A program made the position numbers and the translations under genes. A stretch of 64,000 nucleotides of DNA from a virus. The notes beneath the pieces were generated by a model. The model did not search any database. It saw only the letters and a list, made by a program, of their open reading frames with translations, and was not told the origin of the DNA. Positions within the stretch are counted from its first letter, which is position 1. Each line of letters starts with the position of its first letter. Where the stretch lies: the IMG/VR virus record IMGVR_UViG_3300015202_000004, positions 83,943 through 147,942 of that record; one strand, 5' to 3'. This document shows, piece after piece, positions 1 through 64,000 of the stretch.

Positions 1-80
1 TTTGATGCTGCGGAAATAAATTCTGATAAATATTTAATAGGTATACATAGCAGCGGAATTGTAAAACGAATAGGTATGTA

Positions 81-416
81 ATGCACGAACAAGATGTACA
101 ACTACTTTCTTCAAAATTAGAAGAGATTAAAGATTCACAACAAGACGTTTCCAGAACAGTCGCCGAGCTTTTAGGCATTGTAGAAAGTATGGAGAAAAGA
201 TTCGATGAACACTTCAACTTGTCATTCGTATTGTCAGAACTAAGGGAAAAATTAGAAGCAATTGACGTTGATAATATGTTCGATTTTATCAACGATTTAG
301 AGACGGAAATCGAAGGTTTGTCCTATAACTATAAAAGGGCTGAAAAAGCAAATAACATTTCCGTTTACAAAGTAGTCAATATGCAGATGCCCATGTATTT
401 CAAACCAAAATCTTAA
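81..416 (+). CDS. hypothetical coiled-coil protein
   Basis: 111-aa ORF, helical/acidic, first gene of a + strand run. Confidence 0.6.
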   Translation: MHEQDVQLLSSKLEEIKDSQQDVSRTVAELLGIVESMEKRFDEHFNLSFVLSELREKLEAIDVDNMFDFINDLETEIEGLSYNYKRAEKANNISVYKVVNMQMPMYFKPKS

Positions 417-428
417 GGAGTCAAAATT

Positions 429-722
429 ATGACACAAGCAACAGTCCTCAAATATCTCAAGCATTTCGGAATACTTGCATTACTAGGCGCAGCTTCAGTA
501 GTATTAGTTGCCCTCTTACAACTCGCTGGCACATTCAACGTTTCAACATTGCCAGTTGCAGTACAAGGTTTAGCCTTTCTTCTTCTTCCAATTATGGTAG
601 CTGCTGGACAAAAAGTTAAAGCAGAAGTTGATGCCGAGCTAGCCGCTGAAGCAGCCGCTGCTAAAGTTGCACAATTAACTGCAAAGAATGCCGAACTTAG
701 CGCAAAGCTTGTTCATATCTAA
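429..722 (+). CDS. holin-like membrane protein
   Basis: Two hydrophobic segments plus Ala/Lys-rich tail; AAGGAG RBS; directly upstream of an amidase. Confidence 0.5.
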   Translation: MTQATVLKYLKHFGILALLGAASVVLVALLQLAGTFNVSTLPVAVQGLAFLLLPIMVAAGQKVKAEVDAELAAEAAAAKVAQLTAKNAELSAKLVHI

Positions 723-730
723 TTAAATCC

Positions 731-759
731 TAGCCCTCCTTAACGGGAGGGTTATTTTT
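731..759 (+). terminator. intrinsic terminator-like hairpin
   Basis: TAGCCCTCC-TTAAC-GGGAGGGTTA followed by T run. Confidence 0.6.
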
Positions 760-772
760 CTTCGAGGTAGTC

Positions 773-1435
773 ATGTCTTTTAATCCTCAAATGGAAATTC
801 CTGCAAGTGCTTTAAATGACTTTAAAGCTCTTACTAAAGTGCTTGAATCCAAGTATCCCGTGAAACCAGGTTTGCTATGTCGAGCATATTTACATTGGAC
901 AGTCGCACCGCACGGCGTTGAATTTAAAGATTACAATTTAGAAGTCGTTCTAAATGCTGGTAAACTAGCAATTCACGTCACAGGTAATCCACAAGATAAT
1001 GCGCCTGGATTAAACAACAATGCAATTCATTCACATACTTGGCATAGAAATACTGGAGCAATCGGTATTTCAATAGACGGTATGGATGGAGCAACAGTTA
1101 ATGATTTCGGCAAGGATGCACCTTCGGAATTAGAATTGTTATATTTATGTGGTGCTTTAGCCGCAGCTTCAAAAGCTTATGGTTTTGAAATTGATGGTCA
1201 CGTAACTACTGGTGCTACTCACGGAGATAATATCGGTGGCACAGTAAACACAAAAGGTGAAAAAGTAGTTTTAACACATGGTGAGTGCGCGGTGATTGAT
1301 AAGTATCCAACTGAACGTTGGGACTTAGGAACATTAGAAGCTTTGCCAGCAGGTATGCCTTTAACACCAGCTATGAGAACGGCATCGGGAGACAAGCTTC
1401 GTGCTTGCGCTCATAGAATAAAGCTTATGTTATAA
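773..1435 (+). CDS. N-acetylmuramoyl-L-alanine amidase-like endolysin
   Basis: YLHWT, HTWHRNTGAIGI, LTHGE motifs typical of Zn amidase_2 proteins. Confidence 0.7.
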   Translation: MSFNPQMEIPASALNDFKALTKVLESKYPVKPGLLCRAYLHWTVAPHGVEFKDYNLEVVLNAGKLAIHVTGNPQDNAPGLNNNAIHSHTWHRNTGAIGISIDGMDGATVNDFGKDAPSELELLYLCGALAAASKAYGFEIDGHVTTGATHGDNIGGTVNTKGEKVVLTHGECAVIDKYPTERWDLGTLEALPAGMPLTPAMRTASGDKLRACAHRIKLML

Positions 1436-2343
1436 TGAATAAAAAGCATGATTTAACAGGTAAAACATTTAATTATTTAAATGTTTTAAGTTTTGCTTAT
1501 ACAAAAGGCATTCCAAAATCTTCTTATTGGAATTGCCTTTGTGTTTGTGGAAATACAAAGATAATAGCAGCTAGACATTTAAAAAATAATTCAATTATAG
1601 CTTGTGGTTGCAAACGCTATTTAAATTTGCAAAATAAAAAAATTGGAAAATTACTTGTATTAGATAAATCGCATTATGAAAATGAAAACGTTTTTTGGAA
1701 TTCCTTATGTGATTGTGGTAATAAAACCATTGTAAAAGCCAGCAGTTTACAATCTGGTCATACACAATCTTGTGGATGTTTACAAAGAATAATCTCAAGT
1801 GCCTATAATAAAAATTATAGACAAAAATATCGTGAAAATGAAATTGGAAAAATATATAATAATTGTAAAATAATTTCAATAAATATATTAAAACCAAATT
1901 CTGCGGCCAGAGTAAAAGTATTATGTCATTGTAAAAAAGAATTTGAAACAGCATTAACTTCCTTAAAAAGAAGTTTGACAACTTCTTGCGGATGTAATCG
2001 TAAACTTGAATATGGAGTCGCTTCATTTAATAATTTATATTTTGCTTATAAAGCTGGTGCATCTCGAAGAAAATATTTATTTAAATTAACAAAAGAATAT
2101 TTTCAATTTTTAACAAAACAAAATTGTTATTATTGTAATTTGCCACCAAGCCAAATTGTAAAAAGTAAATGTAACACAGGTGATTATGTTTATAATGGTA
2201 TTGACCGAGTAGATAATTCAAAAGGATATATTTCAGAAAACTGCGTTACTTGTTGTAAAAAATGTAACAGCACAAAACAAAGTGTTTCAATTGAAATGGC
2301 AAGAAAAATGCTTAAATTTTTAGAAGGCAAACAAAATGTCTAA
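1435..2343 (+). CDS. HNH homing endonuclease with repeated CxCG DNA-binding units
   Basis: Repeated WNCLCxCGN..SCGC units; C-terminal NGIDRVDNSKGYISENCVTCCKKCN. Confidence 0.85.
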   Translation: MNKKHDLTGKTFNYLNVLSFAYTKGIPKSSYWNCLCVCGNTKIIAARHLKNNSIIACGCKRYLNLQNKKIGKLLVLDKSHYENENVFWNSLCDCGNKTIVKASSLQSGHTQSCGCLQRIISSAYNKNYRQKYRENEIGKIYNNCKIISINILKPNSAARVKVLCHCKKEFETALTSLKRSLTTSCGCNRKLEYGVASFNNLYFAYKAGASRRKYLFKLTKEYFQFLTKQNCYYCNLPPSQIVKSKCNTGDYVYNGIDRVDNSKGYISENCVTCCKKCNSTKQSVSIEMARKMLKFLEGKQNV

Positions 2344-3071
2344 AGCATTAATAAGTGCAAATCAAATAGTTGATATTTTAAGAAAAAAACATCCTCAACC
2401 GGAATGGGTTTTTTTTTTTTTCAGAGTTACGTTGCGGCAGCGGATACTCCAAAGCAGCCCAGAAACGCATAGACGCCTGGGTTTTAAACTGTTATCCATC
2501 TAAGGACCATATAAAGATATCATACGAAATTAAAGTTTATCGTAGTGACTTTTTAAACGAAATGAAAGACCCTAAGAAAAGAAAACAAGGTCTGCTTCTT
2601 TCAAACCAATTCTATTTCGTGGCTCCAGCAGGAGTAATAAAATTAGAAGAAGTACCTAATGAGTGTGGATATATAGAGATTACAGATAAGCATAAAATTA
2701 AGATAATTAAAGAGGCTCCCATGCGTGTTTGCAAGGACCCGACCTGGTTATTTGTTTCCTCTTTAGCGAGACGTACTTCAAAAAATGAAGGCGTCAATTT
2801 AGCTAGTTTACCAAGCCAGACGATTACTGCCATTATGGAAATCTTACATCGCGGCCAAAAATCAAATATGAATGGAACTGAAACGCTTATGTTCGGTTAT
2901 TTAGAAAAAGAAATAATCAAACGTGCTACTTCAGAACATAATAAAAAAACTAGCGAACAAAGAGCTAGAACAAAATTTTATGCTAAAACCCGACGTGAAA
3001 ACAAAGGCGTTAGTTTAGAAGAGATACAAAAAATGTGGCAAGAAAAGCTTGCCAAAAAGAAGGAAACTTGA
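2336..3071 (+). CDS. MmcB-like PD-(D/E)xK nuclease, frameshifted at a T13 tract (2409-2421)
   Basis: ATG 2336 MSKALIS..HPQPEWVFF joins, after a frame change, SELRCGSG..RIDAW..YEIKVYRSDFLNEMKDPKK, continuing into ORF 2562-3071. Confidence 0.65.
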
Positions 3072-3088
3072 TATAATAATAAGCTGAA

Positions 3089-3538
3089 GTGAGGGTGTAT
3101 GAATTGGAAACTTACGGAAAACATGTGATTGCAGAACTATCCAAGTGTGCAAACATATCTGATTATGATGATGAAACAAAATTAAAAGCTTTGCTCCTAG
3201 AGTGTGCTTCAGAAGCTAATGCAACGGTTTTATCCGTTAGTACTCATAAATTTGAGCCACATGGAATTAGTGGCATAGTATATTTGGCCGAGTCCCATTT
3301 TTCAGTTCATGCATTCCCTGAAAAGGGTTATGTGGCAACTGACTTCTTCACTTGTGGAGAAACTACTTTCCCAATAAAGGCTCTCAATCATTTCAAAGAT
3401 GCTCTTGGCTGCGCCTTCGCATGCTATAACATCATTGAAAGAGGTCTTCCTCTTAAGGATTATGATGGTTCTTTTGGCTTGAAACTAAGCCCCATCTACG
3501 GATATGGCAGTGTTGAGGGCAACATCATAATTGACTAA
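3089..3538 (+). CDS. speD: S-adenosylmethionine decarboxylase proenzyme
   Basis: GKHVIAEL, HKFEPHGISG, LAESHFSVHAFPE (self-cleavage ES), DFFTCG. Confidence 0.9.
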   Translation: MRVYELETYGKHVIAELSKCANISDYDDETKLKALLLECASEANATVLSVSTHKFEPHGISGIVYLAESHFSVHAFPEKGYVATDFFTCGETTFPIKALNHFKDALGCAFACYNIIERGLPLKDYDGSFGLKLSPIYGYGSVEGNIIID

Positions 3539-4006
3539 CGGCTTATTGGCGTCTAGGTCGAACGGGGTCACATAGTCTTTGCAGCCTGGGCAATAAGTCC
3601 CGGCTGCATTTTTTTGGTTTAGGTCTGTGATTTCCGTGGTACATAGTTGACAAATGATGTGCTTATCGCTCTTTTCTTCCAGAGAGACGGACACTTTCCA
3701 GACATAATTCTTCTTCCAATCGGCCCCTTCGGGCAGAAACTGGAAAAAGTTTTTAGGAGGAGTTCCTAATCCAGAGTGATTTTTGCTCAGAATTTTCCCA
3801 GAACCAGTCTCCTTGATAAAAATCATAGGCAAATCTTTAGCGTCATGGGCATATGTGAGGCCATCAGGGAATTCTAAGTCAATAACCTGGCCCTTAATCG
3901 CCTGTATAACAGCCTTAGTGCCTGTCGGAAACAAGATTTCCCCCTGGTTTTCAGGGTTAATAGCCGGAAATTTAAGGGAAAGAACCTCTCCAATTATATA
4001 GTCCAT
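3485..4006 (-). CDS. hypothetical protein with C-terminal CxxC..CxxC
   Basis: ORF track; Zn-ribbon-like cysteines. Confidence 0.5.
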   Translation of the reverse strand: MDYIIGEVLSLKFPAINPENQGEILFPTGTKAVIQAIKGQVIDLEFPDGLTYAHDAKDLPMIFIKETGSGKILSKNHSGLGTPPKNFFQFLPEGADWKKNYVWKVSVSLEEKSDKHIICQLCTTEITDLNQKNAAGTYCPGCKDYVTPFDLDANKPLVNYDVALNTAISVDGA

Positions 4007-4537
4007 AAAAAATAGTAACCGTTCTCCATGCAAATAACTTGACAATTGACCTTAATTAAAGTACAGTATAAAAAAGGAAAGTGATATGTCTTTGGCAGCA
4101 GTGATGGGCAATTCCATACGCCGACCTCAAAAAGATTTAGCCACTCCTCGAATTAACTCCGGGGAGGTTAGGTATAATCTCCTTGTGCAAAAAGCAATAG
4201 CTCAAATTTTAGGCGGTAAGCCCTGGGAGCATATATTGAAATCATGCTCGGGGAACAATCGTGAGCGTTTTGTAGCCGAAATGCAAAGATACGTCCGAAT
4301 CTTAAAGCCTGGAACCTGATTGCCTTCTCTTAGAGATTATAAAACAAAAACGCCTCGAATCGAAGCGCTAATAAACGTCTGAATCAACTATTATGTAGAA
4401 CACTAAATTACCAGCGTCGTTGAAGTTTGAACCCACAACCACATACTCCGTATCATTTGCTATGATACTTCGGAGTTTTTTTGCTAGCTCGTTTTGTGGA
4501 GATATCAAAAGGTACATGGATAGTTACCTTAATAAAA

Positions 4538-4612
4538 TGGAGCCGCGACAGGGGTTCGAACCCTGGACCTCTTCCATACCAAGGAAGCGCACTACCGCTG
4601 TGCTATCACGGC
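4538..4612 (-). tRNA. tRNA-Thr(GGT)
   Basis: Cloverleaf, anticodon arm CTTCC-TTGGTAT-GGAAG, CCA. Confidence 0.9.
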
Positions 4613-4947
4613 ATATTATTTTTGCATTCAAGGCAACTTTTTTTACTTTTAAAAGCTTTTTCAGTTGACTTTTCCATTCCGGCAAGAATGGTATCTGGAT
4701 AAACCTGGCATAAAGTAAGCCCAGGTAAACCTTTGATGTGAGTTATTCCTTCGTATTTTACGAAGCTTCCATTATCGCATTGTGGGTTTCGACACTCTGC
4801 ATTTGTTCTGAAACTCCAACCGCATTCGCATTTAGTCCAACAACGGCATCCTGCGCTTTGCCGATTTCCGCATTGCGTACAACTTAAATCTAAGGTATCA
4901 ATGGCTAGATTTATTGGTTCCATGCTCCTATTATAACACACAATTTA

Positions 4948-5033
4948 TGGTCGGGAAAGTGGGACTTGAACCCACACGCCATCACTGACAACAGATTTTG
5001 AGTCTGCCGCGTCTACCATTCCACCATTCCCCG
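4948..5033 (-). tRNA. tRNA-Leu(CAA)
   Basis: Loop CTCAAAA, long V arm, CCA. Confidence 0.9.
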
Positions 5034-5038
5034 ATAAT

Positions 5039-5126
5039 TGGTCCTTCAGGCGAGACTCGAACTCGCAAGCCTTCACAGGCGACGGATTTTAAATCCGGTG
5101 TGTATACCCAGTTCCACCACTGAAGG
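5039..5126 (-). tRNA. tRNA-Leu(TAA)
   Basis: Loop TTTAAAA, long V arm, CCA. Confidence 0.9.
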
Positions 5127-5132
5127 ATATTT

Positions 5133-5217
5133 TGGTCGGGGCTAAGAGACTTGAACTCTTACGTCTTTCGACACTGGCTTCTAAGACCAGCGCGGCTACC
5201 AGTTACGCCAAACCCCG
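5133..5217 (-). tRNA. tRNA-Leu(TAG)
   Basis: Loop CTTAGAA, long V arm, CCA. Confidence 0.9.
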
Positions 5218-5385
5218 ATATAATCTATTTATAGCATTACTTATTGTTTTTGTCAAGTAGTAAATATTTATGCCATCTAAACCAATTATGGTCTTTTGCT
5301 GTTTTTAATCTATGACATTTTAAACACAAAACTTGATATTTTTTTATTATAGTATACAAAGTTAGAAAATTAATTTATTTGAACT

Positions 5386-5468
5386 AGCCGGAAGGCGGAT
5401 TCGAACCGCCGAGGGATTTCTCCGCCAGTTTACAAAACTGGTCCTATCGGCCACTAAGGGATTCCGGC
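5386..5468 (-). tRNA. tRNA-Thr(TGT) with long variable arm
   Basis: Acceptor GCCGGAA/TTCCGGC + U73; CCAGT-TTTGTAA-ACTGG; V-arm hairpin GGA-GAAA-TCC; no encoded CCA. Confidence 0.75.
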
Positions 5469-5797
5469 AAGGCTTGTGTAAGTATTATATGCGATTCACT
5501 AAGCTTTGTCAACACGAATGGTGTTATAATTCAGATAGTCTAGATTCATCACTAGGATATTGTCGGATTTTTTCTGAAGAAAGCATGTCACTTTACCAGG
5601 CATGAAAGGAATATCAATCGTCGCAAATGAACCATCTTCGGCAATTTTATGTATCTTAATTCTATTTACGTCAAACGTATCCGACAAAATATAATTAAGT
5701 GGACTATCACTTGTTTTTTCTTGAAAAGCTTTATTTTCAGATAGCTTTGCTTTAAGAACATCTAATTTAGCTTGGTAAAAAGACCAGTATTGCATTC

Positions 5798-6025
5798 CTA
5801 ACAATTGTATAACCTTATTGTGGGGTCATGTACTTGCGTAATACTTCCGGTACCATGAATCTTCGTTAATAATTCATGGCTAGCACCAAAGCTAGGGTCA
5901 ATTTCATAAGCGAATACCATCGCTAAATGACTCTTAATTGTATCCAACTGTTTTTGGGTTACAGAGCCTTCTTCACGAATTTCTAACCAACCTTTTAGCC
6001 AACTGCAAAAATCTTGACTTTTCAT
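5798..6025 (-). CDS. hypothetical protein (paralog of 6027-6230)
   Basis: MKSQDFCSWLKGWLE..QLDTIKSHLAMVF. Confidence 0.65.
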   Translation of the reverse strand: MKSQDFCSWLKGWLEIREEGSVTQKQLDTIKSHLAMVFAYEIDPSFGASHELLTKIHGTGSITQVHDPTIRLYNC

Positions 6026-6026
6026 A

Positions 6027-6230
6027 TTAACAATTGATTACCCCATCGTGAGTATTGATATTTTTGTTTATAAAATTATTAACCGTTGGCATAGTCTCTC
6101 CACCAGAATGTGTAAAAACAGCATTTAATTCTTTACGAATTATTCCTAACTGACGGTCGGTTAAGGAATTTGTTTCGCTTAACTCAAACATTCCTTGTAG
6201 CCAATAACAAAATTCTCTTGGTGTCTTCAT
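6027..6230 (-). CDS. hypothetical protein (paralog of 5798-6025)
   Basis: MKTPREFCYWLQGMFE..QLGIIRKELNAVF. Confidence 0.65.
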   Translation of the reverse strand: MKTPREFCYWLQGMFELSETNSLTDRQLGIIRKELNAVFTHSGGETMPTVNNFINKNINTHDGVINC

Positions 6231-7246
6231 TATTTCTTTAACCATTCTGGATGTTTAAGGCTCCACAATGTGGTTTTCTTCAAACATTCTTGTAAAGACA
6301 AAGGCGCTTCCCAACCTAAGTCCGCTATTTTAGTTCCATCTAATGAATAATGTAAATCATGTCCAGGTCGAACAGTGTTTACACTAATCAGTTCGTAATC
6401 TAATTCTTTACCAATGAAACCCGAAATCAACTTCGCGACCGTAAGATTGTCAATGGCTTGTTCGCCAACAACATGGAAACGGTCTGGAAAAACTTTATCA
6501 GGATACTGGGCTGGCTTTACATTATTCACAATAAACAACATCGCATCAGCCAAATTCCTTGCATGAAGATAATGTCTTGTGCCAATTTCTCCATCTGGAG
6601 AAGCATGAATCGTCATCTTCTCGTCATTTAAAACTCGGTTAATAGTTTTGGGAATGAATTTCTCAGGGTCTTGTCTTTCACCAATAATATTCATACAATT
6701 GATAATAACCAATGGTATGTTATATGTTCGCCACCACGAAATGGCGAAAGCCTCTTGTGCTGCTTTGGAAGCGCTATAAGGATTCGATGGTAAAATTGAA
6801 TCCCATTCTTTTGAAGGTCTTCCAAATGGAACTGCACCGTATACTTCATCAGTAGATAAATGCAAGAACATCTTTGGTTTCAAAGCTCTTGATAATTCAA
6901 GCATTGTTAGCATAATATCAACGTTGTTCTTGACAAAAGGAACAGGCTCTGTTATTGAACGGTCAACGTGACTCTCTGACGCAATATTTAAAATTACGTC
7001 TACGGCACCATTCTTTTCAATTTTATTAATAAGAATTGAACTGAACGGAACCATTAAATCATGAGTAATAACTTTTACTCGATGTGATTCCGAAGGATGC
7101 GCCTTCATCGCCTCTGTAATACGGTCTGTGATTCCGTGGTGACGGAAAGAATCAGTTACTGTAATGATAGCATCAGTGTTTATTAAAAAATGCTCTAATA
7201 CGTGATGACCAACAAAGCCACCCGCACCTGTTAGTAAAATATGCAT
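6230..7246 (-). CDS. rfbB: dTDP-glucose 4,6-dehydratase-like extended SDR
   Basis: TGAGGFVG, ASESHVDRSI, STDEVYG, PYSASKA, PEKFIP, RPGHD. Confidence 0.85.
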   Translation of the reverse strand: MHILLTGAGGFVGHHVLEHFLINTDAIITVTDSFRHHGITDRITEAMKAHPSESHRVKVITHDLMVPFSSILINKIEKNGAVDVILNIASESHVDRSITEPVPFVKNNVDIMLTMLELSRALKPKMFLHLSTDEVYGAVPFGRPSKEWDSILPSNPYSASKAAQEAFAISWWRTYNIPLVIINCMNIIGERQDPEKFIPKTINRVLNDEKMTIHASPDGEIGTRHYLHARNLADAMLFIVNNVKPAQYPDKVFPDRFHVVGEQAIDNLTVAKLISGFIGKELDYELISVNTVRPGHDLHYSLDGTKIADLGWEAPLSLQECLKKTTLWSLKHPEWLKK

Positions 7247-7416
7247 TTCGGGCTACTTAGCGGATTCGTCTACTTTGACGTGTCCAGCTTCAAGCAATCG
7301 CTCTACGAGATATTGCGCCGAATGTGTGGCTTTGTTAAATTGCATTTCTGCGCTTTGCCATCCACCTTCCATCACAACTAATTCTTTGGTAACGAAATTA
7401 ACTAGTTCTTGTTTTG

Positions 7417-7935
7417 TCATTGTAATAAATCCCAAATATCTTGTGGTAAGACTTGACGATAAGTTTTTTTAAAGTTTACTTTTTCAAAAACACAATAAGC
7501 TAACAAAGATGAACAAACAAAGCTAACAGGAGGACCTTGGCCCCATGTAGGTAAACCAACAAATCCTAGCAAACTTCCGAAATCGTAGCTGTGACCTAAA
7601 TTTGCCGTTGTCATAGCTATGGCTGCTTCTATGTCAGGAACAATTTTATTAGAAGGCATACGTGCTTCGGTTACTACTTGTTGTAAGTCATCTTGTTCAA
7701 TGACTTTATTTTCAGCACCCCAAGCAGCAATCATTTTGCCATCACCTAAAGCAATACCACAATGTGTATATCCTTTAAATCCTTGAGCAATACGAATGAT
7801 TAAATCACTAATACCGCCTCCATTTGTGAAAACTATAGTGCCTCTTTTAAAAGCTTGTTTTCCACTTGACAATGTAATAAGTAATGATTTACTAATTGCG
7901 TCCATTATATTTCCCTGCTTAAAAATGGCATCCAT
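7417..7935 (-). CDS. permuted papain-like (YiiX/NlpC-P60) peptidase
   Basis: THCGIALGDG His motif precedes YDF and CSSL Cys motif. Confidence 0.6.
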   Translation of the reverse strand: MDAIFKQGNIMDAISKSLLITLSSGKQAFKRGTIVFTNGGGISDLIIRIAQGFKGYTHCGIALGDGKMIAAWGAENKVIEQDDLQQVVTEARMPSNKIVPDIEAAIAMTTANLGHSYDFGSLLGFVGLPTWGQGPPVSFVCSSLLAYCVFEKVNFKKTYRQVLPQDIWDLLQ

Positions 7936-7958
7936 ACGATAGCTAAACTTGTTTTTTG

Positions 7959-8030
7959 TAGTCTAGTAGAGAATCGAACTCTAATTTTTACCGCGAGAAG
8001 GTAAAGAATTAACCATTATTCGACTAGACC
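7959..8030 (-). tRNA. tRNA-Glu(CTC)
   Basis: TTACC-TTCTCGC-GGTAA; TTCGATT T loop; no CCA. Confidence 0.75.
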
Positions 8031-8244
8031 AAATGTTTCAACCCCAGGTTTTACGTTAATTGAATTGTTCTTCGTCGTCTTTTAATTTGGTTTTATTCAT
8101 TATAGCACATGTAACGGATTTAGTAAAATCGGTCGCGGCTTCAAAACCATTAAGTAAAAAGAAAGATGGAATTACAGCACCAGCTATAATTGCGCCCCCT
8201 ACAAACAAAGCTTTTTTTAAAATATTCATATTTGTCCTTAAATT

Positions 8245-8320
8245 TGGTGGGACCGGAGGGAATCGAACCCCCGACACGATGCTCTTCAGGCATCTGCTCT
8301 ACCAACTGAGCTACAGTCCC
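8245..8320 (-). tRNA. tRNA-Phe(GAA)
   Basis: Canonical 76-nt cloverleaf with CCA. Confidence 0.95.
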
Positions 8321-8326
8321 GTAAAT

Positions 8327-8623
8327 TTAAGCCGCTGGCCCTTCAGTTACTTCTTCTTTAATATCCATTATATGCTGATGCAAAGCGTCTAACTTATCAT
8401 GTGTTTCATTACGAGCAGAATTAGCCGCGAACAAAAGCAAAATACTTAAACCATTGATAATTAAATTCTCCATACCCAAACCGTTATCAAACTGACCATG
8501 AGATAAGTATGAACTTGCTGTCCAACCTACTAAGAATGCAATTGCAATTCCTAAAGATAAAGGGTGTTGTGCGGCTTTATTTAAAAGCATTTGAAAAGCA
8601 ATTAGAAACTTCATTATACTCAA
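8327..8623 (-). CDS. small membrane protein, low-affinity iron permease-like
   Basis: Two TM segments then ANSARNETHDKLDAL. Confidence 0.4.
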   Translation of the reverse strand: MSIMKFLIAFQMLLNKAAQHPLSLGIAIAFLVGWTASSYLSHGQFDNGLGMENLIINGLSILLLFAANSARNETHDKLDALHQHIMDIKEEVTEGPAA

Positions 8624-8788
8624 TCAGTTGGGTGAATTTCACATCCAATGTAAACTATCTTTACATTTTCAGTAGAATTAAGAGGGCGTTTTGATTGCTC
8701 GCGGTCAGCATTAGATTTACAATCGTTGCATTTTTCGGCTGCAACAAATGAAACGTTGTGACTTTTTGGTCGTCTGTAATCTTCTGGA

Positions 8789-9418
8789 TTATGCATTATG
8801 ATTTACCATTTTCTCGGCAATATCTTGGGGAAATGCATATGCTTTTTGTGGAGCATAAGGGCGTTCTTGAGGACTCATACTTTGAGGATTATGTGGGCCG
8901 TAATTTACCCATGCATTTTGTCCTAAAGTTTCACTAGCTAAGGCAGGTAAAGCTTCTTTTGGAAACATTTTACTATGTGCTTGATAAGCTTTTAATTCAC
9001 CTTTAGGTCCAAATTCATGACCTGTATTAGCGTGTCCATGAATATCGTGAACTGCTCTAAAGAGTGAATTATAATTTTGCTTAGTGCCAGGTGCCATTTC
9101 TGCTAAAGGATGGTCTTTCTGCAAATCATCAACATTATACACTTTTAATTGTTTATTTGCAGCATCGTTACGCATATCATGTGACCTAGTGTAAGGCTCG
9201 TTTGGTGTAAAATGAAACTTCATGCCTTGATTTTTTAAGTCATTATACTGATTAAGTACGTGATGTTTAAAGGAATCATAGGAACTTTTTGTAGCAGGGT
9301 CGCCAGGATTATGAACCGCTTGTTCATGAATTTGGCCGATATTAGCTAACTCATTTTTAGTATTCGTATTAAGACTACTAAATCTTCGTATGCTAGCAAT
9401 ATAAGTCATCCATTTCAT
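8789..9418 (-). CDS. conserved phage protein, His-rich (FRAVHDxxGH)
   Basis: 209-aa ORF with AAGGAG RBS. Confidence 0.6.
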   Translation of the reverse strand: MKWMTYIASIRRFSSLNTNTKNELANIGQIHEQAVHNPGDPATKSSYDSFKHHVLNQYNDLKNQGMKFHFTPNEPYTRSHDMRNDAANKQLKVYNVDDLQKDHPLAEMAPGTKQNYNSLFRAVHDIHGHANTGHEFGPKGELKAYQAHSKMFPKEALPALASETLGQNAWVNYGPHNPQSMSPQERPYAPQKAYAFPQDIAEKMVNHNA

Positions 9419-9443
9419 GGCGACTCCTTAAAGATTAAAAAAA

Positions 9444-9528
9444 TGGCTGCTAGAACAGGACTCGAACCTGTAGTGGCTTTCGCCGACGCATTAACAGTGC
9501 GCTCCGATACCATTCCGGTCACCTAGCA
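9444..9528 (-). tRNA. tRNA-Asn(GTT) with long variable arm
   Basis: GCGCA-CTGTTAA-TGCGT; V arm GGC-GAAA-GCC; G73, CCA. Confidence 0.8.
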
Positions 9529-9784
9529 TTATACATTTATTTTAATACTTTAACGGGCTTTTGAACGAAACAATGTGTAAATCGCCTTGATTTTTTTCTA
9601 GTCCTGCCGCTGTTATTTCAACAGATAGAAAACCGCGTTCCTTAAGAAAAACTGTCAAGTTTTTAAGTCGGGCATGAACTTCTTCTTGATTCTCGCTCCC
9701 ATTCAATGGGTACTTAAGTCGAAGTTCATATACAGAAGTCTCTTCCATTTATTTATATTACCACAGAATTGCCTCTGTGTCAAT

Positions 9785-9872
9785 TGGTGCATAGGGTAGG
9801 ATTCGAACCTACGTATCGCTTCCGCGAAGCGGTTTTACAGACCGCCGTTTTTAGCCACTCAACCACCTATGC
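9785..9872 (-). tRNA. tRNA-Tyr(GTA)
   Basis: GCGGT-CTGTAAA-ACCGC, long V arm, CCA. Confidence 0.9.
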
Positions 9873-10414
9873 ATAAACCAATTTATGCCGCAAGAAGTTC
9901 TGTCCCAGTTTCTTTAAAATTAGCTTCGGTGAGACACATGCCGGGAACGGCCTTGCCTACGAAGTATCCCAAATGTTCGTTTCAGTTCTTATTGCAATGT
10001 TTACAAATTAGCATTTCACCACGACGAAATGAAGCCTGAGTAGCATTGGCTACTTTTTGCCTTGTAGTATTTCGGTCATACTTTTCTTGGCTACGTTCGA
10101 TTGCTTCAAATGTGGTCATGATAATTCTTTCTTAGTGCCCGTAATTAAATCCTAACATAAATTTTCTACCACTTGCATAGTGAGTTATTAATGTATCTGA
10201 AAATCCGCAGCAACCATTTTTTTGTAAATTTTTATATTCCTCTTCTTCAAGGATATTTCCGATTTCTGCTACACGATAGTTATCAATACAAGGGTCATTA
10301 ATTTTGTTAATTAATGATGATGCTCTTTTTGCTAAAAACAACCCTATTTCATCACCATATTTTAATTGAAACCATGTCACCCATTTATCGTACATTTTTA
10401 ATCCTTTAAAAAAT

Positions 10415-10489
10415 TGGCCGGGGAAGCGGGTAACGCTCCCGCGTCTCATGCTTTTCAGGCATACGCTAATCTGTCTCAGCTATTCCCCG
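10415..10489 (-). tRNA. tRNA-Phe(GAA), atypical elbow
   Basis: Loop CTGAAAA; T loop AGCGTTA; D loop AG in place of GG; G73. Confidence 0.75.
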
Positions 10490-10561
10490 ATAAGTACGTT
10501 CCTATCCGCCGTCACGTACAACCGCTAGTTGGCGCATTTTCAGCGCTTCACATTTTAAAAT

Positions 10562-10635
10562 TGGCTTCCCCGAATGGATTCGAACCACTGTGACAACGTT
10601 CAAAGCGTTGCATCCTACCGCTAGATGACAGGGAA
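10562..10635 (-). tRNA. tRNA-Gln(TTG)
   Basis: CAACG-CTTTGAA-CGTTG, CCA. Confidence 0.85.
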
Positions 10636-10651
10636 ATATGTTTTAAATTTT

Positions 10652-10726
10652 TGGCTCCATCGGTTGGTTCCGCCCCAACATCTTATTGTTCAAAGCAATG
10701 TATCCTACTAGTTAGACGACGATGGA
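10652..10726 (-). tRNA. tRNA-Gln(TTG), atypical elbow
   Basis: Loop CTTTGAA; T loop GGCGGAA; D loop AACTAGTA. Confidence 0.75.
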
Positions 10727-10732
10727 ATAAAT

Positions 10733-10807
10733 TGGCTCCCTCGGCTGGCTCCGCCCCAACATTAATGGCTTCAGAGGCCATAGTCCTACTCATTAGACGA
10801 CAAGGGA
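10733..10807 (-). tRNA. tRNA-Gln(CTG), atypical elbow
   Basis: ATGGC-CTCTGAA-GCCAT; T loop GGCGGAG; D loop AATGAGTA. Confidence 0.75.
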
Positions 10808-10981
10808 ATAAATTTTATATTGATTCTTTTTCTAGAATTTTTCCGCGTAATTCATTCTTGTTTGAACGCGCTTTGTTGAATTTTCTCAACTTTGGATTGC
10901 AGGTAGAGCATTTTACTAATCTGTGAAATCGCTGCCATGCCTTGCCGCTTAAGTTAGTTTTGTATTGCATTTTAATCTTTT

Positions 10982-11056
10982 TGGTGGCCTATGTCGGTTC
11001 TGCCCCGACTTTCACTGTTCGAAAGACAGTTGTCCTAACTAGTAGACGAATAGGCC
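10982..11056 (-). tRNA. tRNA-Glu(TTC), atypical elbow
   Basis: ACTGT-CTTTCGA-ACAGT; T loop GGCAGAA; D loop ACTAGTTA. Confidence 0.75.
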
Positions 11057-11123
11057 AAGTATGTTATTTTATTAACTCAATTTACTATTATTATGGTAAC
11101 ACACTTTGCTTAAGGAGTCAAAC

Positions 11124-11690
11124 GTGGCTACCAAACGAACTGACGAAGAATATATTGACGCGGCCAGACAATCTAAATATATGAAACAAATGTTGGAAAT
11201 TTTAAATTTAAAAACAATGAATTATAAAAGTCTTAGAGAAAGGCTAAAAAGGTTAAATATTGATACTTCTCATTGGGAAACTCAAAATAATTTTAGATTC
11301 AAGAAAGGAAATCAATTAAATGTAAAACCTATATTAGAACAATTAGTCGAGTACGCGCCCAATTTAAAATCTTCTACGGTTAGAAATAAATTAGTCAAAG
11401 AAGGTCACTGGGTTTATCAATGTTATAATTGTAAAATATCTGATTGGGATAATAAGTCATTAACTTTACAATTGGACCATATTAACGGAATAAATACTGA
11501 TTATCGTTTGGAAAATTTACGTTTATTATGTCCCAATTGTCATTCGCAAACTGATACTTATTGTGGAAAAAATGTAAAAAGAAAAGAAAAATTAGTTAAA
11601 ATTAAATTTTGCGAATGTGGAGTTAAAATTTATAAAAGTTCTAAAAACTGTGTTTCATGCTCTAATAGAAAGAAGAAGAAACAGATTTGA
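11124..11690 (+). CDS. HNH endonuclease inserted antisense within tRNA cluster
   Basis: GTG start after AAGGAG; LQLDHINGINTDYRLENLRLLCPNCHSQT. Confidence 0.9.
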   Translation: MATKRTDEEYIDAARQSKYMKQMLEILNLKTMNYKSLRERLKRLNIDTSHWETQNNFRFKKGNQLNVKPILEQLVEYAPNLKSSTVRNKLVKEGHWVYQCYNCKISDWDNKSLTLQLDHINGINTDYRLENLRLLCPNCHSQTDTYCGKNVKRKEKLVKIKFCECGVKIYKSSKNCVSCSNRKKKKQI

Positions 11691-11699
11691 TTTAAAAAT

Positions 11700-11773
11700 T
11701 GGCTCCCGAGGGTGTAATCGAAACACCTCCTTGCCCTTAACAGGGGCCTGCACGACCTTCATGCTACTCGGGA
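11700..11773 (-). tRNA. tRNA-Asn(GTT)
   Basis: Loop CTGTTAA, G73, CCA. Confidence 0.85.
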
Positions 11774-11792
11774 ATACATTTGAATTATTTTC

Positions 11793-11883
11793 TGGAGCGG
11801 CTAGGTGTCGAACCCGCTTCTCTGCTCGCGAAGCAGCGCATTAGCCTTCTGCCCTATAGACGGCATCCGTATGCTACGCTCCA
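11793..11883 (-). ncRNA. tRNA-like RNA, CGC anticodon, extra hairpin in D loop
   Basis: TGGAGCG/CGCTCCA acceptor, CTGC-TTCGCGA-GCAG, TTCGACA T loop, D-loop insert TGCCGTCTATAGGGCA; lacks G3:U70. Confidence 0.45.
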
Positions 11884-12022
11884 TCATTATGTATGTTTTA
11901 GTTTTTTGCTTTTCCAAGCTTGACGAAGGTTACCTTTTTTTGAAATACGCCATTTGAATTTAATGACGGTGATTTTCACTTCCTTTTCCATAATGCATAT
12001 AGCCTACTTTCTTAATAGTATT

Positions 12023-12110
12023 TGGTGGGCAAGAGAGGAGTCGAACCTCTACGCTACAAGAGCGATTGCCGGGTTACAGCCGGGTACATTAGCCATTCTG
12101 TCACCTGCCC
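12023..12110 (-). tRNA. tRNA-Tyr(GTA)
   Basis: Loop CTGTAAC, long V arm, CCA. Confidence 0.85.
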
Positions 12111-12124
12111 AAATTTTTCCCAAT

Positions 12125-12146
12125 AAAAAAGACCCTTGCGGGCCTT
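12125..12146 (-). terminator. attenuator terminator upstream of tRNA cluster
   Basis: AAGGCCC-GCAA-GGGTCTT then TTTT, 15 nt before tRNA-Tyr. Confidence 0.8.
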
Positions 12147-12185
12147 GAAGTGTGATTTGCAGAGAGCCGAAGCTTGATATGCTAC

Positions 12186-12284
12186 TTACACGTTCAGACC
12201 CAATTCGCATAGCGAATTAAACAATGCAGCTTGTTGCTGCTTGTTATAATTTTGTTCCTGATTAAAGAACTGCTGCGAATTCAT
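12186..12284 (-). CDS. putative attenuation leader peptide MNSQQFFNQEQNYNKQQQAALFNSLCELGLNV
   Basis: 32-codon ORF between a sigma70 promoter and a terminator; last codons form an alternative helix with the terminator 5' arm. Confidence 0.7.
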   Translation of the reverse strand: MNSQQFFNQEQNYNKQQQAALFNSLCELGLNV

Positions 12285-12338
12285 CGTTGTTTCTTTCTTT
12301 TAAGGGTGCCCATCGCTAAAGTGCTCTTGGACTCCATT

Positions 12339-12367
12339 AGTATAGCATCTATTAAGTAGGTTGTCAA
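12339..12367 (-). promoter_or_regulatory. sigma70-type promoter for leader/tRNA operon
   Basis: TTGACA-N17-TATACT. Confidence 0.8.
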
Positions 12368-12401
12368 CCCTTTGCTTGTTGTAACATTTAAAGGGTAAAA
12401 A

Positions 12402-12478
12402 TGGACCCGATAAAGAGACTCTAACTCTTAACCTTTTCGTTCGAAGCGAAATGCTCTATACTATTGAGCTATATCGGG
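12402..12478 (-). tRNA. tRNA-Arg(TCG)
   Basis: TTTCG-CTTCGAA-CGAAA; T loop TTAGAGT with D loop GT (U19:A56). Confidence 0.75.
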
Positions 12479-12567
12479 ATACTTTCCAATATAATTTTAT
12501 CTACACTGATACTAGCGTGTACCTCACAAATGTATTATAGTCGATTTCATTAAAAATGTCAATGACA

Positions 12568-13812
12568 TTAAGGAGTAATTCCCGATTGATAAGCATGTGG
12601 TATGACTTTAACAATGATATTAGAAATGCCTCTAAAATAGGCACCAGCAATATTGTCTTCATTATAAGTTAAATAAAAGCTAACTGTTTGGGTAGTTTTA
12701 TTTGGTATGTAAGCTCCTGCCTTTGCAATAAACATTACGTCGTTTGCAAGAAGGCCAGGTTGAGTAACAGCGCTGGTGGTAGAAACATTAAAATTACCCG
12801 AAGGTGCATATACCGAAGGCGAAAGATAAGCCGTGTCCGATGCTGGGTTTAATAAAAGTTCATTCTTATTATTTAAAGTACCTGGAGAAATAAAGATTTG
12901 CGCTTCTAATTCTACAATCCAAAAATCAAAATTTGTTAGTGCTGGAATAAGAGAATTTACAGGTACTGTTAGTAATCCGGTTGAAGGGTTATATGTGCAT
13001 AATGTATTGCTAAATAAACCAGCTATTAATGTACCGCCTGTCAAAGTATTTTGACCATTAACTAAAGTAATAGCGGTTCGCGAAGCCGGGTCATCCAAAA
13101 TTGAAATTAAATCATAATACTGATAACCCGTGCTTGGATTGGCTCCAATATAACTGGAAATTGCACCTGGTACAATAGAAGCAACCGAATTGGTAACAGA
13201 GACACCCACCCTTTGATTAACAATACCTGTAATTTGTGTAGCAGTTTGCCCGAGAGGAACGCTGCCAAAAGTAACCTTGGCCCCTGGACTCATTACACTT
13301 CCGACGCTAGCACTATTACCAGCATTAGTGTCTACGCCATGAACCGATAAAACATTACCACTAATAGAATCAATTTGAACAACAACAGTGTCAGTTCCGT
13401 CGTCAACAGCCAAAACGGAACCTGGTAAAAATTCTGATGCATCAGATACATGTAAAATCTGATTTAGACCTATGTTTGGTTCCCTAAAATTGGCAGTTGT
13501 TAAAATTGGCAAAGTACTACCACCACCGCCGCCGCCACCGCCACTTGTGACAGCAGGTAAAGGATTATAAACAGCTACAACAATATTAAATTCGCCACCA
13601 TATTCTACTCGAAAATGATAAAGGGGGCCACTAGCGGAAAAGCTAACATTGTAATTATTGCCAACATTGATAGCGCTTGTCTTTATTCGACCCTTGTTGA
13701 CAGTCGGCGTATCAACCAAAGAATTATCAATAGCAGAATAAATAGATGCAGTTGCTCCGTCAGCAATGATGCTTGCATCAGTGTAAATATCTTTAAAAAT
13801 CAATGTATACAT
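12568..13812 (-). CDS. virion fibre/decoration-like protein
   Basis: Beta-rich, poly-Gly linker, N terminus similar to 14733 and 15551 ORFs. Confidence 0.5.
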   Translation of the reverse strand: MYTLIFKDIYTDASIIADGATASIYSAIDNSLVDTPTVNKGRIKTSAINVGNNYNVSFSASGPLYHFRVEYGGEFNIVVAVYNPLPAVTSGGGGGGGGSTLPILTTANFREPNIGLNQILHVSDASEFLPGSVLAVDDGTDTVVVQIDSISGNVLSVHGVDTNAGNSASVGSVMSPGAKVTFGSVPLGQTATQITGIVNQRVGVSVTNSVASIVPGAISSYIGANPSTGYQYYDLISILDDPASRTAITLVNGQNTLTGGTLIAGLFSNTLCTYNPSTGLLTVPVNSLIPALTNFDFWIVELEAQIFISPGTLNNKNELLLNPASDTAYLSPSVYAPSGNFNVSTTSAVTQPGLLANDVMFIAKAGAYIPNKTTQTVSFYLTYNEDNIAGAYFRGISNIIVKVIPHAYQSGITP

Positions 13813-13872
13813 GATAATGCCCTCGGTGGAATAAAAGCTTACATTATAATGTACTCAATTATTAGTATTTTT

Positions 13873-14541
13873 TTACGTTGACCAAGAATCTTTGATAATG
13901 AAACCTTCTGGCACTGGTCGATTTATCTTAAGTTTTGTGAACCAATTATCAGCCAAATCGTAGTAGTCAGGGTTCTTATCTTCTGGTATCATTTCAAAAG
14001 CATCTGGAAATACTCTACGCCCCCCAGAAGCCCGTATTGTTGAGATTGCCATCGCTTCAGCGACTGTTTTTGACAAATAAATAATATATCGGTTTGCCCG
14101 AGTTTCATTATAAGTATAAGGTCCAAAAGTATAACAGAATTTACATAACCAAGCGAGATTGATAGTTAAAAATGCGTGTCTTACCACATTGTGATATGGG
14201 TTGTCGCCATCCGTACTTTTCTGAACCACGCTTTTTTTCGTACAACTTAAAACCCATTCATGTTGGCACATTCTCTTGCGAATAGTGCCAATGCGCGATT
14301 TATTTTTAGTTAAAGACCAACCGCCGCAAACACTTAAACGCGACGTAAGCCTGATTTTTTCAGCCTGAAGACAATATCCACCAAAGACGCCTTCGCTTTG
14401 CGGAACGTCTTTAAAACGCTCTGTTAACTCTACATACTCTTTACCAAGATAAGCGTCACGACTATTGCGGTAATGTTCACATGTACCACAGGTCTTGGCG
14501 ATAGAAATGGTTAGGTCGATAGGGTTATCTGTTTCTGGCAT
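13873..14541 (-). CDS. hypothetical Cys-rich protein
   Basis: 222-aa ORF, CxxC motifs. Confidence 0.55.
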   Translation of the reverse strand: MPETDNPIDLTISIAKTCGTCEHYRNSRDAYLGKEYVELTERFKDVPQSEGVFGGYCLQAEKIRLTSRLSVCGGWSLTKNKSRIGTIRKRMCQHEWVLSCTKKSVVQKSTDGDNPYHNVVRHAFLTINLAWLCKFCYTFGPYTYNETRANRYIIYLSKTVAEAMAISTIRASGGRRVFPDAFEMIPEDKNPDYYDLADNWFTKLKINRPVPEGFIIKDSWST

Positions 14542-14618
14542 ATCCCGTTTATATTACCACAAAAAGAAGTTTTAGTCAACTAAAAAGACCTCTTAATAAA
14601 TTAAGAAGCCTTTTGAAA

Positions 14619-14693
14619 TGGTTGCGAAGCCGTGGATTTGCGCCAGTTAGATGAGCTTATGAGACTCACGCGATACTAAACCGCCCGCTCGCA
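14619..14693 (-). tRNA. tRNA-Met(CAT), atypical
   Basis: TGAGT-CTCATAA-GCTCA; T loop CGCAAAT; D loop AG; CCA. Confidence 0.6.
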
Positions 14694-14732
14694 TTTACAT
14701 TATAGTACATTAAATTACTTTTGTCAAGTGTT

Positions 14733-15539
14733 TTAGGCAAGTTGTCCAGGGCTAACAATTGTTTCAAGGCTAGCTTGAATCGCAATTCCACCATTTGCGA
14801 TTATACTATTGAAATCAATATTAATTGCACGTAAAATAAAGGCAATTTTTTGAGCTTGTGCAGTTAAAACTTTATCTCTTGAATGAAAGACCAAATCTGT
14901 TCCATTAGTTAAACCACTAAAAGTGGAAGCAATAGGAGTAGCATCAGATACTGATAAAGGTGCTACTTGACCATCAGTTATTACAGTGATAAAAAATTGA
15001 GCAAGCGATGCGGGTACAGTCATATTCCCCCGAATTTGAGCTTCGACAGTCAATAACCAATGTGTTGCACCAGTTGGAAGAGTTGGTATATTGAATTCTA
15101 AATAACCTTTTGTTGCATCCCAAAATAGATTTGTTGAAGCTAAATTAGGTAAAATGTATCCTCCAGATAAATTATTCTGTACGCCCAGATTGAAAACAGT
15201 ATCCGAAGTTATGTAAACGGAATCATAACTTTTCATAGGACTAGCACTATTTACATTATTACCAGAAATTAAAATAGGATTTAACTCAACTGCAACAGTA
15301 ATAATAAGATTACCGTCATAATTAACTCCGAAATAATATGTACCAGTTGGTACATTGGGGCCTGAAAAAGTAATTTTATATTTTTTTCCAACTAAAAGAT
15401 TTGAACTATTTATTTGACTATTAATAACTGTTTTCGTATCTATTAAAATATTATCTGGTAGAAGGTATACAGATGCTACTGAACCATCAATAATCGAGGG
15501 TAAATCAGTGTAATAATCTTGGAAAACTAATGTGTACAT
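14733..15539 (-). CDS. virion fibre/decoration-like protein
   Basis: MYTLVFQDYYTD..DGSVASVY N terminus paralogous to 12568 ORF. Confidence 0.5.
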   Translation of the reverse strand: MYTLVFQDYYTDLPSIIDGSVASVYLLPDNILIDTKTVINSQINSSNLLVGKKYKITFSGPNVPTGTYYFGVNYDGNLIITVAVELNPILISGNNVNSASPMKSYDSVYITSDTVFNLGVQNNLSGGYILPNLASTNLFWDATKGYLEFNIPTLPTGATHWLLTVEAQIRGNMTVPASLAQFFITVITDGQVAPLSVSDATPIASTFSGLTNGTDLVFHSRDKVLTAQAQKIAFILRAINIDFNSIIANGGIAIQASLETIVSPGQLA

Positions 15540-15550
15540 TTATTCACCTT

Positions 15551-17587
15551 TTAGGCATAAAGCGGATAGCAAGTTACGGTCAACAGACCCTGAACGTAAA
15601 AAGTAGTGTGTGGTTGCAAGGCCATAGCCACAACCGTGAAGTCTAATTGAATACCTGAATTAAATGTTCCAACATACTTGACAACCGAATTTGAATTTGC
15701 ATTGAATTTTGTTGGTGAATTAACAATAAAGCCACCATCGGCAATTACATTCGGCGTATTAATTACGGGACCTGCTTGAACTGGCTCTGTATATCCAGCA
15801 AATGTAGAAGCTGTATTAATAGCGCCTTTTGAAGCAGTTGAAGTAATACCTACATAAGCAATACTTGGAACGGTTAACAAAGTTTGATTGGTAATGACAT
15901 TACCAGCGAATTCTGCAACGACACGATATTGAATTGCTTGATTATTTGGCAATTGGAAAACCAAAGTGCCAATTGTCGAAATGGCTGAAGCTGCTGAATT
16001 GAATGTGATTGGTGGGTTAATTGGAATATCTTTAAAAATAACTGTGCCAAAATCACCAATTCGCGTGGTACCTGCTGGTCCTGGTGGCCCGCTATAAGTA
16101 ACCGTTGCGCCATTCTGAATTGTAAGGCCAGCTACACCATTGTTTATTGTATTAATTCGAACAGATAATTGGTTTTGAGAAATGCTTGAAGCAGTAACTT
16201 GACCAGTAAGTGAATAGACTCCATCTGATATTAATACAAAGCTAAGAGGTGGAAATGCAAGCGTGTCTTTTACGAAGACAGGAATCAAAGTTCCAACCGG
16301 ATAAATAACAATTGGTTGTGTAATAAGAGTTGAGCCATGTCCTGGAATCCCTGTATCCCCTTTTAATCCTATATCGCCTTTTGGTCCTGGAACTAACGAA
16401 GGGGCACCTACTGGACCACTAAAGGTAACAACTGAGCCAGCATTTAAAATATTTCCAACAGTACTTTGAAGAACATTAAAAGTTAAACCGCTAACGCCAC
16501 TTGTTGTGGTAATTTGTCCCATAATAGTTGATGAAACACCATCGGTGGCTAGCAAAAAACTATTTATAGGGAAAGCCGAATTATTAATAACACTTAAAGA
16601 TGCTATCGAACCAGTTGCAGGGCAAGTAAAGGTTGCAGTTGTTAATGTGCTACCAAAACCTTGTATGCCTTGAATGCCTTGGTCACCTTTCAGTCCTTGG
16701 TCGCCCTTTAATCCTTGAATACCCTGGATTCCAGCAGGCCCAGCAAAGCTTACAAAAGCTCCACCTGCAAGTGTGGCCGAAGCGGATATAGAAGTCGTGA
16801 TACCAGTTAGTGAATTAGTCGTACCACCCGATGTAATTAAAGTAGTGAAATAATTTGTATTGTCTGAGACAATTGCATTGGTTCCATTAGGGAAAGCGGC
16901 ACCATTGATAACATTTAAATTAACTGTTTGACCAACGGAATTAACGGTGACCGCACTTCCTGGTAATGTTAAAGTTGAACCATTGCCGTTCGCACCAGGA
17001 ATACCTTGGATACCTTTGAAATCATTTGGCGCGAATTGACTCACAAATGCGTTTGGCTGAACAATGTCGCCAACGTTTCCGACCAACAAATCTGTGACAA
17101 CTACACCGATGCTATTAGTAACGATATTTTTTGTTGCTAATACACCGATGAAAACTCCGGTTGTACCAGAGAATATAACATAAGAATCTACATTGAAAAT
17201 AGAAGCGTTAGTTACCGGAATGTTAACAAAACTGTTTGGCGCAACTAAACTAACATAATCAGTTGAATTTGCATAAATCGAAGGAACACTTGCTGGTCCA
17301 TAAAAAATAGGGACAGTCAACAGGGTGTTCTCGTTAATTGTCATGTAGTGCGAACCCGTTGGAGGATTGACACCGATAAATTGAATTTGATAGGCCGTGT
17401 CGCCATATAATTGAGAAAATGTTGCTTGGCCTACTCCTGGTGAGCTAGGGAAATTACCAATGATTGCACTATCTATTAAATTTGTGGATGACGGAGTAAC
17501 CCCTGTTGGGTATACGTTGACCCTCAAACCATCGGGCAAGCGATTACCATTGTAATAATTAACGAATACGACCGTAAAAATTGTCAT
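15551..17587 (-). CDS. collagen-repeat tail-fibre-like protein
   Basis: Gly-X-Y runs (GIQGIQGLKGDQG, GPKGDIG) separating repeated ~85-aa beta domains. Confidence 0.7.
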   Translation of the reverse strand: MTIFTVVFVNYYNGNRLPDGLRVNVYPTGVTPSSTNLIDSAIIGNFPSSPGVGQATFSQLYGDTAYQIQFIGVNPPTGSHYMTINENTLLTVPIFYGPASVPSIYANSTDYVSLVAPNSFVNIPVTNASIFNVDSYVIFSGTTGVFIGVLATKNIVTNSIGVVVTDLLVGNVGDIVQPNAFVSQFAPNDFKGIQGIPGANGNGSTLTLPGSAVTVNSVGQTVNLNVINGAAFPNGTNAIVSDNTNYFTTLITSGGTTNSLTGITTSISASATLAGGAFVSFAGPAGIQGIQGLKGDQGLKGDQGIQGIQGFGSTLTTATFTCPATGSIASLSVINNSAFPINSFLLATDGVSSTIMGQITTTSGVSGLTFNVLQSTVGNILNAGSVVTFSGPVGAPSLVPGPKGDIGLKGDTGIPGHGSTLITQPIVIYPVGTLIPVFVKDTLAFPPLSFVLISDGVYSLTGQVTASSISQNQLSVRINTINNGVAGLTIQNGATVTYSGPPGPAGTTRIGDFGTVIFKDIPINPPITFNSAASAISTIGTLVFQLPNNQAIQYRVVAEFAGNVITNQTLLTVPSIAYVGITSTASKGAINTASTFAGYTEPVQAGPVINTPNVIADGGFIVNSPTKFNANSNSVVKYVGTFNSGIQLDFTVVAMALQPHTTFYVQGLLTVTCYPLYA

Positions 17588-17703
17588 TATAATCTCCCAC
17601 CACAAAAGTATGGCATTCAATTATAAGTAAGCAATTTAACCATTTTCAGTATCATTGGTATAAAAAGAAATAGCTTTACTCGTTTAAAGTAAAGCTTAAT
17701 TTC

Positions 17704-18048
17704 TCATTTTCTAACTTCGATATGCTTTGATGCTTCGACTAAGGCATCCGCTGAAATATGTGGGTTATAAATCGAAGCACCCATATAGGTGAATCTTTCG
17801 TCAACCTCATGTGCGACGGCTGTTTTTATCGCTTTATAAGCCGTTCGCACTATTTCATTTGGAACCATGTGAGGTGAAAGCATCCACTTTCTGCTTTTTT
17901 GAAGTTGCAAACCGTTATCAGGGTTTGCCAGGTCTTCTTCCCAAAACTGGACTTGAAGGTACATACGCCCATTGTCATCGCCAAGGTACAAATTCCAGTC
18001 GCTATATTTTATTTTACTTAAAATATCGCAAACTTCTTTAGGCGTCAT
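17704..18048 (-). CDS. conserved phage hypothetical protein
   Basis: RKWMLSPHM..EIVRTAYKA..HEVDERF. Confidence 0.6.
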   Translation of the reverse strand: MTPKEVCDILSKIKYSDWNLYLGDDNGRMYLQVQFWEEDLANPDNGLQLQKSRKWMLSPHMVPNEIVRTAYKAIKTAVAHEVDERFTYMGASIYNPHISADALVEASKHIEVRK

Positions 18049-18794
18049 CTTACGCGGCCTTTGTCACCAAAATCTCGTCGTCCATCTTCGGGGATAGCAT
18101 GAACATATCATGAATCAAGCGAGCTTGACCGACAATATCTTCCTTGGAGCGACGGGAGAAACCAAGGTTTACGAAAAGAGTTTCGTCGCCGTTGCCATAA
18201 CGAGCTTGAACGAGGACACCATCTTTAGTGTATCCTTTGACGTGAATTTGCAAAGATGTACGACGGCTGTAAGGGGTAATTACCAAGTCGCTACCATCTT
18301 TGTTCTTCTGGTTCTTGATAGGACCCTTCCACTCTAGGGAACGTTTTAATGCTTTCAATTTAGTTCTTTCTCCACGTTATTGTGGTTCATGATTCTAGCT
18401 GTTGCACACCATACTTTAGGTGTAATTTCTTGCCAAGACTTTAAAGCTTCTTTTGCTGCTTTGTAATTGTTTCCGAATCTATTAATTTCATCACCATATG
18501 AAGTGGTTATTATCAAATATTCATCTTCTACGTGATAAAGATATTCTAAAGCAGATTCTTGCATCGGAATGGTCGTATATGGATAGACGCTATTGGGAAA
18601 ATTCTCAGGGTCTTCGACCATAAAAATTGCACCCAAAATTGGTAGCGGGTTCGTTGCTACTCCAACGATTCTTCCGGTGCCTTCAAGTTTGCCTTCAGGT
18701 ACACTTAAAAAGTAAGCAACTATGTCACCTTGCTTGTAAGTATATTCTGTTATTTGCGGGGTGATTCTTTCAGACATGTATTAGTTTACCATTT

Positions 18795-19058
18795 TTAAAG
18801 TGTTTTGTCAACTATTTCGTAGGTAGCATAAAAAATATCAGGTTTGCAAGGGTAGTACTCTCCCCTGATTCCTCTGATGATATAATCACCAATGGAAGCG
18901 GTCATATTGCCTTCTAGGGTTGGGATGATAATATTGTGAACATTGAATCCAATGGTTTCCTCTGGAAGCGCTTCGTTGAAGAATTTAGTGACTTCGGCTT
19001 TATTATTTCCGGTGAATTGGACGGCATCAATTACTACTGGCCTCTTGCGATACTTCAT
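18795..19058 (-). CDS. conserved phage protein
   Basis: KYRKRPVVIDAVQF..TLEGNM..GDYIIRG..GEYYPCKPDIF. Confidence 0.75.
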   Translation of the reverse strand: MKYRKRPVVIDAVQFTGNNKAEVTKFFNEALPEETIGFNVHNIIIPTLEGNMTASIGDYIIRGIRGEYYPCKPDIFYATYEIVDKTL

Positions 19059-19128
19059 GAATCTATTATATCACATACTGTCAAGAGAAGCAAAAGAAAA
19101 AGAACCTCTTTCGAGGCTCTTTTCTAAA

Positions 19129-19555
19129 TGGTGGAGCCGACGAGGTGACGCTCCTCGTGTCCTGAAACGTTTACCTTACAAGATTTTACAGGTTTTCCTA
19201 CTTTGTCCTCATAGGAATTGGCTTGAAGTCTTCAGCTTCGCGTCTACTATTGGTTGGTAGCCCAAATCATGTGCCGTTATTTAAACTGCCGGGATGATAC
19301 AAGCAGCCTACTCGGATGTTACCGGAGGATATTCAGTAAGGGCGCACTGAAACGCTAGGCCCCCGAGGGAGCCCTACCCCGTATTACTCTACGGAGAAGA
19401 GAGGATTAAGCAGCTACGGCCTCGTTTGCCATGAAGGAATTGAAGCTTGCTACTGTGATGTTGTCTGCAATTAAGCAATTTGGTCCTTTATAGTGCCTGA
19501 CCAACACTACCTGTCCTGCGAAGACTCGCTATCCCAGTCGAAACTGCTCGGCCCC
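19129..19555 (-). ncRNA. ssrA: tmRNA
   Basis: GGGGCCG..TTCGAC 5' end, CGGCTCCACCA 3' end with G3:U70; tag frame 19468-19406 ADNITVASFNSFMANEAVAA*. Confidence 0.92.
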
Positions 19556-19609
19556 GTGTTTCCGTATAGAGGATTCTTATCAAGGAGTTGTTCTCTATTC
19601 GGTAAAAGT

Positions 19610-19638
19610 ATTATACGCTATCTAATCAGATTTGTCAA
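19610..19638 (-). promoter_or_regulatory. sigma70 promoter of tmRNA
   Basis: Perfect TTGACA-N17-TATAAT. Confidence 0.85.
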
Positions 19639-19860
19639 GCATTCAAGCCGTAATCTTCAACAAATTTATCAAAAGCCATTCTCTTTAATTCGACAAGATT
19701 ATCTGACATATCAATCATATAGTTGCCAGTGTAGAAGCGAAAATCTTCTGTGTGATAATCGTATGAACAATATTCAAATATACGATAATTAGTTTTTTGA
19801 TTATCAAAATAAAGATACCAAATATGACTTTGCCAACGTGTCTTTTTTGATTTGCGAAAC

Positions 19861-20175
19861 TTAAGAGTACTTTGTGACAAATTCTTTTACAGCCTCTTCA
19901 TTATTATAACCAACCAGTCTTCCTAGTTCTGTTCCATTTTTGAACATAATCATTGTTGGAACACCAGAGATATGAAGTTGGGTTGGAATTTCTGGCGATT
20001 TGTCAATATCTAATTCAACAAAAGCAACACCTTTTATTTCATCAGCAACCTTTTCTACAACTGGAGTCAACATTTTACATGGGCCGCACCATGTTGCAAA
20101 AAGCTTTACTAACACTGGAGATTCGGATTTAATTGCTTCATTAAATCCTGCTGCATCAATTTGTAATAAACTCAT
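19861..20175 (-). CDS. trxA: thioredoxin
   Basis: WCGPC, ISGVPT. Confidence 0.92.
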   Translation of the reverse strand: MSLLQIDAAGFNEAIKSESPVLVKLFATWCGPCKMLTPVVEKVADEIKGVAFVELDIDKSPEIPTQLHISGVPTMIMFKNGTELGRLVGYNNEEAVKEFVTKYS

Positions 20176-20222
20176 TTTTAATTCCTTAGACAAGAAAAGG
20201 CGACCTTAGCCGCCTTTTAAAT

Positions 20223-20301
<79 letters not shown>

Positions 20302-21332
20302 ATATTGTGCTTCTCTAGGTCTTTCAATTATTCCCTGACCGGGAAAGACTCTATTCATGTCAGGCCAGATGTTTCCTAATTAAGAAGCTTGGAAAACTAT
20401 TCAAATATATTGTATGCTATTTACACGTTTTTGTCAATACTAGGTGTGAAATCCAAACAATTTAAGTCCTAGTAGCAAAGCCACAACCCACGGAACAAAG
20501 CTTCCACCACGAGCAACTATTGGTCCGGGGCTATTAAAACCCAGAATAAGTAGCCAGGCGACCATGAATATAATGTATAGTAATTTGATAATTTCCATTA
20601 GATATAATTCTTTCAAAGATATATATTCGTCATACCCTGATTTTTGTGAAATTAAACACGTTTTTCTTTTATTTTGACTTTATGTATTCCGCGATAATGT
20701 ACTGTAGCCATACCATAAGTATTTTCTCGGCAAGGAATGACTCCTATATATTCTGGTTTATCTAATGCATAGAAAATACTTTTTGCCACTAAAGGTTCTA
20801 TGAAAACTTTATCTTTAAATTCAGAATTAGAAAAATGCAAATTATACGTTTTTTGATTCATAAGTAGCGTACTTATGCCACGCTTAGGAATTTTTTTGTT
20901 AGCAATTTCATTTAATATTTGGTCAATATTTTCTGGCAAATGCAAATTAGAAGATACCAATTTATTTTCTTTTTCTCCGTTGGTACTAAGAGTGCATTCT
21001 ATAACTTTTATAATTAACCTTGTCAAATTTCTTTTTTTAACTTCTTTATTTTTGCTAAAAACGAAATCGTCAGACATGGGGATTAAAAAATCTTGACCTT
21101 CTAAAATATGGCTTATGTGAATACCTTCGGAAGGAACGTACATATTTACACGAGATACGTAAGTCACCAAAGATTCTATGTGTTTTTCATATCTTGCTAA
21201 TTCGTTATCATGAATTAAGTCTATATGAAAAACACGTTTTGCTAATTCATGTTCTTTTACAATCATTTTGTCCCTACCCAGATTCGAACCAGGTTTTTAT
21301 TTTACAAATTAATCGAAATGATTACTTAAAAT

Positions 21333-21409
21333 TGGAGCGGCTAGCTGGGCTCGAACCAGCAACTTAGAGTTTAGGAAACTCTTGCTCTATCCTTTTGAAC
21401 TACAGCCGC
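21333..21409 (-). tRNA. tRNA-Arg(CCT)
   Basis: AGAGT-TTCCTAA-ACTCT, CCA. Confidence 0.9.
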
Positions 21410-21577
21410 ATTATGCTATAGGGACATAAAACTGGGCAGGTGGGTAACGCTCACCACTGATTGTATTGAAACAATCTTCACTATGTTGATAATCACCAGA
21501 TGCCACCATATAATGGGGTGACCGAGAAGAATCGAACTTCCCTTATCCTCTGCCCAACAGATAAGTATTATACTCGA

Positions 21578-21910
21578 TTAAAGTAGTTCTGTCAAGAACT
21601 CCTCGTAATAAGTATACGAGCCATCCTTGATTTGAGAATAAATCTCATTAAGCTCTATGTGCGTCGGATTATAACGTGTATTATTACAACGTGTATGTGC
21701 GAGGCGTAGATTCTCCAAAACTTTCTTGCCACCGTCCGAGTAGGGGATTACGTGGTCCAAGCTATAATCACCGTTTAAATTGCGATTACAGAGCCAACAC
21801 TTATCCCCGTCACGTTCAAGAATCTTATTGATTTGATTTTGACGATGGCGATGCTTTTTTGCCCGATTTAAATTAACGTCTCGTGATTCAACCTGGAGTG
21901 AATTCATCAT
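21578..21910 (-). CDS. HNH endonuclease
   Basis: RDGDKCWLC..SLDHVIP..GG..NLRLAHTRCN. Confidence 0.85.
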   Translation of the reverse strand: MMNSLQVESRDVNLNRAKKHRHRQNQINKILERDGDKCWLCNRNLNGDYSLDHVIPYSDGGKKVLENLRLAHTRCNNTRYNPTHIELNEIYSQIKDGSYTYYEEFLTELL

Positions 21911-21956
21911 CTTACCATTCTTATATTAGATAATTTATTACTTGTCATAGGAATCT

Positions 21957-22652
21957 TTAGCAATAAGAATAACTCTTAAGTTCTTTTTTCAGCTTGCGCT
22001 TGGCGCTCCTATAAATTTTCTCTGGATTCGGCTCGTTGAAGTCCTCTCGGATTTCAGAGTCTTTGAAAGTACTTGCCGTGATATAACCCGATTTCAATTC
22101 AAAAACTTCCCGTTCGATGAGCGTCAATTTCTCAAGCGCTTGTGTAATTGTAGGAGAAATTAGATTACGCTCAACTGTGTCGTAAGTATAATCGCGATTT
22201 GGCTCGATAGTCTTTAAATCTTTGCTCTTACCATCTGGGTGATTAACGTCCAAGGAAGATTCTTTCAAAATATTCCCGACTTGTTCTATCATTTTTTCTT
22301 TATTAGCTACGTTGTATTTATAGGCTCTGACAATATGAGTTGGGACATGAACCGGAAAAGTCGTACAATATCTTTCGAACATTTTAGTTTTCATCCAGAG
22401 AGTGGCATACGTCAAAGGATGAACATCTTTGTCAAAATCAAATTTTTTAACAGCTACAATAAAACCAATATTGCACTCTTGTACTAAATCTTCAAATTCA
22501 ACACGCTTACTGAAAACCTTATGTTCTCTTCCAGCCATTTTATGAAAGTATGGCTGGTTAATCTGAAGTAATTGAGATAAGTATTTATTATTACCTGTTG
22601 CGTGATACAACCAAACTAAATTTTGTTGAAATTCCTTGGAATACTTTTTCAT
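21957..22652 (-). CDS. sigma70-family phage sigma factor
   Basis: FEDLVQECNIGFIVAVKKFD..TYATLW (region 2); LTLIEREVFEL (region 4). Confidence 0.8.
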   Translation of the reverse strand: MKKYSKEFQQNLVWLYHATGNNKYLSQLLQINQPYFHKMAGREHKVFSKRVEFEDLVQECNIGFIVAVKKFDFDKDVHPLTYATLWMKTKMFERYCTTFPVHVPTHIVRAYKYNVANKEKMIEQVGNILKESSLDVNHPDGKSKDLKTIEPNRDYTYDTVERNLISPTITQALEKLTLIEREVFELKSGYITASTFKDSEIREDFNEPNPEKIYRSAKRKLKKELKSYSYC

Positions 22653-22757
22653 TACTCATTCTTGGGCAAGCGTTAGTGAATAAATTAACTATATCACATA
22701 ATCAATTACCTGTCAAGATAAAGAAAAAGACCGCTTTTATAGCGGTCTTATTTAAAT

Positions 22758-22837
22758 TGGTGTCCCAGGCAGGACTCGAACCTGCATCTATTCCATTATG
22801 CGCTAAACTGCTTAGAAGGCAGTGCCATTACTGGGAC
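22758..22837 (-). tRNA. tRNA-Arg(TCT)-like, D arm missing, expanded variable region
   Basis: GTCCCAG-TAATGGC-ACTGC-CTTCTAA-GCAGT-21 nt-GCAGG-TTCGAGT-CCTGC-CTGGGAC-ACCA. Confidence 0.65.
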
Positions 22838-22842
22838 ATATT

Positions 22843-22918
22843 TGGTGGGTTAGGCGAGGTTCGAACTCGCTGTTGTCGCGTTAAGAGCGCGATGCTACGC
22901 CAATTTAGCTTCTAACCC
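22843..22918 (-). tRNA. tRNA-Lys(CTT)
   Basis: TCGCG-CTCTTAA-CGCGA, CCA. Confidence 0.85.
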
Positions 22919-23206
22919 GATAAGTATATTTACAAAGAAAGTGAGCGCTCACCCTTAGACTCTGTTGCAACAGTTCCTATCTTCGCACCCTAATAACTCT
23001 GGGAGAGTTGGTCCAGACTTCACAGGACCTGTAAATGCATTATACTACATTTCATATAGTATGTCAAGGGTAAACTTATGTAATTTTTTGACACCTTACT
23101 ATGTAATTAATTCAGTATAATATTATGTCAATAGGTTCTTCGGCAGTAACCATGGTTAATTACTGCTGAAAGGCAAGCAAGGGCCAACTGTGGCCCTCCT
23201 GAGAGC

Positions 23207-24118
23207 TTATCTACCTGGGTGTAAGTCGTAATCTGCAAAACATTCATCATATCCCGATGCAATTGCCTTCGATGGTGGTTGACCATTAAGCATTTCGGAA
23301 AACGTCTTGTACCAATTGCCGACTCTAAATGGATGTTTAATTCTATCCATTACCAAGTGTTTCACATAATAGCGTCCACCAACTTGTTTTACTTCATCAT
23401 CCGCCATACCACGATTATAATAAAGCGTTGCTAAAAACTGTGCATCTGTTAATGACGTGTTGTTCAAACTGCGAGTATTTGTGCGAAGTTTTTCATCATC
23501 TTGCAAATGCTTTTTAGCTGCTGCTAAATTCCCAACCATGATTTTTGCCATATTTGCAACGGCCCATTCTGGTGTACAAGCTAATGTTGCCATTGTGTTT
23601 TTCCAAGTTGGAACCATAGTTTCTTCTTTAGGCTTAACAGGCATTCCAGGTTTTGCAGGTAGATATGTTCCAGCCATTTGACACATGCCCCAATCGGTAT
23701 GTTCAAAATTAGGAGTAGGATTATCATGACCCAAATTATGATTATAACAATTAGGGTCAAAACGTGACTCTTGCATAATGCAAGAAGCTAAATAGGTAGA
23801 ATCTAAATTATCATCATTAACCTTCTTAGCTTCTGATTCGATTAAATTAGCAACCTTAATTCTCGTTGCATCATCAATAGCATGGATTTCGGCGTTAACA
23901 ACGGTACCACCAATCAAGGGATACATAGCTTTATAAGCCGCATTGTAAGATTTGATAATATCTGCTAGTTGAATTTTCATAATTGGAGGTGTCCCTGGTG
24001 GAGCGTTAGGTGTAATCACTGGTGAAGGTTTAACCTTCGGTGGAAATAAAAATGCTATCAAAGCAATAATGCTCTGGAAAAAGTCTTTAAAATTAAATTT
24101 CATGAAAATAGCCCCCAT
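23207..24118 (-). CDS. lytic transglycosylase (SLT) domain protein
   Basis: IMQESRFDP, DWGMCQM, YYNRG; N-terminal hydrophobic segment. Confidence 0.7.
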   Translation of the reverse strand: MGAIFMKFNFKDFFQSIIALIAFLFPPKVKPSPVITPNAPPGTPPIMKIQLADIIKSYNAAYKAMYPLIGGTVVNAEIHAIDDATRIKVANLIESEAKKVNDDNLDSTYLASCIMQESRFDPNCYNHNLGHDNPTPNFEHTDWGMCQMAGTYLPAKPGMPVKPKEETMVPTWKNTMATLACTPEWAVANMAKIMVGNLAAAKKHLQDDEKLRTNTRSLNNTSLTDAQFLATLYYNRGMADDEVKQVGGRYYVKHLVMDRIKHPFRVGNWYKTFSEMLNGQPPSKAIASGYDECFADYDLHPGR

Positions 24119-24474
24119 ATTTACAATGATAGTCTACGAAGACTTGTTTTTTTATCCTAACCAGTTCATTATCATCCAAGTAGGTGGTTCAAAATCAACA
24201 TTGTTATCTTCACACCACTTTTTCATTTTAGAATCCCAGTTCTCTTTTTCTTCATCTGAAAGAATTGGAATTTTTACTAAAAATTGCGGATTATTTTCTT
24301 CCCACCTAGTTATACTATCTCGAATAACTAAGGCATTGCCTTTATCTTTACCAGTCATGTTGCAGCCAATATTTTGAATTTCCATATCTTCGCCTGCATC
24401 TTTTTCTTCATATTGCCATTGAGCAACTTTGATGACGCATCCATAACCTACAGAGTTATAAAGCTCGTATCCCA

Positions 24475-25125
24475 TTAGACTTTTACATCCATAGGATGTG
24501 CTGTTGGCCCTGCTGTCCAAGGACGACGAGGTTTTGCTAATCGAACCGCATCTGCAAGTCCTGGTGCCTGCATTAATTCAGCACGGAATTTATCATAATA
24601 TTTATGTAATTTTGGATTAGTAAATTTTGCCCAAGATTCATAATCATCATCCCACAAAAACTGACGCATAAAGGTGGCACTAATTGGATATTTTTCTCTT
24701 GCCACAATAATTTCAGTCATATGTTTAGTTGAATTTATTAAGGGTTCGGAAGCTTTAAACCAATTTTGGTTTTTAGGTTCAAAACCATAAATATAAACAT
24801 CAGGGCTTTTTCTAGTTATTTGTTTAACAGAATTCAGCACATGCTGTCCCCATTCGTTATTTACAGTCGAACCGTCTATATCAGATAAAGCACTAACCAT
24901 AACTTCATCACCAGGAAAAACACTTTTAATCATATTTTGCCTTGTTATAACAGAATATGGATTTTTAATAGTTCCATATTCTTGTGAAGAGCCAAGAAGA
25001 ATCAAAACTCTATCTGCAACGCTCAAAGCGGTGTTAACCAAATGTTCATGACCAATGTGAAAACTTTGCATTCTTCCAACAATTAAAGCTAGGTCAAAAG
25101 GTCTGGTTATTGTACGTGCTTCCAT
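24475..25125 (-). CDS. NMN adenylyltransferase (NadM-like)
   Basis: GRMQSFHIGH, GSSQE..KNPY, ISATFMR. Confidence 0.85.
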   Translation of the reverse strand: MEARTITRPFDLALIVGRMQSFHIGHEHLVNTALSVADRVLILLGSSQEYGTIKNPYSVITRQNMIKSVFPGDEVMVSALSDIDGSTVNNEWGQHVLNSVKQITRKSPDVYIYGFEPKNQNWFKASEPLINSTKHMTEIIVAREKYPISATFMRQFLWDDDYESWAKFTNPKLHKYYDKFRAELMQAPGLADAVRLAKPRRPWTAGPTAHPMDVKV

Positions 25126-25291
25126 GTTTTTAAATTTAAAACCTTTCTTATTGTGGTTGTACTTGCGTTAAACTTAGTGGCTAATGAATTTATATTATCG
25201 TGTGAAGAACAAATTATTCTAACTTTTTCTTCATCTAATTTACTACTGGAATATGCTATTTCTTTATTAAGAAAGCTTGAAACATCTTCAT

Positions 25292-26764
25292 TTAAATTAC
25301 CATGGTTTGCGCTTTTTCTTTAATCGTTGCGAATGTACGTTCGCGAATCTGCTCGAAAGTGTACGTCACTGGATTTGTTCCATTAAAGTATGTCGTTTCC
25401 AAAACGCTTGGCGCGTGGCATAGCGGGTCATCAAGATTCAAACGGTCGATTGTTGTGTAGCCATCATTTCGACCAGTGAAACCATTTTTGTCTTCCACAA
25501 GGTCAAGGTCGCCGCCGCGTGACTTCTTACCTGGGTCAGTGATAGGGTCCTTCTGAATTGGGACGTAGATACCATTAATTTTTGCAAGGCAAAGCTTCGT
25601 TGCCCAGCGATAGGTATCGCGGTTTACCTTTTGGTGAAGACCACCACCTGTACCGAAGGCCACGTTATCTAGAGCAAAGCCTGCGGCCATAACTGCCTTA
25701 CAAATCTTTTCAATTAGAATTACGTCGTTACCGTCACCATTGATTACTGCAACATGGTTTAAAACCTTGTAACCCTTACCATTGACCGTTACGCCAAAGC
25801 TCTTTTCAAGAGATTGTAGAATCATTACTACATTGACTACCGCGTCTCCGCTATCAGGACGCAGGACAAATAATTTGCCTGAATCAATAATATCCTGCTT
25901 GTATTGAACGCCAATGATATTGTTCACAAAGTTCATCATATCGTAGGAATCAATAACATTCGCAACCAGTGGAGCGCCTGGGAAACGTGTCAACGATTTG
26001 TTAACGATAAGATGCTCAAGCGCCTTACCATGTGCCGTTGTCACACTGTGTTCCGAGGCCGGGATTGAAAAGGCAGGCATACCGGAGTATCCATACATTT
26101 TCTTCGCATAGGCGATACCTTCAACCGTATCACTACCACCAGAGATTAACGTGTGAACTGCACCACCGATTGCCGCCGATTCGCTACTCGTTGAACCTCG
26201 GGCACCGAAGTCGTGGTTACGCGAAGGGTAAAGAGCGTCGGGCGCATCCGAAGTGAGCAACAGGTATTTGTAAATTATTGTGGCAATTTCCATATCGTTC
26301 GTTGCGAACGATGCACCATACCACGAAGCGCGAAGCTGCATGGTTTCAAGGAAGGAAGTCATCCAGAACAAACGTTCGTCTGTTGAGCGTACAGTAGCCA
26401 TTACATTGTGGCTAGGGACCGTTAGACCTTCGGGTACAGAGCGAATAAGTGCCGGAATCTTACCGTCGTACTTTTCAATCATGTACTTAATATCTTCGTA
26501 GGGGAAAATGTCCGCGCCTAGGAAGTGTTCTTTATAGAAGTCTCGTGCTTCTTCATTGTCCTCATGCGTAACAGTAATGTCGGCTAGTTCTTTAGCGAAC
26601 ATCTGGAAACCTAGCCAAGTAATATCTGCTTCGACTTTACCATTGCTAGCGTCTGTTCCGCGCGATTCCGTGTAGGTCATCAATTCGGTTACACCATCGG
26701 GGTACATGCGGGGGTGGGAAATCTTGTACGAATCTGTCCTGTACAAAGGGTTCATTCTAATCAT
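25292..26764 (-). CDS. nadV: nicotinamide phosphoribosyltransferase
   Basis: TDSYKISH, HDFGARG, PASEHS, DSYD, RPDSGD, KDPITDPGKKS. Confidence 0.92.
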   Translation of the reverse strand: MIRMNPLYRTDSYKISHPRMYPDGVTELMTYTESRGTDASNGKVEADITWLGFQMFAKELADITVTHEDNEEARDFYKEHFLGADIFPYEDIKYMIEKYDGKIPALIRSVPEGLTVPSHNVMATVRSTDERLFWMTSFLETMQLRASWYGASFATNDMEIATIIYKYLLLTSDAPDALYPSRNHDFGARGSTSSESAAIGGAVHTLISGGSDTVEGIAYAKKMYGYSGMPAFSIPASEHSVTTAHGKALEHLIVNKSLTRFPGAPLVANVIDSYDMMNFVNNIIGVQYKQDIIDSGKLFVLRPDSGDAVVNVVMILQSLEKSFGVTVNGKGYKVLNHVAVINGDGNDVILIEKICKAVMAAGFALDNVAFGTGGGLHQKVNRDTYRWATKLCLAKINGIYVPIQKDPITDPGKKSRGGDLDLVEDKNGFTGRNDGYTTIDRLNLDDPLCHAPSVLETTYFNGTNPVTYTFEQIRERTFATIKEKAQTMVI

Positions 26765-27605
26765 GTGATTTGTGTCCTTTTTTGTCTACTCTTTGATTAT
26801 AAACCAAAAAAGGACGAAAGTCAAGACCTAAGAAGCTAAATCGCCACCTGTTTTATTAGGTGATAATGCTTCTCAATTTTGCCCATCAAGGTTCCCATTT
26901 CTTTTTGCATATAAGTCTTTACAAAACCTTGGGCTTCTTCAAGGGTATTAAAAATTTCTTTCCCATCATCAAATACTATTTCGTCTGTATCCAAATCATG
27001 GAGTTTATGATGAAATGGCATTAAAAGAAATTCCTTGGCTAAATCTTGTTCAGTGATTGAAAGTTCTTCAACTCTTTGGATGGGAGCAAAGGTGATATGA
27101 GTTAGTTTAAAATTACGCCGTCTTGCTTTGCCTGTATTACAACCACTATTTCCTGTAACTGATGGTGCATTATCAAAAAAATTATTCTTAACGTCTTCTA
27201 TCAATTGGTCTTTTATATTATCTATATTTACATGATACAATATAGGCGAATCAGACATTCTTTGCGGGATTTTAATTTGATATTTTAAATTATAAGCATT
27301 TAAATCGAAAAGCATTCGTGGGAACTCCTATGATAAATTTTTTAGAGCAATGTTCCAGCCAGCATAACAGCACTAGTTATTGCCAAGCCAAAACCAACAA
27401 CAATACCTATGATAAAACCTTTTAAATCATGAGAGATTAAAGAGCCGATTCCAGCCGCGCCAAAAACGCACACATAGGTTAAGAGCCATAAAAAATTTGG
27501 TATACCAAACGTTTTACCTAATTTATCTAGCTTTGATTTTATCATATTATTTTATTTCTACAAAAGTAAAAGTCTCAAAACAAAGTAATGAGACTTTTCA
27601 AAAAT

Positions 27606-27680
27606 TGGAGCGGGTTGCGAGAATCGAACTCGCACCATCTGCTTGGAAGGCAGTTTTGCTACCACTAACAACAAACCCGC
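27606..27680 (-). tRNA. tRNA-Gly(TCC)
   Basis: Loop CTTCCAA, U73, CCA. Confidence 0.85.
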
Positions 27681-27736
27681 ATATTTATTTAGTTTTCATG
27701 ATTATTATAGCACAATTCGTTTAGTTTGTCAATACC

Positions 27737-28264
27737 TTAGCACTTACTAAATAATGCGTGTATACGATTACAAGGCGTAGGTGTCGGAGTAGCCTTCGGT
27801 GCTTGTCTTACTATATTTTTAGAAATGGTTGCATGAGCGAAAGAATGCTGCTTTACTTTTAAGATTACCGATTTAGTTTGAACAGGAATTTGGACGCTTC
27901 CAGGAATTTTTACTAATCTTACAACGGTTTTATCTGAATCAGAATTTTTTACTGCTGTTTGAGCAGCATATACAGCATCATTTGCTTTAGAAGCCGCTTT
28001 ATCTGCACTAATACTAATAAATGATAATTTGTTTAAAATAATTTGTTGTTTATCAAACAAAGCGCTCATATTTTGAATGACTAAACCTTGACTTAAAGCT
28101 AAGGTATGTAAATCATTTAATTGTCTTTTTTGATTAGCAATCGTTAATCCAAAAAGACTACACAAAACGAGAAAAAATATTGCACCACCAGTTAAAAAAA
28201 ATACAATAAAAGTAGTTAATTTTTTCAAACTAATGTTTACATATTCTTCAGACCTTACATTCAT
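27737..28264 (-). CDS. membrane-anchored coiled-coil protein
   Basis: N-terminal TM helix, PT repeat. Confidence 0.5.
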   Translation of the reverse strand: MNVRSEEYVNISLKKLTTFIVFFLTGGAIFFLVLCSLFGLTIANQKRQLNDLHTLALSQGLVIQNMSALFDKQQIILNKLSFISISADKAASKANDAVYAAQTAVKNSDSDKTVVRLVKIPGSVQIPVQTKSVILKVKQHSFAHATISKNIVRQAPKATPTPTPCNRIHALFSKC

Positions 28265-28284
28265 TGTACAACCTTTATCTAAAT

Positions 28285-28358
28285 TGGTGCGATTGCCGAG
28301 AATCGAACTCGGGCTTCAACATTGGCAATGTCACAGGCTACCATTACATCACAATCGC
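28285..28358 (-). tRNA. tRNA-Gly(GCC)
   Basis: Loop TTGCCAA, CCA. Confidence 0.85.
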
Positions 28359-28625
28359 ATAAAAGTTACGCGGGGCTTTTTCGACTCTTTTCTTTAAACT
28401 TTGCAGCTTTCCAGAACATCAACATCTATTTGTATTTCAACAACAGGCCCTATTTATTCGGTAGAACTAACCATTAACCAGCGCGTAATTTATTAATGTA
28501 CAGGATTCGAACCTATGGTTCCCAATGTATTGCATTTCCAGATGCACACAAAGAATCTATCTGGTATCAACCTTAAACCAAGTTCTATAAATAGAACACC
28601 TCGGTCAACATTAAAATTTTAAAAT

Positions 28626-28700
28626 TGGTAGCCTATGAGGGAATCGAACCCTCGTTACTGATGTGAAAAACCAGTTTCCTAGCCGTTAGAAGAATAGGCC
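28626..28700 (-). tRNA. tRNA-Glu(TTC)
   Basis: CTGGT-TTTTCAC-ATCAG, CCA. Confidence 0.85.
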
Positions 28701-29021
28701 ATACGGTTAACTTATTAGTGCTTACGAGAGGCAGGTTCGTTAACCTATAAGTATTATATACGATTTAATTACTTTTGTCAAGCTTTTCACGAAGGTTTTG
28801 AAATACTTCTTCAACAGGTACTCTTTTACCTTGGGTCAAAGCATCAATGCCCTCTTGAAGGTATTGTGCTGCTTTATAATACATGCTGCATTCAACAGAA
28901 CAAAAGGCAGGACCTTCGTATCCTTCGGGCACTTCAATTACTTGAATCCCCCGTGATACATCTGGGTTTGACCAGTTGGAACGCTTTTCTTCACAACCTG
29001 GGCCTGAACAATGTTTATTCA

Positions 29022-29519
29022 TTAAAGTAACTTTAAACTTCCTGTAATAGGTTTAAGCAATGAATCCCAAGCAGGTCCAATTGCTACTGCGGTCTTTGTA
29101 GGAACGCCATTGAATTCTGTCTTACCCGAATCAGTAATCATCACGGCGATTAAATTAGCTTTTAGCGCATTTTCATAGACTTCGACTAATTCTTCTTCAG
29201 TCTCTACATAGACAGTTATTTTAGTAAACGCGCCTTCATCCCATGCTTCGAAAGCTTGAGAATTATCAGATAAAACAGGGGGATTATCAAAGTTGATTTC
29301 ACAATTGTAATCGTTTGAAGCCGACTTATATCCTAACAAAGAAGCATGGGCACCTTGACTCACAAGTTTACCCGTTCTTATCTTTTGCAGTTCGCCGTTT
29401 GCATTAGGATACTTATTACGCAATACAATTACTTGCTTGGCAACTTTGCCGTCAACTTCGATTGCTCGTAGCGGATGACCAGCAATTTCTTCTGCCTTTG
29501 TAATGTCCGAGTCTTTCAT
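29022..29519 (-). CDS. pth2: peptidyl-tRNA hydrolase type 2
   Basis: KQVIVLR, GKLVSQGAHAS, KITVYV, ITDSGKTEF..TAVAIGP..ITGSLKLL. Confidence 0.9.
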   Translation of the reverse strand: MKDSDITKAEEIAGHPLRAIEVDGKVAKQVIVLRNKYPNANGELQKIRTGKLVSQGAHASLLGYKSASNDYNCEINFDNPPVLSDNSQAFEAWDEGAFTKITVYVETEEELVEVYENALKANLIAVMITDSGKTEFNGVPTKTAVAIGPAWDSLLKPITGSLKLL

Positions 29520-29559
29520 AGTAATCATTATACCATGTAAAAGTGAAAAAAGCAATACT

Positions 29560-29636
29560 TGGTGGGCAAGGTGGGATTCGAACCCACAAAGACCTAACGT
29601 TCTTAGCGTTAGCGATATACCGTTCTCTACTTGCCC
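29560..29636 (-). tRNA. tRNA-Leu(AAG), short variable loop
   Basis: TAACG-CTAAGAA-CGTTA, A73, CCA. Confidence 0.65.
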
Positions 29637-30082
29637 AAATATCTCACTTCAACATTTGCTTCTTTAAGCAATTCAGTTGCTGTAATAAAATCTTGTCCCC
29701 ATTTAGGGTCATTCATATCAGGCATATAAGCTACTATTGTAGCAATGCCTGATTGAACAATTGCTCTAGCACAATCCATACAAGGAAACCAAGGAATGTA
29801 AATTGTACAACTTTCAAGACTCGTACCTAAACGAGCAGCCGCATAGATTGCGTTCCGCTCTGCGTGTTCGGTCCAGAGATATTTGGCTGGACGTTCATGA
29901 CGCGCTTCAAGTTCATCATTAACGCCACGCGGAAATCCATTATATCCAGTGGCTTTAATATCTTTTTGCGGGCTGACGATAACACACCCTACTTGACGAC
30001 TACGGTCTTTGCTCCAATTTGCTACGGTTGCAGCGATTTCCATAAAACGTGCATCCCATTTACTTGTTATTATTGTATTCAT
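29627..30082 (-). CDS. dCMP deaminase family protein
   Basis: TGYNGFPRG, HAERNA, PCMDCA. Confidence 0.9.
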   Translation of the reverse strand: MNTIITSKWDARFMEIAATVANWSKDRSRQVGCVIVSPQKDIKATGYNGFPRGVNDELEARHERPAKYLWTEHAERNAIYAAARLGTSLESCTIYIPWFPCMDCARAIVQSGIATIVAYMPDMNDPKWGQDFITATELLKEANVEVRYLGK

Positions 30083-30102
30083 TTGCTCTTCTTTGAAGAA
30101 AT

Positions 30103-30177
30103 TGGTCGGCTAGGCAGGAATCGGACCTGCTCTAGGTAGCTTATCAAGCTACTGCTTTCCCACTAAGCTACTAGCCG
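30103..30177 (-). tRNA. tRNA-Ile(GAT)
   Basis: GTAGC-TTGATAA-GCTAC; T loop TCCGATT. Confidence 0.8.
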
Positions 30178-30181
30178 TTAT

Positions 30182-30255
30182 TGGTCCCCGCACTAGGAAT
30201 CGAACCTAGGAATCTCGCTAATCGGGCGAGCGCAATACCATTTTGCAATACGGGG
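30182..30255 (-). tRNA. tRNA-Ile(GAT), atypical anticodon loop
   Basis: CTCGC-CCGATTA-GCGAG (C33, U37), CCA. Confidence 0.65.
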
Positions 30256-30918
30256 TTACTTTATACTAACTGGACAATACCTAGTTTAATTGCAGCGTTT
30301 ACTGCGTCATAAACTTCCCATGCTGATACGAATTGGTCTGGCATTAAATCACATAGTGATTCTGAAATGATTTCCGATTGTTGCTCTGCAATGTATATAT
30401 TTGGGTTCATTTTTTAAAATCTTTCAATTTACGTTTACCGATTGGTTCTTTTACTTCTTCGCTTCTAAGAATCGGTTTTACTGCCACAGTAAAGTTACCT
30501 TCATGATGTTTATAATTTTCACTGTAAGCATTCAATACTGCGATAGCTCGGTCGATTGCTTCTTTGGCCTCTTTGTCTTTTGCGCCGTAGGTAATCATCC
30601 CGAAAATTTGCTTTAAGTCTACCAATTTGAGCATGGTGACTGTCTTGGCATTTGCTTCTGCGAATTTTATTTGCATTCTACTACTATACTCTGATTTAAT
30701 TATTTTGTCAAGTTTTATTCATATACCAACGCCAAAAATTTGGAAACAATTTAAAAATCGCATGACTTATATTATGTTTCCAATCTGGAATCCAGGAGCC
30801 ATACTTGCACGTATTGCAATCCGGGTTCGTTACTTTATGATGGGAGCAAATTGAATAGTATCTTTCGGTAAGAGGCCATCTACCTCTTTTGTTTAAACTC
30901 ATTTTATACCTATTAAAT

Positions 30919-30992
30919 TGGTCACCCATGCGGGAATCGAACCCGCGTCAGAAGATAGACAATCTACTGTGTTACCATTACACCAATGAGCG
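30919..30992 (-). tRNA. tRNA-Asp(GTC), atypical
   Basis: Loop TTGTCTA (U37), A73, CCA. Confidence 0.65.
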
Positions 30993-30997
30993 TTATT

Positions 30998-31072
30998 TGG
31001 CGGTCCTGACGGATTCTGACACCGCAACCTTCCGCTCGACAGGCGGATGCTCTTCCTTTGAGCTACAGGACC
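30998..31072 (-). tRNA. tRNA-Asp(GTC)
   Basis: TCCGC-CTGTCGA-GCGGA, G73, irregular T arm. Confidence 0.7.
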
Positions 31073-32046
31073 ATAACCTTTTTTATCTTACCATTAATCT
31101 TCTTCGCTGTCAATACCTTGGTTGCATTCATATTTGTCCAAAGCATCTTGGAGAGCCGTTCCTAAATCAGGACCGCTTCCAAATTTATGTTCCACTTCCA
31201 CTTCACATGTAAGTTTTCCGCCTTTATTGTACCAATTAACGGACATATAAGTGTGTTCTTGATTACCACCTAATTTAGTTATGATTGAGTTAATCATATG
31301 TAGTTGTTTTAAACTCTCCGTATTTGTCAATACACTTTTGAAAAAATTTAATTACACAACTATCGCTGCAAATATAAGTTTTTTCGTCAAACGAATCCTT
31401 TGAATGACCGTAAGGAAAATCAATTTCTATAGGCATATAATCAATATTGTTACTAGAACCGTCAATTTGAATTACTTTCAAACAATTGTCGCAAGTATAT
31501 TCATATCTTGTTGACGTGCCTGGGTTAATTACTGTTTTCATCTTGTAGTCCGTAATTTAAAGTGTCTAGTAATAGAGGTATAAGCAACCTGCTTAACATT
31601 ATTAGTTCACCGTTCGAATCACGTTCTTGCGATGAATTTTTACCTAAGTCGCAAACTAATTTGCCTTTGTTATTTACTACGTTTCCATTCTCAGGATTAA
31701 ATTCCCATGGCCCATTCGTTAAGAACGGAGCTATATTAGTAATAAAATGCTGATTTATCGCTTCTAGTTGTTCTTTATTTAATCTTCTTAGCTCATTCAC
31801 AAATGAGCTTCCAATCAATTATGTTTGCATTTTGAAATATTTTTTGAATATGCTTATTTTCGAGATATATCTCAACTTCGTCCTTGAGTTGCTGAAAAAT
31901 TTCTTTGTTTTTCAGGTCATACTTACCAGGAGATACGTTAAGAACGAGTTTTTTACCTGTACTAATAGTCTCTTCTTTCAGAACTTTAATTGAAAGATGT
32001 TTTAGGGCATTGTTGATAAGTGATGTGTATGTATTCATAAAATATT

Positions 32047-32123
32047 TGGTCAGGGGAGTCGGATTTGAACCGACGTTCTCTTACGTCCGAGGTAAGCGGG
32101 ATACCAAGCTTCCCCATCCCCTG
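32047..32123 (-). tRNA. tRNA-Pro(CGG)
   Basis: CTTAC-CTCGGAC-GTAAG, C1:G72, CCA. Confidence 0.85.
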
Positions 32124-32957
32124 ATAGGGCTTCTATTATATAGGAACTATTACTGTTTGTCAACCTCTGATTTTTGCCAAGGATTTAAACGCATTTTAAC
32201 ATATTCATCAATCGTTATACCCTTGAAAGAACCACTGAAGTTATCGCCTAATTTTCCATGTTCTTCAGCAATCTTCATACACTCTTTAATAGATAAGGCA
32301 GGCATCGAACCTGAATAGACTCGTCCGGTTGCAGAGTCTACGTCGGGATGATTAAACATCTTTATTTAGTCTCCATTCAGACGCCTTGTATAATGGGAAG
32401 CTAGCTACTACATTACCAACAATCTGGTGTAAAATGTACGATAGCTTTTCTTCTCTTGTGGCCGTAATAGGCGGTGGATTTTTCCACCTCATTTTTGTTA
32501 ACCAAGAATTTTCGAAAATTTTCTCGGAACCATTAGTAAGATATAGTTCTACATCGGCGACACCTTTTAGTGCCATGTTGTTTTTCCGTTGTAAAACTTC
32601 TAGCTCTCTATTGGTTTCTTTTAACAAATCCAATACTTTATTCAAACGAGGGTTTACCGCATCCTGAATATAAGCTTGAAGAATTTCGTTTGCCTTATTA
32701 AATGCTTCAAGCTCTGTTTCTGCGATTTGATAATCCACAAAAATGCCCAGATAAATTACGAAGCCTACAAAGCCACCTTTGGAAGGCGAACTGTCACGTT
32801 GTGTATGACGGTCTTCGACAATAACGCACCCCATGCGGTTGGTATCTACGGTGTCGCCAAGGTGCCATTCATCTAAGCTACAACCTAATTGCTTAGTTTG
32901 AACTTCTTCTTCACCAATGTAAAACGAATCGAACATGCCCATTGTTATTGCGTTTCC

Positions 32958-33245
32958 TTATTCCGCTACTGCTAAAATATCTTTTTCAGCAAGAATGATT
33001 AGTTTCTTACCATCAATCGTTACTTCGCTACCAGAAAATGGGGCGTAGTAAACCTTGCTGCCGACTGTGATTTCCATAGGAACCAAAGTGCCGTTTACAA
33101 GTCGCCGACCTGGGCCGACTGAAATTACTGTACCCTCAAGATTGGTATTTTTAACCGTATCCGGCAAAAAAACGCCACCCTTAGATTCGGTTTCAGCAGC
33201 CGTTGCTTGAATGAGAACTTTATCTCCAATTGGTTTGATATTCAT
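32958..33245 (-). CDS. groS: co-chaperonin GroES
   Basis: MNIKPIGDKVLI..SKGGVFLPD..GTVISVGPG..EKDILAV. Confidence 0.92.
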   Translation of the reverse strand: MNIKPIGDKVLIQATAAETESKGGVFLPDTVKNTNLEGTVISVGPGRRLVNGTLVPMEITVGSKVYYAPFSGSEVTIDGKKLIILAEKDILAVAE

Positions 33246-33255
33246 ATTTGTCCTT

Positions 33256-33921
33256 CTAAATTTCAATGACCACTGGCGCATTGAATGGTTGATATTGTAG
33301 AGTGCAGATTGCTGCATTTACAAATACCGTCTCGTCTGTTATCACTCGACCATAGCCTTCGTGGATATGCCCGCAAACATGAAGTTTTGGTTTAACTATA
33401 GCAATTCTCTTCGCTAATTCAGGGCAACCCACATGTGGGTCACGAATGTTCTTCTTGCTCGTTCTGGCAACCTTGTCTAACATTTTGTACGCAGGACCAT
33501 GGGTTATCAGAACGTCGGTATTATCAGGAATCTCAGCCCATTTCTTTTCCGCAATAATCCCCGTATCCAAATCGGACTCTGGAAAATTGAAGCTCCAGTC
33601 ATAAAACCAAGGTTGCCAAGGGCTACCGTAAAATTTTACTCCATCAAGAGTAATTGCTTGGTCAATTAAAACATGGGCGTTGGTGACCATGGCACGAGCG
33701 GTTTCAAGATAGTCCTGAAACATATGGTCGTGATTGCCAGGAATAACTACGATATGCTTAAATTTAAACTTGATTGATTCTAAATCATCATTGAAGTCGC
33801 GTATCTCTCGGTAACTTCCGCCCATAGTGATATCTCCAGCATGAACCAATACATCTGCCTCTGGCAAATTAATTTGGTTCAACTGGTTGTGAGTGTCACT
33901 TATAGCGCAAATAGTAATCAT
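33256..33921 (-). CDS. calcineurin-like metallophosphoesterase
   Basis: SDTH, HAGD, PGNHD, THGP, GHIHE. Confidence 0.9.
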   Translation of the reverse strand: MITICAISDTHNQLNQINLPEADVLVHAGDITMGGSYREIRDFNDDLESIKFKFKHIVVIPGNHDHMFQDYLETARAMVTNAHVLIDQAITLDGVKFYGSPWQPWFYDWSFNFPESDLDTGIIAEKKWAEIPDNTDVLITHGPAYKMLDKVARTSKKNIRDPHVGCPELAKRIAIVKPKLHVCGHIHEGYGRVITDETVFVNAAICTLQYQPFNAPVVIEI

Positions 33922-33982
33922 TGTATTGTTTCCGTTTGGCGATTATAGGGCTCTGACTACCACTAAAGTTGCCCGTTTAAAT

Positions 33983-34058
33983 TGGTCGAGAGAGCGGGAT
34001 TCGAACCCGCGAATTTCCTGGTTCCAAACCAGACGGCTCACCGCTTGCCTACCCCTCG
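33983..34058 (-). tRNA. tRNA-Pro(TGG)
   Basis: Loop TTTGGAA, CCA. Confidence 0.85.
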
Positions 34059-34501
34059 ATATTTTTATGATTTTCGATGTGTTCTAAAACCCATCTTCCT
34101 TCTTCTGGTTCTACAGTTTTCACGCCGCCGTATACATAATAGTGTTTTAGTGGCAAATTTGCTTTCTTTAACGCTTCTACTACTTTTGGATACTTGATTA
34201 GTTTTGCTGTAATTGCAGCTTTAATTTTATTTACAAAGTCAACATCTTTTTCGTGCCAATCATTAGCACTTAAAGCTCTACCCAATTTTTTAGCTTCAAA
34301 ACCGTGTGTGTATCTTAAGGTATCACGTTCAATGTGATTTGTTCCTAACCAATACCAATAAGCTTCAATGCTATCGAAATAGCCGTCATCTTCTAGGTCG
34401 ATTGGTGCATAAGCAAAGTTCGATAGAAATTGGCCTATTGCCGTTTTCCCTTTAGAATAAACATTTATATGCGTTAGGCCGTCTTGATTTGGGTCAAGCA
34501 T
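34049..34501 (-). CDS. NADAR-like phage protein
   Basis: HINVYSKGKT..LSNF..FDSIEAYWYW..AKKLGR. Confidence 0.55.
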   Translation of the reverse strand: MLDPNQDGLTHINVYSKGKTAIGQFLSNFAYAPIDLEDDGYFDSIEAYWYWLGTNHIERDTLRYTHGFEAKKLGRALSANDWHEKDVDFVNKIKAAITAKLIKYPKVVEALKKANLPLKHYYVYGGVKTVEPEEGRWVLEHIENHKNIEG

Positions 34502-35082
34502 TTCTCTATCTCTTTTTTTACTAACTCAATAACCTCTGGGTATTGTAGCACTTCATAGTGGTTCGTGTCAACCTCTACTAGCTTCATATCTTGGGCTCTA
34601 TGGGTCATGGAACGTTTCGACACGACTCCATCATTTATTTCGCCCATTAGGTCGTTATGACCTGTTGTGGTCACAATGTTTGTCCAGGGTACGTCTATGA
34701 CTATTTCGTTACCTCTGATAACTGGATAAGAATACGGCGTGATATCAATAAACAATTGTTGAGGTTTTAAAATTGAAAAGTACTTTAAAATATGTGCTAC
34801 GTTGCTGCCATTGTACGGAGTACTTAGAGTAATTGCCCCAGCAACTTTTTCTTTTAATACATCTTTCAAATGAAGCGCATACAATCCACCTAGACTGTGC
34901 CCGATGAAAAATATTGGTTCATCAATATCTTTCAATTTTTCTTTCATTTGCTTTACATTGTTTACAAACCCTGTCGAACTACGATATGAAATCAAAGTTT
35001 CATTAAAACCCGTAATTTTACTTCTAATAAAGTTAAAACTATTGGGTGTAGACTTGGCACCGTGTATATAAACTAAATGCAT
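34474..35082 (-). CDS. alpha/beta hydrolase
   Basis: YIHG, GHSLGG, TPYNGS, NDGVV, NHYEVL. Confidence 0.85.
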   Translation of the reverse strand: MHLVYIHGAKSTPNSFNFIRSKITGFNETLISYRSSTGFVNNVKQMKEKLKDIDEPIFFIGHSLGGLYALHLKDVLKEKVAGAITLSTPYNGSNVAHILKYFSILKPQQLFIDITPYSYPVIRGNEIVIDVPWTNIVTTTGHNDLMGEINDGVVSKRSMTHRAQDMKLVEVDTNHYEVLQYPEVIELVKKEIEKCLTQIKTA

Positions 35083-35107
35083 TTTTTACCACTTTATCAT
35101 TACTTTT

Positions 35108-35180
35108 TGGAGACAGTGGGATTCGAACCCACGACCCTTTGCATGCCATGCAAATGCTCTACCAACTGAGCTATGTCCCC
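35108..35180 (-). tRNA. tRNA-Ala(GGC)
   Basis: Loop ATGGCAT, G3:U70. Confidence 0.92.
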
Positions 35181-35558
35181 ATACCTTCCCTTAAAATGGG
35201 AAATATTTCCAATGCTTTCATCATGAATCTTTGACGCTTTGCTGGGTCTTCGATTCTTTCATAATCTTTGTCTTGAAATTTAGCAATCAATCTAGCTACT
35301 TCGATGATTGCATTGTGTCTATTTAGTCCAGGATACAATATGTTATTCCATTCACCTGCTAGAAAACGCTTTGTATTTTCGGGATTTACTTCGACTACTT
35401 CTAGTGCTTCTAGCGGACCATTTTCTCTTAAATTGTTTACTTTGGATACGATTGCGAAAATCATTTTTTAATATTATTGTTTCTCAAACAGCGAACGCAT
35501 ATTAGACCGTTATTTTTTTGAGTAAGGAATATTCAATAAGTGAAGAATTATAACAATT

Positions 35559-35635
35559 TGGTGGAGTCGGTGGGACTCGAACCCACGATAAGACTGGTTG
35601 CAAACCAGTTGCAGTTGCCGCTGTGCCACGACCCC
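35559..35635 (-). tRNA. tRNA-Ala(TGC)
   Basis: Loop TTTGCAA, G3:U70, CCA. Confidence 0.9.
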
Positions 35636-35641
35636 ATATTG

Positions 35642-35713
35642 AGCGGAAAGATGGAATTGAACCACCGACCAACAGATTAGAAACCTGCTGCTCTTACACT
35701 GAGCTATTTCCGC
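35642..35713 (-). tRNA. tRNA with TCT anticodon (Arg) on a Gly-like body
   Basis: GCGGAAA/TTTCCGC + U73; GCAGG-TTTCTAA-TCTGT. Confidence 0.65.
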
Positions 35714-36067
35714 ATGTTTTGTTGAATTGTAAGTCTAATTGTTCAACGGCAATTCTGGGCCTCTACTCTCCCAGTTTACTCACGAGGTTCTTATGTTCTG
35801 CGGTGACTCACTAACTACATCGGATTCTTCTAAATGCACACTGCCGATTCAGTCTGGGATTTCAACCCAGTATCCCTTTAAAAGTTAGATAGTTTATTTT
35901 TACTTAGCTGATTTAGCGTAATTATACTTACCATACGCCTTACGGAATTCCTCTGCTGGAATCACGTTTAAAATATACATACTCATCGCCTCTTTACTCT
36001 TTGGTACACCGCCTGGACGTGCTGTTTTCTTGGCTCCCATTATTCTCTGCTTTCTTTATTTTAAAAT

Positions 36068-36141
36068 TGGTCGGGATGGAGGGAATCGAACCCCCGCTCC
36101 AACGTCCCAAACGTCATGTGATACCATTTCACCACATCCCG
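36068..36141 (-). tRNA. tRNA-Pro(TGG)
   Basis: Loop TTTGGGA, CCA. Confidence 0.88.
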
Positions 36142-37017
36142 ATATAAGTATTATAACATATTTATTATACTATGTCAATTCTTTATTTTCTTTATAATAC
36201 TTCATTTTATCTTTTCTGCCTTTACCACGATTTAATGAACCATATATACTATGTAACAATTTAAACGTTATACTTTAGACCGCACTTCGTTAAATACAAT
36301 AAGGCCCCAGCTTTCGCTAGGGCCTTTTTATTCGTTTAGGCTTCTGAGCTACTTACTGGGCAAAACTAACCGAACCACTATCAATCGCGATAGGGTCTGC
36401 TGGAATATCTAGAGGGATTCCTGCGAGGTTTTGCATGTAAGTGTTTTCCTTAAAGTAATTTTGGTTCTGGGAAAGGTGTATCGTTGATTCCGTGAGTTGG
36501 ATTAAGTGTAATGTCAGTGAATGTGTATCCAGCAATTACATATGTCGAATTGTATTCACCAGGAGCATTCTTTGAATCAACTACATTTTTTGTTTCCGAA
36601 TCTTTTTTGCTCATTTTAATGTTTCCTTATAAATCATATGTAAGGGAATATTATTTAAATGTAACAATTATGACATATGGAATTTATTAAAGTCTTCTGC
36701 AAGAGTTGCTTCCATTGAAGCGACCGCACTTGCGAGTCTAACTTCTTCGGCCTTTGCAGCTTCTAAAACTCGGGCAACTTCTGCCTTAGCTTCTTCTTCA
36801 AGCTTTGCCAATTCGTCAGCCGCTTCTTTTTCTGCTTTTTTAGCAGCTTCTTCAGCCGCTGCAAGAGCTTCTTGTACGTCTGTTTCTATTACTTCGACTT
36901 GAACTGCTTCTGTTGAAATTTCTTTTGTATCTTCAACAGTTAATTCAATTGAATCGTCAGTTGTAAAAGTTGAAATTTCTTTTTTCTTAGCGGCCATGGG
37001 ATTTACCTCTTTTTTAT

Positions 37018-37091
37018 TGGAGCCAGGTCGGAGAATCAAACTCCGGTCTTTGGATTACGAAACCAACATAATATCACTATACTAACCTGGC
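37018..37091 (-). tRNA. tRNA-Thr(CGT)
   Basis: Loop TTCGTAA; D loop GA with T loop TTTGATT (A19:U56). Confidence 0.8.
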
Positions 37092-37261
37092 GTATTTTTA
37101 GCGTCGCGAAGACATTTAATAATTTCCTCTTCATATTTTTCAATAGGAAGTGGACTTGGCTTAGGTAAAGGTGGCAATTCACCACGCTTAATTTTACCGT
37201 TAAGCGCTTTAAAGCGTTCTGATTGCTTCTCGCAGAATTCTCTCATATTTACCTAAAATTT

Positions 37262-37334
37262 TGAGACGATAGTGGGAGTCGAACCCACGCTCGCGGTTTT
37301 GCAGACCACAGCCTTACCACTTGGCTACACCGTC
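37262..37334 (-). tRNA. tRNA-Cys(GCA)
   Basis: Loop CTGCAAA, U73. Confidence 0.88.
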
Positions 37335-37338
37335 ATAT

Positions 37339-37416
37339 TGAGGCCCAGGTTGGAATCGGACCAACGCATATCCTAGCTTGCAACTAGGTCGCCTTTACCC
37401 ACTTGGCTACCGGGCC
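37339..37416 (-). tRNA. tRNA-Cys(GCA)
   Basis: CCTAG-TTGCAAG-CTAGG, U73, T loop TCCGATT. Confidence 0.8.
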
Positions 37417-37725
37417 ATATCGAGTACATTATATAACATACTCAAGCTTTTGTCAATCTGTAGTAATACGCTTTACTTTGCCCACTTTTGTTACAGGCTT
37501 CTTATTCTTAATTTCTTTTTCAAAATTGATGCCGGTGCCAGAATTTTTAGCAAATCTGGTCGAACCATTTTCAATGGCATCCAAACCTTCGGCTTCCATC
37601 TGGGCTTTTTCAGCAATGATAAGAGCAATATCGTCCTGCTCAGGAGCAGGTTCGTCAGGGGGTCCATCAAATTGTAAACCCACCTGACGAATATTACTCA
37701 AAATATGATGACTACTGCTCATGAT

Positions 37726-38064
37726 TTATTCGTAATTAAGACCAGTGCCTTTACATTCGGAACACACAACGTATACTTCGCCAATGCCATCGCATTCATT
37801 ACAATCTTCCGTTGTAGAACAATCACATGTGTCGCAATGGTCATAATCATCAACTTCAGTTTCGCCAGAACCACAGCACTCAGTGCATTCATCTGAAACT
37901 TCGCCATCGCCATTACATTCGGAACAAATTGATTCATTTAAATCTTCTTGAGAATTACATTCCTCAATTGGATAAGGCATATGTTGTCTTGCGAAATCAA
38001 CATTTGGACGAGGATTGCTTCTTACGAAAGCAAGTTCATTAGGACGACGGTCAAGTAAGCTCAT
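37726..38064 (-). CDS. DnaJ-like CxxCxGxG zinc-finger protein
   Basis: Four CxECxGxG repeats. Confidence 0.65.
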   Translation of the reverse strand: MSLLDRRPNELAFVRSNPRPNVDFARQHMPYPIEECNSQEDLNESICSECNGDGEVSDECTECCGSGETEVDDYDHCDTCDCSTTEDCNECDGIGEVYVVCSECKGTGLNYE

Positions 38065-38280
38065 TTATTTATCTTTCTTTCTTTAGAAGAATATTTTTTA
38101 GAAAATCTGTAATAGCCCACACGCTATATGAAAAATCAGTATTCTGAATTTTGCTAGACATTTTTTTTCTTGATTCTTTTACTGCTTTTTCTGATTCCGG
38201 TGAAGATTTAAAATACATGGTGGAATCAGGTTGAACTTTTTCGGCCATTATTCATTTCCTCTCTTTAATCAGAATTTAAA

Positions 38281-38355
38281 TGGTTGGCAAGGCGGGTTTC
38301 GAACCCGCGACTTCTACAGTGTCAGCGTGACGTTCTCTCGCTAAACTATCCGCCA
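38281..38355 (-). tRNA. tRNA-Val(GAC)
   Basis: Loop CTGACAC, CCA; weak anticodon stem. Confidence 0.7.
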
Positions 38356-38430
38356 ATAAGAATTATTTTTAATGTGGCAATTTTAATCCACTAGCCTTGA
38401 AATTATAATATATAATTTCGATTTTCGGAA

Positions 38431-38928
38431 TTAGTTTGGCAGTGCGCCAGGCTTGGGCCACGAAAGGGTAGTCAAGCGAGGTTCACTGTAAACAGGCTTC
38501 GACTCTTTAGAGTTGTTAGGATTTTGGCATAGTATATATGTACCTTCCGCACTGGAAGGGGAGTACAAGCCGTTCGGGTCGGCTTGGGGGATTGTTGTCC
38601 CAGTATAAGAGCCAGGCTGCATTGGATTCGTATATTGGGTCGAATAAGGAATTGGATACCCAACGCTATTGCACAAGAAATGGAACTTGCCTTGGTAATC
38701 AGGCCCCGTATATGTATAGGTTAAAATTCCTTGGTCGCGAAGTTCCAAAATTGTCTTAAATAGACGCTTTTCGAAGAAATGAATTATATTCGGCATACCA
38801 ACGGATTGGACAGCTTGCTTATTAATTTGCTCTTGCTTTACATTTTGAATTTCTTCTGAACTTGGTTGAAAATCACAACCTACAAGCATCAATGCTGCAA
38901 ACAAAACAACGACTAAACTCTTTTTCAT
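38431..38928 (-). CDS. putative lipoprotein
   Basis: Signal peptide with LVGC lipobox; PQADPNGLY. Confidence 0.7.
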   Translation of the reverse strand: MKKSLVVVLFAALMLVGCDFQPSSEEIQNVKQEQINKQAVQSVGMPNIIHFFEKRLFKTILELRDQGILTYTYTGPDYQGKFHFLCNSVGYPIPYSTQYTNPMQPGSYTGTTIPQADPNGLYSPSSAEGTYILCQNPNNSKESKPVYSEPRLTTLSWPKPGALPN

Positions 38929-38930
38929 AA

Positions 38931-39260
38931 TTATTGATTCTTCATTTCATCCAGAAAAGTGTGAAGGTCTGGCAAGCCATCTAAGTTGCGCTCGTCGTAT
39001 GAAGCATACTGCTGAACGACAATCGACTTAATCGTGTCTTTTTCTGCTTGGGTTTTTGCGCCTGCATAGGAAAGGTGATACTGCTGAAGTTGACTAATCA
39101 TTCCATCAGTATACTGCGAGCTACTGTGAAAGACTTTGTTGTCAATCTTCGTGTAGGCTGGTGCGGTAGAAGCGTAGAGGGCCACAGAAAAGAAGTTGAT
39201 TCCAAACACGAAGGCAACAAACGCGGCAAAGCCACCGAGGGTGTATAAAAATGTTTTCAT
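38931..39260 (-). CDS. membrane protein
   Basis: N-terminal TM helix; paired with the lipoprotein. Confidence 0.55.
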   Translation of the reverse strand: MKTFLYTLGGFAAFVAFVFGINFFSVALYASTAPAYTKIDNKVFHSSSQYTDGMISQLQQYHLSYAGAKTQAEKDTIKSIVVQQYASYDERNLDGLPDLHTFLDEMKNQ

Positions 39261-39308
39261 GATGGAATGGTAACATAATAAAAACGTAAAGTCAATAAGC
39301 AGGTAAAC

Positions 39309-39337
39309 AAAAAACCTCACTTTTCAGTGAAGTTTTT
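39309..39337 (-). terminator. intrinsic terminator
   Basis: AAAAACTTCAC-TGAAAA-GTGAGGTTTTTT. Confidence 0.65.
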
Positions 39338-39680
39338 ACCGTGCAGGCTCACGTCCTATCAGTCTTACCTGCTCTTCCCGCTAAGGAATGTTCAACGTAC
39401 CTAATTTTTACTTGGTAATGAATCGACGCCTAGGTTCGGTAACTCGATTCTCGTCAAACGGTAAATTGATTATTCAAGGATAGATTCGAGCTATCACTGT
39501 CGGAGGTTTTCTCCCTTGAGAAAGGGAACGCTCCTGCCTCTTCAAATTGGGCTACTTGAATAAATTTTTCCCCTCTAAGCTTTTGCAAGCTTAACCATTT
39601 TCGAGAGCTAGCCTTCTCTACTGATGTACGACGCATCTGCAAGAGTATACTCTTGCACAGTGGCTCCGAAGGGTTAGATT
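39338..39680 (-). ncRNA. candidate structured ncRNA (~340 nt) downstream of tRNA-Val
   Basis: No credible ORF, several hairpins and a long-range helix, bounded by tRNA and terminator. Confidence 0.45.
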
Positions 39681-39688
39681 TTTAAAAT

Positions 39689-39763
39689 TGGTCGGCAAGG
39701 AGAATTTCGAAATCTCGACCTTCGGTATGTAAAACCGCTGCGCTGCCTCTGCGCCACTCGCCG
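39689..39763 (-). tRNA. tRNA-Val(TAC)
   Basis: Loop TTTACAT, CCA. Confidence 0.85.
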
Positions 39764-39807
39764 TTATGAACAGTATGTTACTATACTATTCGAGATTTGT
39801 CAAGTAG

Positions 39808-40038
39808 TTACTTTTTATGTCGGTAAGTGATTCGACCCTTGGTAAAATCGTATACGGACATATCTAAATCTACTTTGTCTCCAACAATGATTTTAATATT
39901 GTTTTGTCGAATACGACCGGAGATATGTGCAAGTATTTCATGACCATTTTCAAGTAGTACATTAAATAGAGCATTAGGTAAAGCTTTTAAAACAGTACCT
40001 TGAATTTGGAGATTGTCTTGTGATTCCGATTCTGACAC
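39808..40038 (-). CDS. infA: translation initiation factor IF-1
   Basis: [50 protein letters not shown]. Confidence 0.95.
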
Positions 40039-40367
40039 TATGCTATTTTCCCGCCGTGTTTAAAGCTTCTTGTTTCATTATATGCACTTTTTACTCTTAC
40101 AGCTTTATCAATATCAATGTTGTAAGATTTAGCTGTATCTAAAGCTCTAATAATAATATCAGCCAATTCTTCTTCAATACAGTTTAAAGGCTCACTCATT
40201 GCACTAGCTTTATCACAAGGACTAAACAATTGACTTTTACGATAGGCTTCCCATAATTCGGAAACCTCTCCGTGTAAATTCGATATAAAGGTTGGCATAT
40301 TGTCGTTTTCGTGAAAACCGCTTTTTGCCGCGATATTATAAAATTTTTCAGATAATTTGTTTAACAT
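40038..40367 (-). CDS. MazG-like NTP pyrophosphohydrolase
   Basis: [30 protein letters not shown]. Confidence 0.8.
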
Positions 40368-40390
40368 TAACTCTTCTTAATTAGAAAATT

Positions 40391-40464
40391 TGGTGGCTCA
40401 ACTTGGAATCGAACCAAGGTTTTGGCCTTATGAGGACCCTTTTCTACCATTGAAATACAGAGCC
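40391..40464 (-). tRNA. tRNA-Met/Ile2(CAT)
   Basis: Loop CTCATAA, A73, CCA. Confidence 0.8.
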
Positions 40465-40498
40465 ATATAATTGATTATATCTTGTTACTGGGCAAATG

Positions 40499-40711
40499 TC
40501 AAGGTCTAGCGGTTTCTAATCCTGAAAATCCTACGTTACCAAAAATCTGATAAGCTTTATTAGGACACACTGGTTGTTTTGTATCGCCGTACCGCACGTT
40601 GCAAGGAACGAAAATCCCAAGGTCGTCTTTTTCCAATTGGGAATGTTCTGCAAAGCTCATTTTAAGTTCCTGCGTATGATTGCTTTGGCAACGATAATCG
40701 TAATAAGGCAT
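40499..40711 (-). CDS. FmdB-like zinc-ribbon protein
   Basis: MPYYDYRCQSNH start; the longer ORF call overlaps tRNA-His. Confidence 0.6.
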   Translation of the reverse strand: MPYYDYRCQSNHTQELKMSFAEHSQLEKDDLGIFVPCNVRYGDTKQPVCPNKAYQIFGNVGFSGLETARP

Positions 40712-40732
40712 CTTATTCTCTTCTTGGGAAAT

Positions 40733-40807
40733 TGGTGTGTCTGGAGGGTAACGCTCCCTCTTGGGTGGCTTCACAAACCACTACATTACTTTTATGCTAC
40801 AGACACC
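40733..40807 (-). tRNA. tRNA-His(GTG), atypical elbow
   Basis: GTGGT-TTGTGAA-GCCAC; encoded G-1; A73; T loop AGCGTTA. Confidence 0.75.
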
Positions 40808-41588
40808 ATACGAGGCTTCCAAACCTCTTTGTCAATATATTATAGTCTATTCTAGCACATTTAGTTACATCTGTCAAGTGTTTATTTACTTATTATCAAA
40901 TAAAATTTCGGTAAACTCAGTGTCAATTATATCATCATCGCTAGTAGAAGTCAATGATAATAGCGTGATTGTCACTTTCTGAGAATCATTCTCAACAGTG
41001 AGAGCTTTGGTTTCCGCGATGGCTAGACCATTGGCACGTTGTTCCTCTTCGGACATATTATGATAACCATAAGAAGAGGGCTTGTGAATCTTCGCCTTCT
41101 TGAAGAAGTCTGGATTTTTAATGTCTCCGCCAGTGCCCATGAAAAAGGCAACGATTCGGTTTGCATCGTCAATACCAGAAAGGTAAGCTTCGGCCAAAGC
41201 TTCGTCTAAACCTTCTAGATTATCTCCAGCCACGTAGCCTGCAAGATAACTTGAAAACTCCAAGCGGCGTGTTGAAATTTTATCCATTACTTCTTGAAGA
41301 ATTATTTTTTTCAGTTCTTCATCAGAATCCGGTTCGGGCTCGGTATGGTCTAAGTATCGCACTATTATTCTCTTCTAGGTCTTAAAGCAGCAACATTTAA
41401 TGCATCAACTAATACTACCATACTTTCACATAAAAAGACAGCATCAGATTCATCAAAGAAATGTCCTACGCCATCGTTCTGAATAATTTCAGCAAAATGT
41501 CGTGCTACAGCATCTAAATTGTCACGTTCGGATTTATTATGTAATAAGCTTGAAGACTTTATCGCAATCATATCTGGACTAAACATAT

Positions 41589-41918
41589 TTACGCCTCTTT
41601 CGTTTCGATTTGTTCAATGGCTAGTTGGTTATCTATCCAATCTTTAATATGGTCACCGTGGCATTTTTTTGGCTTACAGTAGCATAATAATACTAAGTTT
41701 CCATCACGAGCTATATGCAAAAATCTAACTAGTTCTTCATAAATATCATTTTTAGCTTCGATTTGTTCGTACATCCAAACCTGATATTTTTCTATTACTT
41801 CGTCCCTTGTTCCGTCAATTCCAACTATAAAGTGGTTGCCCAAAACATAGGGTCGGCTTATGTATTCGCCAAACTTTGTCTTTCTTTGATTCGCTACAAT
41901 TACCATAAGTAAGGACAT
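41589..41918 (-). CDS. DUF4326-like protein
   Basis: YISRP..LGNHF..G.DGTRDEVIEKY..L.CYCKPKKCHGD. Confidence 0.75.
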   Translation of the reverse strand: MSLLMVIVANQRKTKFGEYISRPYVLGNHFIVGIDGTRDEVIEKYQVWMYEQIEAKNDIYEELVRFLHIARDGNLVLLCYCKPKKCHGDHIKDWIDNQLAIEQIETKEA

Positions 41919-41950
41919 TATAGTATGCCACTTGACAAATCAGCTTTAAT

Positions 41951-42334
41951 ATGTTTGAATTAATCATGTTTATTTTAGTCGTAGATGACCTACGACTATT
42001 TGGCGATACTTTTCATGGTATGCCAATTAAGTACGCGGTCACAAGTAAAGAGGCCCTTGACATTTTGGAATCTGAATTCCATGATGTTGCCGAAGTGTGG
42101 CTTGACCATGACTTAGGAATGTTTGGTGAAATAGCCGATGAAGTTACTCCAGTCATTTATTGGCTGGAAGAAAAAGGCCATAACGAACAGGCAAACCATG
42201 TTTATTGCATTCGTGTTTTGACAAGTAACCCAGTAGGTGCCCAGAAAATAGCTATGCTTTCGCGTTACTATTTTATAGGTGCTACAGTCACGCATCACAA
42301 GCTACGAAACGAAGAGGAAGAAGCGGTTAATTAG
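41951..42334 (+). CDS. divergent receiver-like domain (cyclic-phosphate-processing type)
   Basis: VDDLR, WLDHDLG, TSNPVG. Confidence 0.65.
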   Translation: MFELIMFILVVDDLRLFGDTFHGMPIKYAVTSKEALDILESEFHDVAEVWLDHDLGMFGEIADEVTPVIYWLEEKGHNEQANHVYCIRVLTSNPVGAQKIAMLSRYYFIGATVTHHKLRNEEEEAVN

Positions 42335-43103
42335 CCGCTTCTTCTATTTTATCAATAACGTTTTGCACAGTTATTAAACTTGGTTGTGCCCTTATAACTC
42401 GTGCATTATCATTGAAGTTCTTTACCCAATTTTGATTTAAGCATTCGGGATACAATAAAATATGAGGTGTACCAATTCCATGCACCAAGTGTGAAATTCC
42501 ATTGTCAATTGTCAATGCCAGTTTCGTTTTAAAAATTAATTCGCATACGTACTCTAACGGCTTATCAAAGATATAATCAACATTATAAAAAATTTGCTTG
42601 TTTTGATTTTTTTCTAAGGCAAACCCAGAAGCTCCTAGAACTGCAATTTTTACATCTTTATCCTTAGATTTCAAATAGTTTATAACATCTTGCCAATTTG
42701 AATATGCCCATAACTTTTCGTCCGATAAATCGCTCCAAGAATATGGAGCGATTATATAGTCGTAAACGGGAATATTTTTATTTGTTTTTTCCCAAATGAT
42801 ATTCGGTTTCGTTAGAGTTGGCACGTTTAATTTGGCTTGAAGAAAATATCCTTGAGTCATGTGTAAACCAAGGCTTTGTCCTTCATTAAAGAAATCATGT
42901 GGACTAAGTACAATCATATCCGACATAATTTCATCGGTGAAATTAATCCCTTGTATATGCTTGAAAAATATTTTTAAAGCTGGGTTTTCCACTTTTAAAT
43001 TCAAAGAAAGACCTTTATATGAATCTAATAAAGCTAATGCTTCAATGCAATTGATTGCACAAACTGTATCGCCAATTAAAGATGCCTTTAAATAAACGTT
43101 CAT
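42327..43103 (-). CDS. glycosyltransferase family 9 protein
   Basis: IGDTV, KLWAYSNWQ, TIDNGISHL. Confidence 0.75.
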   Translation of the reverse strand: MNVYLKASLIGDTVCAINCIEALALLDSYKGLSLNLKVENPALKIFFKHIQGINFTDEIMSDMIVLSPHDFFNEGQSLGLHMTQGYFLQAKLNVPTLTKPNIIWEKTNKNIPVYDYIIAPYSWSDLSDEKLWAYSNWQDVINYLKSKDKDVKIAVLGASGFALEKNQNKQIFYNVDYIFDKPLEYVCELIFKTKLALTIDNGISHLVHGIGTPHILLYPECLNQNWVKNFNDNARVIRAQPSLITVQNVIDKIEEAAN

Positions 43104-43106
43104 ATA

Positions 43107-43574
43107 TTAAAGCAATTTGGAAATCTTTGAAATCACACTATCTAAATTATCTACCTGAACTGCACCGTAACGTTTGCAAACAATGTCAACGTTGCCTTTT
43201 TTCCAGAATCCTTCTGGACAAACTACAACCATTTTATCTGATTTAACAAATAAACCAAGCTCTAATAAGGAAATCGGGGATTTGGTTGAAGGGTCGAAAT
43301 ACATGATAATTAAATCAGCTAATTCTTGTGCATCTAGTTCCCATTCAACCTGCTCTTTGAACTGTGCATTATCAATAGATTCTTTCCAAGAATCATCCCA
43401 GTCTTTTCTTCTTGGATTTAACAAATAAACATCATTATTATCAAGAGATTTTGCCAATTTGGTTTGCCAGTCTACCGCTTTACCTTGTTCAATGCTTCCA
43501 GCTAAAAATATCGACAGTTTTTTATTTTTCTTTACTATATCTAAAGAATTTGGTGCTTCGATTACAGTTGCCAT
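43107..43574 (-). CDS. nucleoside 2-deoxyribosyltransferase-like protein
   Basis: IFLAGSI..DWQ..LNPRR..QVEWEL..SPISLLELG. Confidence 0.85.
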   Translation of the reverse strand: MATVIEAPNSLDIVKKNKKLSIFLAGSIEQGKAVDWQTKLAKSLDNNDVYLLNPRRKDWDDSWKESIDNAQFKEQVEWELDAQELADLIIMYFDPSTKSPISLLELGLFVKSDKMVVVCPEGFWKKGNVDIVCKRYGAVQVDNLDSVISKISKLL

Positions 43575-43687
43575 TTAAATTAACCCCATAAATAATTGGT
43601 AACGAAGTGAATTGGCTCTTTTGTGAGTTACCAATTATGACAACCACCGCAACGCACTTCGCATTTTTCAATTTCTTTTAAGTATAT

Positions 43688-44329
43688 TTAGGTCCTAATC
43701 AATTCGTTGTCTTTGATATCTAGCAAAATGCGTCGTTCATTTATTTCTGTTAGCTTGAAGAAAATTTGCATCATTTGCTTAACGTCGCCAACGGCTCCGT
43801 GTGCGCGTTCGTTAGGAATGTTCAAAAGCTTACCAAGGTTATCTTGACTGATGTGTTTTAGATTCGGCATCGTGGCACGAACTAAACCCTTCATTTCATC
43901 TGTTCTACGGAACATCCATTTTGTATACTTCTCAAGCTCTGGAACATGCTTGTCAAAAGCATACTGAAAGAACCAAGTGTCGAATCCAAAATTATTACCA
44001 ATTACTGTCGCTTTTGCATTTGGATTATAAAGCTGCATGTGCTTATCCATAAAAGCAATGAATTCAATCAGAACATCTTTAATAGGGCGTTGGGCCGCGA
44101 TGAATTCTCGTGTAAGCCCATTAATTTTTAATGCCGTCTCTTCGTACACTACGTCTCCTGGATTACAATGCTCAGAAAAAGAAGCCTTCTGATTTCCCTC
44201 TGCATCATACACTATTGCCGCGATATCTACAATGCCATTTAACCAAGGCTTTACACCAGTGGTTTCAGTATCGACGCCAACGAAAGTTGTGTAATAAGGT
44301 TTAATTATTTCTCTGCTAATTATACTCAT
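43688..44329 (-). CDS. DEDDh 3'-5' exonuclease
   Basis: VDTETTG, NNFGFD, AHGAVGD. Confidence 0.85.
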   Translation of the reverse strand: MSIISREIIKPYYTTFVGVDTETTGVKPWLNGIVDIAAIVYDAEGNQKASFSEHCNPGDVVYEETALKINGLTREFIAAQRPIKDVLIEFIAFMDKHMQLYNPNAKATVIGNNFGFDTWFFQYAFDKHVPELEKYTKWMFRRTDEMKGLVRATMPNLKHISQDNLGKLLNIPNERAHGAVGDVKQMMQIFFKLTEINERRILLDIKDNELIRT

Positions 44330-44802
44330 AGTTCTCTCTTCATAAAAAAAGGATGCTCCATAATGATAGTATGTTTGCATCTTTTTTGCTCACTTATGAA
44401 GCTAAGTTAATTTATTCACCGTATTCATCCGCAGTTACATAATAAAATTTCTTGCTAGGTACTTGAATGACGATTAGGGTTCCATTTGGATTTTCTTGTA
44501 TATGAACTAAAACTTTATCAGGAATATCTTTTAAATCAGATATATTATGATAAGGGAAATTATAAACTTTAGCTTGTGTTGCTTCGCCTAAAAGTTCACG
44601 ATTTTGCCACAAATATGAATTGAAAACATTCATATCGTTTTCGCGCTTATCATGGTCGCTTTGTCTAAAATCTTTGTCGTTATGCATAAAATTTTAACCT
44701 CGTTTTTTTGTTACATATTTAATTTAATTTGTTAAAGTTTTAAAAATTTTGGGCGTATCAAATAACGCAATAAGAAAACACATTAAAATAAGAGAAAAAA
44801 TT

Positions 44803-44888
44803 CATGGGAAGCAGGATTCGAACCCGCGAGAGGCTTGCGCCGTGCCGCTTTTGGAGAGCGGTGCCATCGACCACTAGGCTATTCCCAT
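44803..44888 (-). tRNA. tRNA-Trp(CCA) with long variable arm
   Basis: CCGCT-CTCCAAA-AGCGG; V arm GGC-GCAA-GCC; G73. Confidence 0.75.
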
Positions 44889-44895
44889 ATATAAT

Positions 44896-44969
44896 TGACG
44901 GGCTCTGGACGAATCGAACGCCCACCAAACAGGTTGGAACTGTTCATGCTACCATTACACTAAGAACCC
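44896..44969 (-). tRNA. tRNA-Trp(CCA)
   Basis: AACAG-TTCCAAC-CTGTT, G73. Confidence 0.8.
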
Positions 44970-44971
44970 AT

Positions 44972-45001
44972 AAAAAAACGAGGACATTTACCATGTACTC
45001 G
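44972..45001 (-). terminator. terminator immediately upstream of tRNA-Trp pair
   Basis: CGAGTACAT-GGTAA-ATGTCCTCG-TTTTTTT. Confidence 0.7.
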
Positions 45002-45025
45002 CAAGAAGAATATTAAACTAACTCT

Positions 45026-45139
45026 TTAGCAATCTTCGTCGCATTCTTGCGAAGGCATATGGAAATCGCGCGGAAGAGGTTCTTCTTGCTTGTGTTCTCG
45101 CCAGCTTTCAGCTAGTTCCATGATAAAAGTCGTTTCCAT
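45026..45139 (-). CDS. small ORF, possible Trp leader peptide
   Basis: METTFIMELAESWREHKQEEPLPRDFHMPSQECDEDC; AAGGT RBS. Confidence 0.5.
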   Translation of the reverse strand: METTFIMELAESWREHKQEEPLPRDFHMPSQECDEDC

Positions 45140-45158
45140 TTCTATACCTTGTTAAAAT

Positions 45159-45250
45159 TGGAGGAGAAGGCGAGATTCGAACTCGCGGGACCGACTAAGG
45201 TCCGTCTCTTTAGCAAAGAGGTGCAATAAACCAGGCTCTACCACTTCTCC
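45159..45250 (-). tRNA. tRNA-Ser(GCT)
   Basis: Loop TTGCTAA, long V arm, CCA. Confidence 0.9.
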
Positions 45251-45321
45251 ATAAAGAAATCGCATTGGTACTCCAGACGATTCCTGGACTCTTTCTACAA
45301 CTAGGTAGATGAGTTACTAGT

Positions 45322-45350
45322 ATTATATGCTATTTGTTTTGATTTGTCAA
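45322..45350 (-). promoter_or_regulatory. sigma70 promoter
   Basis: Perfect TTGACA-N17-TATAAT. Confidence 0.85.
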
Positions 45351-45836
45351 GTATTGAAGAAATTTAATTCATTAACGGTTTGATTTTGGAATAAAATTCT
45401 TCGATAATGAAATTTATTTTACCTGTTGATTCCCAAAAATTGATTTGGGTTTGTCCATATTTTAGGGCAAGCTTTTCAACAATTAAGTTTTTGATTTTCT
45501 TAAAGAAAGGGTCAGAGAACTTAAGTTGCATAGCCGACTTTTCTTCATTATAGCGGCTAATCTCTTCTTCATCTTTGGGTTCATGGCACCAATGACCGTA
45601 TGCTCTGGCGACTTCTTTATGTTGACAAAAAGAATTTAAACCGTTTGCTTTTCGAACGGCAACGACTTCTTCATTTGTGTAACGTTGGCTGCCTGTTTTA
45701 CCCAACACTTTATAATGTCCAAAAATTTTAAATACTTCGACGTTATTAATATACAAAATAATGCTTCGATGGCTTACAGTTTGGGCTGTCTCAGGGGCAA
45801 TTGTAATCACTTATGAAATCCTTTTAGTTAGAAATT

Positions 45837-45910
45837 TGCCCCGACTGGGAATCGAACCCAGACTCACAAGTTTTTAGAGAACTCGGTTCTAACCGTTGAA
45901 CTATCGAGGC
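45837..45910 (-). tRNA. amber suppressor tRNA (CTA anticodon)
   Basis: GCCTCGA-TA-GTTC-AACGGTTA-GAAC-C-GAGTT-CTCTAAA-AACTT-GTGAGT-CTGGG-TTCGATT-CCCAG-TCGGGGC-A. Confidence 0.82.
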
Positions 45911-45996
45911 ATATTTGTTCCCCGTGCGTTGCATTACACTCCGCAAATCGCCTGTTTTTCACAGGGTGCCTCTTATACGGCTGACAGGGAATTTGA

Positions 45997-46548
45997 TTAC
46001 TTAAGATACTGTATCATTTTTTTGCCCAATTTGTCAAGCTTTTTCCACTTGATTTTGAAGCTAGTCGATTCGATGCCGCCGAACATTTGTGCATTAGAAT
46101 GGATTTCGCAAAGGGCCGTCAACAGAAGAGAAGCTGCCTCTTTTCGTTTCGCAAATTCTTCAATATCCTCACTTTTCAGTGTATGACAGTCCATGTCCAT
46201 TCGGATAAGATTTGCAATAAGATTTGAGTCTTCTGATTCATCCGAACATTCTTTCCATCGAAGGTAAGAAGCTTCGGCATGGTTTGGAAAATGCTGCTTG
46301 CCTTCTTCATCAATTGTTCGACAGAACGGTTTACCACAATCATGGTAGATTTGGTAAATCTGGAGGATATTGAAAGGCAGAAGGTTAGCTTTGATTTTTG
46401 GGTCTTGAATCCAATCAGACAACCTCCATTCTTTTGAGAGAGGTGCGTCGGGTTCGGTTAAATACCCATATAAGTCATCGAACCATTCAAACACGCTTTG
46501 CCCGTGTTGGAACATATTCATGTCTTCAAATTGAAAACACGTTAGCAT
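45997..46548 (-). CDS. HD-domain phosphohydrolase-like protein
   Basis: QHGQSV, YHDCGKP, HFPNHAEAS; possible upstream start 46584 across an in-frame TAG. Confidence 0.7.
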   Translation of the reverse strand: MLTCFQFEDMNMFQHGQSVFEWFDDLYGYLTEPDAPLSKEWRLSDWIQDPKIKANLLPFNILQIYQIYHDCGKPFCRTIDEEGKQHFPNHAEASYLRWKECSDESEDSNLIANLIRMDMDCHTLKSEDIEEFAKRKEAASLLLTALCEIHSNAQMFGGIESTSFKIKWKKLDKLGKKMIQYLK

Positions 46549-46877
46549 TGGTTCTCTAAGTTTTGTAAAATCAGCCTACAACATTATATTCTTCTTTCTT
46601 ATATTTTCTTAAAAAGACATTTTCGCCGATAACATTTGAATCTAGTGTATAAGCATTGCCAAATCCTGTAATCCAAAATTCTTCATCTTTAGAATTTTCT
46701 TCAATAGAAAATGGCATAATGCAAATTTCAAACATATCATTTTTTTGTAAAGTGGTAATTTCCCTTAAACTATCACAAGAAAAAGTTATTTTTTCAATTT
46801 GAATATCACCATTGTCTAACATAGAAACCTCTTTGCATAGCGCAACAGGTTTATGTTTTAAAAATAATACAATCTGA

Positions 46878-47231
46878 TTATTCACATTTATTCTCCCATT
46901 GTTGTTTTTCTTGCCATAGCATTTCGTATTGCTTTAAATGTTCGCGTTTCGAGCGACTTGTGAGATATTCGGTTGCAATAGCCGTTAGTCCTCTATCGTA
47001 ATCAGGTTCAGCCCATGGCTCAACCTTGATGCCATTCATAAGCAAGTGTTCCATTGCTTTGAAAAGTTCGGCTTTATTTTTCACCTGAAGATAAATCAAG
47101 TGATTTTGCGTCGGGGTTTCACCAAAGCGCTTACCTGCTTCTTGAGCGGCATGGCCTGCTTGCACGGCTTGATGAATTTCGGGCATATCAGTACGCACAA
47201 TTACGTAACTGTAAATAGTTTCTTCTTTCAT
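46878..47231 (-). CDS. Pth2-like peptidyl-tRNA hydrolase
   Basis: YVIVRTDM..QAVQAGHAA..LIYLQV..W.EPD..GLTAIAT. Confidence 0.65.
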   Translation of the reverse strand: MKEETIYSYVIVRTDMPEIHQAVQAGHAAQEAGKRFGETPTQNHLIYLQVKNKAELFKAMEHLLMNGIKVEPWAEPDYDRGLTAIATEYLTSRSKREHLKQYEMLWQEKQQWENKCE

Positions 47232-47357
47232 TTCTTCCTCTTTTTGTTCATTAGTGCTTATGTGGGTAGGCAAAAAGAAGAAGTTTAAGGACCGCGATTC
47301 TAAGAACGCATTTGATTCACTTTCTTTTGATGTTTTCATATTTTTTCATATTTAAAA

Positions 47358-47445
47358 TGGAGGAGAGTCAGGGATTCGAACCCTGGGTCCCTTGCAGGAC
47401 TTTAGTTTTCAAGACTAACGCAATCGGCCACTCTGCCAACTCTCC
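47358..47445 (-). tRNA. tRNA-Ser(TGA)
   Basis: TTAGT-CTTGAAA-ACTAA, long V arm, CCA. Confidence 0.92.
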
Positions 47446-48189
47446 AAATTAGATTAAGACTTCAATACCAACGATATTACCGTCTTTATCTTTGTCAATA
47501 TTACACATGTAAGAAGAACTTGTTTCTTTTACAAATTCACCTACGGGCAATTCTTTAATTCGGAAATAAAACGCCTCTACGTTAGAAGCGTCAATTTTTT
47601 CCCGAGTCATTGACACGACGACTTTTTCTGTATTCACAATATTATTATACTACTTTCTTCTATTCTTGTCAACTAAAAACTATGGCGTTCTTTCAAGTCC
47701 ATAATATCTAAATGATTACGAACGTTCTTAGGCGTCATAATATTAGCGTGACCTTCAAAAGATTCTATGGTGATGCCAGTATCTTCAACAGCCGTTTGAA
47801 TTTTGCTTATGATAGCTGCATACCAAGCGCCCGTGCGAGGAACCATTTTCATTGCTTGAATTAGGTTAGCGATTTCGTATTCATTCAACTCGATGTGTAT
47901 TTCCATAGCACATCCCTCCATAGTTTAAAGTTGTAACACTATAAAGTAGATGTTTATGATATAAAAATATCACATTAACGTTTTACTTTCAAGTTCAAAA
48001 ATATCGTGATTAATTTAAATATTACTAACGGAAAGAACAAAATTGACAAAAGCAGATGCCAAACCACTCTTGGATGTGTAACTAAATTATATAAAGATTC
48101 ATGAACCCTAATGTCACCACTTGACGATGTAGTCAACTCAAGTGGACCAAATGCAAAACTTAAAAAAATCAAACAAATTAAAATCGCAA

Positions 48190-48714
48190 TCATTTCATAA
48201 CCTTTACACAATCGCGAACTTCCATAAGAACTTCGCCGAGCCAATTTGTACCACGCCAGTTTGCCGGATTATTTACACGGGGGTCATTTACCGCTAATTT
48301 AACACCCCAAATAGCATCGTAAGGCGAAGCTTCAACAAGGTGCTTATCTCCCGTAGAGATAATGTATTTACGTAGTTTTTCATCAGATGTGAATTTTGAT
48401 AAATTAACATTGAAAACAATATCTTTGGCAACATTGTTCCACGTTTCAACATCAAAGTTCTTTACAGTTTTACCCAAAGCTTTTTGCCCCGAAGGGTTCG
48501 ATTCGCGCATGATTTTATCAAACGCTTCCTCGTCATTAAAGAATAAAGCTTTACCAGCCATCATTCCTTGTTCAGCACAATTTAGTGCCAATTGTTTTCC
48601 AAATAACTCAGCACTAAAATTACCAGTCTGATACCACTGGGAAAACACGCCTCCGTAGAAGAAGACGTATTTTTCAGTGATTCTTTGGGAATCCAATATT
48701 AACCCTTCACGCAA
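48190..48714 (-). CDS. NADAR family protein
   Basis: FSQWY, AEQGMMAGKALFF, KALGK.VKNFD, EASPYDAIWG, GTNWLG. Confidence 0.9.
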   Translation of the reverse strand: MREGLILDSQRITEKYVFFYGGVFSQWYQTGNFSAELFGKQLALNCAEQGMMAGKALFFNDEEAFDKIMRESNPSGQKALGKTVKNFDVETWNNVAKDIVFNVNLSKFTSDEKLRKYIISTGDKHLVEASPYDAIWGVKLAVNDPRVNNPANWRGTNWLGEVLMEVRDCVKVMK

Positions 48715-50825
48715 AGAACTTGTTTGATTTGATGCACCACTTCAACTAAATCAGATTGAGCCGCCATGACAGCATCAATGTCTTTATAAGCTTGTGGGAT
48801 TTCGTCTATCACCCCAATATCTTTTCTGCACTCAACACCCTTGGTTGCAGCGATTTGGTCTTCAACCGTGAACTGTTTCTTTGCTTGTGTACGCGACATT
48901 ACTCGTCCTGCCCCGTGGGAACAAGACATGTAAGATTCAGCGTTTCCAAGACCGCGAACAATGTACGATTTAGTACCCATCGAACCAGGGATAATTCCCA
49001 TTTCCCCTCGGCCAGCGCGAACCGCACCCTTACGGCTTACATACATTTCTTCACCGAAGTGAATTTCTGTAGTAACGTAGTTGTGGTGACAGTTGATGAC
49101 TTCGGTGTCAATGGTGAACGTTGGAAGCTTAAGGCGGTCCTCACGCATTACTGAAAGCAAACGCTTAAGCATGACTTCACGGTTTGTGGCCGCATAATCT
49201 TGTGCCCAAGTCATTGCCTTGACGTAATCCTCGAACGAATCCGTACCTTCCGATAAGAACGCAAGGTCCTTATCCGGCAAAACTTCGCCACGCTTTTCAA
49301 GTTCCGCTTTCGCTTCGTTGATAAAGTATGAACCGATTTTGTTACCGATTCCACGCGAACCCGAGTGCAGCATTAACCATACGCGATTTTCTCTGTCGAG
49401 ACAGAGTTCGATGAAGTGGTTGCCGCCACCAAGGGTAGCAAGCTGATTGACCGGGTGCTTGTCGTTGACGATTTTTGGATATTTCTCGTCTAACCATTTG
49501 AACCCAGCATCAAGGTGCTTCCAGCCTGTTTCAACAACAGACGGGACACGAGTATGCATGTTGAATCCAACTGGAACCGTGCGCTCAAAAGCTTCACGGA
49601 GAGGTTTTAAATCAGATGGCAAATCTTCGGCCTTCAAAGAAGTACGAACTGCCGCCATGCCACAATTACCTGTCATAGCAATGTTCCCACCTCGTCGCAT
49701 TACCCAGTATCCAGATGGCAAAGTAAAACAATAAGCCCTACCGTCAATCGGAACTACTTCTGTTATTTCTGACTTTGGCACACCAGCCATACCCACCATG
49801 GTATTATTATGAGCAAAAACACGATAATCAATGGCACCACTGTAATGTTCATCTTGCCGTAAAACCGCTCTATATCCAGATGCAGTAAAAGCATAATGAG
49901 CAAAATCAGCAGCTTCTTTAATCCGCGTAAAAAATACACGGTCTTTTATATTCCCGTCCCAATGAAAACATTCATCAGTGAAAATTTTTAATTGCGCTAA
50001 AGAAGCTTTCCAAAGCCATTCATATGTTTTTGTAACTTTTGGCGGTAGAAATCTGAAAGATACATCTTCGCCATAAATTTTTTCTGTATACTTAATTTTT
50101 GCGGCATCTAAAAGTTCTTTTGCTTTTTTTGATTTACGGGCTTTACGTACCTTTACAACAGCATGATTTTGATGGTCAATATGACCATCTGCTAAAACCA
50201 TTACCATAACACGCAAATTATCATCTGAGATTTCAATTGAATTTGATAAAACTGGTGTAAAAGTAGTCATAAATTCAGCTTTATAACCTTGAACTAAATA
50301 GTCATGTGTCCTTTTAAATTGTTCAGCAGTTATAACTTTTTGAACACGAATCCGGTCGCGGCCAGAAATTTCCCAACACAAAATTGTATGGTCTGGCGAT
50401 AAAACTTGGTTAATACCATGCTTAGTTTTAAAAGAATATAGTTTATCGTATTCTTTTTTAATATATTCTTTTGGTTTAACAAACTCACCTTGGCCTGTAC
50501 TCGGGTCATATTGCATAACTGAATCACCGTCTTGATATTCTGAAATAAATTTCCATCCATCTTCAGATAAAAATTCTGTTTCCGCATCAACGCAACCGAT
50601 ATCAACGCCAACGATGCTCGGAATTATAACATTCTTGGTTGCAATTACACTACCAACAGTTGAACCAATTCCGGCGTGTACGTCGGGCATGATTGCTACA
50701 CCGTGGACGAATGGAAGCAACGCAACGTTTAAAACTTGCTTACGGGCAGATTCTTCGAAGACTACGCCTTCGACCCAAGCCTTAACAGGCTTACGCCCTG
50801 GCCCTTCAATTAATTCATAATTCAT
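48699..50825 (-). CDS. rtcB: RtcB RNA ligase containing an intein
   Basis: MPDVHAG, VGVDIG/CGM, TLGGGNHFIE, HSGSRG, HHNY, PGSMG, SHGAGR. Confidence 0.95.
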   Translation of the reverse strand: MNYELIEGPGRKPVKAWVEGVVFEESARKQVLNVALLPFVHGVAIMPDVHAGIGSTVGSVIATKNVIIPSIVGVDIGCVDAETEFLSEDGWKFISEYQDGDSVMQYDPSTGQGEFVKPKEYIKKEYDKLYSFKTKHGINQVLSPDHTILCWEISGRDRIRVQKVITAEQFKRTHDYLVQGYKAEFMTTFTPVLSNSIEISDDNLRVMVMVLADGHIDHQNHAVVKVRKARKSKKAKELLDAAKIKYTEKIYGEDVSFRFLPPKVTKTYEWLWKASLAQLKIFTDECFHWDGNIKDRVFFTRIKEAADFAHYAFTASGYRAVLRQDEHYSGAIDYRVFAHNNTMVGMAGVPKSEITEVVPIDGRAYCFTLPSGYWVMRRGGNIAMTGNCGMAAVRTSLKAEDLPSDLKPLREAFERTVPVGFNMHTRVPSVVETGWKHLDAGFKWLDEKYPKIVNDKHPVNQLATLGGGNHFIELCLDRENRVWLMLHSGSRGIGNKIGSYFINEAKAELEKRGEVLPDKDLAFLSEGTDSFEDYVKAMTWAQDYAATNREVMLKRLLSVMREDRLKLPTFTIDTEVINCHHNYVTTEIHFGEEMYVSRKGAVRAGRGEMGIIPGSMGTKSYIVRGLGNAESYMSCSHGAGRVMSRTQAKKQFTVEDQIAATKGVECRKDIGVIDEIPQAYKDIDAVMAAQSDLVEVVHQIKQVLCVKG
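49665..50594 (-). mobile_element. intein (310 aa) with LAGLIDADG-like endonuclease region
   Basis: Starts CVDAETEFLSEDGW, ends YCFTLPSGYWVMRRGGNIAMTGN/C; internal VLADG and HWDG blocks. Confidence 0.88.
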
Positions 50826-51654
50826 AACTTCCTCATTCTATCACTTTGCCAAACGGTTGTCAATACCTTCGGTAAAAAATCACGCTTCTTTTAGTGTCTG
50901 TCTCTTGAGAAGCGCGGCCTTCGGTAATTCCTTGCTGTTCATTTCGCCGTCCTCATAAACAATTTCATGACCAATCAAACCTTCAATGACTTTAATCATG
51001 GAAATATTATCTAAAGCTCCCACCGTTTCGTCGTCCCATTCATTATCCAAGTCAAGCCCTTGGTCATACTTTTCTTTTAATAAAGCAATTGCTTCTTCTT
51101 TGCTAGAAGCTAATACTTCATAAGTATATGCAAAACAAGTACTATACCATTCATCAAAAGTTTGATAATCTTTAGTAGGGCTGGCAAGATATCTAGGTGG
51201 TCTTTTTTCAGCCATTATATTTTTATTTCTATGCCGTAATCGGCAAGATTTCTGTGCATGAAAACGATTGCATGATTAAAATTATTGCCGATACCACGGG
51301 CATCAGAATTCGTGAACGGCACCTTCATTGAAAATTCCCATTTACCACTCTTCAGAAGCAAGACGTTGATGTATTGCTTAAGGGTACTTAGCTTCTTAAG
51401 GATGCGCTCAAAAGATTCATAGAAGTAATCGTTTGGTGCTTCTACCACAGGTTCGTGGTAAAGCTTCTGGTACATTTTCTTGAAAGCAAGAAAAACAGAC
51501 GGGCCACTTGACTCTAGAACTTCGTTATTTGTCAAAACAAAGACCTTGAAAACGTTATCTTCGAAAATCAAAGTAACATTCTCTTCTCGGTCTACGCCCT
51601 CTCGGGTTATAAGTGTTTTGACTAAATCTTCTAAAGTCAAATGGGTTAAGCTCT

Positions 51655-52089
51655 TCACTTTGCTTTCTCGGCTACTGCCTTTTTTACTGCTTTTTTGATT
51701 GTTTTCAGAAAACCTTCATCAACTTCGTACAAGGGTTCTGGCAAGGATTCAATATCAAACCATACCCATCCTTCACACTTATGGGGTTCTGTGTTAACGG
51801 CTTTCTGTTTACCTTTAACTTTCCCAATATAAAAGAAAGTAAGATATTGATTGCTCTTGCCTACTTCCTCTGTGAAACCGATATATGACGTTTTTCCAAT
51901 GTTTAAATCTGTTTCTTCCTTTGTTTCTCGCACGGCTGTATCCGCGATAAGCTCACCAAATTCATGGTGACCACCAGGAAATTGCCACATACCGTTACCG
52001 TGCTTGGCAATTCTTTTGCCCATTAAAACTTGGTTCTTCTTGTTTATGGCTACACAAGCTACGCCAATTTTAATTTTTCCATTTGCCAT
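51655..52089 (-). CDS. Nudix hydrolase
   Basis: PGGHHEFGE..TAVRETKEETDL; EPHKCEGW. Confidence 0.9.
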   Translation of the reverse strand: MANGKIKIGVACVAINKKNQVLMGKRIAKHGNGMWQFPGGHHEFGELIADTAVRETKEETDLNIGKTSYIGFTEEVGKSNQYLTFFYIGKVKGKQKAVNTEPHKCEGWVWFDIESLPEPLYEVDEGFLKTIKKAVKKAVAEKAK

Positions 52090-52303
52090 TAGTGCCTCAG
52101 AAGATGAAAAATGCTGTAATAATTATGATGGTAGTAGTGATGAAATTATAATGATGGTATTAAGAGCTTGAATATAATGGTCGCGACGGCATTCGACAAC
52201 CAACGAGTATGGTGACCAAAAAATAAGTAAATATACTTCATGGAACTATGGTATCACATAAGTAATAAAAAAGCAAGAAACCCTTATCGGGCTTCTTTAA
52301 AAT

Positions 52304-52391
52304 TGGAGGAAAGCAGAGTAATTGAAACCCACTCCTTGCAGAGCCAACGATATTCGAAGCCGTGCTGGTACGCCTGTCCAGTTTACTTTCC
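52304..52391 (-). tRNA. tRNA-Ser(CGA)
   Basis: Loop TTCGAAT, long V arm, CCA. Confidence 0.7.
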
Positions 52392-52437
52392 ATAAGAATT
52401 TTAATTTAAAATGGAGGACTTATAACATTTGAAATAT

Positions 52438-52527
52438 TGGAGGAAGAGGAGCGAGTCGAACGCTCAAGGGCTTTAACACCTCGACAATTTTCTAGATTGC
52501 TACCGTCGCCAATCGGCTTGCTCTTCC
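52438..52527 (-). tRNA. tRNA-Ser(AGA)
   Basis: GCAAT-CTAGAAA-ATTGT, long V arm, CCA. Confidence 0.8.
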
Positions 52528-52816
52528 ATGCTCTATTTAGTATACCACAAAAACCTCAGAAGTCAAGACCTAAGAATGTTCAACAATTAAATTGGGGGAA
52601 ATAAATTGAACGAAGTCTATATCTTCAGGCTTTTTTCCTTCCAAACTTTGAAGGAGCTTGTCGAAATAGGTTTCAGGGTCCTTAAAGATGTAGGTATAGA
52701 AAATGCTATCAGTATTTTCTAATGACTTCTTAATACCTGAATTGTCAAATTCCATATACCAATGACCGTTACTATGAGTTAGCGTTGCGATTGGGTAAGA
52801 ATTTCCACAGGATAAA

Positions 52817-53851
52817 TCAGGTAGATACTTTATTTGATACTTCATTAATCCAAGCCTTATCGTGGGTAATTTTTGTGTCGTAAATGCTAAATTCAATGAT
52901 GGTCTTATCAACTTCAAATCCTAACTCTTGAATATCCATTTTTAGAAATTCAACAACGTTTTCAAAATCTTCTTTATAAGCATCGTATGAACGCAATGTC
53001 ATCATTATTATATAACGTTTTTTATCAATTCTTTTAAACATATTACGGGAAAGATGGGCATCGTATCTAGTAGCTAAATCCTTTAACAATTCAATACTTG
53101 GTGGAACTCCATAAGGAATAAAGGCTGCGCCACTTCGGCAAAGACGTTCCCATTGTAACGATTCTTCAAGCGTCATAGGTTCTTCTACAACAACTGCCAA
53201 ATGGCTTTCAAAATAACAATCTTTTGGCATTGTTTCTGGTCCAAATTGACTAGATGGCGCTGCCGGATGCCAAGGCACTGTTTCAATCTTACTTCTAACT
53301 ACTGAAATTCCCGCTTCAGTCAAAGCCCTGTTTACACGCTCTACTTCAGCATATGCTTTCTGATTGTTACCAAATAAAACAGACGAAGTTTGCACATCCT
53401 CTAGTAAAACGTTCCCCGCTCTACTTTGAAGGTCCAAGATAATTGGTTTTACTCCAATTTCATTACAAACTTTTTTGAAATGCTCACATTCAACATTTTC
53501 AACAGTAATGTGAATCTCATAAGGGATGTTATCATGGTTTTTAATAGCGTCTTCTTTAACTTGAAGAGAACGCCACTTAGCAGACTTTTTGACTATCATT
53601 GATTCAATTTCGTCAGTTGTAAATCCAACGTCATATGCACAACTTATAGCACACAAAATTGTATCAACCGCTTCGTTAAGAACTGATTCTCTTTCAACGA
53701 ATTGATGAATTGCACCTGGCTGATTCGTATAAGCTAAAACAACCTTGGCTAAATCTCCTGCTTCGTTTGAAGTCTTTAAAGCCTTACCTGTTAGGTCTTT
53801 TTTGTCTTCGCTCGAAAGAAATTTTATGTAGTCAAAGATTTTTTTATTCAT
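52817..53851 (-). CDS. MazG-like domain fused to an unknown domain
   Basis: NEAGDLA..NEAVD N-terminal region; YEIHITV / FESHL C-terminal region. Confidence 0.55.
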   Translation of the reverse strand: MNKKIFDYIKFLSSEDKKDLTGKALKTSNEAGDLAKVVLAYTNQPGAIHQFVERESVLNEAVDTILCAISCAYDVGFTTDEIESMIVKKSAKWRSLQVKEDAIKNHDNIPYEIHITVENVECEHFKKVCNEIGVKPIILDLQSRAGNVLLEDVQTSSVLFGNNQKAYAEVERVNRALTEAGISVVRSKIETVPWHPAAPSSQFGPETMPKDCYFESHLAVVVEEPMTLEESLQWERLCRSGAAFIPYGVPPSIELLKDLATRYDAHLSRNMFKRIDKKRYIIMMTLRSYDAYKEDFENVVEFLKMDIQELGFEVDKTIIEFSIYDTKITHDKAWINEVSNKVST

Positions 53852-54337
53852 TTAGCTTCCTTGTCTGTTTTTAATTTAGCACGGTCAGATACAATTTTTT
53901 CTTCGCAAGCTTTAATGATGAATTCTTCAATAGTCTCGCGAGTTTTTAAACACGCTTCAAGAATTAAAAGATAAAGTTTACGGTCAATTTCAAGTTGAAT
54001 AGTTACGTATTTTTTATTTATATTAAACTCGCACGTATTCGATGATTTTTACTTCTTTAGGTGCCACTTCAAAACATTGAACATTGCCAACTTCATATTC
54101 AAAAGGTCTTTCACCTATCGCATCGCCTGTATTTTTACGATAGTCAACCTGATAATATTTATTATCGGGACTTCTAAAAACCATTGTATAAATGTTGGCC
54201 CAACGTGTGGAGCCCGTTTCCTTTTCTTCCACCTTGATATAATCTTCATTCTCATCCCAAACTATTTCTCTTAATACTCCGGGTGACAATTTAATGGTTG
54301 CCATCTTTATTCTCTTTTTCTAGAAGGTTAAAAATTT

Positions 54338-54425
54338 TGGTGAGACGAGTGGGACTCGCACCCACGTTGAGGAATTACCCTGTCGGTTTAAAAAACCGCT
54401 GCACTCGCTACTTAGCTACCGTCTC
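54338..54425 (-). tRNA. tRNA-Lys(TTT) with long variable arm and atypical elbow
   Basis: GCGGT-TTTTTAA-ACCGA; 17-nt V region; T loop TGCGAGT; CCA. Confidence 0.7.
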
Positions 54426-54430
54426 ATATT

Positions 54431-54505
54431 TGGTGCGCCCGGTGGGACTTAAACCCACAACCAATCCGTTAAAAGCGGATTGCTCTATCATTGAGCTACA
54501 GGCAC
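54431..54505 (-). tRNA. tRNA-Lys(TTT)
   Basis: ATCCG-CTTTTAA-CGGAT; A19:U56. Confidence 0.85.
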
Positions 54506-54506
54506 A

Positions 54507-54581
54507 TGGTGGATTAGGTGGGTACTGCCCCCACATAGACTTGCTTAAGAGGCAAGCACATTACTTGTCTGCCACTAATCC
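54507..54581 (-). tRNA. tRNA-Lys(CTT), atypical elbow
   Basis: CTTGC-CTCTTAA-GCAAG; T loop GGCAGTA. Confidence 0.75.
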
Positions 54582-54586
54582 AGAAT

Positions 54587-54958
54587 TTAAAATGTTCCCC
54601 AGAATTTTTTACCTGGCAGTTCTTCAGACCAAGCGCTGTCGAAATAGCAGTTGTCAGATGCCGTTTCAAATAAAGGTGCGATTTCTTCTTTTGTGAATCC
54701 TGCTAATCCACAACCAATTTGTGTCACTTGGAATTCTAATTCAGGATTTAATTTAGCGTAAATAACAAAATCATCTACGTATCGTTTTACATCTTCAACT
54801 TCAAGAGAATAAAGTTCCTCGTCTTTTGTAGGAATAGCATAGCTATTACCATAATGACCGATGCCTTTTCCCAAGATAGCGCCATGTTTTTCACGAGCAA
54901 CTTTAGCTGCACCCGCACCGTGAACTCCTCGTTTATTACTTCCAAAGACAAAAATCAT
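54587..54958 (-). CDS. macro-domain-like phage protein
   Basis: IFVFGSN..GVHGAGAA..YAIPTK..TQIGCGLAG. Confidence 0.65.
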   Translation of the reverse strand: MIFVFGSNKRGVHGAGAAKVAREKHGAILGKGIGHYGNSYAIPTKDEELYSLEVEDVKRYVDDFVIYAKLNPELEFQVTQIGCGLAGFTKEEIAPLFETASDNCYFDSAWSEELPGKKFWGTF

Positions 54959-55323
54959 TTTGAATAATACTCGTTGCTTTCTTTAATCATTTTAGCTAGC
55001 GTCTCGTCGTCAATCATGCCTTCAAAATAATGTTTAATTTTATCTTCAGACATTGGTTCTACTTTTGGAAAGTCAGGTTCATTGTCGCCATAAATCCAAA
55101 TTATTTCACAACCATGACCATCGGATTTTTTGCGTAACTTCAACCAATTTTGGATTGGCTGGTCAGTTTTAATGCCCCAGGAAATTTGCCATAAACCGAT
55201 TGATTCAAAAATTTCAGAAAAAGTATTGCGCCAACCAAAAGTGCATGGCATCCATGTTTGACAAAAGCAATGGCATTTATTGAAATGTTGTAAGATTTTT
55301 TGAAAGTCATTCATAATTTTTAA

Positions 55324-55390
55324 TGCTAGGTATGGGATTCGAACCGCATATCTTGTGGCCTTAGCTGTTTTACCGTTAAACTAACCGGGC
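55324..55390 (-). pseudogene. tRNA remnant lacking an anticodon arm
   Basis: D arm GTTT-AACGGTA-AAAC and TTCGAAT T loop present, anticodon arm collapsed. Confidence 0.5.
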
Positions 55391-55395
55391 ATATT

Positions 55396-55471
55396 TGTCC
55401 TGGTGGCGTGACTTGAACACGCGACCCCGAGCTTATAAAGCCCGCGCTCTAACCAACTGAGCTACACCAGG
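55396..55471 (-). tRNA. tRNA-Ile(TAT)
   Basis: CGGGC-TTTATAA-GCTCG, canonical D and T arms, A73. Confidence 0.85.
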
Positions 55472-55583
55472 ATGACTTTATTATTGTATCACTTTTTTTT
55501 ATTTAAGTCAAGACCCATTTCGTTATATTTGCACCCTTGTTTACTCCTATATATAATTAATGCTTTAATATATAGGAGCTTAT

Positions 55584-55900
55584 ATGGGAATTAAATACAC
55601 CAACCAAGAGTTCGTATCAGCAGTTGAAAATTCATTAACAATCGCTGAAGTTTTACGTAAATTAGGTTTGAAACCAATGGGAACAAATTATAAAACTGTA
55701 AAAAATACAGTAATTAAATTAGGCTTAGATATTTCACATTATACTGGAAAATCACATGGGAAATCTCGCAGTTTAGGTCCGAAAAAATAGATTTAGAAAA
55801 AATTCTTGTTGAAAATAGTACTTACACTAGTTCTTCTTCTTTGCGAAAAAGATTGATTGATGGGAGTAACTGACAATGCTATTCGCAAACACATCAAACA
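55584..55900 (+). pseudogene. HNH endonuclease pseudogene
   Basis: N terminus resembles the 11124 HNH; frameshift at A tract ~55782; HNH core absent; tail GVTDNAIRKHIK. Confidence 0.6.
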
Positions 55901-56074
55901 AAAAGCCCCACTTCGTTAGAAGCAGGGCTTGATTTATATTTTCTGACTACACTTAATCAGGCAATACAAATCCAAGCCCCGCCCGTTTAGACGAAGATGA
56001 TATGGATTTCTTTGCTGAAGATAAAATGCTCATGTCTATTATTATACTACACTTTCAGAAAAATAGCAATAGGA

Positions 56075-56827
56075 CTATGCTTTTACGGTGAAAATACTTG
56101 TTGGGAAGCTGGTTGCGTTGTAAGGCAAGAAAGCCATACCGCTATAGGCCCAAGTATCCGACCAGTTATTCATAACAATAAATGCGCCCTTACTGTTGTC
56201 CATGTTTACAAAATGGTCGAGGTAACCAATGATGGAAACACAATGGCCTCCAGCAGATGTGGTTCCGGCGCTTTGCAATCTACCATCGTTGCCTGGGTTC
56301 ATCCATTCGTTTTGCCAATCAATACCAATGACCAAAGGACCATGCTTGTATATAGCTGTACGCATTAAATTAACGTCAGGATTTACGGTAACGAAGTCCT
56401 GGAACAAGAAGTCCTTGTGCTTAATATTATCTTGAACTGGACGTAGACATTCTTCGAATTTATCTGTCAAATAAGGCAAATCCTTATCATACACATAAAA
56501 CTGCTTAACAATATTTAAGCCATCTGATACTTGTAAGCCGTCATCGGTCTTATCAGTTGGATAATATTCAGATTTAGCAACAGAGAAAATTCCGGTTGCT
56601 GAAATAAGGATATCATGACCCTTACGCTTACGGTAGAAGAATTCAAAAACTTTTTTAACACAGAAAGCAACACAGGTGCCGAAAGGGCCTTGGTCGTCAA
56701 CGTGTGGGTAAACATAAAAATAATTAACGGATGGAGGCAACTTGGAAAGCATATTCAAATCAGGCATAAACTTTTCAAAAGTTTCATACAATGGGTCAAC
56801 TAAACTTTTTAATCCAAATGATTTCAT
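56075..56827 (-). CDS. papain-family (C1A) cysteine peptidase
   Basis: DQGPFGTCVAF, GGHCV, NNWSDTW. Confidence 0.85.
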   Translation of the reverse strand: MKSFGLKSLVDPLYETFEKFMPDLNMLSKLPPSVNYFYVYPHVDDQGPFGTCVAFCVKKVFEFFYRKRKGHDILISATGIFSVAKSEYYPTDKTDDGLQVSDGLNIVKQFYVYDKDLPYLTDKFEECLRPVQDNIKHKDFLFQDFVTVNPDVNLMRTAIYKHGPLVIGIDWQNEWMNPGNDGRLQSAGTTSAGGHCVSIIGYLDHFVNMDNSKGAFIVMNNWSDTWAYSGMAFLPYNATSFPTSIFTVKA

Positions 56828-56900
56828 TATTACTCCTAATAAATAAAAGAGAAGCAGTTTTTAACTACTCCTCTCTTTATATTAGTACTTAATTTTGATA

Positions 56901-57326
56901 TTAGAACAAACGTGTGGTGACTGAAGCGCCAACGTACTTATTGGTACGGCTCTGACCTGGAAGGTCAAGATTCATATTCAAAGATGTACCCGTTTCAACA
57001 GTAGCAGAAGTTACTCGGCTAAGGTGCAAGGTTGCGCCAAGGTCATAAGAATTGGCCGAATAAGCAAGTGCCGGAACACGAATGCTTGTAGAACGGTTCA
57101 AATCTGATTCTGCGTAGTCCGCATATACAGAGATATGCTTGCCAAGGTCGCTAGAAATACGAGCGGAACCTTGAAGTACGTTCGTTTGATTACGAACTAA
57201 ATTAGCAGTAGATAAATAGCCTGCTGTTACATCAAGATGCACAACGGGCTTATCGGCTGCTTTTGCTGGGGTTGAGATTGCAACTACGGCTAAAGCCGCA
57301 ACTACGATTAATGCCTTGATATTCAT
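56901..57326 (-). CDS. outer-membrane beta-barrel-like protein
   Basis: Signal peptide (AKA), amphipathic strands, terminal YVGASVTTRLF. Confidence 0.6.
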   Translation of the reverse strand: MNIKALIVVAALAVVAISTPAKAADKPVVHLDVTAGYLSTANLVRNQTNVLQGSARISSDLGKHISVYADYAESDLNRSTSIRVPALAYSANSYDLGATLHLSRVTSATVETGTSLNMNLDLPGQSRTNKYVGASVTTRLF

Positions 57327-57456
57327 ATAAAAATTTTACTCCTATTTTTATTGGTATTTAAATGTTGCGGCCATACGTTAGGTGCAGGCCGTAACCTTAC
57401 ATCTAACAGTATAGCACACTCTGGGTTATTTTGTCAACCTAGATTGAGGTAATTAA

Positions 57457-59193
57457 TTATCGGGTCAAAACCGGATACAATTCCGCAATTTTTTTGACCG
57501 CACTACGCGGGTCGCCTTCGTATGAAGCCATTAGGTCAAAGATTTTCTCCGACCAGCCACCGATTTGTGCTACACGAGATTCACGGTCAAAGTTTGACGT
57601 GTTACCGCCAGTTAGATTGATTTCGTATAGGTAAGGTGTAGTTTCGCCGTTGGTTGTGCCCTGAACCCACGTTGCATACTTCTTCCATAGCTCGTTCAAG
57701 GACTGGCCGTAACCGTAAGAATTGTAGCATTGTGTGTCCGTGAAATACATAACACGGTTGGTGACAATTCTGTTATTGATTAGATAATCAAGGATTGTCC
57801 ACGCATTGGTTGACATACCAACCTTGCCAACAAGGTTGCCAATTGCATTTGCGGTATCAAGAATGTTTGCTGACGGGGTTACCGTATCAAACGTTGTACC
57901 GAATGCCGAAGCAATACCATCTTCAGATAGATGACTTGCCATTGCTGCCATTACAGTAGCAATTTCTTTCATCGTAACTGATGACTTGTCGTTTAGACGC
58001 GAGTCCATAGAACCCGAAACGTCTGCCGCGACAAGGGTACGACCTGTGAATTTTGGAATATTCGAAACCGAGTGGTTAAGAGCAATACTAAGCGCTTGAC
58101 GTAGTAGAGCCTTTGAATCACCCTTTGCAGGCTGATTCCACTTCGCGAACATGTCGCGATTCGAGTCCGCATAACTGTAGTATCGTAACGCATACTCTTC
58201 GCCCTCGATTGCCTTCATTGCTGAAAGGAATCGGAATGGAAGTTGCTTCGACTTCAATACTTCTTCTTTGCTCGTCAACTTCGTAACAACGTCATCCATT
58301 GAAATGTCGTTCTTCAAAAAGTTGTTCAAGTTACGAAGTACGGCCATGTAACCCATGTTAGGTAGTACATACGACCAAGTTTCCTCGGTTGAACCAAACT
58401 TCGATATAACAGTTTCCCACGTTGCGTTTGACTCGCGAACCAATTCCTTTGCTTTCGCATCGAACTTAGTCATCTTCATCAAGGCATCACGAGCCGCCGT
58501 CATTGGAAGCAATGACTTGAAAGCAAGGTTGGTCAATGGGGCACGGTGACCCGATTCAACAATTACACCCTCTTCAGCAACGCCGCGAAGAATATAGTTG
58601 AATAGAGCAGCCTGAACCGCATCCTTCGGCTTTGGGTGAACCAAACGAAGAACGTCCTTTAGCTTGACCTTTTTGTTGTCCTGGTCGTACTTAACCATGC
58701 TGTACTCATTGAATTTGTTGAAAGCAATTTCAAGAGACGAACGCAAATTCATTGGTAGCTTATGGTTGCCCTTATTGACATGTAGCCAATAAGCAACTGC
58801 TTCGGTGATTTCGTCTGGACGACCGAAAACCTTAGAAGCCATAAGAGTAACGTCAATAGGATATGCTGCGCTCTTCGATTTGTTCGCATGCATCGCACGG
58901 ATGCCTTCTACGAATAGAATCATCGGGATGCTACGAAGGTGCATTTCATTACGCAAGTATGCAGCAAGTTGGAATACAAACGCCGGGTCCTGCTTCGCGA
59001 TTTTGTTTACAAGCGTGACAATATTAGTGTATTCCGCGTTAGCAGATACATAAAACTTATCACCCGCTCCGCCGCCAAGTGACGTGGATGCAGTAACGTA
59101 AAGCGCTGTTTTGTCATCAAGCGTATAAGCGTTGCCGCCTGCAAGATTGACCGTGCGTGAGGTATCGACGGCGTTGGTATTAAACTTTGACAT
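57457..59193 (-). CDS. rsr: Ro60-like TROVE + vWA protein
   Basis: NLAGGNAY, YLRNEMHLRS, LKDVLRLVHPKP, TWET, MAVLRNL, SKQLPFRF, DVSGSM (MIDAS), TD.Q. Confidence 0.92.
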   Translation of the reverse strand: MSKFNTNAVDTSRTVNLAGGNAYTLDDKTALYVTASTSLGGGAGDKFYVSANAEYTNIVTLVNKIAKQDPAFVFQLAAYLRNEMHLRSIPMILFVEGIRAMHANKSKSAAYPIDVTLMASKVFGRPDEITEAVAYWLHVNKGNHKLPMNLRSSLEIAFNKFNEYSMVKYDQDNKKVKLKDVLRLVHPKPKDAVQAALFNYILRGVAEEGVIVESGHRAPLTNLAFKSLLPMTAARDALMKMTKFDAKAKELVRESNATWETVISKFGSTEETWSYVLPNMGYMAVLRNLNNFLKNDISMDDVVTKLTSKEEVLKSKQLPFRFLSAMKAIEGEEYALRYYSYADSNRDMFAKWNQPAKGDSKALLRQALSIALNHSVSNIPKFTGRTLVAADVSGSMDSRLNDKSSVTMKEIATVMAAMASHLSEDGIASAFGTTFDTVTPSANILDTANAIGNLVGKVGMSTNAWTILDYLINNRIVTNRVMYFTDTQCYNSYGYGQSLNELWKKYATWVQGTTNGETTPYLYEINLTGGNTSNFDRESRVAQIGGWSEKIFDLMASYEGDPRSAVKKIAELYPVLTR

Positions 59194-59251
59194 TTTATTT
59201 CTCTCTCTTCTTTCGTTCTTTCTAGTTCCAGCCTCTAGTGGGCAAGAATTT

Positions 59252-59281
59252 ATTATATAACAGTTTGTAGGTTCCTGTCAA
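59252..59281 (-). promoter_or_regulatory. promoter of Ro60 gene
   Basis: TTGACA-N18-TATAAT. Confidence 0.65.
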
Positions 59282-59292
59282 CCTTTTGGGCA

Positions 59293-59321
59293 AAATAAAA
59301 AGCCTGGTGTTTCACCAAGCT
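59293..59321 (-). terminator. terminator of Y-RNA array
   Basis: AGCTTGGTG-AAA-CACCAGGCT-TTTT. Confidence 0.7.
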
Positions 59322-59338
59322 CGAAACGTTAATGATTC

Positions 59339-59490
59339 AATAAAATCTTAAGAGAAGGAGCGAATACAGTATTTTTCGGTGCTACCCTTACACTACATCG
59401 GCACATTTGGAACCGACGCCGGGAATCGAACCACGGACTCGTTCTTGGATATAGAAGTAACTGGAATTCTATGCAACTTAAGACTTTATT
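59339..59490 (-). ncRNA. Y RNA-like (YrlA-type) unit 5
   Basis: Terminal stem GTCTTAAG/CTTAAGAT; TTGCAT and GTTACTTC motifs; T arm, closed acceptor stem, D arm. Confidence 0.8.
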
Positions 59491-59500
59491 CAATTTTTAA

Positions 59501-59650
59501 AGTTTCGAGAGTAAAAGCGATAACAGTTTAAGTATTTCTACTGTTAGTTAGTCTTTCGATTAACCCTGCTAGGGTTTGAACCTAGCTCGCAAGTCCTTTT
59601 GAAGGATTTGTTTCATTCGAAGTAACTGTTTATCTGTGCAACTCGAAATT
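59501..59650 (-). ncRNA. Y RNA-like unit 4
   Basis: Terminal stem TTTCGAG/CTCGAAA; TTGCAC, GTTACTTC; T arm GCTAGG-TTCAAAC-CCTAGC. Confidence 0.75.
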
Positions 59651-59660
59651 ATTTTTATAG

Positions 59661-59790
59661 ACTAAGGAGAAGAAGCAATCTCAGAGATTTTACGTGCTAC
59701 CACTACACTACGTATCCGAGGATACGCCGGGATTCGAACCCGGCCTGGTCTTGTTATATAAGAAGTAACTGAAATTTGTGCAACCTTAGT
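59661..59790 (-). ncRNA. Y RNA-like (YrlA-type) unit 3
   Basis: ACTAAGG/CCTTAGT; GCCGGG-TTCGAAT-CCCGGC, GTATCC-TC-GGATAC, GTAGTGTAGTGGTAGCAC. Confidence 0.85.
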
Positions 59791-59800
59791 TGATTTTTTA

Positions 59801-59946
59801 GTTTAGTGAGAAGAAGCGCTTACGGTCTTTTTGAGACTCCTGCTCTACCACTGAGCTATTCAGGCATATGTTGCCCGAAGCGGGATTCGAACACCGCGAC
59901 CATGAGTGTGTTAATGAAGTATCCGATAAACTGTGCAACACCAAAC
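59801..59946 (-). ncRNA. Y RNA-like (YrlA-type) unit 2
   Basis: GTTTGGTG/CACTAAAC; TTCGAAT T loop, TTCGGGCA/TGCCTGAA, TAGCTCAGTGGTAGAGCA. Confidence 0.85.
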
Positions 59947-59963
59947 GTGTTTTTAAACTTTTC

Positions 59964-60044
59964 CAAAGAACTTGGGAGAAGAAGGCGCGGGCGGAGTTTT
60001 TCTTAACATGAAGTATCCGAACGCTGTGCAACCCAAGGACTTTG
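59964..60044 (-). ncRNA. minimal Y RNA-like unit 1 (no tRNA domain)
   Basis: CAAAGTCCTTGGG/CCCAAGTTCTTTG stem with TTGCAC, GATACTTC and CTTCTTCTC motifs only. Confidence 0.7.
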
Positions 60045-60143
60045 TTTAGTTATACATTTTATTCTAGTACAAAGCGCTGAGTTTGCCAACGCTTTTGTAA
60101 AGGATTAGCAAACTTTGTTTATTCGCTTGCTTAACTTTTTCGT

Positions 60144-60172
60144 AGTATATCACATGAAGGGCAACAAGTCAA
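60144..60172 (-). promoter_or_regulatory. promoter of Y-RNA array
   Basis: TTGACT-N17-TATACT. Confidence 0.7.
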
Positions 60173-60722
60173 GGACCTTAATACCAACTTTGATTAGAAA
60201 TTTTTGTCAAAGTCGGTTCACTAGTCGAAATGACTACCCTATTATACTCCAGAGGCAGAACTGAATAATTATTGCATACGTCAACTTCTATCATTATAAG
60301 CACGTCAAAATTATTAGTTTCTGGCATCTGAATGATGTTCCCTTGGCAATGAGCGCCACCGTAAATGAAATCTACACGGTCGCCCAGAAAATAAACGCCA
60401 GAGGAAGCTTGGTTAAAGGTATCGTAGTGCATAATTATACCAATCTAAAACAAAAGTCTTTTGTAAAGATATTATGCAAAATATACGATTATGTCTCTAC
60501 CAAAGTTTTGGAATATTGTTTTTTTCACAATATTTAATGATAAGCATCAGTTTTAATTCTTGTCGAGTGCCTTTAAAAGGCATATGAGGTGTTATATTGT
60601 TATCATTAAATTCAGTGCCGCTATGAGCATCTTCTATATGACCTAACCAATAGTACTTTTCTGGTTTTCCATTTACGTAAAGACGATACAGGCTAGAATT
60701 CTTTTGAAGTTTAAAACTAAAT

Positions 60723-62171
60723 TTAGGTATTGACTTTTCTGAGTAATCCGTCCGCAACTAAAATCCCCTGAATTGCCGCTTGGTTAAGTCCTCTTGTCCA
60801 ACCTGAACCGTCGCCTGCAACATATAAATTGTCTACAATCGTCATGCTATCGCTGTCAATAGCAACCTTATTACTAAAGAACTTCGCTTCAAGAGCATAC
60901 ATCAAAGTGTAATCCGAGGCAATACCTGGTAAAACATTATCCATCGCCTGAAGCATTTCATCAATTGCATACATTTGGCGATATGGAAGGGCCAAAGCAA
61001 TGTCGCCTGCCACTGCTGAAGAAAGCGATGGGACTAATGCACCTTCAGTAATTCGCTTATCGGTACTACGACGACCAGATTTAAAATCGCCATACCGTTG
61101 CACAAGAACATTACCACCGGATAACATGTTCGCCATTTTCGCGAACCCTTCGGCATACCCGTGAGGGTCATTGAAAGGTTCACTAAACGTCTTCGTAACC
61201 AAAAGGGCAAAATTGGTGTTCTCAGATTTTTTATCAGCATATGAATGTCCATTTACCAGTTTAATTCCTGTATCACGATATTCTTCAACCGCGACATAGC
61301 CACTATCGCACCAGCAAAATGTTCTCACTTTATCATCAAACTTAGGTGAACGATAAAGCATTTTAGGCTCGTAAATACCATTCTTCAGAAGCTTTTTGGT
61401 AATGACGTTAGGGACTTCTACTCGGACGCCAATATCAACTCCATTATTTAGCAACGGAATATTAAAGCTACTCATTGCCTTTCGGAAGAAATGACCACCA
61501 CTTCTACCAATTGATACTAAAACGTTTTGTGCGGTATACCTGTTGTTGTGAGAGTTGTTGTGCCCATCATCTGCATCAAAATCAGTTCCCAAAATGGTTC
61601 GAATATTAAAAGTATCATCAGTATTTTTATCAATAAATTCAACTTCTGCATTCAAAACAATCTCAACGCCATTGTCAACAAGATACTTGTACATGATATT
61701 CGTTGAGTCCAACATGTTGTCCGTACCTAAGTGACGAATGTTATATGTTTCAAGCTCCATGTGGTTGGCTAAGGCCAAAGCTCTCATGTTCAAAGCTTCA
61801 TCGCCAGGAACAAACATTCGCGATTCAACATCGGCCCGATGATTTAATGCTTGGCGAATCTTACGCTGTTCTTCCGTGGGCGAATAATCAAGCCACATCT
61901 GGTCTTGTTCTTCTAACAATTCTTGGTAACGAGCAAGCCCGGTTTTTTCATAAATGGTGCCGCCGACCTTGTGAGTCATGTTGACTTTACCGTCGCTATG
62001 TGCGCCTGCACCAGCGAAACCTTCGGTCAAGCTATCATCTTTACCACCAGAGCGAAGTTCGCCTTTATCCAAGATAATGATGTTTTTGTAGCCATTTCTA
62101 ACAAGCTTTAACGCGCAAAATAAACCAGAAGGACCAGCGCCTACAATGGCTAAATCATATACTTTTGACAT
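60723..62171 (-). CDS. FAD-dependent oxidoreductase
   Basis: VGAGPSG, GAGAHSDGK, RHLGTD, DIGVRVE, VRTFC, AGDGSG. Confidence 0.85.
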   Translation of the reverse strand: MSKVYDLAIVGAGPSGLFCALKLVRNGYKNIIILDKGELRSGGKDDSLTEGFAGAGAHSDGKVNMTHKVGGTIYEKTGLARYQELLEEQDQMWLDYSPTEEQRKIRQALNHRADVESRMFVPGDEALNMRALALANHMELETYNIRHLGTDNMLDSTNIMYKYLVDNGVEIVLNAEVEFIDKNTDDTFNIRTILGTDFDADDGHNNSHNNRYTAQNVLVSIGRSGGHFFRKAMSSFNIPLLNNGVDIGVRVEVPNVITKKLLKNGIYEPKMLYRSPKFDDKVRTFCWCDSGYVAVEEYRDTGIKLVNGHSYADKKSENTNFALLVTKTFSEPFNDPHGYAEGFAKMANMLSGGNVLVQRYGDFKSGRRSTDKRITEGALVPSLSSAVAGDIALALPYRQMYAIDEMLQAMDNVLPGIASDYTLMYALEAKFFSNKVAIDSDSMTIVDNLYVAGDGSGWTRGLNQAAIQGILVADGLLRKVNT

Positions 62172-62527
62172 TATTTTTCTTCACTCTGCAATTTCTGAAA
62201 TAGGTCGAAAATGCCTTTTTCATACGTCCAGTCGGTTGAATTAAATATATAATATTGAACCACTGAAATGCCAAGGCGTACTGCTGCATCGGAATGATGC
62301 TGACCGTTAATAAGCCAATAAGAACCATCAGGACGCATGGCTACAATGCCGCTATTGTAATCTTCTTTATCCCAATGCTTCATGTGGTGTAGAACTTTGT
62401 CTTCAATTCGGTTACGCTGATAGTTTTGATGGTCGTTATTTAAAATATTGGGGTCAATAGTGATTCTTCTTACGTTATGCACTCCAATATTTAAAGCTTT
62501 TGCATAGTAATCGCTTAAATCTTTCAT
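62171..62527 (-). CDS. ParB/Srx-like domain protein
   Basis: NYQR..YWLINGQHH. Confidence 0.5.
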   Translation of the reverse strand: MKDLSDYYAKALNIGVHNVRRITIDPNILNNDHQNYQRNRIEDKVLHHMKHWDKEDYNSGIVAMRPDGSYWLINGQHHSDAAVRLGISVVQYYIFNSTDWTYEKGIFDLFQKLQSEEK

Positions 62528-63341
62528 TAATTTCCTAATAATTCTTTCTGAATCTTAATCAACAAGTTTTCAATTTGTTGAAATGGCGGGTCTTGTGGTA
62601 AGGTTGTCACAAGCATGGCTGCATTGAATCGCTTCAATTCTTCGGCCAATACCCCACTTACAAACGTGTCCTTACCGTCTTCGTCTTTGCCCATGACAAC
62701 TAATTCTTCTAGCTTGTATTTGCCGTTTTTTACATCTAGCAAGAATTCACGGTCAGGGCGATATACTTCAAGGTTGCCTGTCTCAAGCACTTCGATAGCC
62801 ATACGATAGATACGAAGGGAATGAGAAATAAATTTTGTATCGTAGCCAAACTTTTCGATAAGGTTTACTCGACCCGTTTTATTCTTTATTTTGGTAAAAG
62901 CAGTTTTGACTTGCTGGAATGCGTAGCCGCCGCAAGTATAGCCAATGCGCTTGGAAAGAAACAATTCTTTATTGTCAAGCACTTGTTGAAAGACAGGATG
63001 AACAAATTTAACAGTTCGCTTTGGCATCCAAAGCATTTCCATCGCATGAACATTGTTCTTGAGGGCCAATGTAAACAATTTCGCTAAACTGTAATAACAA
63101 ATATCTTTACTTTGGTTCTCAATTTGCTCGCAACGGCCTAACCCAAGTAAATATCTTTCCGGTGAAAAAAAAAAACTCCCCTGATATCTGTGTCACTTGC
63201 GGGTGTATCAAGGCCATATGCTTTTGAGCCAGAAATAACTGAATATAGACAATTTTTTTCTACGTCAAAGGGTGGTGAATTTAAATCAAAAAATTCAGAT
63301 TCACTTAATTCTCCAAGGCTTGGCTTGGTTGTATAATCCAT
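62527..63341 (-). CDS. Pol-beta-type nucleotidyltransferase (YcgL/RlaP-like), frameshifted at T11 tract (63165-63175)
   Basis: SGSKAYGLDTPASDTDIRGVFF joins SPERYLLGL..KNNVHAMEMLW..GGYA..GYDTKFISHSLR. Confidence 0.8.
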
Positions 63342-63937
63342 TTATAAATTCTTTCTATATGGTGTAACCAATCGTCGTGATTCATTGCCATTTTTGACTT
63401 GTTACAACAATAGCAGGAAGAAACGCAATTGTCAAGTGTATAACCAATAGAATTGTTTTTACGGTCTATTCCGTTATAAAAATATTCCGAACCTGTTTTT
63501 GTCACTATTTTATTAGATGGCAACATACCACAATAATAACAATTATTTTTAACAAGCTTTTTCATTATTTCATCTGAAAGTTTAAATTCTAAATTACGTT
63601 TTTTAGCATTGTAAAGGTAATCTTTTTTTAATCTATTAAAACCCATTTGTTCTCTATCAGGGTTTGCTCTTATACAACCGCAACCAAATACGCCGTTGTT
63701 AGTGACACCGTTTAACCTCTTGTTTTCAATTTTGCCACAAATACATTGCACATCGGCCATGACTGTTCTTTTTGAATGACTATGATTTTCGATAGGCATA
63801 TAGCCAGTTAGTTTTAAAACTGTCCAGTTTTTATAAACCTTACCAACATGCCTTAAACTTCTCCAACTAAAAATATCATTACGCTCAAAACTACCAAGCA
63901 TTGAAGTGTAATGATTTTTATCTTTTGCATAAGCCAA
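63305..63937 (-). CDS. HNH endonuclease
   Basis: CYYCG..YNGIDRKNNSIGYTLDNCVSSCYCCN; related to 1435-2343. Confidence 0.85.
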   Translation of the reverse strand: MAYAKDKNHYTSMLGSFERNDIFSWRSLRHVGKVYKNWTVLKLTGYMPIENHSHSKRTVMADVQCICGKIENKRLNGVTNNGVFGCGCIRANPDREQMGFNRLKKDYLYNAKKRNLEFKLSDEIMKKLVKNNCYYCGMLPSNKIVTKTGSEYFYNGIDRKNNSIGYTLDNCVSSCYCCNKSKMAMNHDDWLHHIERIYKWIIQPSQALEN

Positions 63938-64000
63938 ACGTTTTTTTTCTTTAATTCCTTCGTTATTTTTTTCTCTGTATTTATTTTGACGTTTTAACGT

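What the first reader, a model, noticed from the sequence alone, without database searches (positions are those of the whole stretch)
10415..54581. Systematic compensatory rewiring of the tRNA elbow, including the tmRNA
Seen: the D-loop GG becomes AG together with T-loop position 55 becoming G in Phe 10415 (AGCGTTA), Gln 10652 (GGCGGAA), Gln 10733 (GGCGGAG), Glu 10982 (GGCAGAA), Met 14619 (CGCAAAT), His 40733 (AGCGTTA), Lys 54338 (TGCGAGT), Lys 54507 (GGCAGTA) and the tmRNA (AGCGTCA; 5' GCAGTTTCGAC). G19:C56 is separately replaced by A19:U56 (Thr 37018, Lys 54431) and U19:A56 (Arg 12402). Established: G18:Psi55 and G19:C56 are near-universal and the T loop is the TrmA/TruB substrate. Inference: paired changes imply selection for folded, functional tRNAs that avoid something recognising the canonical elbow. 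Four of them lie in the attenuator-controlled cluster.
Basis: partly seen in the sequence, partly recalled or inferred. Interest (0 to 1): 0.72.

Follow-up and report, generated by a model that had tools for sequence, protein, structure and literature searches.

The report
Phage tRNAs with a rewired elbow
Seven tRNA genes and the tmRNA gene of this large uncultured phage replace two near-universal touching bases at the corner of the tRNA (G18 and U55) with a matched A18 and G55, a swap that recurs in many phages and bacteria and likely gives working tRNAs that enzymes acting on U55 cannot modify.

Summary
Seven tRNAs (Phe, Gln x2, Glu, His, Lys x2) and the tmRNA have A18-G19 in the D loop with G55 in the T loop. 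Three more tRNAs have swapped 19:56 pairs (A:U twice, U:A once). "Met 14619" is not supported as a tRNA gene, and I found no sign of an attenuator.

Among 51 credible tRNAs in the window, A18 and G55 always occur together (7 with both, 0 with one alone, 44 with neither). Positions 54:58 also change, to A:U or G:G.

Scans of viral contigs selected on the T arm alone gave 85 of 91 distinct tRNAs with AG at 18/19, against 0 of 80 with a canonical T loop. U56 T loops went with G18-A19 in 55 of 57.

The same elbow is in the only tRNA-Cys of a Saccharibacteria genome and in all-G55 tRNA arrays of bacterial genomes, so it very likely works in translation.

G at T-loop position 2 with an intercalated adenine is the riboswitch T-loop pattern. 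The idea that the swap evades something that reads the elbow stays untested.

I found no paper describing the swap. This scan has noted it before on other DNA (39 earlier notes, at least 36 genomes).

The parts
10415..10489 (-). tRNA-Phe(GAA) with variant elbow: A18-G19, T loop AGCGUUA (A54 G55 C56 G57 U58). A canonical Phe twin lies at 8245-8320.
   Evidence: ARAGORN; Rfam 47.2 bits; 0 stem mismatches and a GCCA tail; cloverleaf is the minimum-energy fold, z -4.0.
10652..10726 (-). tRNA-Gln(UUG) with variant elbow: A18-G19, T loop GGCGGAA (G54 G55 C56 G57 G58). A canonical Gln-UUG twin lies at 10562-10635.
   Evidence: ARAGORN only at the lowered threshold; scanner 1 mismatch (C27.A43) and a GCCA tail; no Rfam tRNA match even at E<=10; 79% identical to Gln-CUG 10733.
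10733..10807 (-). tRNA-Gln(CUG) with variant elbow: A18-G19, T loop GGCGGAG.
   Evidence: Rfam 39.7 bits, seen only with relaxed filters; 0 stem mismatches and a GCCA tail; the Rfam model aligns A-G to its consensus G-G; the minimum-energy fold is not the cloverleaf.
10982..11056 (-). tRNA-Glu(UUC) with variant elbow: A18-G19, T loop GGCAGAA. It has the same acceptor 5' strand (GGCCUAU) as the canonical Glu-UUC at 28626-28700.
   Evidence: Missed by ARAGORN and by both whole-window Rfam runs. Rfam 42.4 bits on the 431-base stretch; 0 stem mismatches and an ACCA tail; cloverleaf is the minimum-energy fold, z -3.2; 72% identical to the canonical Glu-UUC.
19129..19555 (-). tmRNA with the same swap: 5' GCAGUUUCGAC (A-G where the consensus has G-G), T arm CGAGG-AGCGUCA-CCUCG.
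   Evidence: Rfam RF00023 68.1 bits against a cut-off of 47; sequence; tag ADNITVASFNSFMANEAVAA* from ARAGORN at the lowered threshold, which labelled it tmRNAp.
40733..40807 (-). tRNA-His(GUG), the only His tRNA found in the genome, with variant elbow: D loop AAAAGUA, T loop AGCGUUA. A G is encoded at position -1 (40807).
   Evidence: ARAGORN; Rfam 46.6 bits, seen only with relaxed filters; 0 stem mismatches and an ACCA tail; z -4.2; G at -1.
54338..54425 (-). tRNA-Lys(UUU) with A18-G19 and T loop UGCGAGU (U54 G55 C56 G57 A58). It has an unusual extra arm of 4 base pairs.
   Evidence: ARAGORN; Rfam 41.2 bits; fold with an extra hairpin. My scanner did not call it.
54507..54581 (-). tRNA-Lys(CUU) with variant elbow: D loop ACAAGUA, T loop GGCAGUA. 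A canonical Lys-CUU lies at 22843-22918.
   Evidence: Rfam 43.2 bits; 0 stem mismatches and an ACCA tail; missed by ARAGORN; the minimum-energy fold is not the cloverleaf.
37018..37091 (-). tRNA-Thr(CGU) with A19:U56 in place of G19:C56 (D AGUGAUA, T UUUGAUU).
54431..54505 (-). tRNA-Lys(UUU) with A19:U56 (D AAUGAUA, T UUUAAGU).
   Evidence: Rfam 65.7 bits.
12402..12478 (-). tRNA-Arg(UCG) with U19:A56 (D AAUAGUAUA, T UUAGAGU).
   Evidence: Rfam 67.6 bits.
30998..31072 (-). Second tRNA-Asp(GUC) with G54 and G58 but U55 and a G-G D loop (T loop GUCAGAA). Here the 54:58 change occurs without the 18:55 change.
   Evidence: Rfam 52.5 bits; sequence; scanner 1 mismatch and a GCCA tail.
35641..35713 (-). 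tRNA-Arg(UCU) with U19 opposite C56: an uncompensated counter-example.
38281..38355 (-). tRNA-Val(GAC) with A19 opposite C56: an uncompensated counter-example.
14619..14695 (-).
   Evidence: No tRNA call; z -0.23; sequence.

Best explanation
Seven tRNA genes and the tmRNA gene carry A18 with G55 in place of G18 with U55, and this matched pair likely rebuilds the elbow in the way of the T-loops of riboswitches (G at loop position 2, an adenine slotted between positions 4 and 5), so that the molecules would fold and work in translation while lacking the U55, and mostly the U54, that TruB and TrmA modify.

Shown:
- The swap is present at the stated places.
- The two positions change only together, here and in unrelated phage and bacterial tRNAs.
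- 19:56 co-varies as a Watson-Crick pair.
- The stems are intact and CCA is encoded.
- The same elbow is in the sole tRNA-Cys gene found in one bacterial genome.

Inferred:
- The three-dimensional contact: A18 intercalating between 57 and 58 and touching G55, with A54:U58 or G54:G58 replacing the U54:A58 reverse-Hoogsteen pair.
- Normal processing, charging and decoding in this phage's host.

Follows from established enzymology: no pseudouridine 55 without U55, no m5U54 without U54, no Gm18 without G18.

The benefit to the phage is unresolved. My working view is a second pool of tRNAs, mostly duplicates of canonical ones, plus a tmRNA, whose folding and stability do not depend on host T-loop modification and which T-loop-reading factors would not recognise.
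For: Window:
- 7 of 51 credible tRNAs have G55 and all 7 have A18; 0 of the other 44 have A18.
- 5 of the 7 have no stem mismatch, and all 7 are followed by NCCA.
- The scanner's false-hit rate is 0-1 per strand.
- 6 of the 7 score 39.7-47.2 bits on the Rfam tRNA model, cut-off 29.
- The Rfam model places A-G under its consensus G-G.
- The tmRNA shows the same swap.

Signs of function:
- His is the only His tRNA in the genome and has G-1.
- The variant Glu shares its acceptor 5' strand with the canonical Glu and is 72% identical to it.
- Both variant Gln have U1:A72 and G73, like the canonical Gln here.

Independence within the window: apart from the two Gln (79%) and Glu/Gln (64-69%), the variant tRNAs are 48-61% identical to each other. 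That suggests roughly five lineages plus the tmRNA.

Outside the window:
- T arm AGCGTTA: 54 of 57 distinct cloverleaf tRNAs are AG-only at 18/19, across 16 anticodons.
- T arm GGCGGAA: 31 of 34, across 12 anticodons.
- Canonical TTCGATT control: 79 of 80 have GG and 0 of 80 are AG-only.
- U56 T loops: 55 of 57 have G-A and no GG.
- Bacterial and archaeal genomes: 59 of the 61 cloverleaf tRNAs at the match are AG-only. 35 of the 61 are tRNA-Cys with D loop AGAAGTT, and all 26 of those with a visible title are Saccharibacteria.
- In one such genome, ARAGORN found 40 tRNAs. The single tRNA-Cys is the variant one and 38 others have G-G.

Structure: passages of bioRxiv 10.1101/2022.12.26.521914 give YGNRA as the FMN/cobalamin riboswitch T-loop consensus. 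They describe near-exclusive use of adenosine as the intercalating base, note that tRNA differs by having U at position 2, and mention a functional rRNA-type GGAAG T-loop.
Against: - No expression, processing, charging or modification data.
- Gln-UUG 10652 gets no Rfam match even at E<=10.
- The minimum-energy folds of Gln-CUG and Lys-CUU are not cloverleaves, and the z-scores of the two Gln are weak at -0.6 and -0.8. The canonical Gln is also only -0.7.
- Two tRNAs with uncompensated 19/56 mismatches show that this phage tolerates imperfect elbows.
- The counts treat related sequences as independent, so the p-values overstate the case.
- The 18/19 assignment uses a slot rule and is ambiguous for some 8-9-base D loops. 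The assignment-free test (no GG anywhere in the D loop) gives 7 of 7 against 5 of 44.
- A:U and G:G at 54:58 fall outside the YGNRA consensus.
- No 3-D model was made.
Confidence: 0.72

Rival explanations
1. Evasion. The variant elbow exists to escape a host or rival-phage factor that reads the canonical T loop or elbow, such as a T-loop-cutting tRNase or a sensor of T54/pseudouridine 55. A nuclease-proof subset of tRNAs and the ribosome-rescue RNA would then keep working during infection.
For: - The phage invests heavily in RNA repair: RtcB, Ro60 with two YrlA-like RNAs and an RNase T-like exonuclease, plus a CCA-adding-type enzyme.
- Most variant tRNAs duplicate a canonical twin: Phe, Gln-UUG, Glu-UUC and Lys-CUU.
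- The variant set is Lys, Gln, Glu, His and Phe. From recall, not from a call, Lys, Gln, Glu and His are frequent targets of anticodon nucleases.
- A T-loop-cutting tRNase is on record (review passage, PMC9086364).
- Phage tRNAs that escape tRNA nucleases are established, but through anticodon-loop changes (abstract of PMC10264068; listings of PMC11464382 and PMC11555353).
- Many bacterial hits lie in arrays in which every cloverleaf has G55: 22 loci.
Against: - No defence system that cuts or senses the T loop of this phage's unknown host is known, and nothing was tested.
- 44 of 51 tRNAs here stay canonical, so a T-loop-directed attack would still cripple translation.
- The sole, conserved tRNA-Cys of Saccharibacteria has the same elbow without any phage context.
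- PMC10264068 does not mention the T-loop, D-loop or elbow at all.
- The phage's own Y-RNA-like elements keep canonical T and D loops.
Confidence: 0.25
2. Neutral alternative state. A18/G55 (and A19:U56) is simply a second stable solution for the elbow. It would be reached by compensated double changes, kept by epistasis, and spread by duplication and horizontal transfer of tRNA genes among phages and tRNA arrays, with no special benefit.
For: - Only a minority of tRNAs in this phage carry it, and three different 54:58 versions coexist.
- It occurs in very different settings: phages, bacterial arrays, and one housekeeping tRNA of a bacterial phylum.
- It is a small minority of viral T arms. 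The scans estimate about 310 and 360 stretches for the two variant patterns, against about 13,000 for one canonical pattern.
Against: - Whole arrays in which every cloverleaf has G55 (22 loci) are hard to reach by drift gene by gene. They point to selection or concerted evolution.
- The same swap in the tmRNA is an independent event in a different RNA.
Confidence: 0.3
3. The variant genes are decaying or non-translational copies: pseudogenes, decoys or regulators rather than decoding tRNAs.
For: - Standard tools score them low or miss them. ARAGORN at its default misses 4 of 7, and the whole-window Rfam run at gathering score also lists only 3 of 7.
- The window does hold degenerate tRNA-like remnants: 14619, 22761-22837 and 55324-55390.
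- Lys-UUU 54338 has an irregular anticodon stem and an extra arm.
Against: - The stems are intact: 5 of 7 have 0 mismatches in 21 pairs.
- All 7 have an encoded CCA.
- Identity features are kept: G-1 of His, U1:A72/G73 of Gln, and the Glu acceptor stem.
- His has no canonical copy.
- The changes are compensatory rather than random.
- The same design is the only tRNA-Cys of a bacterial genome.
Confidence: 0.06

Closest known systems
Canonical bacterial or phage elongator tRNA elbow (G18-pseudouridine 55, G19:C56, T54:A58; Rfam RF00005)
   Same: Cloverleaf, 7-base T loop, C56 paired with G19, purine at 57, encoded CCA, and the usual identity features. 6 of the 7 pass the Rfam cut-off.
   Different: G18 becomes A and U55 becomes G, always together. 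U54:A58 becomes A:U or G:G in 6 of the 7 and in the tmRNA. The sites of pseudouridine 55, m5U54 and Gm18 are absent.
T-loop and receptor modules of FMN and cobalamin riboswitches and of rRNA (consensus YGNRA with an intercalated adenosine; rRNA-type GGAAG loop)
   Same: G at loop position 2, a purine at position 4, and an adenine available to intercalate (A18). UGCGA of Lys-UUU fits YGNRA, and GGCRG resembles the GGAAG loop (passages of bioRxiv 10.1101/2022.12.26.521914).
   Different: Here the receptor is a tRNA D loop, and position 3 still makes the G19:C56 pair. AGCGU (A1...U5) is outside the published consensus. The contact itself is inferred, not seen.
Phage tRNAs that escape tRNA-targeting defences (anticodon-loop variants, PMC10264068; T5 tRNA-Lys against PARIS, PMC11464382; phage tRNAs against retron effectors, PMC11555353)
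   Same: Phage-borne duplicates of host-type tRNAs with changes at positions that enzymes read. They occur in a phage that also carries RNA-repair genes.
   Different: Those changes lie in the anticodon loop or stem and have been tested. Here the change is at the elbow, is compensatory, and is untested. PMC10264068 has no mention of the T-loop, D-loop or elbow.
Sole tRNA-Cys(GCA) of Candidatus Saccharibacteria, and all-G55 tRNA arrays in bacterial genomes
   Same: Identical T loop AGCGUUA with A18-G19. In 22 loci every cloverleaf within 1.5 kb has G55.
   Different: These are cellular genes. The Saccharibacteria case is a single housekeeping tRNA among 39 others with U55. PMC8421152 does not mention the T-loop, G18 or elbow.
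Eukaryotic initiator tRNA (A54:A58) and metazoan mitochondrial tRNAs without a canonical elbow
   Same: These are natural departures from the 'universal' T-loop bases (passages of PMC7912444, and PMC4810234).
   Different: The initiator keeps G18 and U55. Mitochondrial tRNAs lose the elbow and their partners co-evolve, whereas here the elbow is rebuilt with matched bases.

Membership tests
tRNA (Rfam RF00005) | Covariance-model score at or above the gathering score of 29 bits. | tested here: met
   6 of 7 pass: Phe 47.2, Lys-CUU 43.2 and Lys-UUU 41.2; His 46.6; Glu 42.4 and Gln-CUG 39.7. Gln-UUG 10652 has no match at E<=10.
tRNA (Rfam RF00005) | Cloverleaf with a 7-bp acceptor, D, anticodon and 5-bp T stems, U33, and a purine at 37. 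| tested here: met
   The loop-blind scanner gives 0 mismatches for Phe, Gln-CUG, Glu, His and Lys-CUU, and 1 for Gln-UUG. Lys-UUU is called only by ARAGORN, with an irregular anticodon stem. The scanner's chance rate is 0-1 per strand.
tRNA (Rfam RF00005) | Conserved elbow nucleotides G18, G19, U54, U55, C56, A58. | tested here: not met
   All 7 have A18 and G55. 54:58 is A:U or G:G in 6 of 7. G19 and C56 are kept. This is the point of the finding.
tRNA (functional, decoding) | Transcribed, processed, aminoacylated and used on the ribosome. | not testable with these tools
Indirect support: encoded CCA, identity features, and the same elbow in the only tRNA-Cys of a bacterial genome.
tmRNA (Rfam RF00023) | Model score at or above 47 bits, a tRNA-like domain with G3:U70-type acceptor and CCA, and a tag reading frame. 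| tested here: met
   68.1 bits over the full model 1-374. Acceptor GGGGCCG/CGGCUCC followed by ACCA. Tag ending AVAA*. No SmpB gene was found in the record, which is estimated 87% complete.
Generic T-loop motif (YGNRA type) | Pyrimidine at 1 paired with A at 5, G at 2, purine at 4. | tested here: inconclusive
   G at 2 and a purine at 4 in all 8 RNAs. U1...A5 only in Lys-UUU (UGCGA). A1...U5 in Phe, His and the tmRNA. G1...G5 in Gln x2, Glu and Lys-CUU, compared with the GGAAG loop mentioned.
Generic T-loop motif (YGNRA type) | Adenine from the receptor intercalated between loop positions 4 and 5. | not testable with these tools
   A18 sits at the slot that G18 fills in canonical tRNA. This is inferred from covariation. 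No 3-D model or probing was done.
Phage anti-defence tRNAs | Shown resistance to a tRNA-targeting defence nuclease, caused by changed recognition nucleotides. | not testable with these tools
   The published cases concern the anticodon loop. No T-loop-directed defence was linked to this phage.

The most novel reading that the evidence does not exclude
A18/G55 elbows mark a widespread, undescribed 'orthogonal' class of tRNAs and tmRNAs carried by phages and mobile tRNA arrays. They fold without host T-loop modification and are invisible to factors that read T54-pseudouridine 55. Translation and ribosome rescue would then continue when canonical tRNAs are cut, sequestered or left unmodified during phage-host or phage-phage conflict.
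Probability: 0.2. Interest if true: 0.85.

Novelty: new variant of a known kind. Interest (0 to 1): 0.62.

Why it matters
- G18, pseudouridine 55 and T54 are taught as near-universal. Here they are replaced, in matched fashion, in seven tRNAs and a tmRNA. The same replacement turns up in hundreds of viral and bacterial sequences, including an essential single-copy tRNA.
- So the elbow appears to have a second working solution, one that borrows the sequence pattern of riboswitch T-loops.
- Annotation: default ARAGORN and the default whole-window Rfam run both missed 3 of the 7. Phage tRNA inventories therefore undercount such genes.
- Mechanism: these RNAs are natural substrates that TruB, and mostly TrmA and TrmH, cannot modify. 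That makes the role of those modifications directly testable.
- Phage-host conflict: this is a ready hypothesis for tRNA-level counter-defence outside the anticodon loop.
- Engineering: such elbows could serve as scaffolds for orthogonal tRNAs.

Tried and rejected
- Relatives of the phage. There was no megablast or blastn match in named phages. Two window proteins found no relative in viral contigs. Ro60 has only distant matches, below 31% identity. So I could not compare orthologous tRNAs in related phages.
- Met 14619 is rejected as a confirmed tRNA.
- Attenuator. No minus-strand terminator-like site in 10200-11400. Between Glu and Gln-CUG lies a 51-codon ORF (sequence), not an obvious leader. 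I did not pursue it further.
- Amber suppressor and recoding. Reading TAG through adds less open frame than reading TGA or TAA through, and 21 of 144 long ORFs end in TAG. So there is no sign of TAG recoding.
- Phage-encoded partners for the variant RNAs. No SmpB and no TruB were found in the record. A PolyA_pol/CCA-adding-type gene is present outside the window.
- Literature. 'A18'+'G55'+'tRNA' gave 3 unrelated papers. 'G18'+'A18'+'tRNA'+'T-loop' gave 5 papers (listing only), none visibly on natural covariation. 'Saccharibacteria/tRNA-Cys/T-loop' gave nothing relevant. The T-loop modification review PMC7912444 has no 'G55'. Subscription-journal tRNA compilations are not in the library, so an older description cannot be excluded.
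- The first pattern scan was rejected for having too few plain bases. I re-sent it with the downstream CCA included.

Full report
**What the window is**

The window is bases 83943-147942 of a single 193,979-bp virus record with 38.5% G+C. CheckV estimates the record at 87% complete. All tRNA genes of the record lie in this window, on the minus strand.
- ARAGORN at default settings tRNA genes.
- Rfam at gathering score lists 45 tRNA matches and one tmRNA.
- Named phages hold nothing similar at the DNA level.
- Two window proteins found no relative in viral contigs.
- The window also encodes RtcB, a Ro60 protein with two YrlA-like RNAs, an RNase T-like exonuclease and NAD-salvage enzymes.
- A CCA-adding-type enzyme lies outside the window.

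**Checking the observation**

Standard tools score the T loop, so I also wrote a cloverleaf scanner that looks only at stems, U33 and purine 37.
- Scanner specificity: 39 hits with at most one stem mismatch on the minus strand, 31 of them followed by CCA. There was 1 hit on the plus strand and 0, 1, 0, 0, 0 in five shuffles.
- The scanner finds Phe 10418-10489, Gln-CUG 10736-10807, Glu-UUC 10985-11056, His 40736-40806 and Lys-CUU 54510-54581 with no stem mismatch, and Gln-UUG 10655-10726 with one. All are followed by GCCA or ACCA.
- Lys-UUU 54338-54425 is called by ARAGORN and by Rfam (41.2 bits), but not by my scanner.
- On a short stretch, Rfam scores Glu at 42.4 and Gln-CUG at 39.7 bits. 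Its alignment puts their A-G under the model's G-G and their GGC under UUC.
- Gln-UUG gets no Rfam match even at E<=10.
- The tmRNA (68.1 bits) reads GCAGUUUCGAC where the consensus has cuGGaUUCGAC. Its T arm is CGAGG-AGCGUCA-CCUCG.

The A18/G55 claim therefore holds for 7 of the 8 listed tRNAs and for the tmRNA, and the three 19:56 swaps hold as well.

'Met 14619' has a good D arm and a CAT anticodon arm, but only a 3-bp T stem and a 6-of-7 acceptor stem. No tool calls it, and its fold is no better than shuffles (z -0.23).

I found no terminator-like site on the minus strand around the 10415-11056 cluster.

**Is it more than chance?**

I tabulated 51 credible tRNAs: the 46 from ARAGORN, plus Rfam-only 10736, 31001 and 54510, plus 10655 and 10985. 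I left out:
- the weak or odd matches 22761-22837 and 55324-55390;
- the extra low-threshold ARAGORN calls;
- the Met-like site.

Results:
- 18:55 is G:U in 42, A:G in 7 and G:C in 2. A18 never occurs without G55, nor G55 without A18 (Fisher p=8.6e-9, uncorrected for relatedness).
- Without assigning positions at all, 7 of 7 G55 tRNAs lack any GG in the D loop, against 5 of 44 others (p=6.8e-6).
- 19:56 is G:C in 46, A:U in 2, U:A in 1, and mismatched in 2 (Arg-UCU and Val-GAC).
- 54:58 is U:A in 44, G:G in 5 and A:U in 2.
- One tRNA-Asp (31001) has G54/G58 with U55 and G-G.

The variant genes are not one recent family. Apart from the two Gln (79% identical) and Glu/Gln (64-69%), they are 48-61% identical to each other. 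Glu is closest to the canonical Glu, at 72%.

**Test on independent data**

I scanned viral contigs for T arms only (three stem pairs, the loop, then CCA at the right distance). I then asked what the D loop looked like in every hit that formed a cloverleaf.

| T-loop pattern | Matches | Cloverleaves | Distinct tRNAs | Result at 18/19 | Anticodons |
|---|---|---|---|---|---|
| AGCGTTA | 122 | 75 | 57 | 54 AG-only, 2 could be GG, 1 neither | 16 |
| GGCGGAA | 122 | 37 | 34 | 31 AG-only, 1 could be GG, 2 neither | 12 |
| TTCGATT (canonical control) | 135 | 81 | 80 | 79 GG, 0 AG-only | 24 |
| TTTGATT (U56) | 123 | 69 | 57 | 55 G-A without GG, 2 GG | 17 |

The tool's estimates for the whole collection are about 310, 360, 13,000 and 470 stretches. 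The variants are therefore a small but widespread minority.

**Cellular genomes**

The AGCGTTA pattern also hits bacterial and archaeal genomes: 121 matches, with about 570 stretches estimated.
- 61 matches form cloverleaves, and 59 of these are AG-only.
- 35 of the 61 are tRNA-Cys(GCA) with D loop AGAAGTT. All 26 whose titles were displayed are Candidatus Saccharibacteria or Saccharimonadales.
- I fetched the main contig of one such genome, plus the only other stretch with Rfam tRNA matches. ARAGORN finds 40 tRNAs there. The single tRNA-Cys is the variant one, 38 others have G-G, and tRNA-Gly(GCC) has U19:A56.
- The 41st Rfam match is a long tRNA-like gene whose anticodon is not GCA.
- In 22 other loci, every cloverleaf within 1.5 kb on that strand (4 to 17 of them) has G55. 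The titled ones are mostly Verrucomicrobiota.

A tRNA that is the only one for its amino acid must work. So this elbow is compatible with ordinary bacterial processing, charging and decoding.

**How it most likely works**

Background, from passages of PMC4810234 and PMC7912444:
- In the canonical elbow, G18 slots between 57 and 58 and bonds to pseudouridine 55.
- G19 pairs with C56, and T54 pairs with A58.

Outside tRNA, T-loops differ. Passages of bioRxiv 10.1101/2022.12.26.521914 report the following:
- FMN and cobalamin riboswitch T-loops follow YGNRA, with UGNRA at 88.7%.
- The intercalating base is almost always adenosine.
- tRNA differs precisely by having U at position 2.
- A GGAAG rRNA-type loop can also function.

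The phage variants fit this grammar: G at position 2, an adenine at the intercalating slot, UGCGA in Lys-UUU, and GGCRG in four tRNAs. AGCGU, with the 1:5 pair reversed, is outside the published consensus.

I infer that A18/G55 converts the elbow to this generic T-loop contact while keeping G19:C56, the face that RNase P, the ribosome and T-boxes stack on. No 3-D evidence was obtainable. What follows directly from the sequence is that these RNAs have no U55 for TruB, no G18 for TrmH and, except Lys-UUU, no U54 for TrmA.

**Why the phage has them**

This is open.

For an evasion role:
- The phage carries an RNA-repair kit.
- Phe, Gln-UUG, Glu-UUC and Lys-CUU variants duplicate canonical twins.
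- A T-loop-cutting tRNase exists (review passage).
- Phage tRNAs are known to escape tRNA nucleases. The published cases concern the anticodon loop, and PMC10264068 never mentions the T-loop, D-loop or elbow.

Against an evasion role:
- 44 of 51 tRNAs here are canonical.
- The phage's own Y-RNA-like elements are canonical.
- Saccharibacteria keep the same elbow in a housekeeping tRNA.

A neutral, epistatically locked alternative state spread by gene transfer remains a serious rival. Pseudogenes are unlikely.

**Known or new**

Full-text searches gave no description of a natural A18/G55 swap:
- A18+G55+tRNA;
- G18+A18+tRNA+T-loop (listing only);
- Saccharibacteria/tRNA-Cys/T-loop.

The T-loop modification review has no 'G55', and the tRNA-array paper PMC8421152 has no T-loop, G18 or elbow. 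Older compilations in subscription journals could not be searched.

This scan's own earlier notes report the same swap: 39 notes in at least 36 genomes, including phage tRNA sets, verrucomicrobial arrays and CPR tRNA-Cys. I re-tested the generality, the array case and the Saccharibacteria case myself, and took the riboswitch-T-loop lead from one of those notes. I file it as a new variant of a known kind.

**Practical point**

ARAGORN at default settings missed 4 of the 7 variant tRNAs. The default whole-window Rfam run also listed only 3 of 7. Three genes (both Gln and Glu) were missed by both.

Noticed in passing
window 57457-59193 (-), 59694-59743 (-), 59813-59926 (-): A Ro60/TROVE protein gene (Pfam E 4.9e-26) sits next to two YrlA-like Y-RNA modules (30.7 and 29.4 bits, below the cut-off of 69). 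Their tRNA-like parts keep canonical GUUCGAAUC T loops and AGUGGUA D loops, unlike the variant tRNAs.
   Followed up: partly
window 48699-50825 (-); 43688-44380 (-); G000:C1:154326-154709 (outside the window): An RNA-repair kit. RtcB ligase of 708 aa, whose Pfam match starts only at residue 381, so there is a large N-terminal extension or insert. An RNase T-like exonuclease. A PolyA_pol/CCA-adding-type gene in a 529-aa open frame.
   Followed up: no
window 5386-5468, 9444-9528, 44802-44889, 54338-54425 (all -): tRNAs for Thr(UGU), Asn(GUU), Trp(CCA) and Lys(UUU) carry long, base-paired extra arms of the kind normally limited to Leu, Ser and Tyr. Asn and Trp also have a normal-length copy.
   Followed up: no
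window 45836-45911 (-): A tRNA with anticodon CUA (amber suppressor; ARAGORN labels it Pyl) and a canonical elbow. The genome shows no sign of TAG recoding: 21 of 144 long ORFs end in TAG, and TAG read-through adds the least open frame.
   Followed up: partly
window 30103-30177 and 37340-37416 (-): Ile(GAU) and Cys(GCA) copies have C55 (T loop UCCGAUU). Both have three Gs in the D loop (AGUGGGA, AAGUGGGUAAA). This may be a further co-variation.
   Followed up: no
window 22761-22837 and 55324-55390 (-): Two weak Rfam tRNA matches (37.8 and 34.2 bits). One lacks a normal D arm and has a long extra region; the other is degenerate. I left both out of the 51-gene table.
   Followed up: no
window 24475-25125 and 25292-26764 (-): NAD-salvage genes side by side: a cytidylyltransferase-like (NMNAT-type) gene and a nicotinamide phosphoribosyltransferase. 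A sigma-70 region-2 protein lies at 21957-22652.
   Followed up: no
G001 (Saccharibacteria genome behind L550), loci L613-L653: Besides the variant tRNA-Cys, its tRNA-Gly(GCC) has D loop AGUUGUUA with T loop UUAGAGU. That is U19:A56, the same swap as the window's Arg-UCG.
   Followed up: partly
viral contigs behind L034/L149/L412, L188/L426/L427, L065/L180, L011/L386: Four other viral contigs were hit by more than one of the variant patterns (AGCGTTA, GGCGGAA, U56). So mixtures of elbow variants in one phage are not unique to this window.
   Followed up: no
window 10815-10969 (-): A 51-codon basic ORF lies inside the variant tRNA cluster, between Glu-UUC and Gln-CUG.
   Followed up: no

Follow-up and report, generated by a model that had tools for sequence, protein, structure and literature searches.

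Why phages carry tRNA genes, and what use they make of them, is an active question, and the roles proposed for these genes include compensating for codon usage, standing in for host tRNAs that have been degraded, and evading anticodon nucleases. How the genes are regulated is, as far as our searches show, essentially undescribed. The locus considered here raises this question in a specific form. In an uncultured glacier phage (a myovirus with a 194-kb genome), a strong promoter, a short open reading frame (ORF), and an intrinsic terminator precede a block of tRNA genes, and we ask whether this arrangement is a switch that sets the supply of those tRNAs. The window that we analyzed is a 64,000-nucleotide stretch of this genome, and coordinates given for the phage are positions in it. 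We conclude that the parts at 12367-12122 likely form a leader-peptide transcription attenuator that would gate the genes for Tyr, Asn, Glu, Gln, and Phe tRNAs by the speed with which ribosomes read the matching codons. What we observe directly is the set of parts in their order, a codon match specific to one frame, and, in silico, two alternative RNA structures.

The leader locus and the tRNA block behind it

The leader promoter, recovered by a promoter scan at 12339..12367 on the minus strand, is of the near-consensus sigma-70 type. TTGACA at 12367-12362 is followed by a 17-nt spacer and by TATACT at 12344-12339, with 11 of 12 consensus positions matched and a TG preceding the -10 element. 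Transcription is predicted to start at about 12332, and an ORF of 32 codons plus a TAA stop (12186..12284, minus strand, from the ORF listing) begins 48 nt further on. Its ATG is the sole possible start, because an in-frame stop sits five codons upstream. The Shine-Dalgarno region is weak (AAGAAAG; compare AGGA, which lies upstream of 44 of the 153 long ORFs in the same phage). The initial annotation had reported both the TTGACA-N17-TATACT promoter on this strand and the unannotated 32-codon ORF at 12284-12186, and we recovered both, with the peptide as quoted there.

Behind the ORF, a terminator scan places an intrinsic terminator at 12122..12146 (minus strand), with a 7-bp stem, a GCAA loop, and a U-rich tail (AAGGCCC-GCAA-GGGTCTT at 12146-12129, then TTTTATT; hairpin, -9.9 kcal/mol). 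The terminated RNA would be about 210 nt long. The first tRNA gene, for Tyr, begins at 12110, 18 nt past the terminator stem; the terminator had been noted before, at a distance of 15 nt that we correct here. Directly upstream of the leader promoter, and outside the gated block, lies a tRNA-Arg(tcg) gene (12402..12478, minus strand, tRNA search), driven by a sigma-70-type promoter (TTGACA-17-TATAAT, 12 of 12 positions, 12534..12562, minus strand, promoter scan). No terminator was seen in the sequence between this tRNA gene and the leader, and transcripts from the upstream promoter would therefore also enter the leader.

The block, all of it on the minus strand, opens with tRNA-Tyr(gta) at 12023..12110 (ARAGORN, Rfam), followed by a tRNA-like element at 11795..11880 whose anticodon-like loop carries CGC and whose D region is oversized. 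This element, labeled "Ala(CGC)-like" earlier, is recognized by reading and alignment only and is called by no tool. Next come tRNA-Asn(gtt) at 11700..11773 (ARAGORN), tRNA-Glu(ttc) at 10985..11056 (Rfam, 42.4 bits, with the anticodon by reading), tRNA-Gln(ctg) at 10736..10807 (Rfam, 39.7 bits, with reading and alignment), tRNA-Gln(ttg) at 10651..10722 (reading and alignment only; like its neighbor, it has an unusual T loop), and, both called by ARAGORN, another tRNA-Gln(ttg) at 10562..10635 and tRNA-Phe(gaa) at 10415..10489. A second tRNA-Tyr(gta) at 9785..9872 (ARAGORN) is the last tRNA before a promoter-like site at 9783-9755, beyond which ARAGORN calls tRNA-Asn (9444..9528), tRNA-Phe (8245..8320), and tRNA-Glu(ctc) (7958..8030). 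The order is as the initial annotation gave it; ARAGORN accounts for eight genes, Rfam adds Glu(ttc) and Gln(ctg), and the rest come from reading or alignment.

The further statement that the block holds the amino acid set of the leader and no other is correct for the tRNAs from 12110 to 7958, but this stretch also contains some nine protein ORFs of small or medium size, and the block is interrupted by an opposite-strand gene for an HNH endonuclease (11106-11690). In the part at 7958..9528, ORFs sit between the tRNAs. All of the Gln, Asn, Tyr, and Phe tRNA genes of the phage sit behind the leader, and one further glutamate tRNA gene lies outside the block. The genes that an attenuator regulates are expected to make or charge the sensed amino acid, whereas those found here are tRNA genes and small ORFs.

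On the minus strand, 25 sites in 4000-62000 match the promoter consensus at 11 or 12 of 12 positions, and 10 of these end 60 nt or less from the 5' end of a tRNA or tmRNA gene, without a leader. No site of that quality was found on the same strand between 12339 and 5512. The terminator separates a strong promoter from tRNAs that do not have strong promoters of their own. Two sites that match at 10 of 12 positions, at 11811-11784 and 9783-9755, could by their sequence drive part of the block, and the part at 7958..9528 may have its own promoter at 9783. A hairpin and T run just upstream occur at 2 of the 55 RNA genes (53 tRNAs, the tmRNA, and the tRNA-like element). We considered and rejected a second switch, a 37-codon ORF and hairpin before two tRNA-Trp genes, which contains a single Trp codon and lacks the logic of a switch (pairing gains 3.0 kcal/mol, a value that 26% of random sequences equal). 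A candidate terminator at 47592-47570 was also rejected, as it lies inside a real 62-codon gene.

Codon content of the leader

The first 23 codons of the leader comprise seven for Gln, five for Asn, three for Phe, two for Ala, one for Glu, and one for Tyr, and the initial annotation counted all 19 as matched to the block. The residue counts are exact, but the Ala match is spurious. By the wobble rules, an anticodon CGC decodes GCG only, and the two leader Ala codons are GCT and GCA; the cognate count therefore becomes 17 of 22 (codons 2 to 23, 12281-12216), the 17 being decoded by the downstream Tyr, Asn, Glu, Gln, and Phe tRNAs. These regulatory codons are interleaved (QQFFNQEQNYN.QQQ), and they are enriched in a short ORF, as in an attenuator.

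The leader scores 17 over its first 23 codons, and the runner-up among the 2,120 small six-frame ORFs of the 194-kb genome scores 12. It is also the best 23-codon window across all 2,436 ORFs of the genome. None of 20,000 composition-preserving shuffles reached 17 (mean, 4.9; maximum, 13), and the remaining two frames of the leader RNA score 4 and 6. Because the enrichment is specific to one frame, we infer that the signal lies in the reading frame and not in base composition or RNA structure. For translation of the putative leader peptide, this signal is at most indirect support. No codon-matched ORF was found in the other gaps before tRNAs of this genome.

Alternative folds and the proposed switch

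The end of the ORF carries the putative 5' strand of an antiterminator, GGGTCTGAACGTGT (12188..12201, minus strand), which runs from the third base of codon 28 through codon 32, up to the stop codon, and which duplicates the terminator 3' arm GGGTCT. The last seven bases of the 3' strand, ACACTTCAAGGCCC (12140..12153, minus strand), are the terminator 5' arm. The final codons had been proposed to form an antiterminator, and pairing of GGGTCTGAACGTGT with ACACTTCAAGGCCC is indeed the minimum-energy leader fold. Upstream pairing of the terminator 5' arm gains 7.6 kcal/mol, compared with 2.2 +/- 1.6 kcal/mol for random genomic upstream sequence. Only 13 of 2,000 random upstream sequences reach this value, which places the leader helix above 99.35% of them.

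We modeled 18 ribosome positions by masking a 30-nt footprint. In the model, the antiterminator forms at 14 of 14 stall positions between codons 4 and 23, and the terminator forms with the ribosome at codon 25, 28, or 30 or at the stop. Folds with and without a blocked ORF end had been expected to hold mutually exclusive helices; they do so in the model, with all 18 positions fitting classical polarity. Over 12201-12122, the fold with the terminator (-19.2 kcal/mol) and the fold with the antiterminator (-20.0 kcal/mol) are almost equal in energy, with a difference of 0.8 kcal/mol. The competition is confined to the outer 6 pairs, and the switch must therefore be kinetic. By a cruder measure that depends on context length, the minimum free energy structure in an 80-nt context retains the terminator, and 6.9% of random sequences equal the locus. 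The 80-nt switch region alone has a z score of -2.02 (9 of 200 shuffles fold equally well), and the whole leader RNA (about 210 nt) has a z score of -3.47.

Inside the ORF lies a structured RNA domain (12202..12281, minus strand; -24.9 kcal/mol; z score, -4.77) with an outer helix, AAUUCGC:GCGAAUU, around two hairpins. The domain spans codons 2 to 28, starting directly after the AUG, and pairs with the antiterminator strand in none of the folds. As modeled, it could serve as a pause hairpin; it could also hinder initiation, or the RNA itself could be the product. An anti-antiterminator of the trp 1:2 type was not found in the leader folds, and the predicted default in the absence of a ribosome is therefore read-through.

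We propose that RNA polymerase would initiate at about 12332 and that a ribosome would load on the A-rich leader and translate behind the polymerase. With charged Gln, Asn, Phe, Tyr, and Glu tRNAs plentiful, the ribosome would reach the last codons or the stop (12200-12186) and cover the first GGGUCU copy; AAGGCCC would then pair with the second copy, and the terminator so formed would stop transcription at about 12122, before tRNA-Tyr. With any cognate tRNA scarce, the ribosome would stall in codons 2 to 23, leaving the first GGGUCUGAACGUGU free to pair with ACACUUCAAGGCCC once the latter is made, so that no terminator would form and the polymerase would enter the tRNA genes. As the products of the block would speed the reading of the leader, the phage would in this way keep its own supply of tRNAs under negative feedback. 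Regarding the trigger, we can only speculate that it is tRNA cleavage by host defense, or starvation. The initial annotation's reading of the locus as an attenuator is partly supported, in that the anatomy and the logic are both present and statistically unusual; against it stand the spurious Ala match and the possible weaker internal promoters at 11811 and 9783.

Multivalent attenuators are known in enterobacteria, where the thr leader has Thr and Ile codons and the ilvGMEDA leader has Ile, Leu, and Val codons. The phage leader resembles these in its promoter-proximal, multi-amino-acid ORF, in the terminator before the regulated genes, and in the masking of the antiterminator 5' strand at the ORF end. 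It differs in representing five amino acids, in that no 1:2-type anti-antiterminator was found, and in the position of the ORF within a very stable RNA domain. The thr and ilvGMEDA leaders also regulate biosynthetic enzymes, whereas the phage leader precedes tRNA genes, so that the sensed molecules would be the products themselves. The trpL, hisL, pheL, and leuL leaders are single-amino-acid attenuators, in which one type of codon is repeated in runs and the supply of an amino acid is regulated. Their stop codon, antiterminator, and terminator are arranged as in the phage leader, and the principle is likewise that the position of the ribosome picks the fold. The pheL attenuator appears in PMC3082878. 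In the phage leader, unlike in these four, the codons are interleaved, and tRNA supply is what would be regulated.

The closest known system in terms of target is pheM, the leader attenuator of the aminoacyl-tRNA synthetase operon pheST on the bacterial chromosome, which acts on a translation-apparatus component for the same amino acid. It controls a synthetase, whereas the phage leader precedes the tRNA genes themselves. We found no published description of a codon-matched leader attenuator controlling phage tRNA genes in the literature searched, in agreement with the earlier statement that no multi-amino-acid attenuator of such genes had been described.

T-box riboswitches bind uncharged tRNA directly, with no need for translation, and they are similar to the proposed switch in that conditional read-through of a terminator responds to tRNA status. 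No T-box covariance model matched in 7800-12700, and no Rfam family was found over the leader's own RNA (Rfam, E <= 10 in both cases). A subthreshold sX4 match (21.9 bits versus a gathering score of 70) spans tRNA-Tyr and touches the terminator tail only. Identification of the leader as a Y-RNA, a T-box, or a known small RNA was rejected, as no Rfam model covers it. A weak YrlA match occurs at 8199-8300, outside the leader, and the phage also encodes a Ro60/TROVE protein.

Comparable leaders and rival readings

Copies of the leader in three other glacier or ice runs have either no differences or one unplaced difference (in a 1,042-nt X2 piece). The contigs covering the leader are from runs X2, X6, and X12, and the X3 contig does not reach it; the stretch as a whole is partly present in 14 of 16 listed sequencing runs, and no RNA run is listed among these. 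Copies that are identical or nearly so give no information on constraint. A blastn search of 11600-12700 against 50,697 phage records gave no match, and searches of IMG/VR with an 18-mer of tRNA-Tyr and with a degenerate back-translation of FFNQEQNYN gave 0 matches each. The neighboring 414-aa and 222-aa proteins have no relatives in IMG/VR, and the former found only itself among 5.8 billion proteins. A metagenome scan with a 209-aa ORF alignment yielded 28 loci, 5 of which carry any tRNA; only two are close, one at 65% identity on a 1,263-bp contig and the other at 51% on a 2,180-bp contig, and neither contig includes the leader region. Tail-sheath relatives at 50 to 79% identity exist in public metagenomes, where contigs of 312 kb are listed; the two IMG/VR fragments that contain such relatives have no tRNA genes, and a single-protein tail-sheath scan found nothing. 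As no diverged homologue was found, there is no covariation at this locus.

We examined three other phages for the same design (Bacillus phage G, Caulobacter phage phiCbK, and Mycobacterium phage Catera), two of them picked as tail-sheath relatives, and found a codon-matched leader ORF in all three. Gordonia phage Skog, with one tRNA only, was uninformative. In phage G, the product of the ORF, gp86, is annotated without a function, and 24 of its 26 codons belong to the set of its eight downstream tRNAs; the score of the next nonoverlapping window, out of 6,126, is 18. A terminator of 11 pairs follows and ends 8 nt ahead of tRNA-Cys. With the simple masking model, the results for this leader are mixed, and its competing helix stands out only marginally (4.8% of random sequences). 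No matched leader was seen in the second tRNA cluster of phage G. The three tRNA blocks of phiCbK each lie behind an ORF, with best 12-codon windows of 12, 9, and 9 for the block's own set, and strong hairpins with U runs follow two of the three leader ORFs. The promoters of the gp86 and phiCbK leaders were read by eye, not called by a tool.

Catera has a mini-ORF, QQNRQQ, that ends 24 nt before tRNA-Gln and tRNA-Asn. This window is unique among 77,624 windows, and its frame is kept in a Myrnavirus that has an in-frame deletion of 6 nt. The stop codon lies inside a hairpin without a U run, and matched leaders were not seen in Catera's three other tRNA blocks. Mycobacterial leaderless, Cys-rich short ORFs are attenuators of host cysteine-related operons. 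They are relevant to the probably leaderless Catera mini-ORF in being tiny and in having a codon content that reports one amino acid, although the mini-ORF precedes phage tRNA genes.

In a cross table of leaders against block sets, the set of the leader's own block scores highest in 4 of the 5 usable rows and ties in 1; the Catera row was left out, and the Catera counts come from the separate window analysis. The order of codon-matched ORF, U-run hairpin, and tRNA block is common to the glacier phage leader, gp86, and phiCbK blocks 2 and 3, whereas for phiCbK block 1 and Catera the likeness to this leader is limited to the codon-matched ORF. The analogues have no sequence similarity to it and represent other amino acid sets, and those of phiCbK and Catera, unlike it, probably have leaderless or near-leaderless starts. 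Occurrence of the design in phages as unlike as the glacier myovirus, phage G, and phiCbK (and, in miniature, in mycobacteriophages) suggests that it is ancient or has been invented repeatedly. A broader proposal, on which we are evenly divided, is that many-tRNA phages carry widespread, undescribed multivalent leader attenuators, each spelling the amino acids of its own tRNA block and acting as a self-regulating tRNA homeostat. If so, the homeostat would read decoding capacity codon by codon, make the missing tRNAs on demand, and then switch off, and it could also answer host defenses that cleave tRNAs.

The same observations bear on other readings of the locus. It is unlikely that the leader is an independent small gene with a leaky terminator, whose product is a structured RNA (about 210 nt) or a peptide of 32 residues rich in Q and N, with the tRNAs made by constitutive partial read-through. 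A promoter, a structured RNA of this length (z scores of -3.47 overall and -4.77 in the ORF), and a terminator are a typical small-RNA layout, and the weak Shine-Dalgarno region, the modest terminator (-9.9 kcal/mol), and the presence before tRNA-Trp of another small ORF with a hairpin and T run, which has no codon logic, point the same way. However, a small gene fails to explain an enrichment in one frame (17 versus 4 and 6) that matches the adjacent tRNAs, or the recurrence of such a match in phage G, phiCbK, and Catera; its RNA has no Rfam family (E <= 10), and the only genes that the phage has for Tyr, Asn, Gln, and Phe tRNAs would sit behind an unregulated stop. Also improbable, in our assessment, is a translated sensor with a different output, for instance polarity through Rho, a precursor that is protected or processed depending on the ribosome, or a switch of the opposite polarity. 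This would accommodate a strong codon match beside a structural switch that is moderately supported (the states are near iso-energetic, and the phage G pattern is mixed), as well as the Catera stop codon in a hairpin without a U run, which is unlike the classical geometry. Classical polarity, however, fits the masking model at 18 of 18 ribosome positions here, the competing helix is within the top 0.65% of random sequences, and a canonical hairpin and U tract are found here, in phage G, and in phiCbK.

Chance, in the form of a low-complexity, Q/N-rich frame that happens to lie before a Q/N/F/Y/E tRNA block, is in our view very unlikely. Its case is that very many windows were screened for a pattern that readers look for, that the residues of a low-complexity peptide are not independent draws, and that a conservative estimate, the probability that Q, N, and F all fall inside a random 5-of-20 amino acid set, is 0.009. 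The codon statistics (0 of 20,000 shuffles; rank 1 of 2,120) and the independent helix statistic (0.65%) argue against it, and so do further independent cases, as strong or stronger, in each of the 3 other phages examined.

If leader-peptide attenuation does operate at this locus, phages would monitor decoding capacity directly and adjust their tRNA supply by feedback, and classical attenuation would extend from amino acid supply to tRNA supply. There would then be a simple annotation rule for regulated tRNA blocks, and the leaders would offer compact, codon-specific sensors for synthetic biology. Because the same design occurs in two cultivable phages, Bacillus phage G and phiCbK, bench tests of the idea do not require the uncultured glacier phage to be grown.

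The leader and the tRNA genes behind it

We conclude that the 32-codon leader ahead of tRNA-Tyr is best explained as a multivalent leader-peptide attenuator. Judging from its sequence and modelled folds, we consider it fairly probable that at least the first nine RNA genes in the block behind it (eight tRNAs and a tRNA-like element) are gated by the leader, which would sense these same tRNAs. The anatomy described in the initial annotation was recovered on the minus strand: a TTGACA-17-TATACT promoter with an upstream TG (12367-12339), a 32-codon frame (12284-12186), a terminator of the form AAGGCCC-GCAA-GGGTCTT with a U-rich tail (12146-12129), and a first tRNA gene, tRNA-Tyr, at 12110. The frame has one possible start, because an in-frame stop lies five codons upstream.

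The tRNA order was likewise as first given, with eight genes called by ARAGORN and two more by Rfam; the second Gln(ttg) gene and the "Ala(CGC)-like" element were identified solely by manual reading and alignment. The block first described as an operon also contains about nine protein ORFs and an opposite-strand gene. The latter encodes an HNH endonuclease (11106-11690, plus strand), splits the block between Asn and Glu, and looks like a mobile insertion. All of the phage's Gln, Asn, Tyr, and Phe tRNA genes found by ARAGORN and Rfam sit behind the leader. Of the three tRNA-Gln genes, two (10651-10722 and 10736-10807, minus strand) have GGGGCGGA(A/G)CC where a T arm normally reads GGTTCGAATCC; ARAGORN missed both.

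Competing folds of the leader RNA

The whole leader folds at -63.2 kcal/mol (z -3.47), beating all 200 shuffles, and its minimum-energy structure contains the antiterminator, a helix that competes for the 5' arm of the terminator, and lacks the terminator itself. The antiterminator joins 12201-12188 to 12153-12140 through 13 pairs, with two single-base bulges and a small enclosed UUCG hairpin. Competition is limited to its outer six pairs (GGGUCU:AGGCCC), and the terminator pairs via a second GGGUCU copy. The two states lie 0.8 kcal/mol apart (-20.0 for the antiterminator versus -19.2 for the terminator), and therefore any switch must be kinetic. The upstream GGGUCU copy is transcribed first and would win the pairing unless covered. 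Under a crude minimum-free-energy null, which depends on context, 6.9% of random sequences equal the leader, an unremarkable result. Our preferred null is the free energy gained when the terminator 5' arm may pair with upstream sequence; this gain is 7.6 kcal/mol, versus 2.2 +/- 1.6 for 2,000 random genomic upstream sequences, of which 13 reach it.

The two helices had been predicted to be mutually exclusive, and folds in which a 30-nt footprint was masked as a model of a stalled ribosome bear this out, flipping from one helix to the other with ribosome position. The antiterminator formed at all 14 stall positions tested within codons 4-23, and the terminator at all three tested within codons 25-30 and at the stop codon. 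In these folds Asn23, the last cognate codon (one read by the block tRNAs), is the last stall position that leaves the antiterminator strand free. No helix that would sequester this strand without translation was found in the leader, and the predicted default without translation is therefore read-through. Codons 2-28 form a very stable domain that starts right after the AUG (-24.9 kcal/mol, z -4.77, matched by 0 of 200 shuffles), and the Shine-Dalgarno region is weak. The domain could be a pause structure that synchronises ribosome and polymerase, could restrict initiation to a co-transcriptional window, or could reflect a separate function of the terminated RNA.

Codon match, proposed gating, and alternative explanations

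The amino acid set used to score the leader (Tyr, Asn, Glu, Gln, and Phe) was defined by the tRNAs, not by the peptide, and is unchanged whether 8 or 12 of the following tRNAs are counted. Nineteen matching codons had been reported; 17 of the 22 codons from 2 to 23 hold, and the two Ala codons do not. Under standard wobble rules, anticodon CGC does not read GCT or GCA, the Ala codons of the leader, and the cognate count is therefore 17. That these matches arose by chance is very improbable. Base shuffles of codons 2-23 average 4.9 set codons and, in 20,000 trials, never exceed 13, versus a real count of 17. The runner-up to the leader's 17 of its first 23 codons scores 12 among 2,120 six-frame genome ORFs of 23-80 codons, and the best 23-codon window over all 2,436 ORFs is again in the leader. 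The other two frames of the leader RNA contain 4 and 6 set codons. Thus, the shuffles and frame scores assign the codon signal to the reading frame, and its source is neither A-richness nor hairpins. The noncognate Ala19, Ala20, and Leu21 lie on the 3' strand of a hairpin, paired with Gln and Lys codons; we infer that this pairing may explain these exceptions.

It is unlikely that the leader is a separate gene for a small RNA or a peptide, with a terminator that leaks. No Rfam family, T-box included, matched the leader's own RNA at E <= 10, and a subthreshold sX4 match overlaps the leader only at the terminator tail. A translated sensor with a different output seems doubtful to the same degree; the in-frame codon signal would suit such a sensor. 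Near-perfect sigma-70-type promoters are used many times by this phage, with 25 minus-strand sites between 4000 and 62000 matching TTGACA-17-TATAAT at 11 or 12 of 12 positions; matches of this quality fall almost entirely on that strand. Ten of the 25 end 9-56 nt before the 5' end of a tRNA or the tmRNA, without an intervening leader. No site of this strength lies between 12339 and 5512, and therefore transcription past the terminator appears to be needed for tRNA-Tyr, the Ala-like element, Asn, Glu, the three Gln genes, Phe, and the second Tyr. Such transcription would start at the leader promoter and at a perfect promoter upstream of tRNA-Arg (12562). Two sites of lower strength (10 of 12 positions), at 11811-11784 and 9783-9755, may drive Asn at 11773 and the more distal genes of the block. 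A hairpin with a T run lies directly upstream of 2 of 55 RNA genes (53 tRNAs, the tmRNA, and the tRNA-like element), namely, tRNA-Tyr behind the leader and tRNA-Trp at 44970.

The attenuator that we favor would provide feedback on phage tRNA supply. Its parts, their statistics, and the in silico switch are direct observations; in operation, the leader would be translated, transcription would terminate, and read-through would be regulated in response to a physiological trigger. The thr and ilvGMEDA leaders are multivalent attenuators, and we propose that this leader works like them and like pheM-pheST. In contrast to those systems, its target would be tRNA genes themselves, in a phage. The geometry is that of classical attenuators, except that no strand-sequestering helix is seen in the leader, which, unlike those known attenuators, has no visible anti-antiterminator. 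A full-text literature search, with a scope largely outside subscription journals, returned no paper in which phage or bacterial tRNA genes are described as controlled by leader-peptide attenuation.

Occurrence of similar leaders and the wider tRNA region

No diverged homologue of the leader was found in phage records, IMG/VR, or protein and metagenome searches. It is carried on contigs of three other glacier or ice runs, two pieces having 0 differences over 190-221 nt and the third (1,042 nt) a single difference somewhere along its length. In the same genome, no gap before a tRNA holds another codon-matched ORF. A 37-codon ORF (45139-45026) followed by a hairpin with seven T's (together 44971-45158, minus strand) ends 1 nt before the first of two tRNA-Trp genes; it contains one Trp codon, folds unremarkably (z -1.45), and does not behave as a switch, and was rejected as a second attenuator.

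Three cultured phages, a small, hand-picked sample of which two were chosen as tail-sheath relatives, were compared. In Bacillus phage G, gp86 (JN638751.1, 58381-58576; 44 codons, annotated without function) has a strong Shine-Dalgarno sequence and is followed by an 11-pair terminator ending 8 nt before tRNA-Cys. The block behind it encodes Cys, Asp, Phe, Tyr, Glu, Thr, Ser, and Trp tRNAs; a 26-codon window of gp86 draws 24 codons from these eight amino acids, all eight being present, and the next nonoverlapping window among 6,126 scores 18. The strength of its competing helix is borderline (equalled by 4.8% of random sequences), masking gives mixed results, and the second tRNA cluster of this phage has plain promoters and no leader. 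Caulobacter phage phiCbK has three leader ORFs ahead of three tRNA blocks (within NC_019405.1, 47000-53000); counted against the set of the block that each precedes, their best 12-codon windows reach 9, 12, and 9. Behind two of the ORFs lie hairpins with U runs (-23.5 and -33.8 kcal/mol), both omitted by the pattern scanner.

In Mycobacterium phage Catera, a probably leaderless 11-codon mini-ORF (NC_008207.1, about 124341-124399) ends in QQNRQQ, with its stop inside a hairpin that lacks a U run, and directly precedes a separate Gln(ctg)-Asn(gtt) pair. QQNRQQ is the sole window with at least five Gln or Asn codons among 77,624 six-frame 6-codon windows (44 kb). Across eight aligned phages, conservation of the ORF and of the hairpin spanning its stop far exceeds that of the flanks, and in a Myrnavirus the frame is maintained despite a 6-nt deletion, reading ...NVNRQQ. 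Catera's other three tRNA blocks have no matched ORF. When leaders were crossed with block sets (five usable rows, Catera excluded), the own set was the row maximum in four and tied in one. The pattern of one or a few leader-gated blocks beside plain-promoter blocks recurs, with large effects in this small, hand-picked sample.

The source record, of which the window spans bases 83,943-147,942, is a 193,979-bp IMG/VR virus (estimated completeness, 87%; GC content, 36-42%). The phage is contractile-tailed, and PHROGs matches in it include a tail sheath, a split DNA polymerase, SbcCD, helicases, ribonucleotide reductase, and tRNA nucleotidyltransferase. By tail sheath its nearest cultured relatives are distant (about 28-32% identity) and comprise Bixzunavirus mycobacteriophages, some Gordonia phages, and Bacillus phage G. 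ARAGORN called 46 tRNA genes in the whole genome, all within the window and on the minus strand, and Rfam added further ones; they lie singly or in small groups between protein genes over about 52 kb, many with ATAT or TTAT just before the 5' end. A tmRNA (19129-19555, minus strand; Rfam, 68.1 bits) has a perfect promoter at 19638-19610; Catera and phage G also have a tmRNA within a tRNA array. The region further encodes an RNA-repair and surveillance set on the minus strand, consisting of RtcB (48699-50825), a Ro60/TROVE protein (57457-59193), and nicotinamide phosphoribosyltransferase (25292-26764). The RtcB ligase (708 aa) matches Pfam in two stretches and is possibly interrupted or extended, and no Y RNA reached the Rfam gathering score. 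T-arm-like motifs (GGTTCGA...) in pre-tRNA spacers at 21410-21577, 28359-28625, 32124-32351, and 35714-36067 (minus strand) suggest decayed or noncanonical tRNA-like elements, called by no tool. Several tRNAs exceed the length usual for their type (85 nt for an Asn tRNA, 83 nt for a Thr tRNA, and 88 nt each for a Trp and a Lys tRNA), and one with a CTA anticodon (45836-45911, minus strand; labelled Pyl by ARAGORN; Rfam tRNA score, 55.6 bits) would read the amber stop codon.
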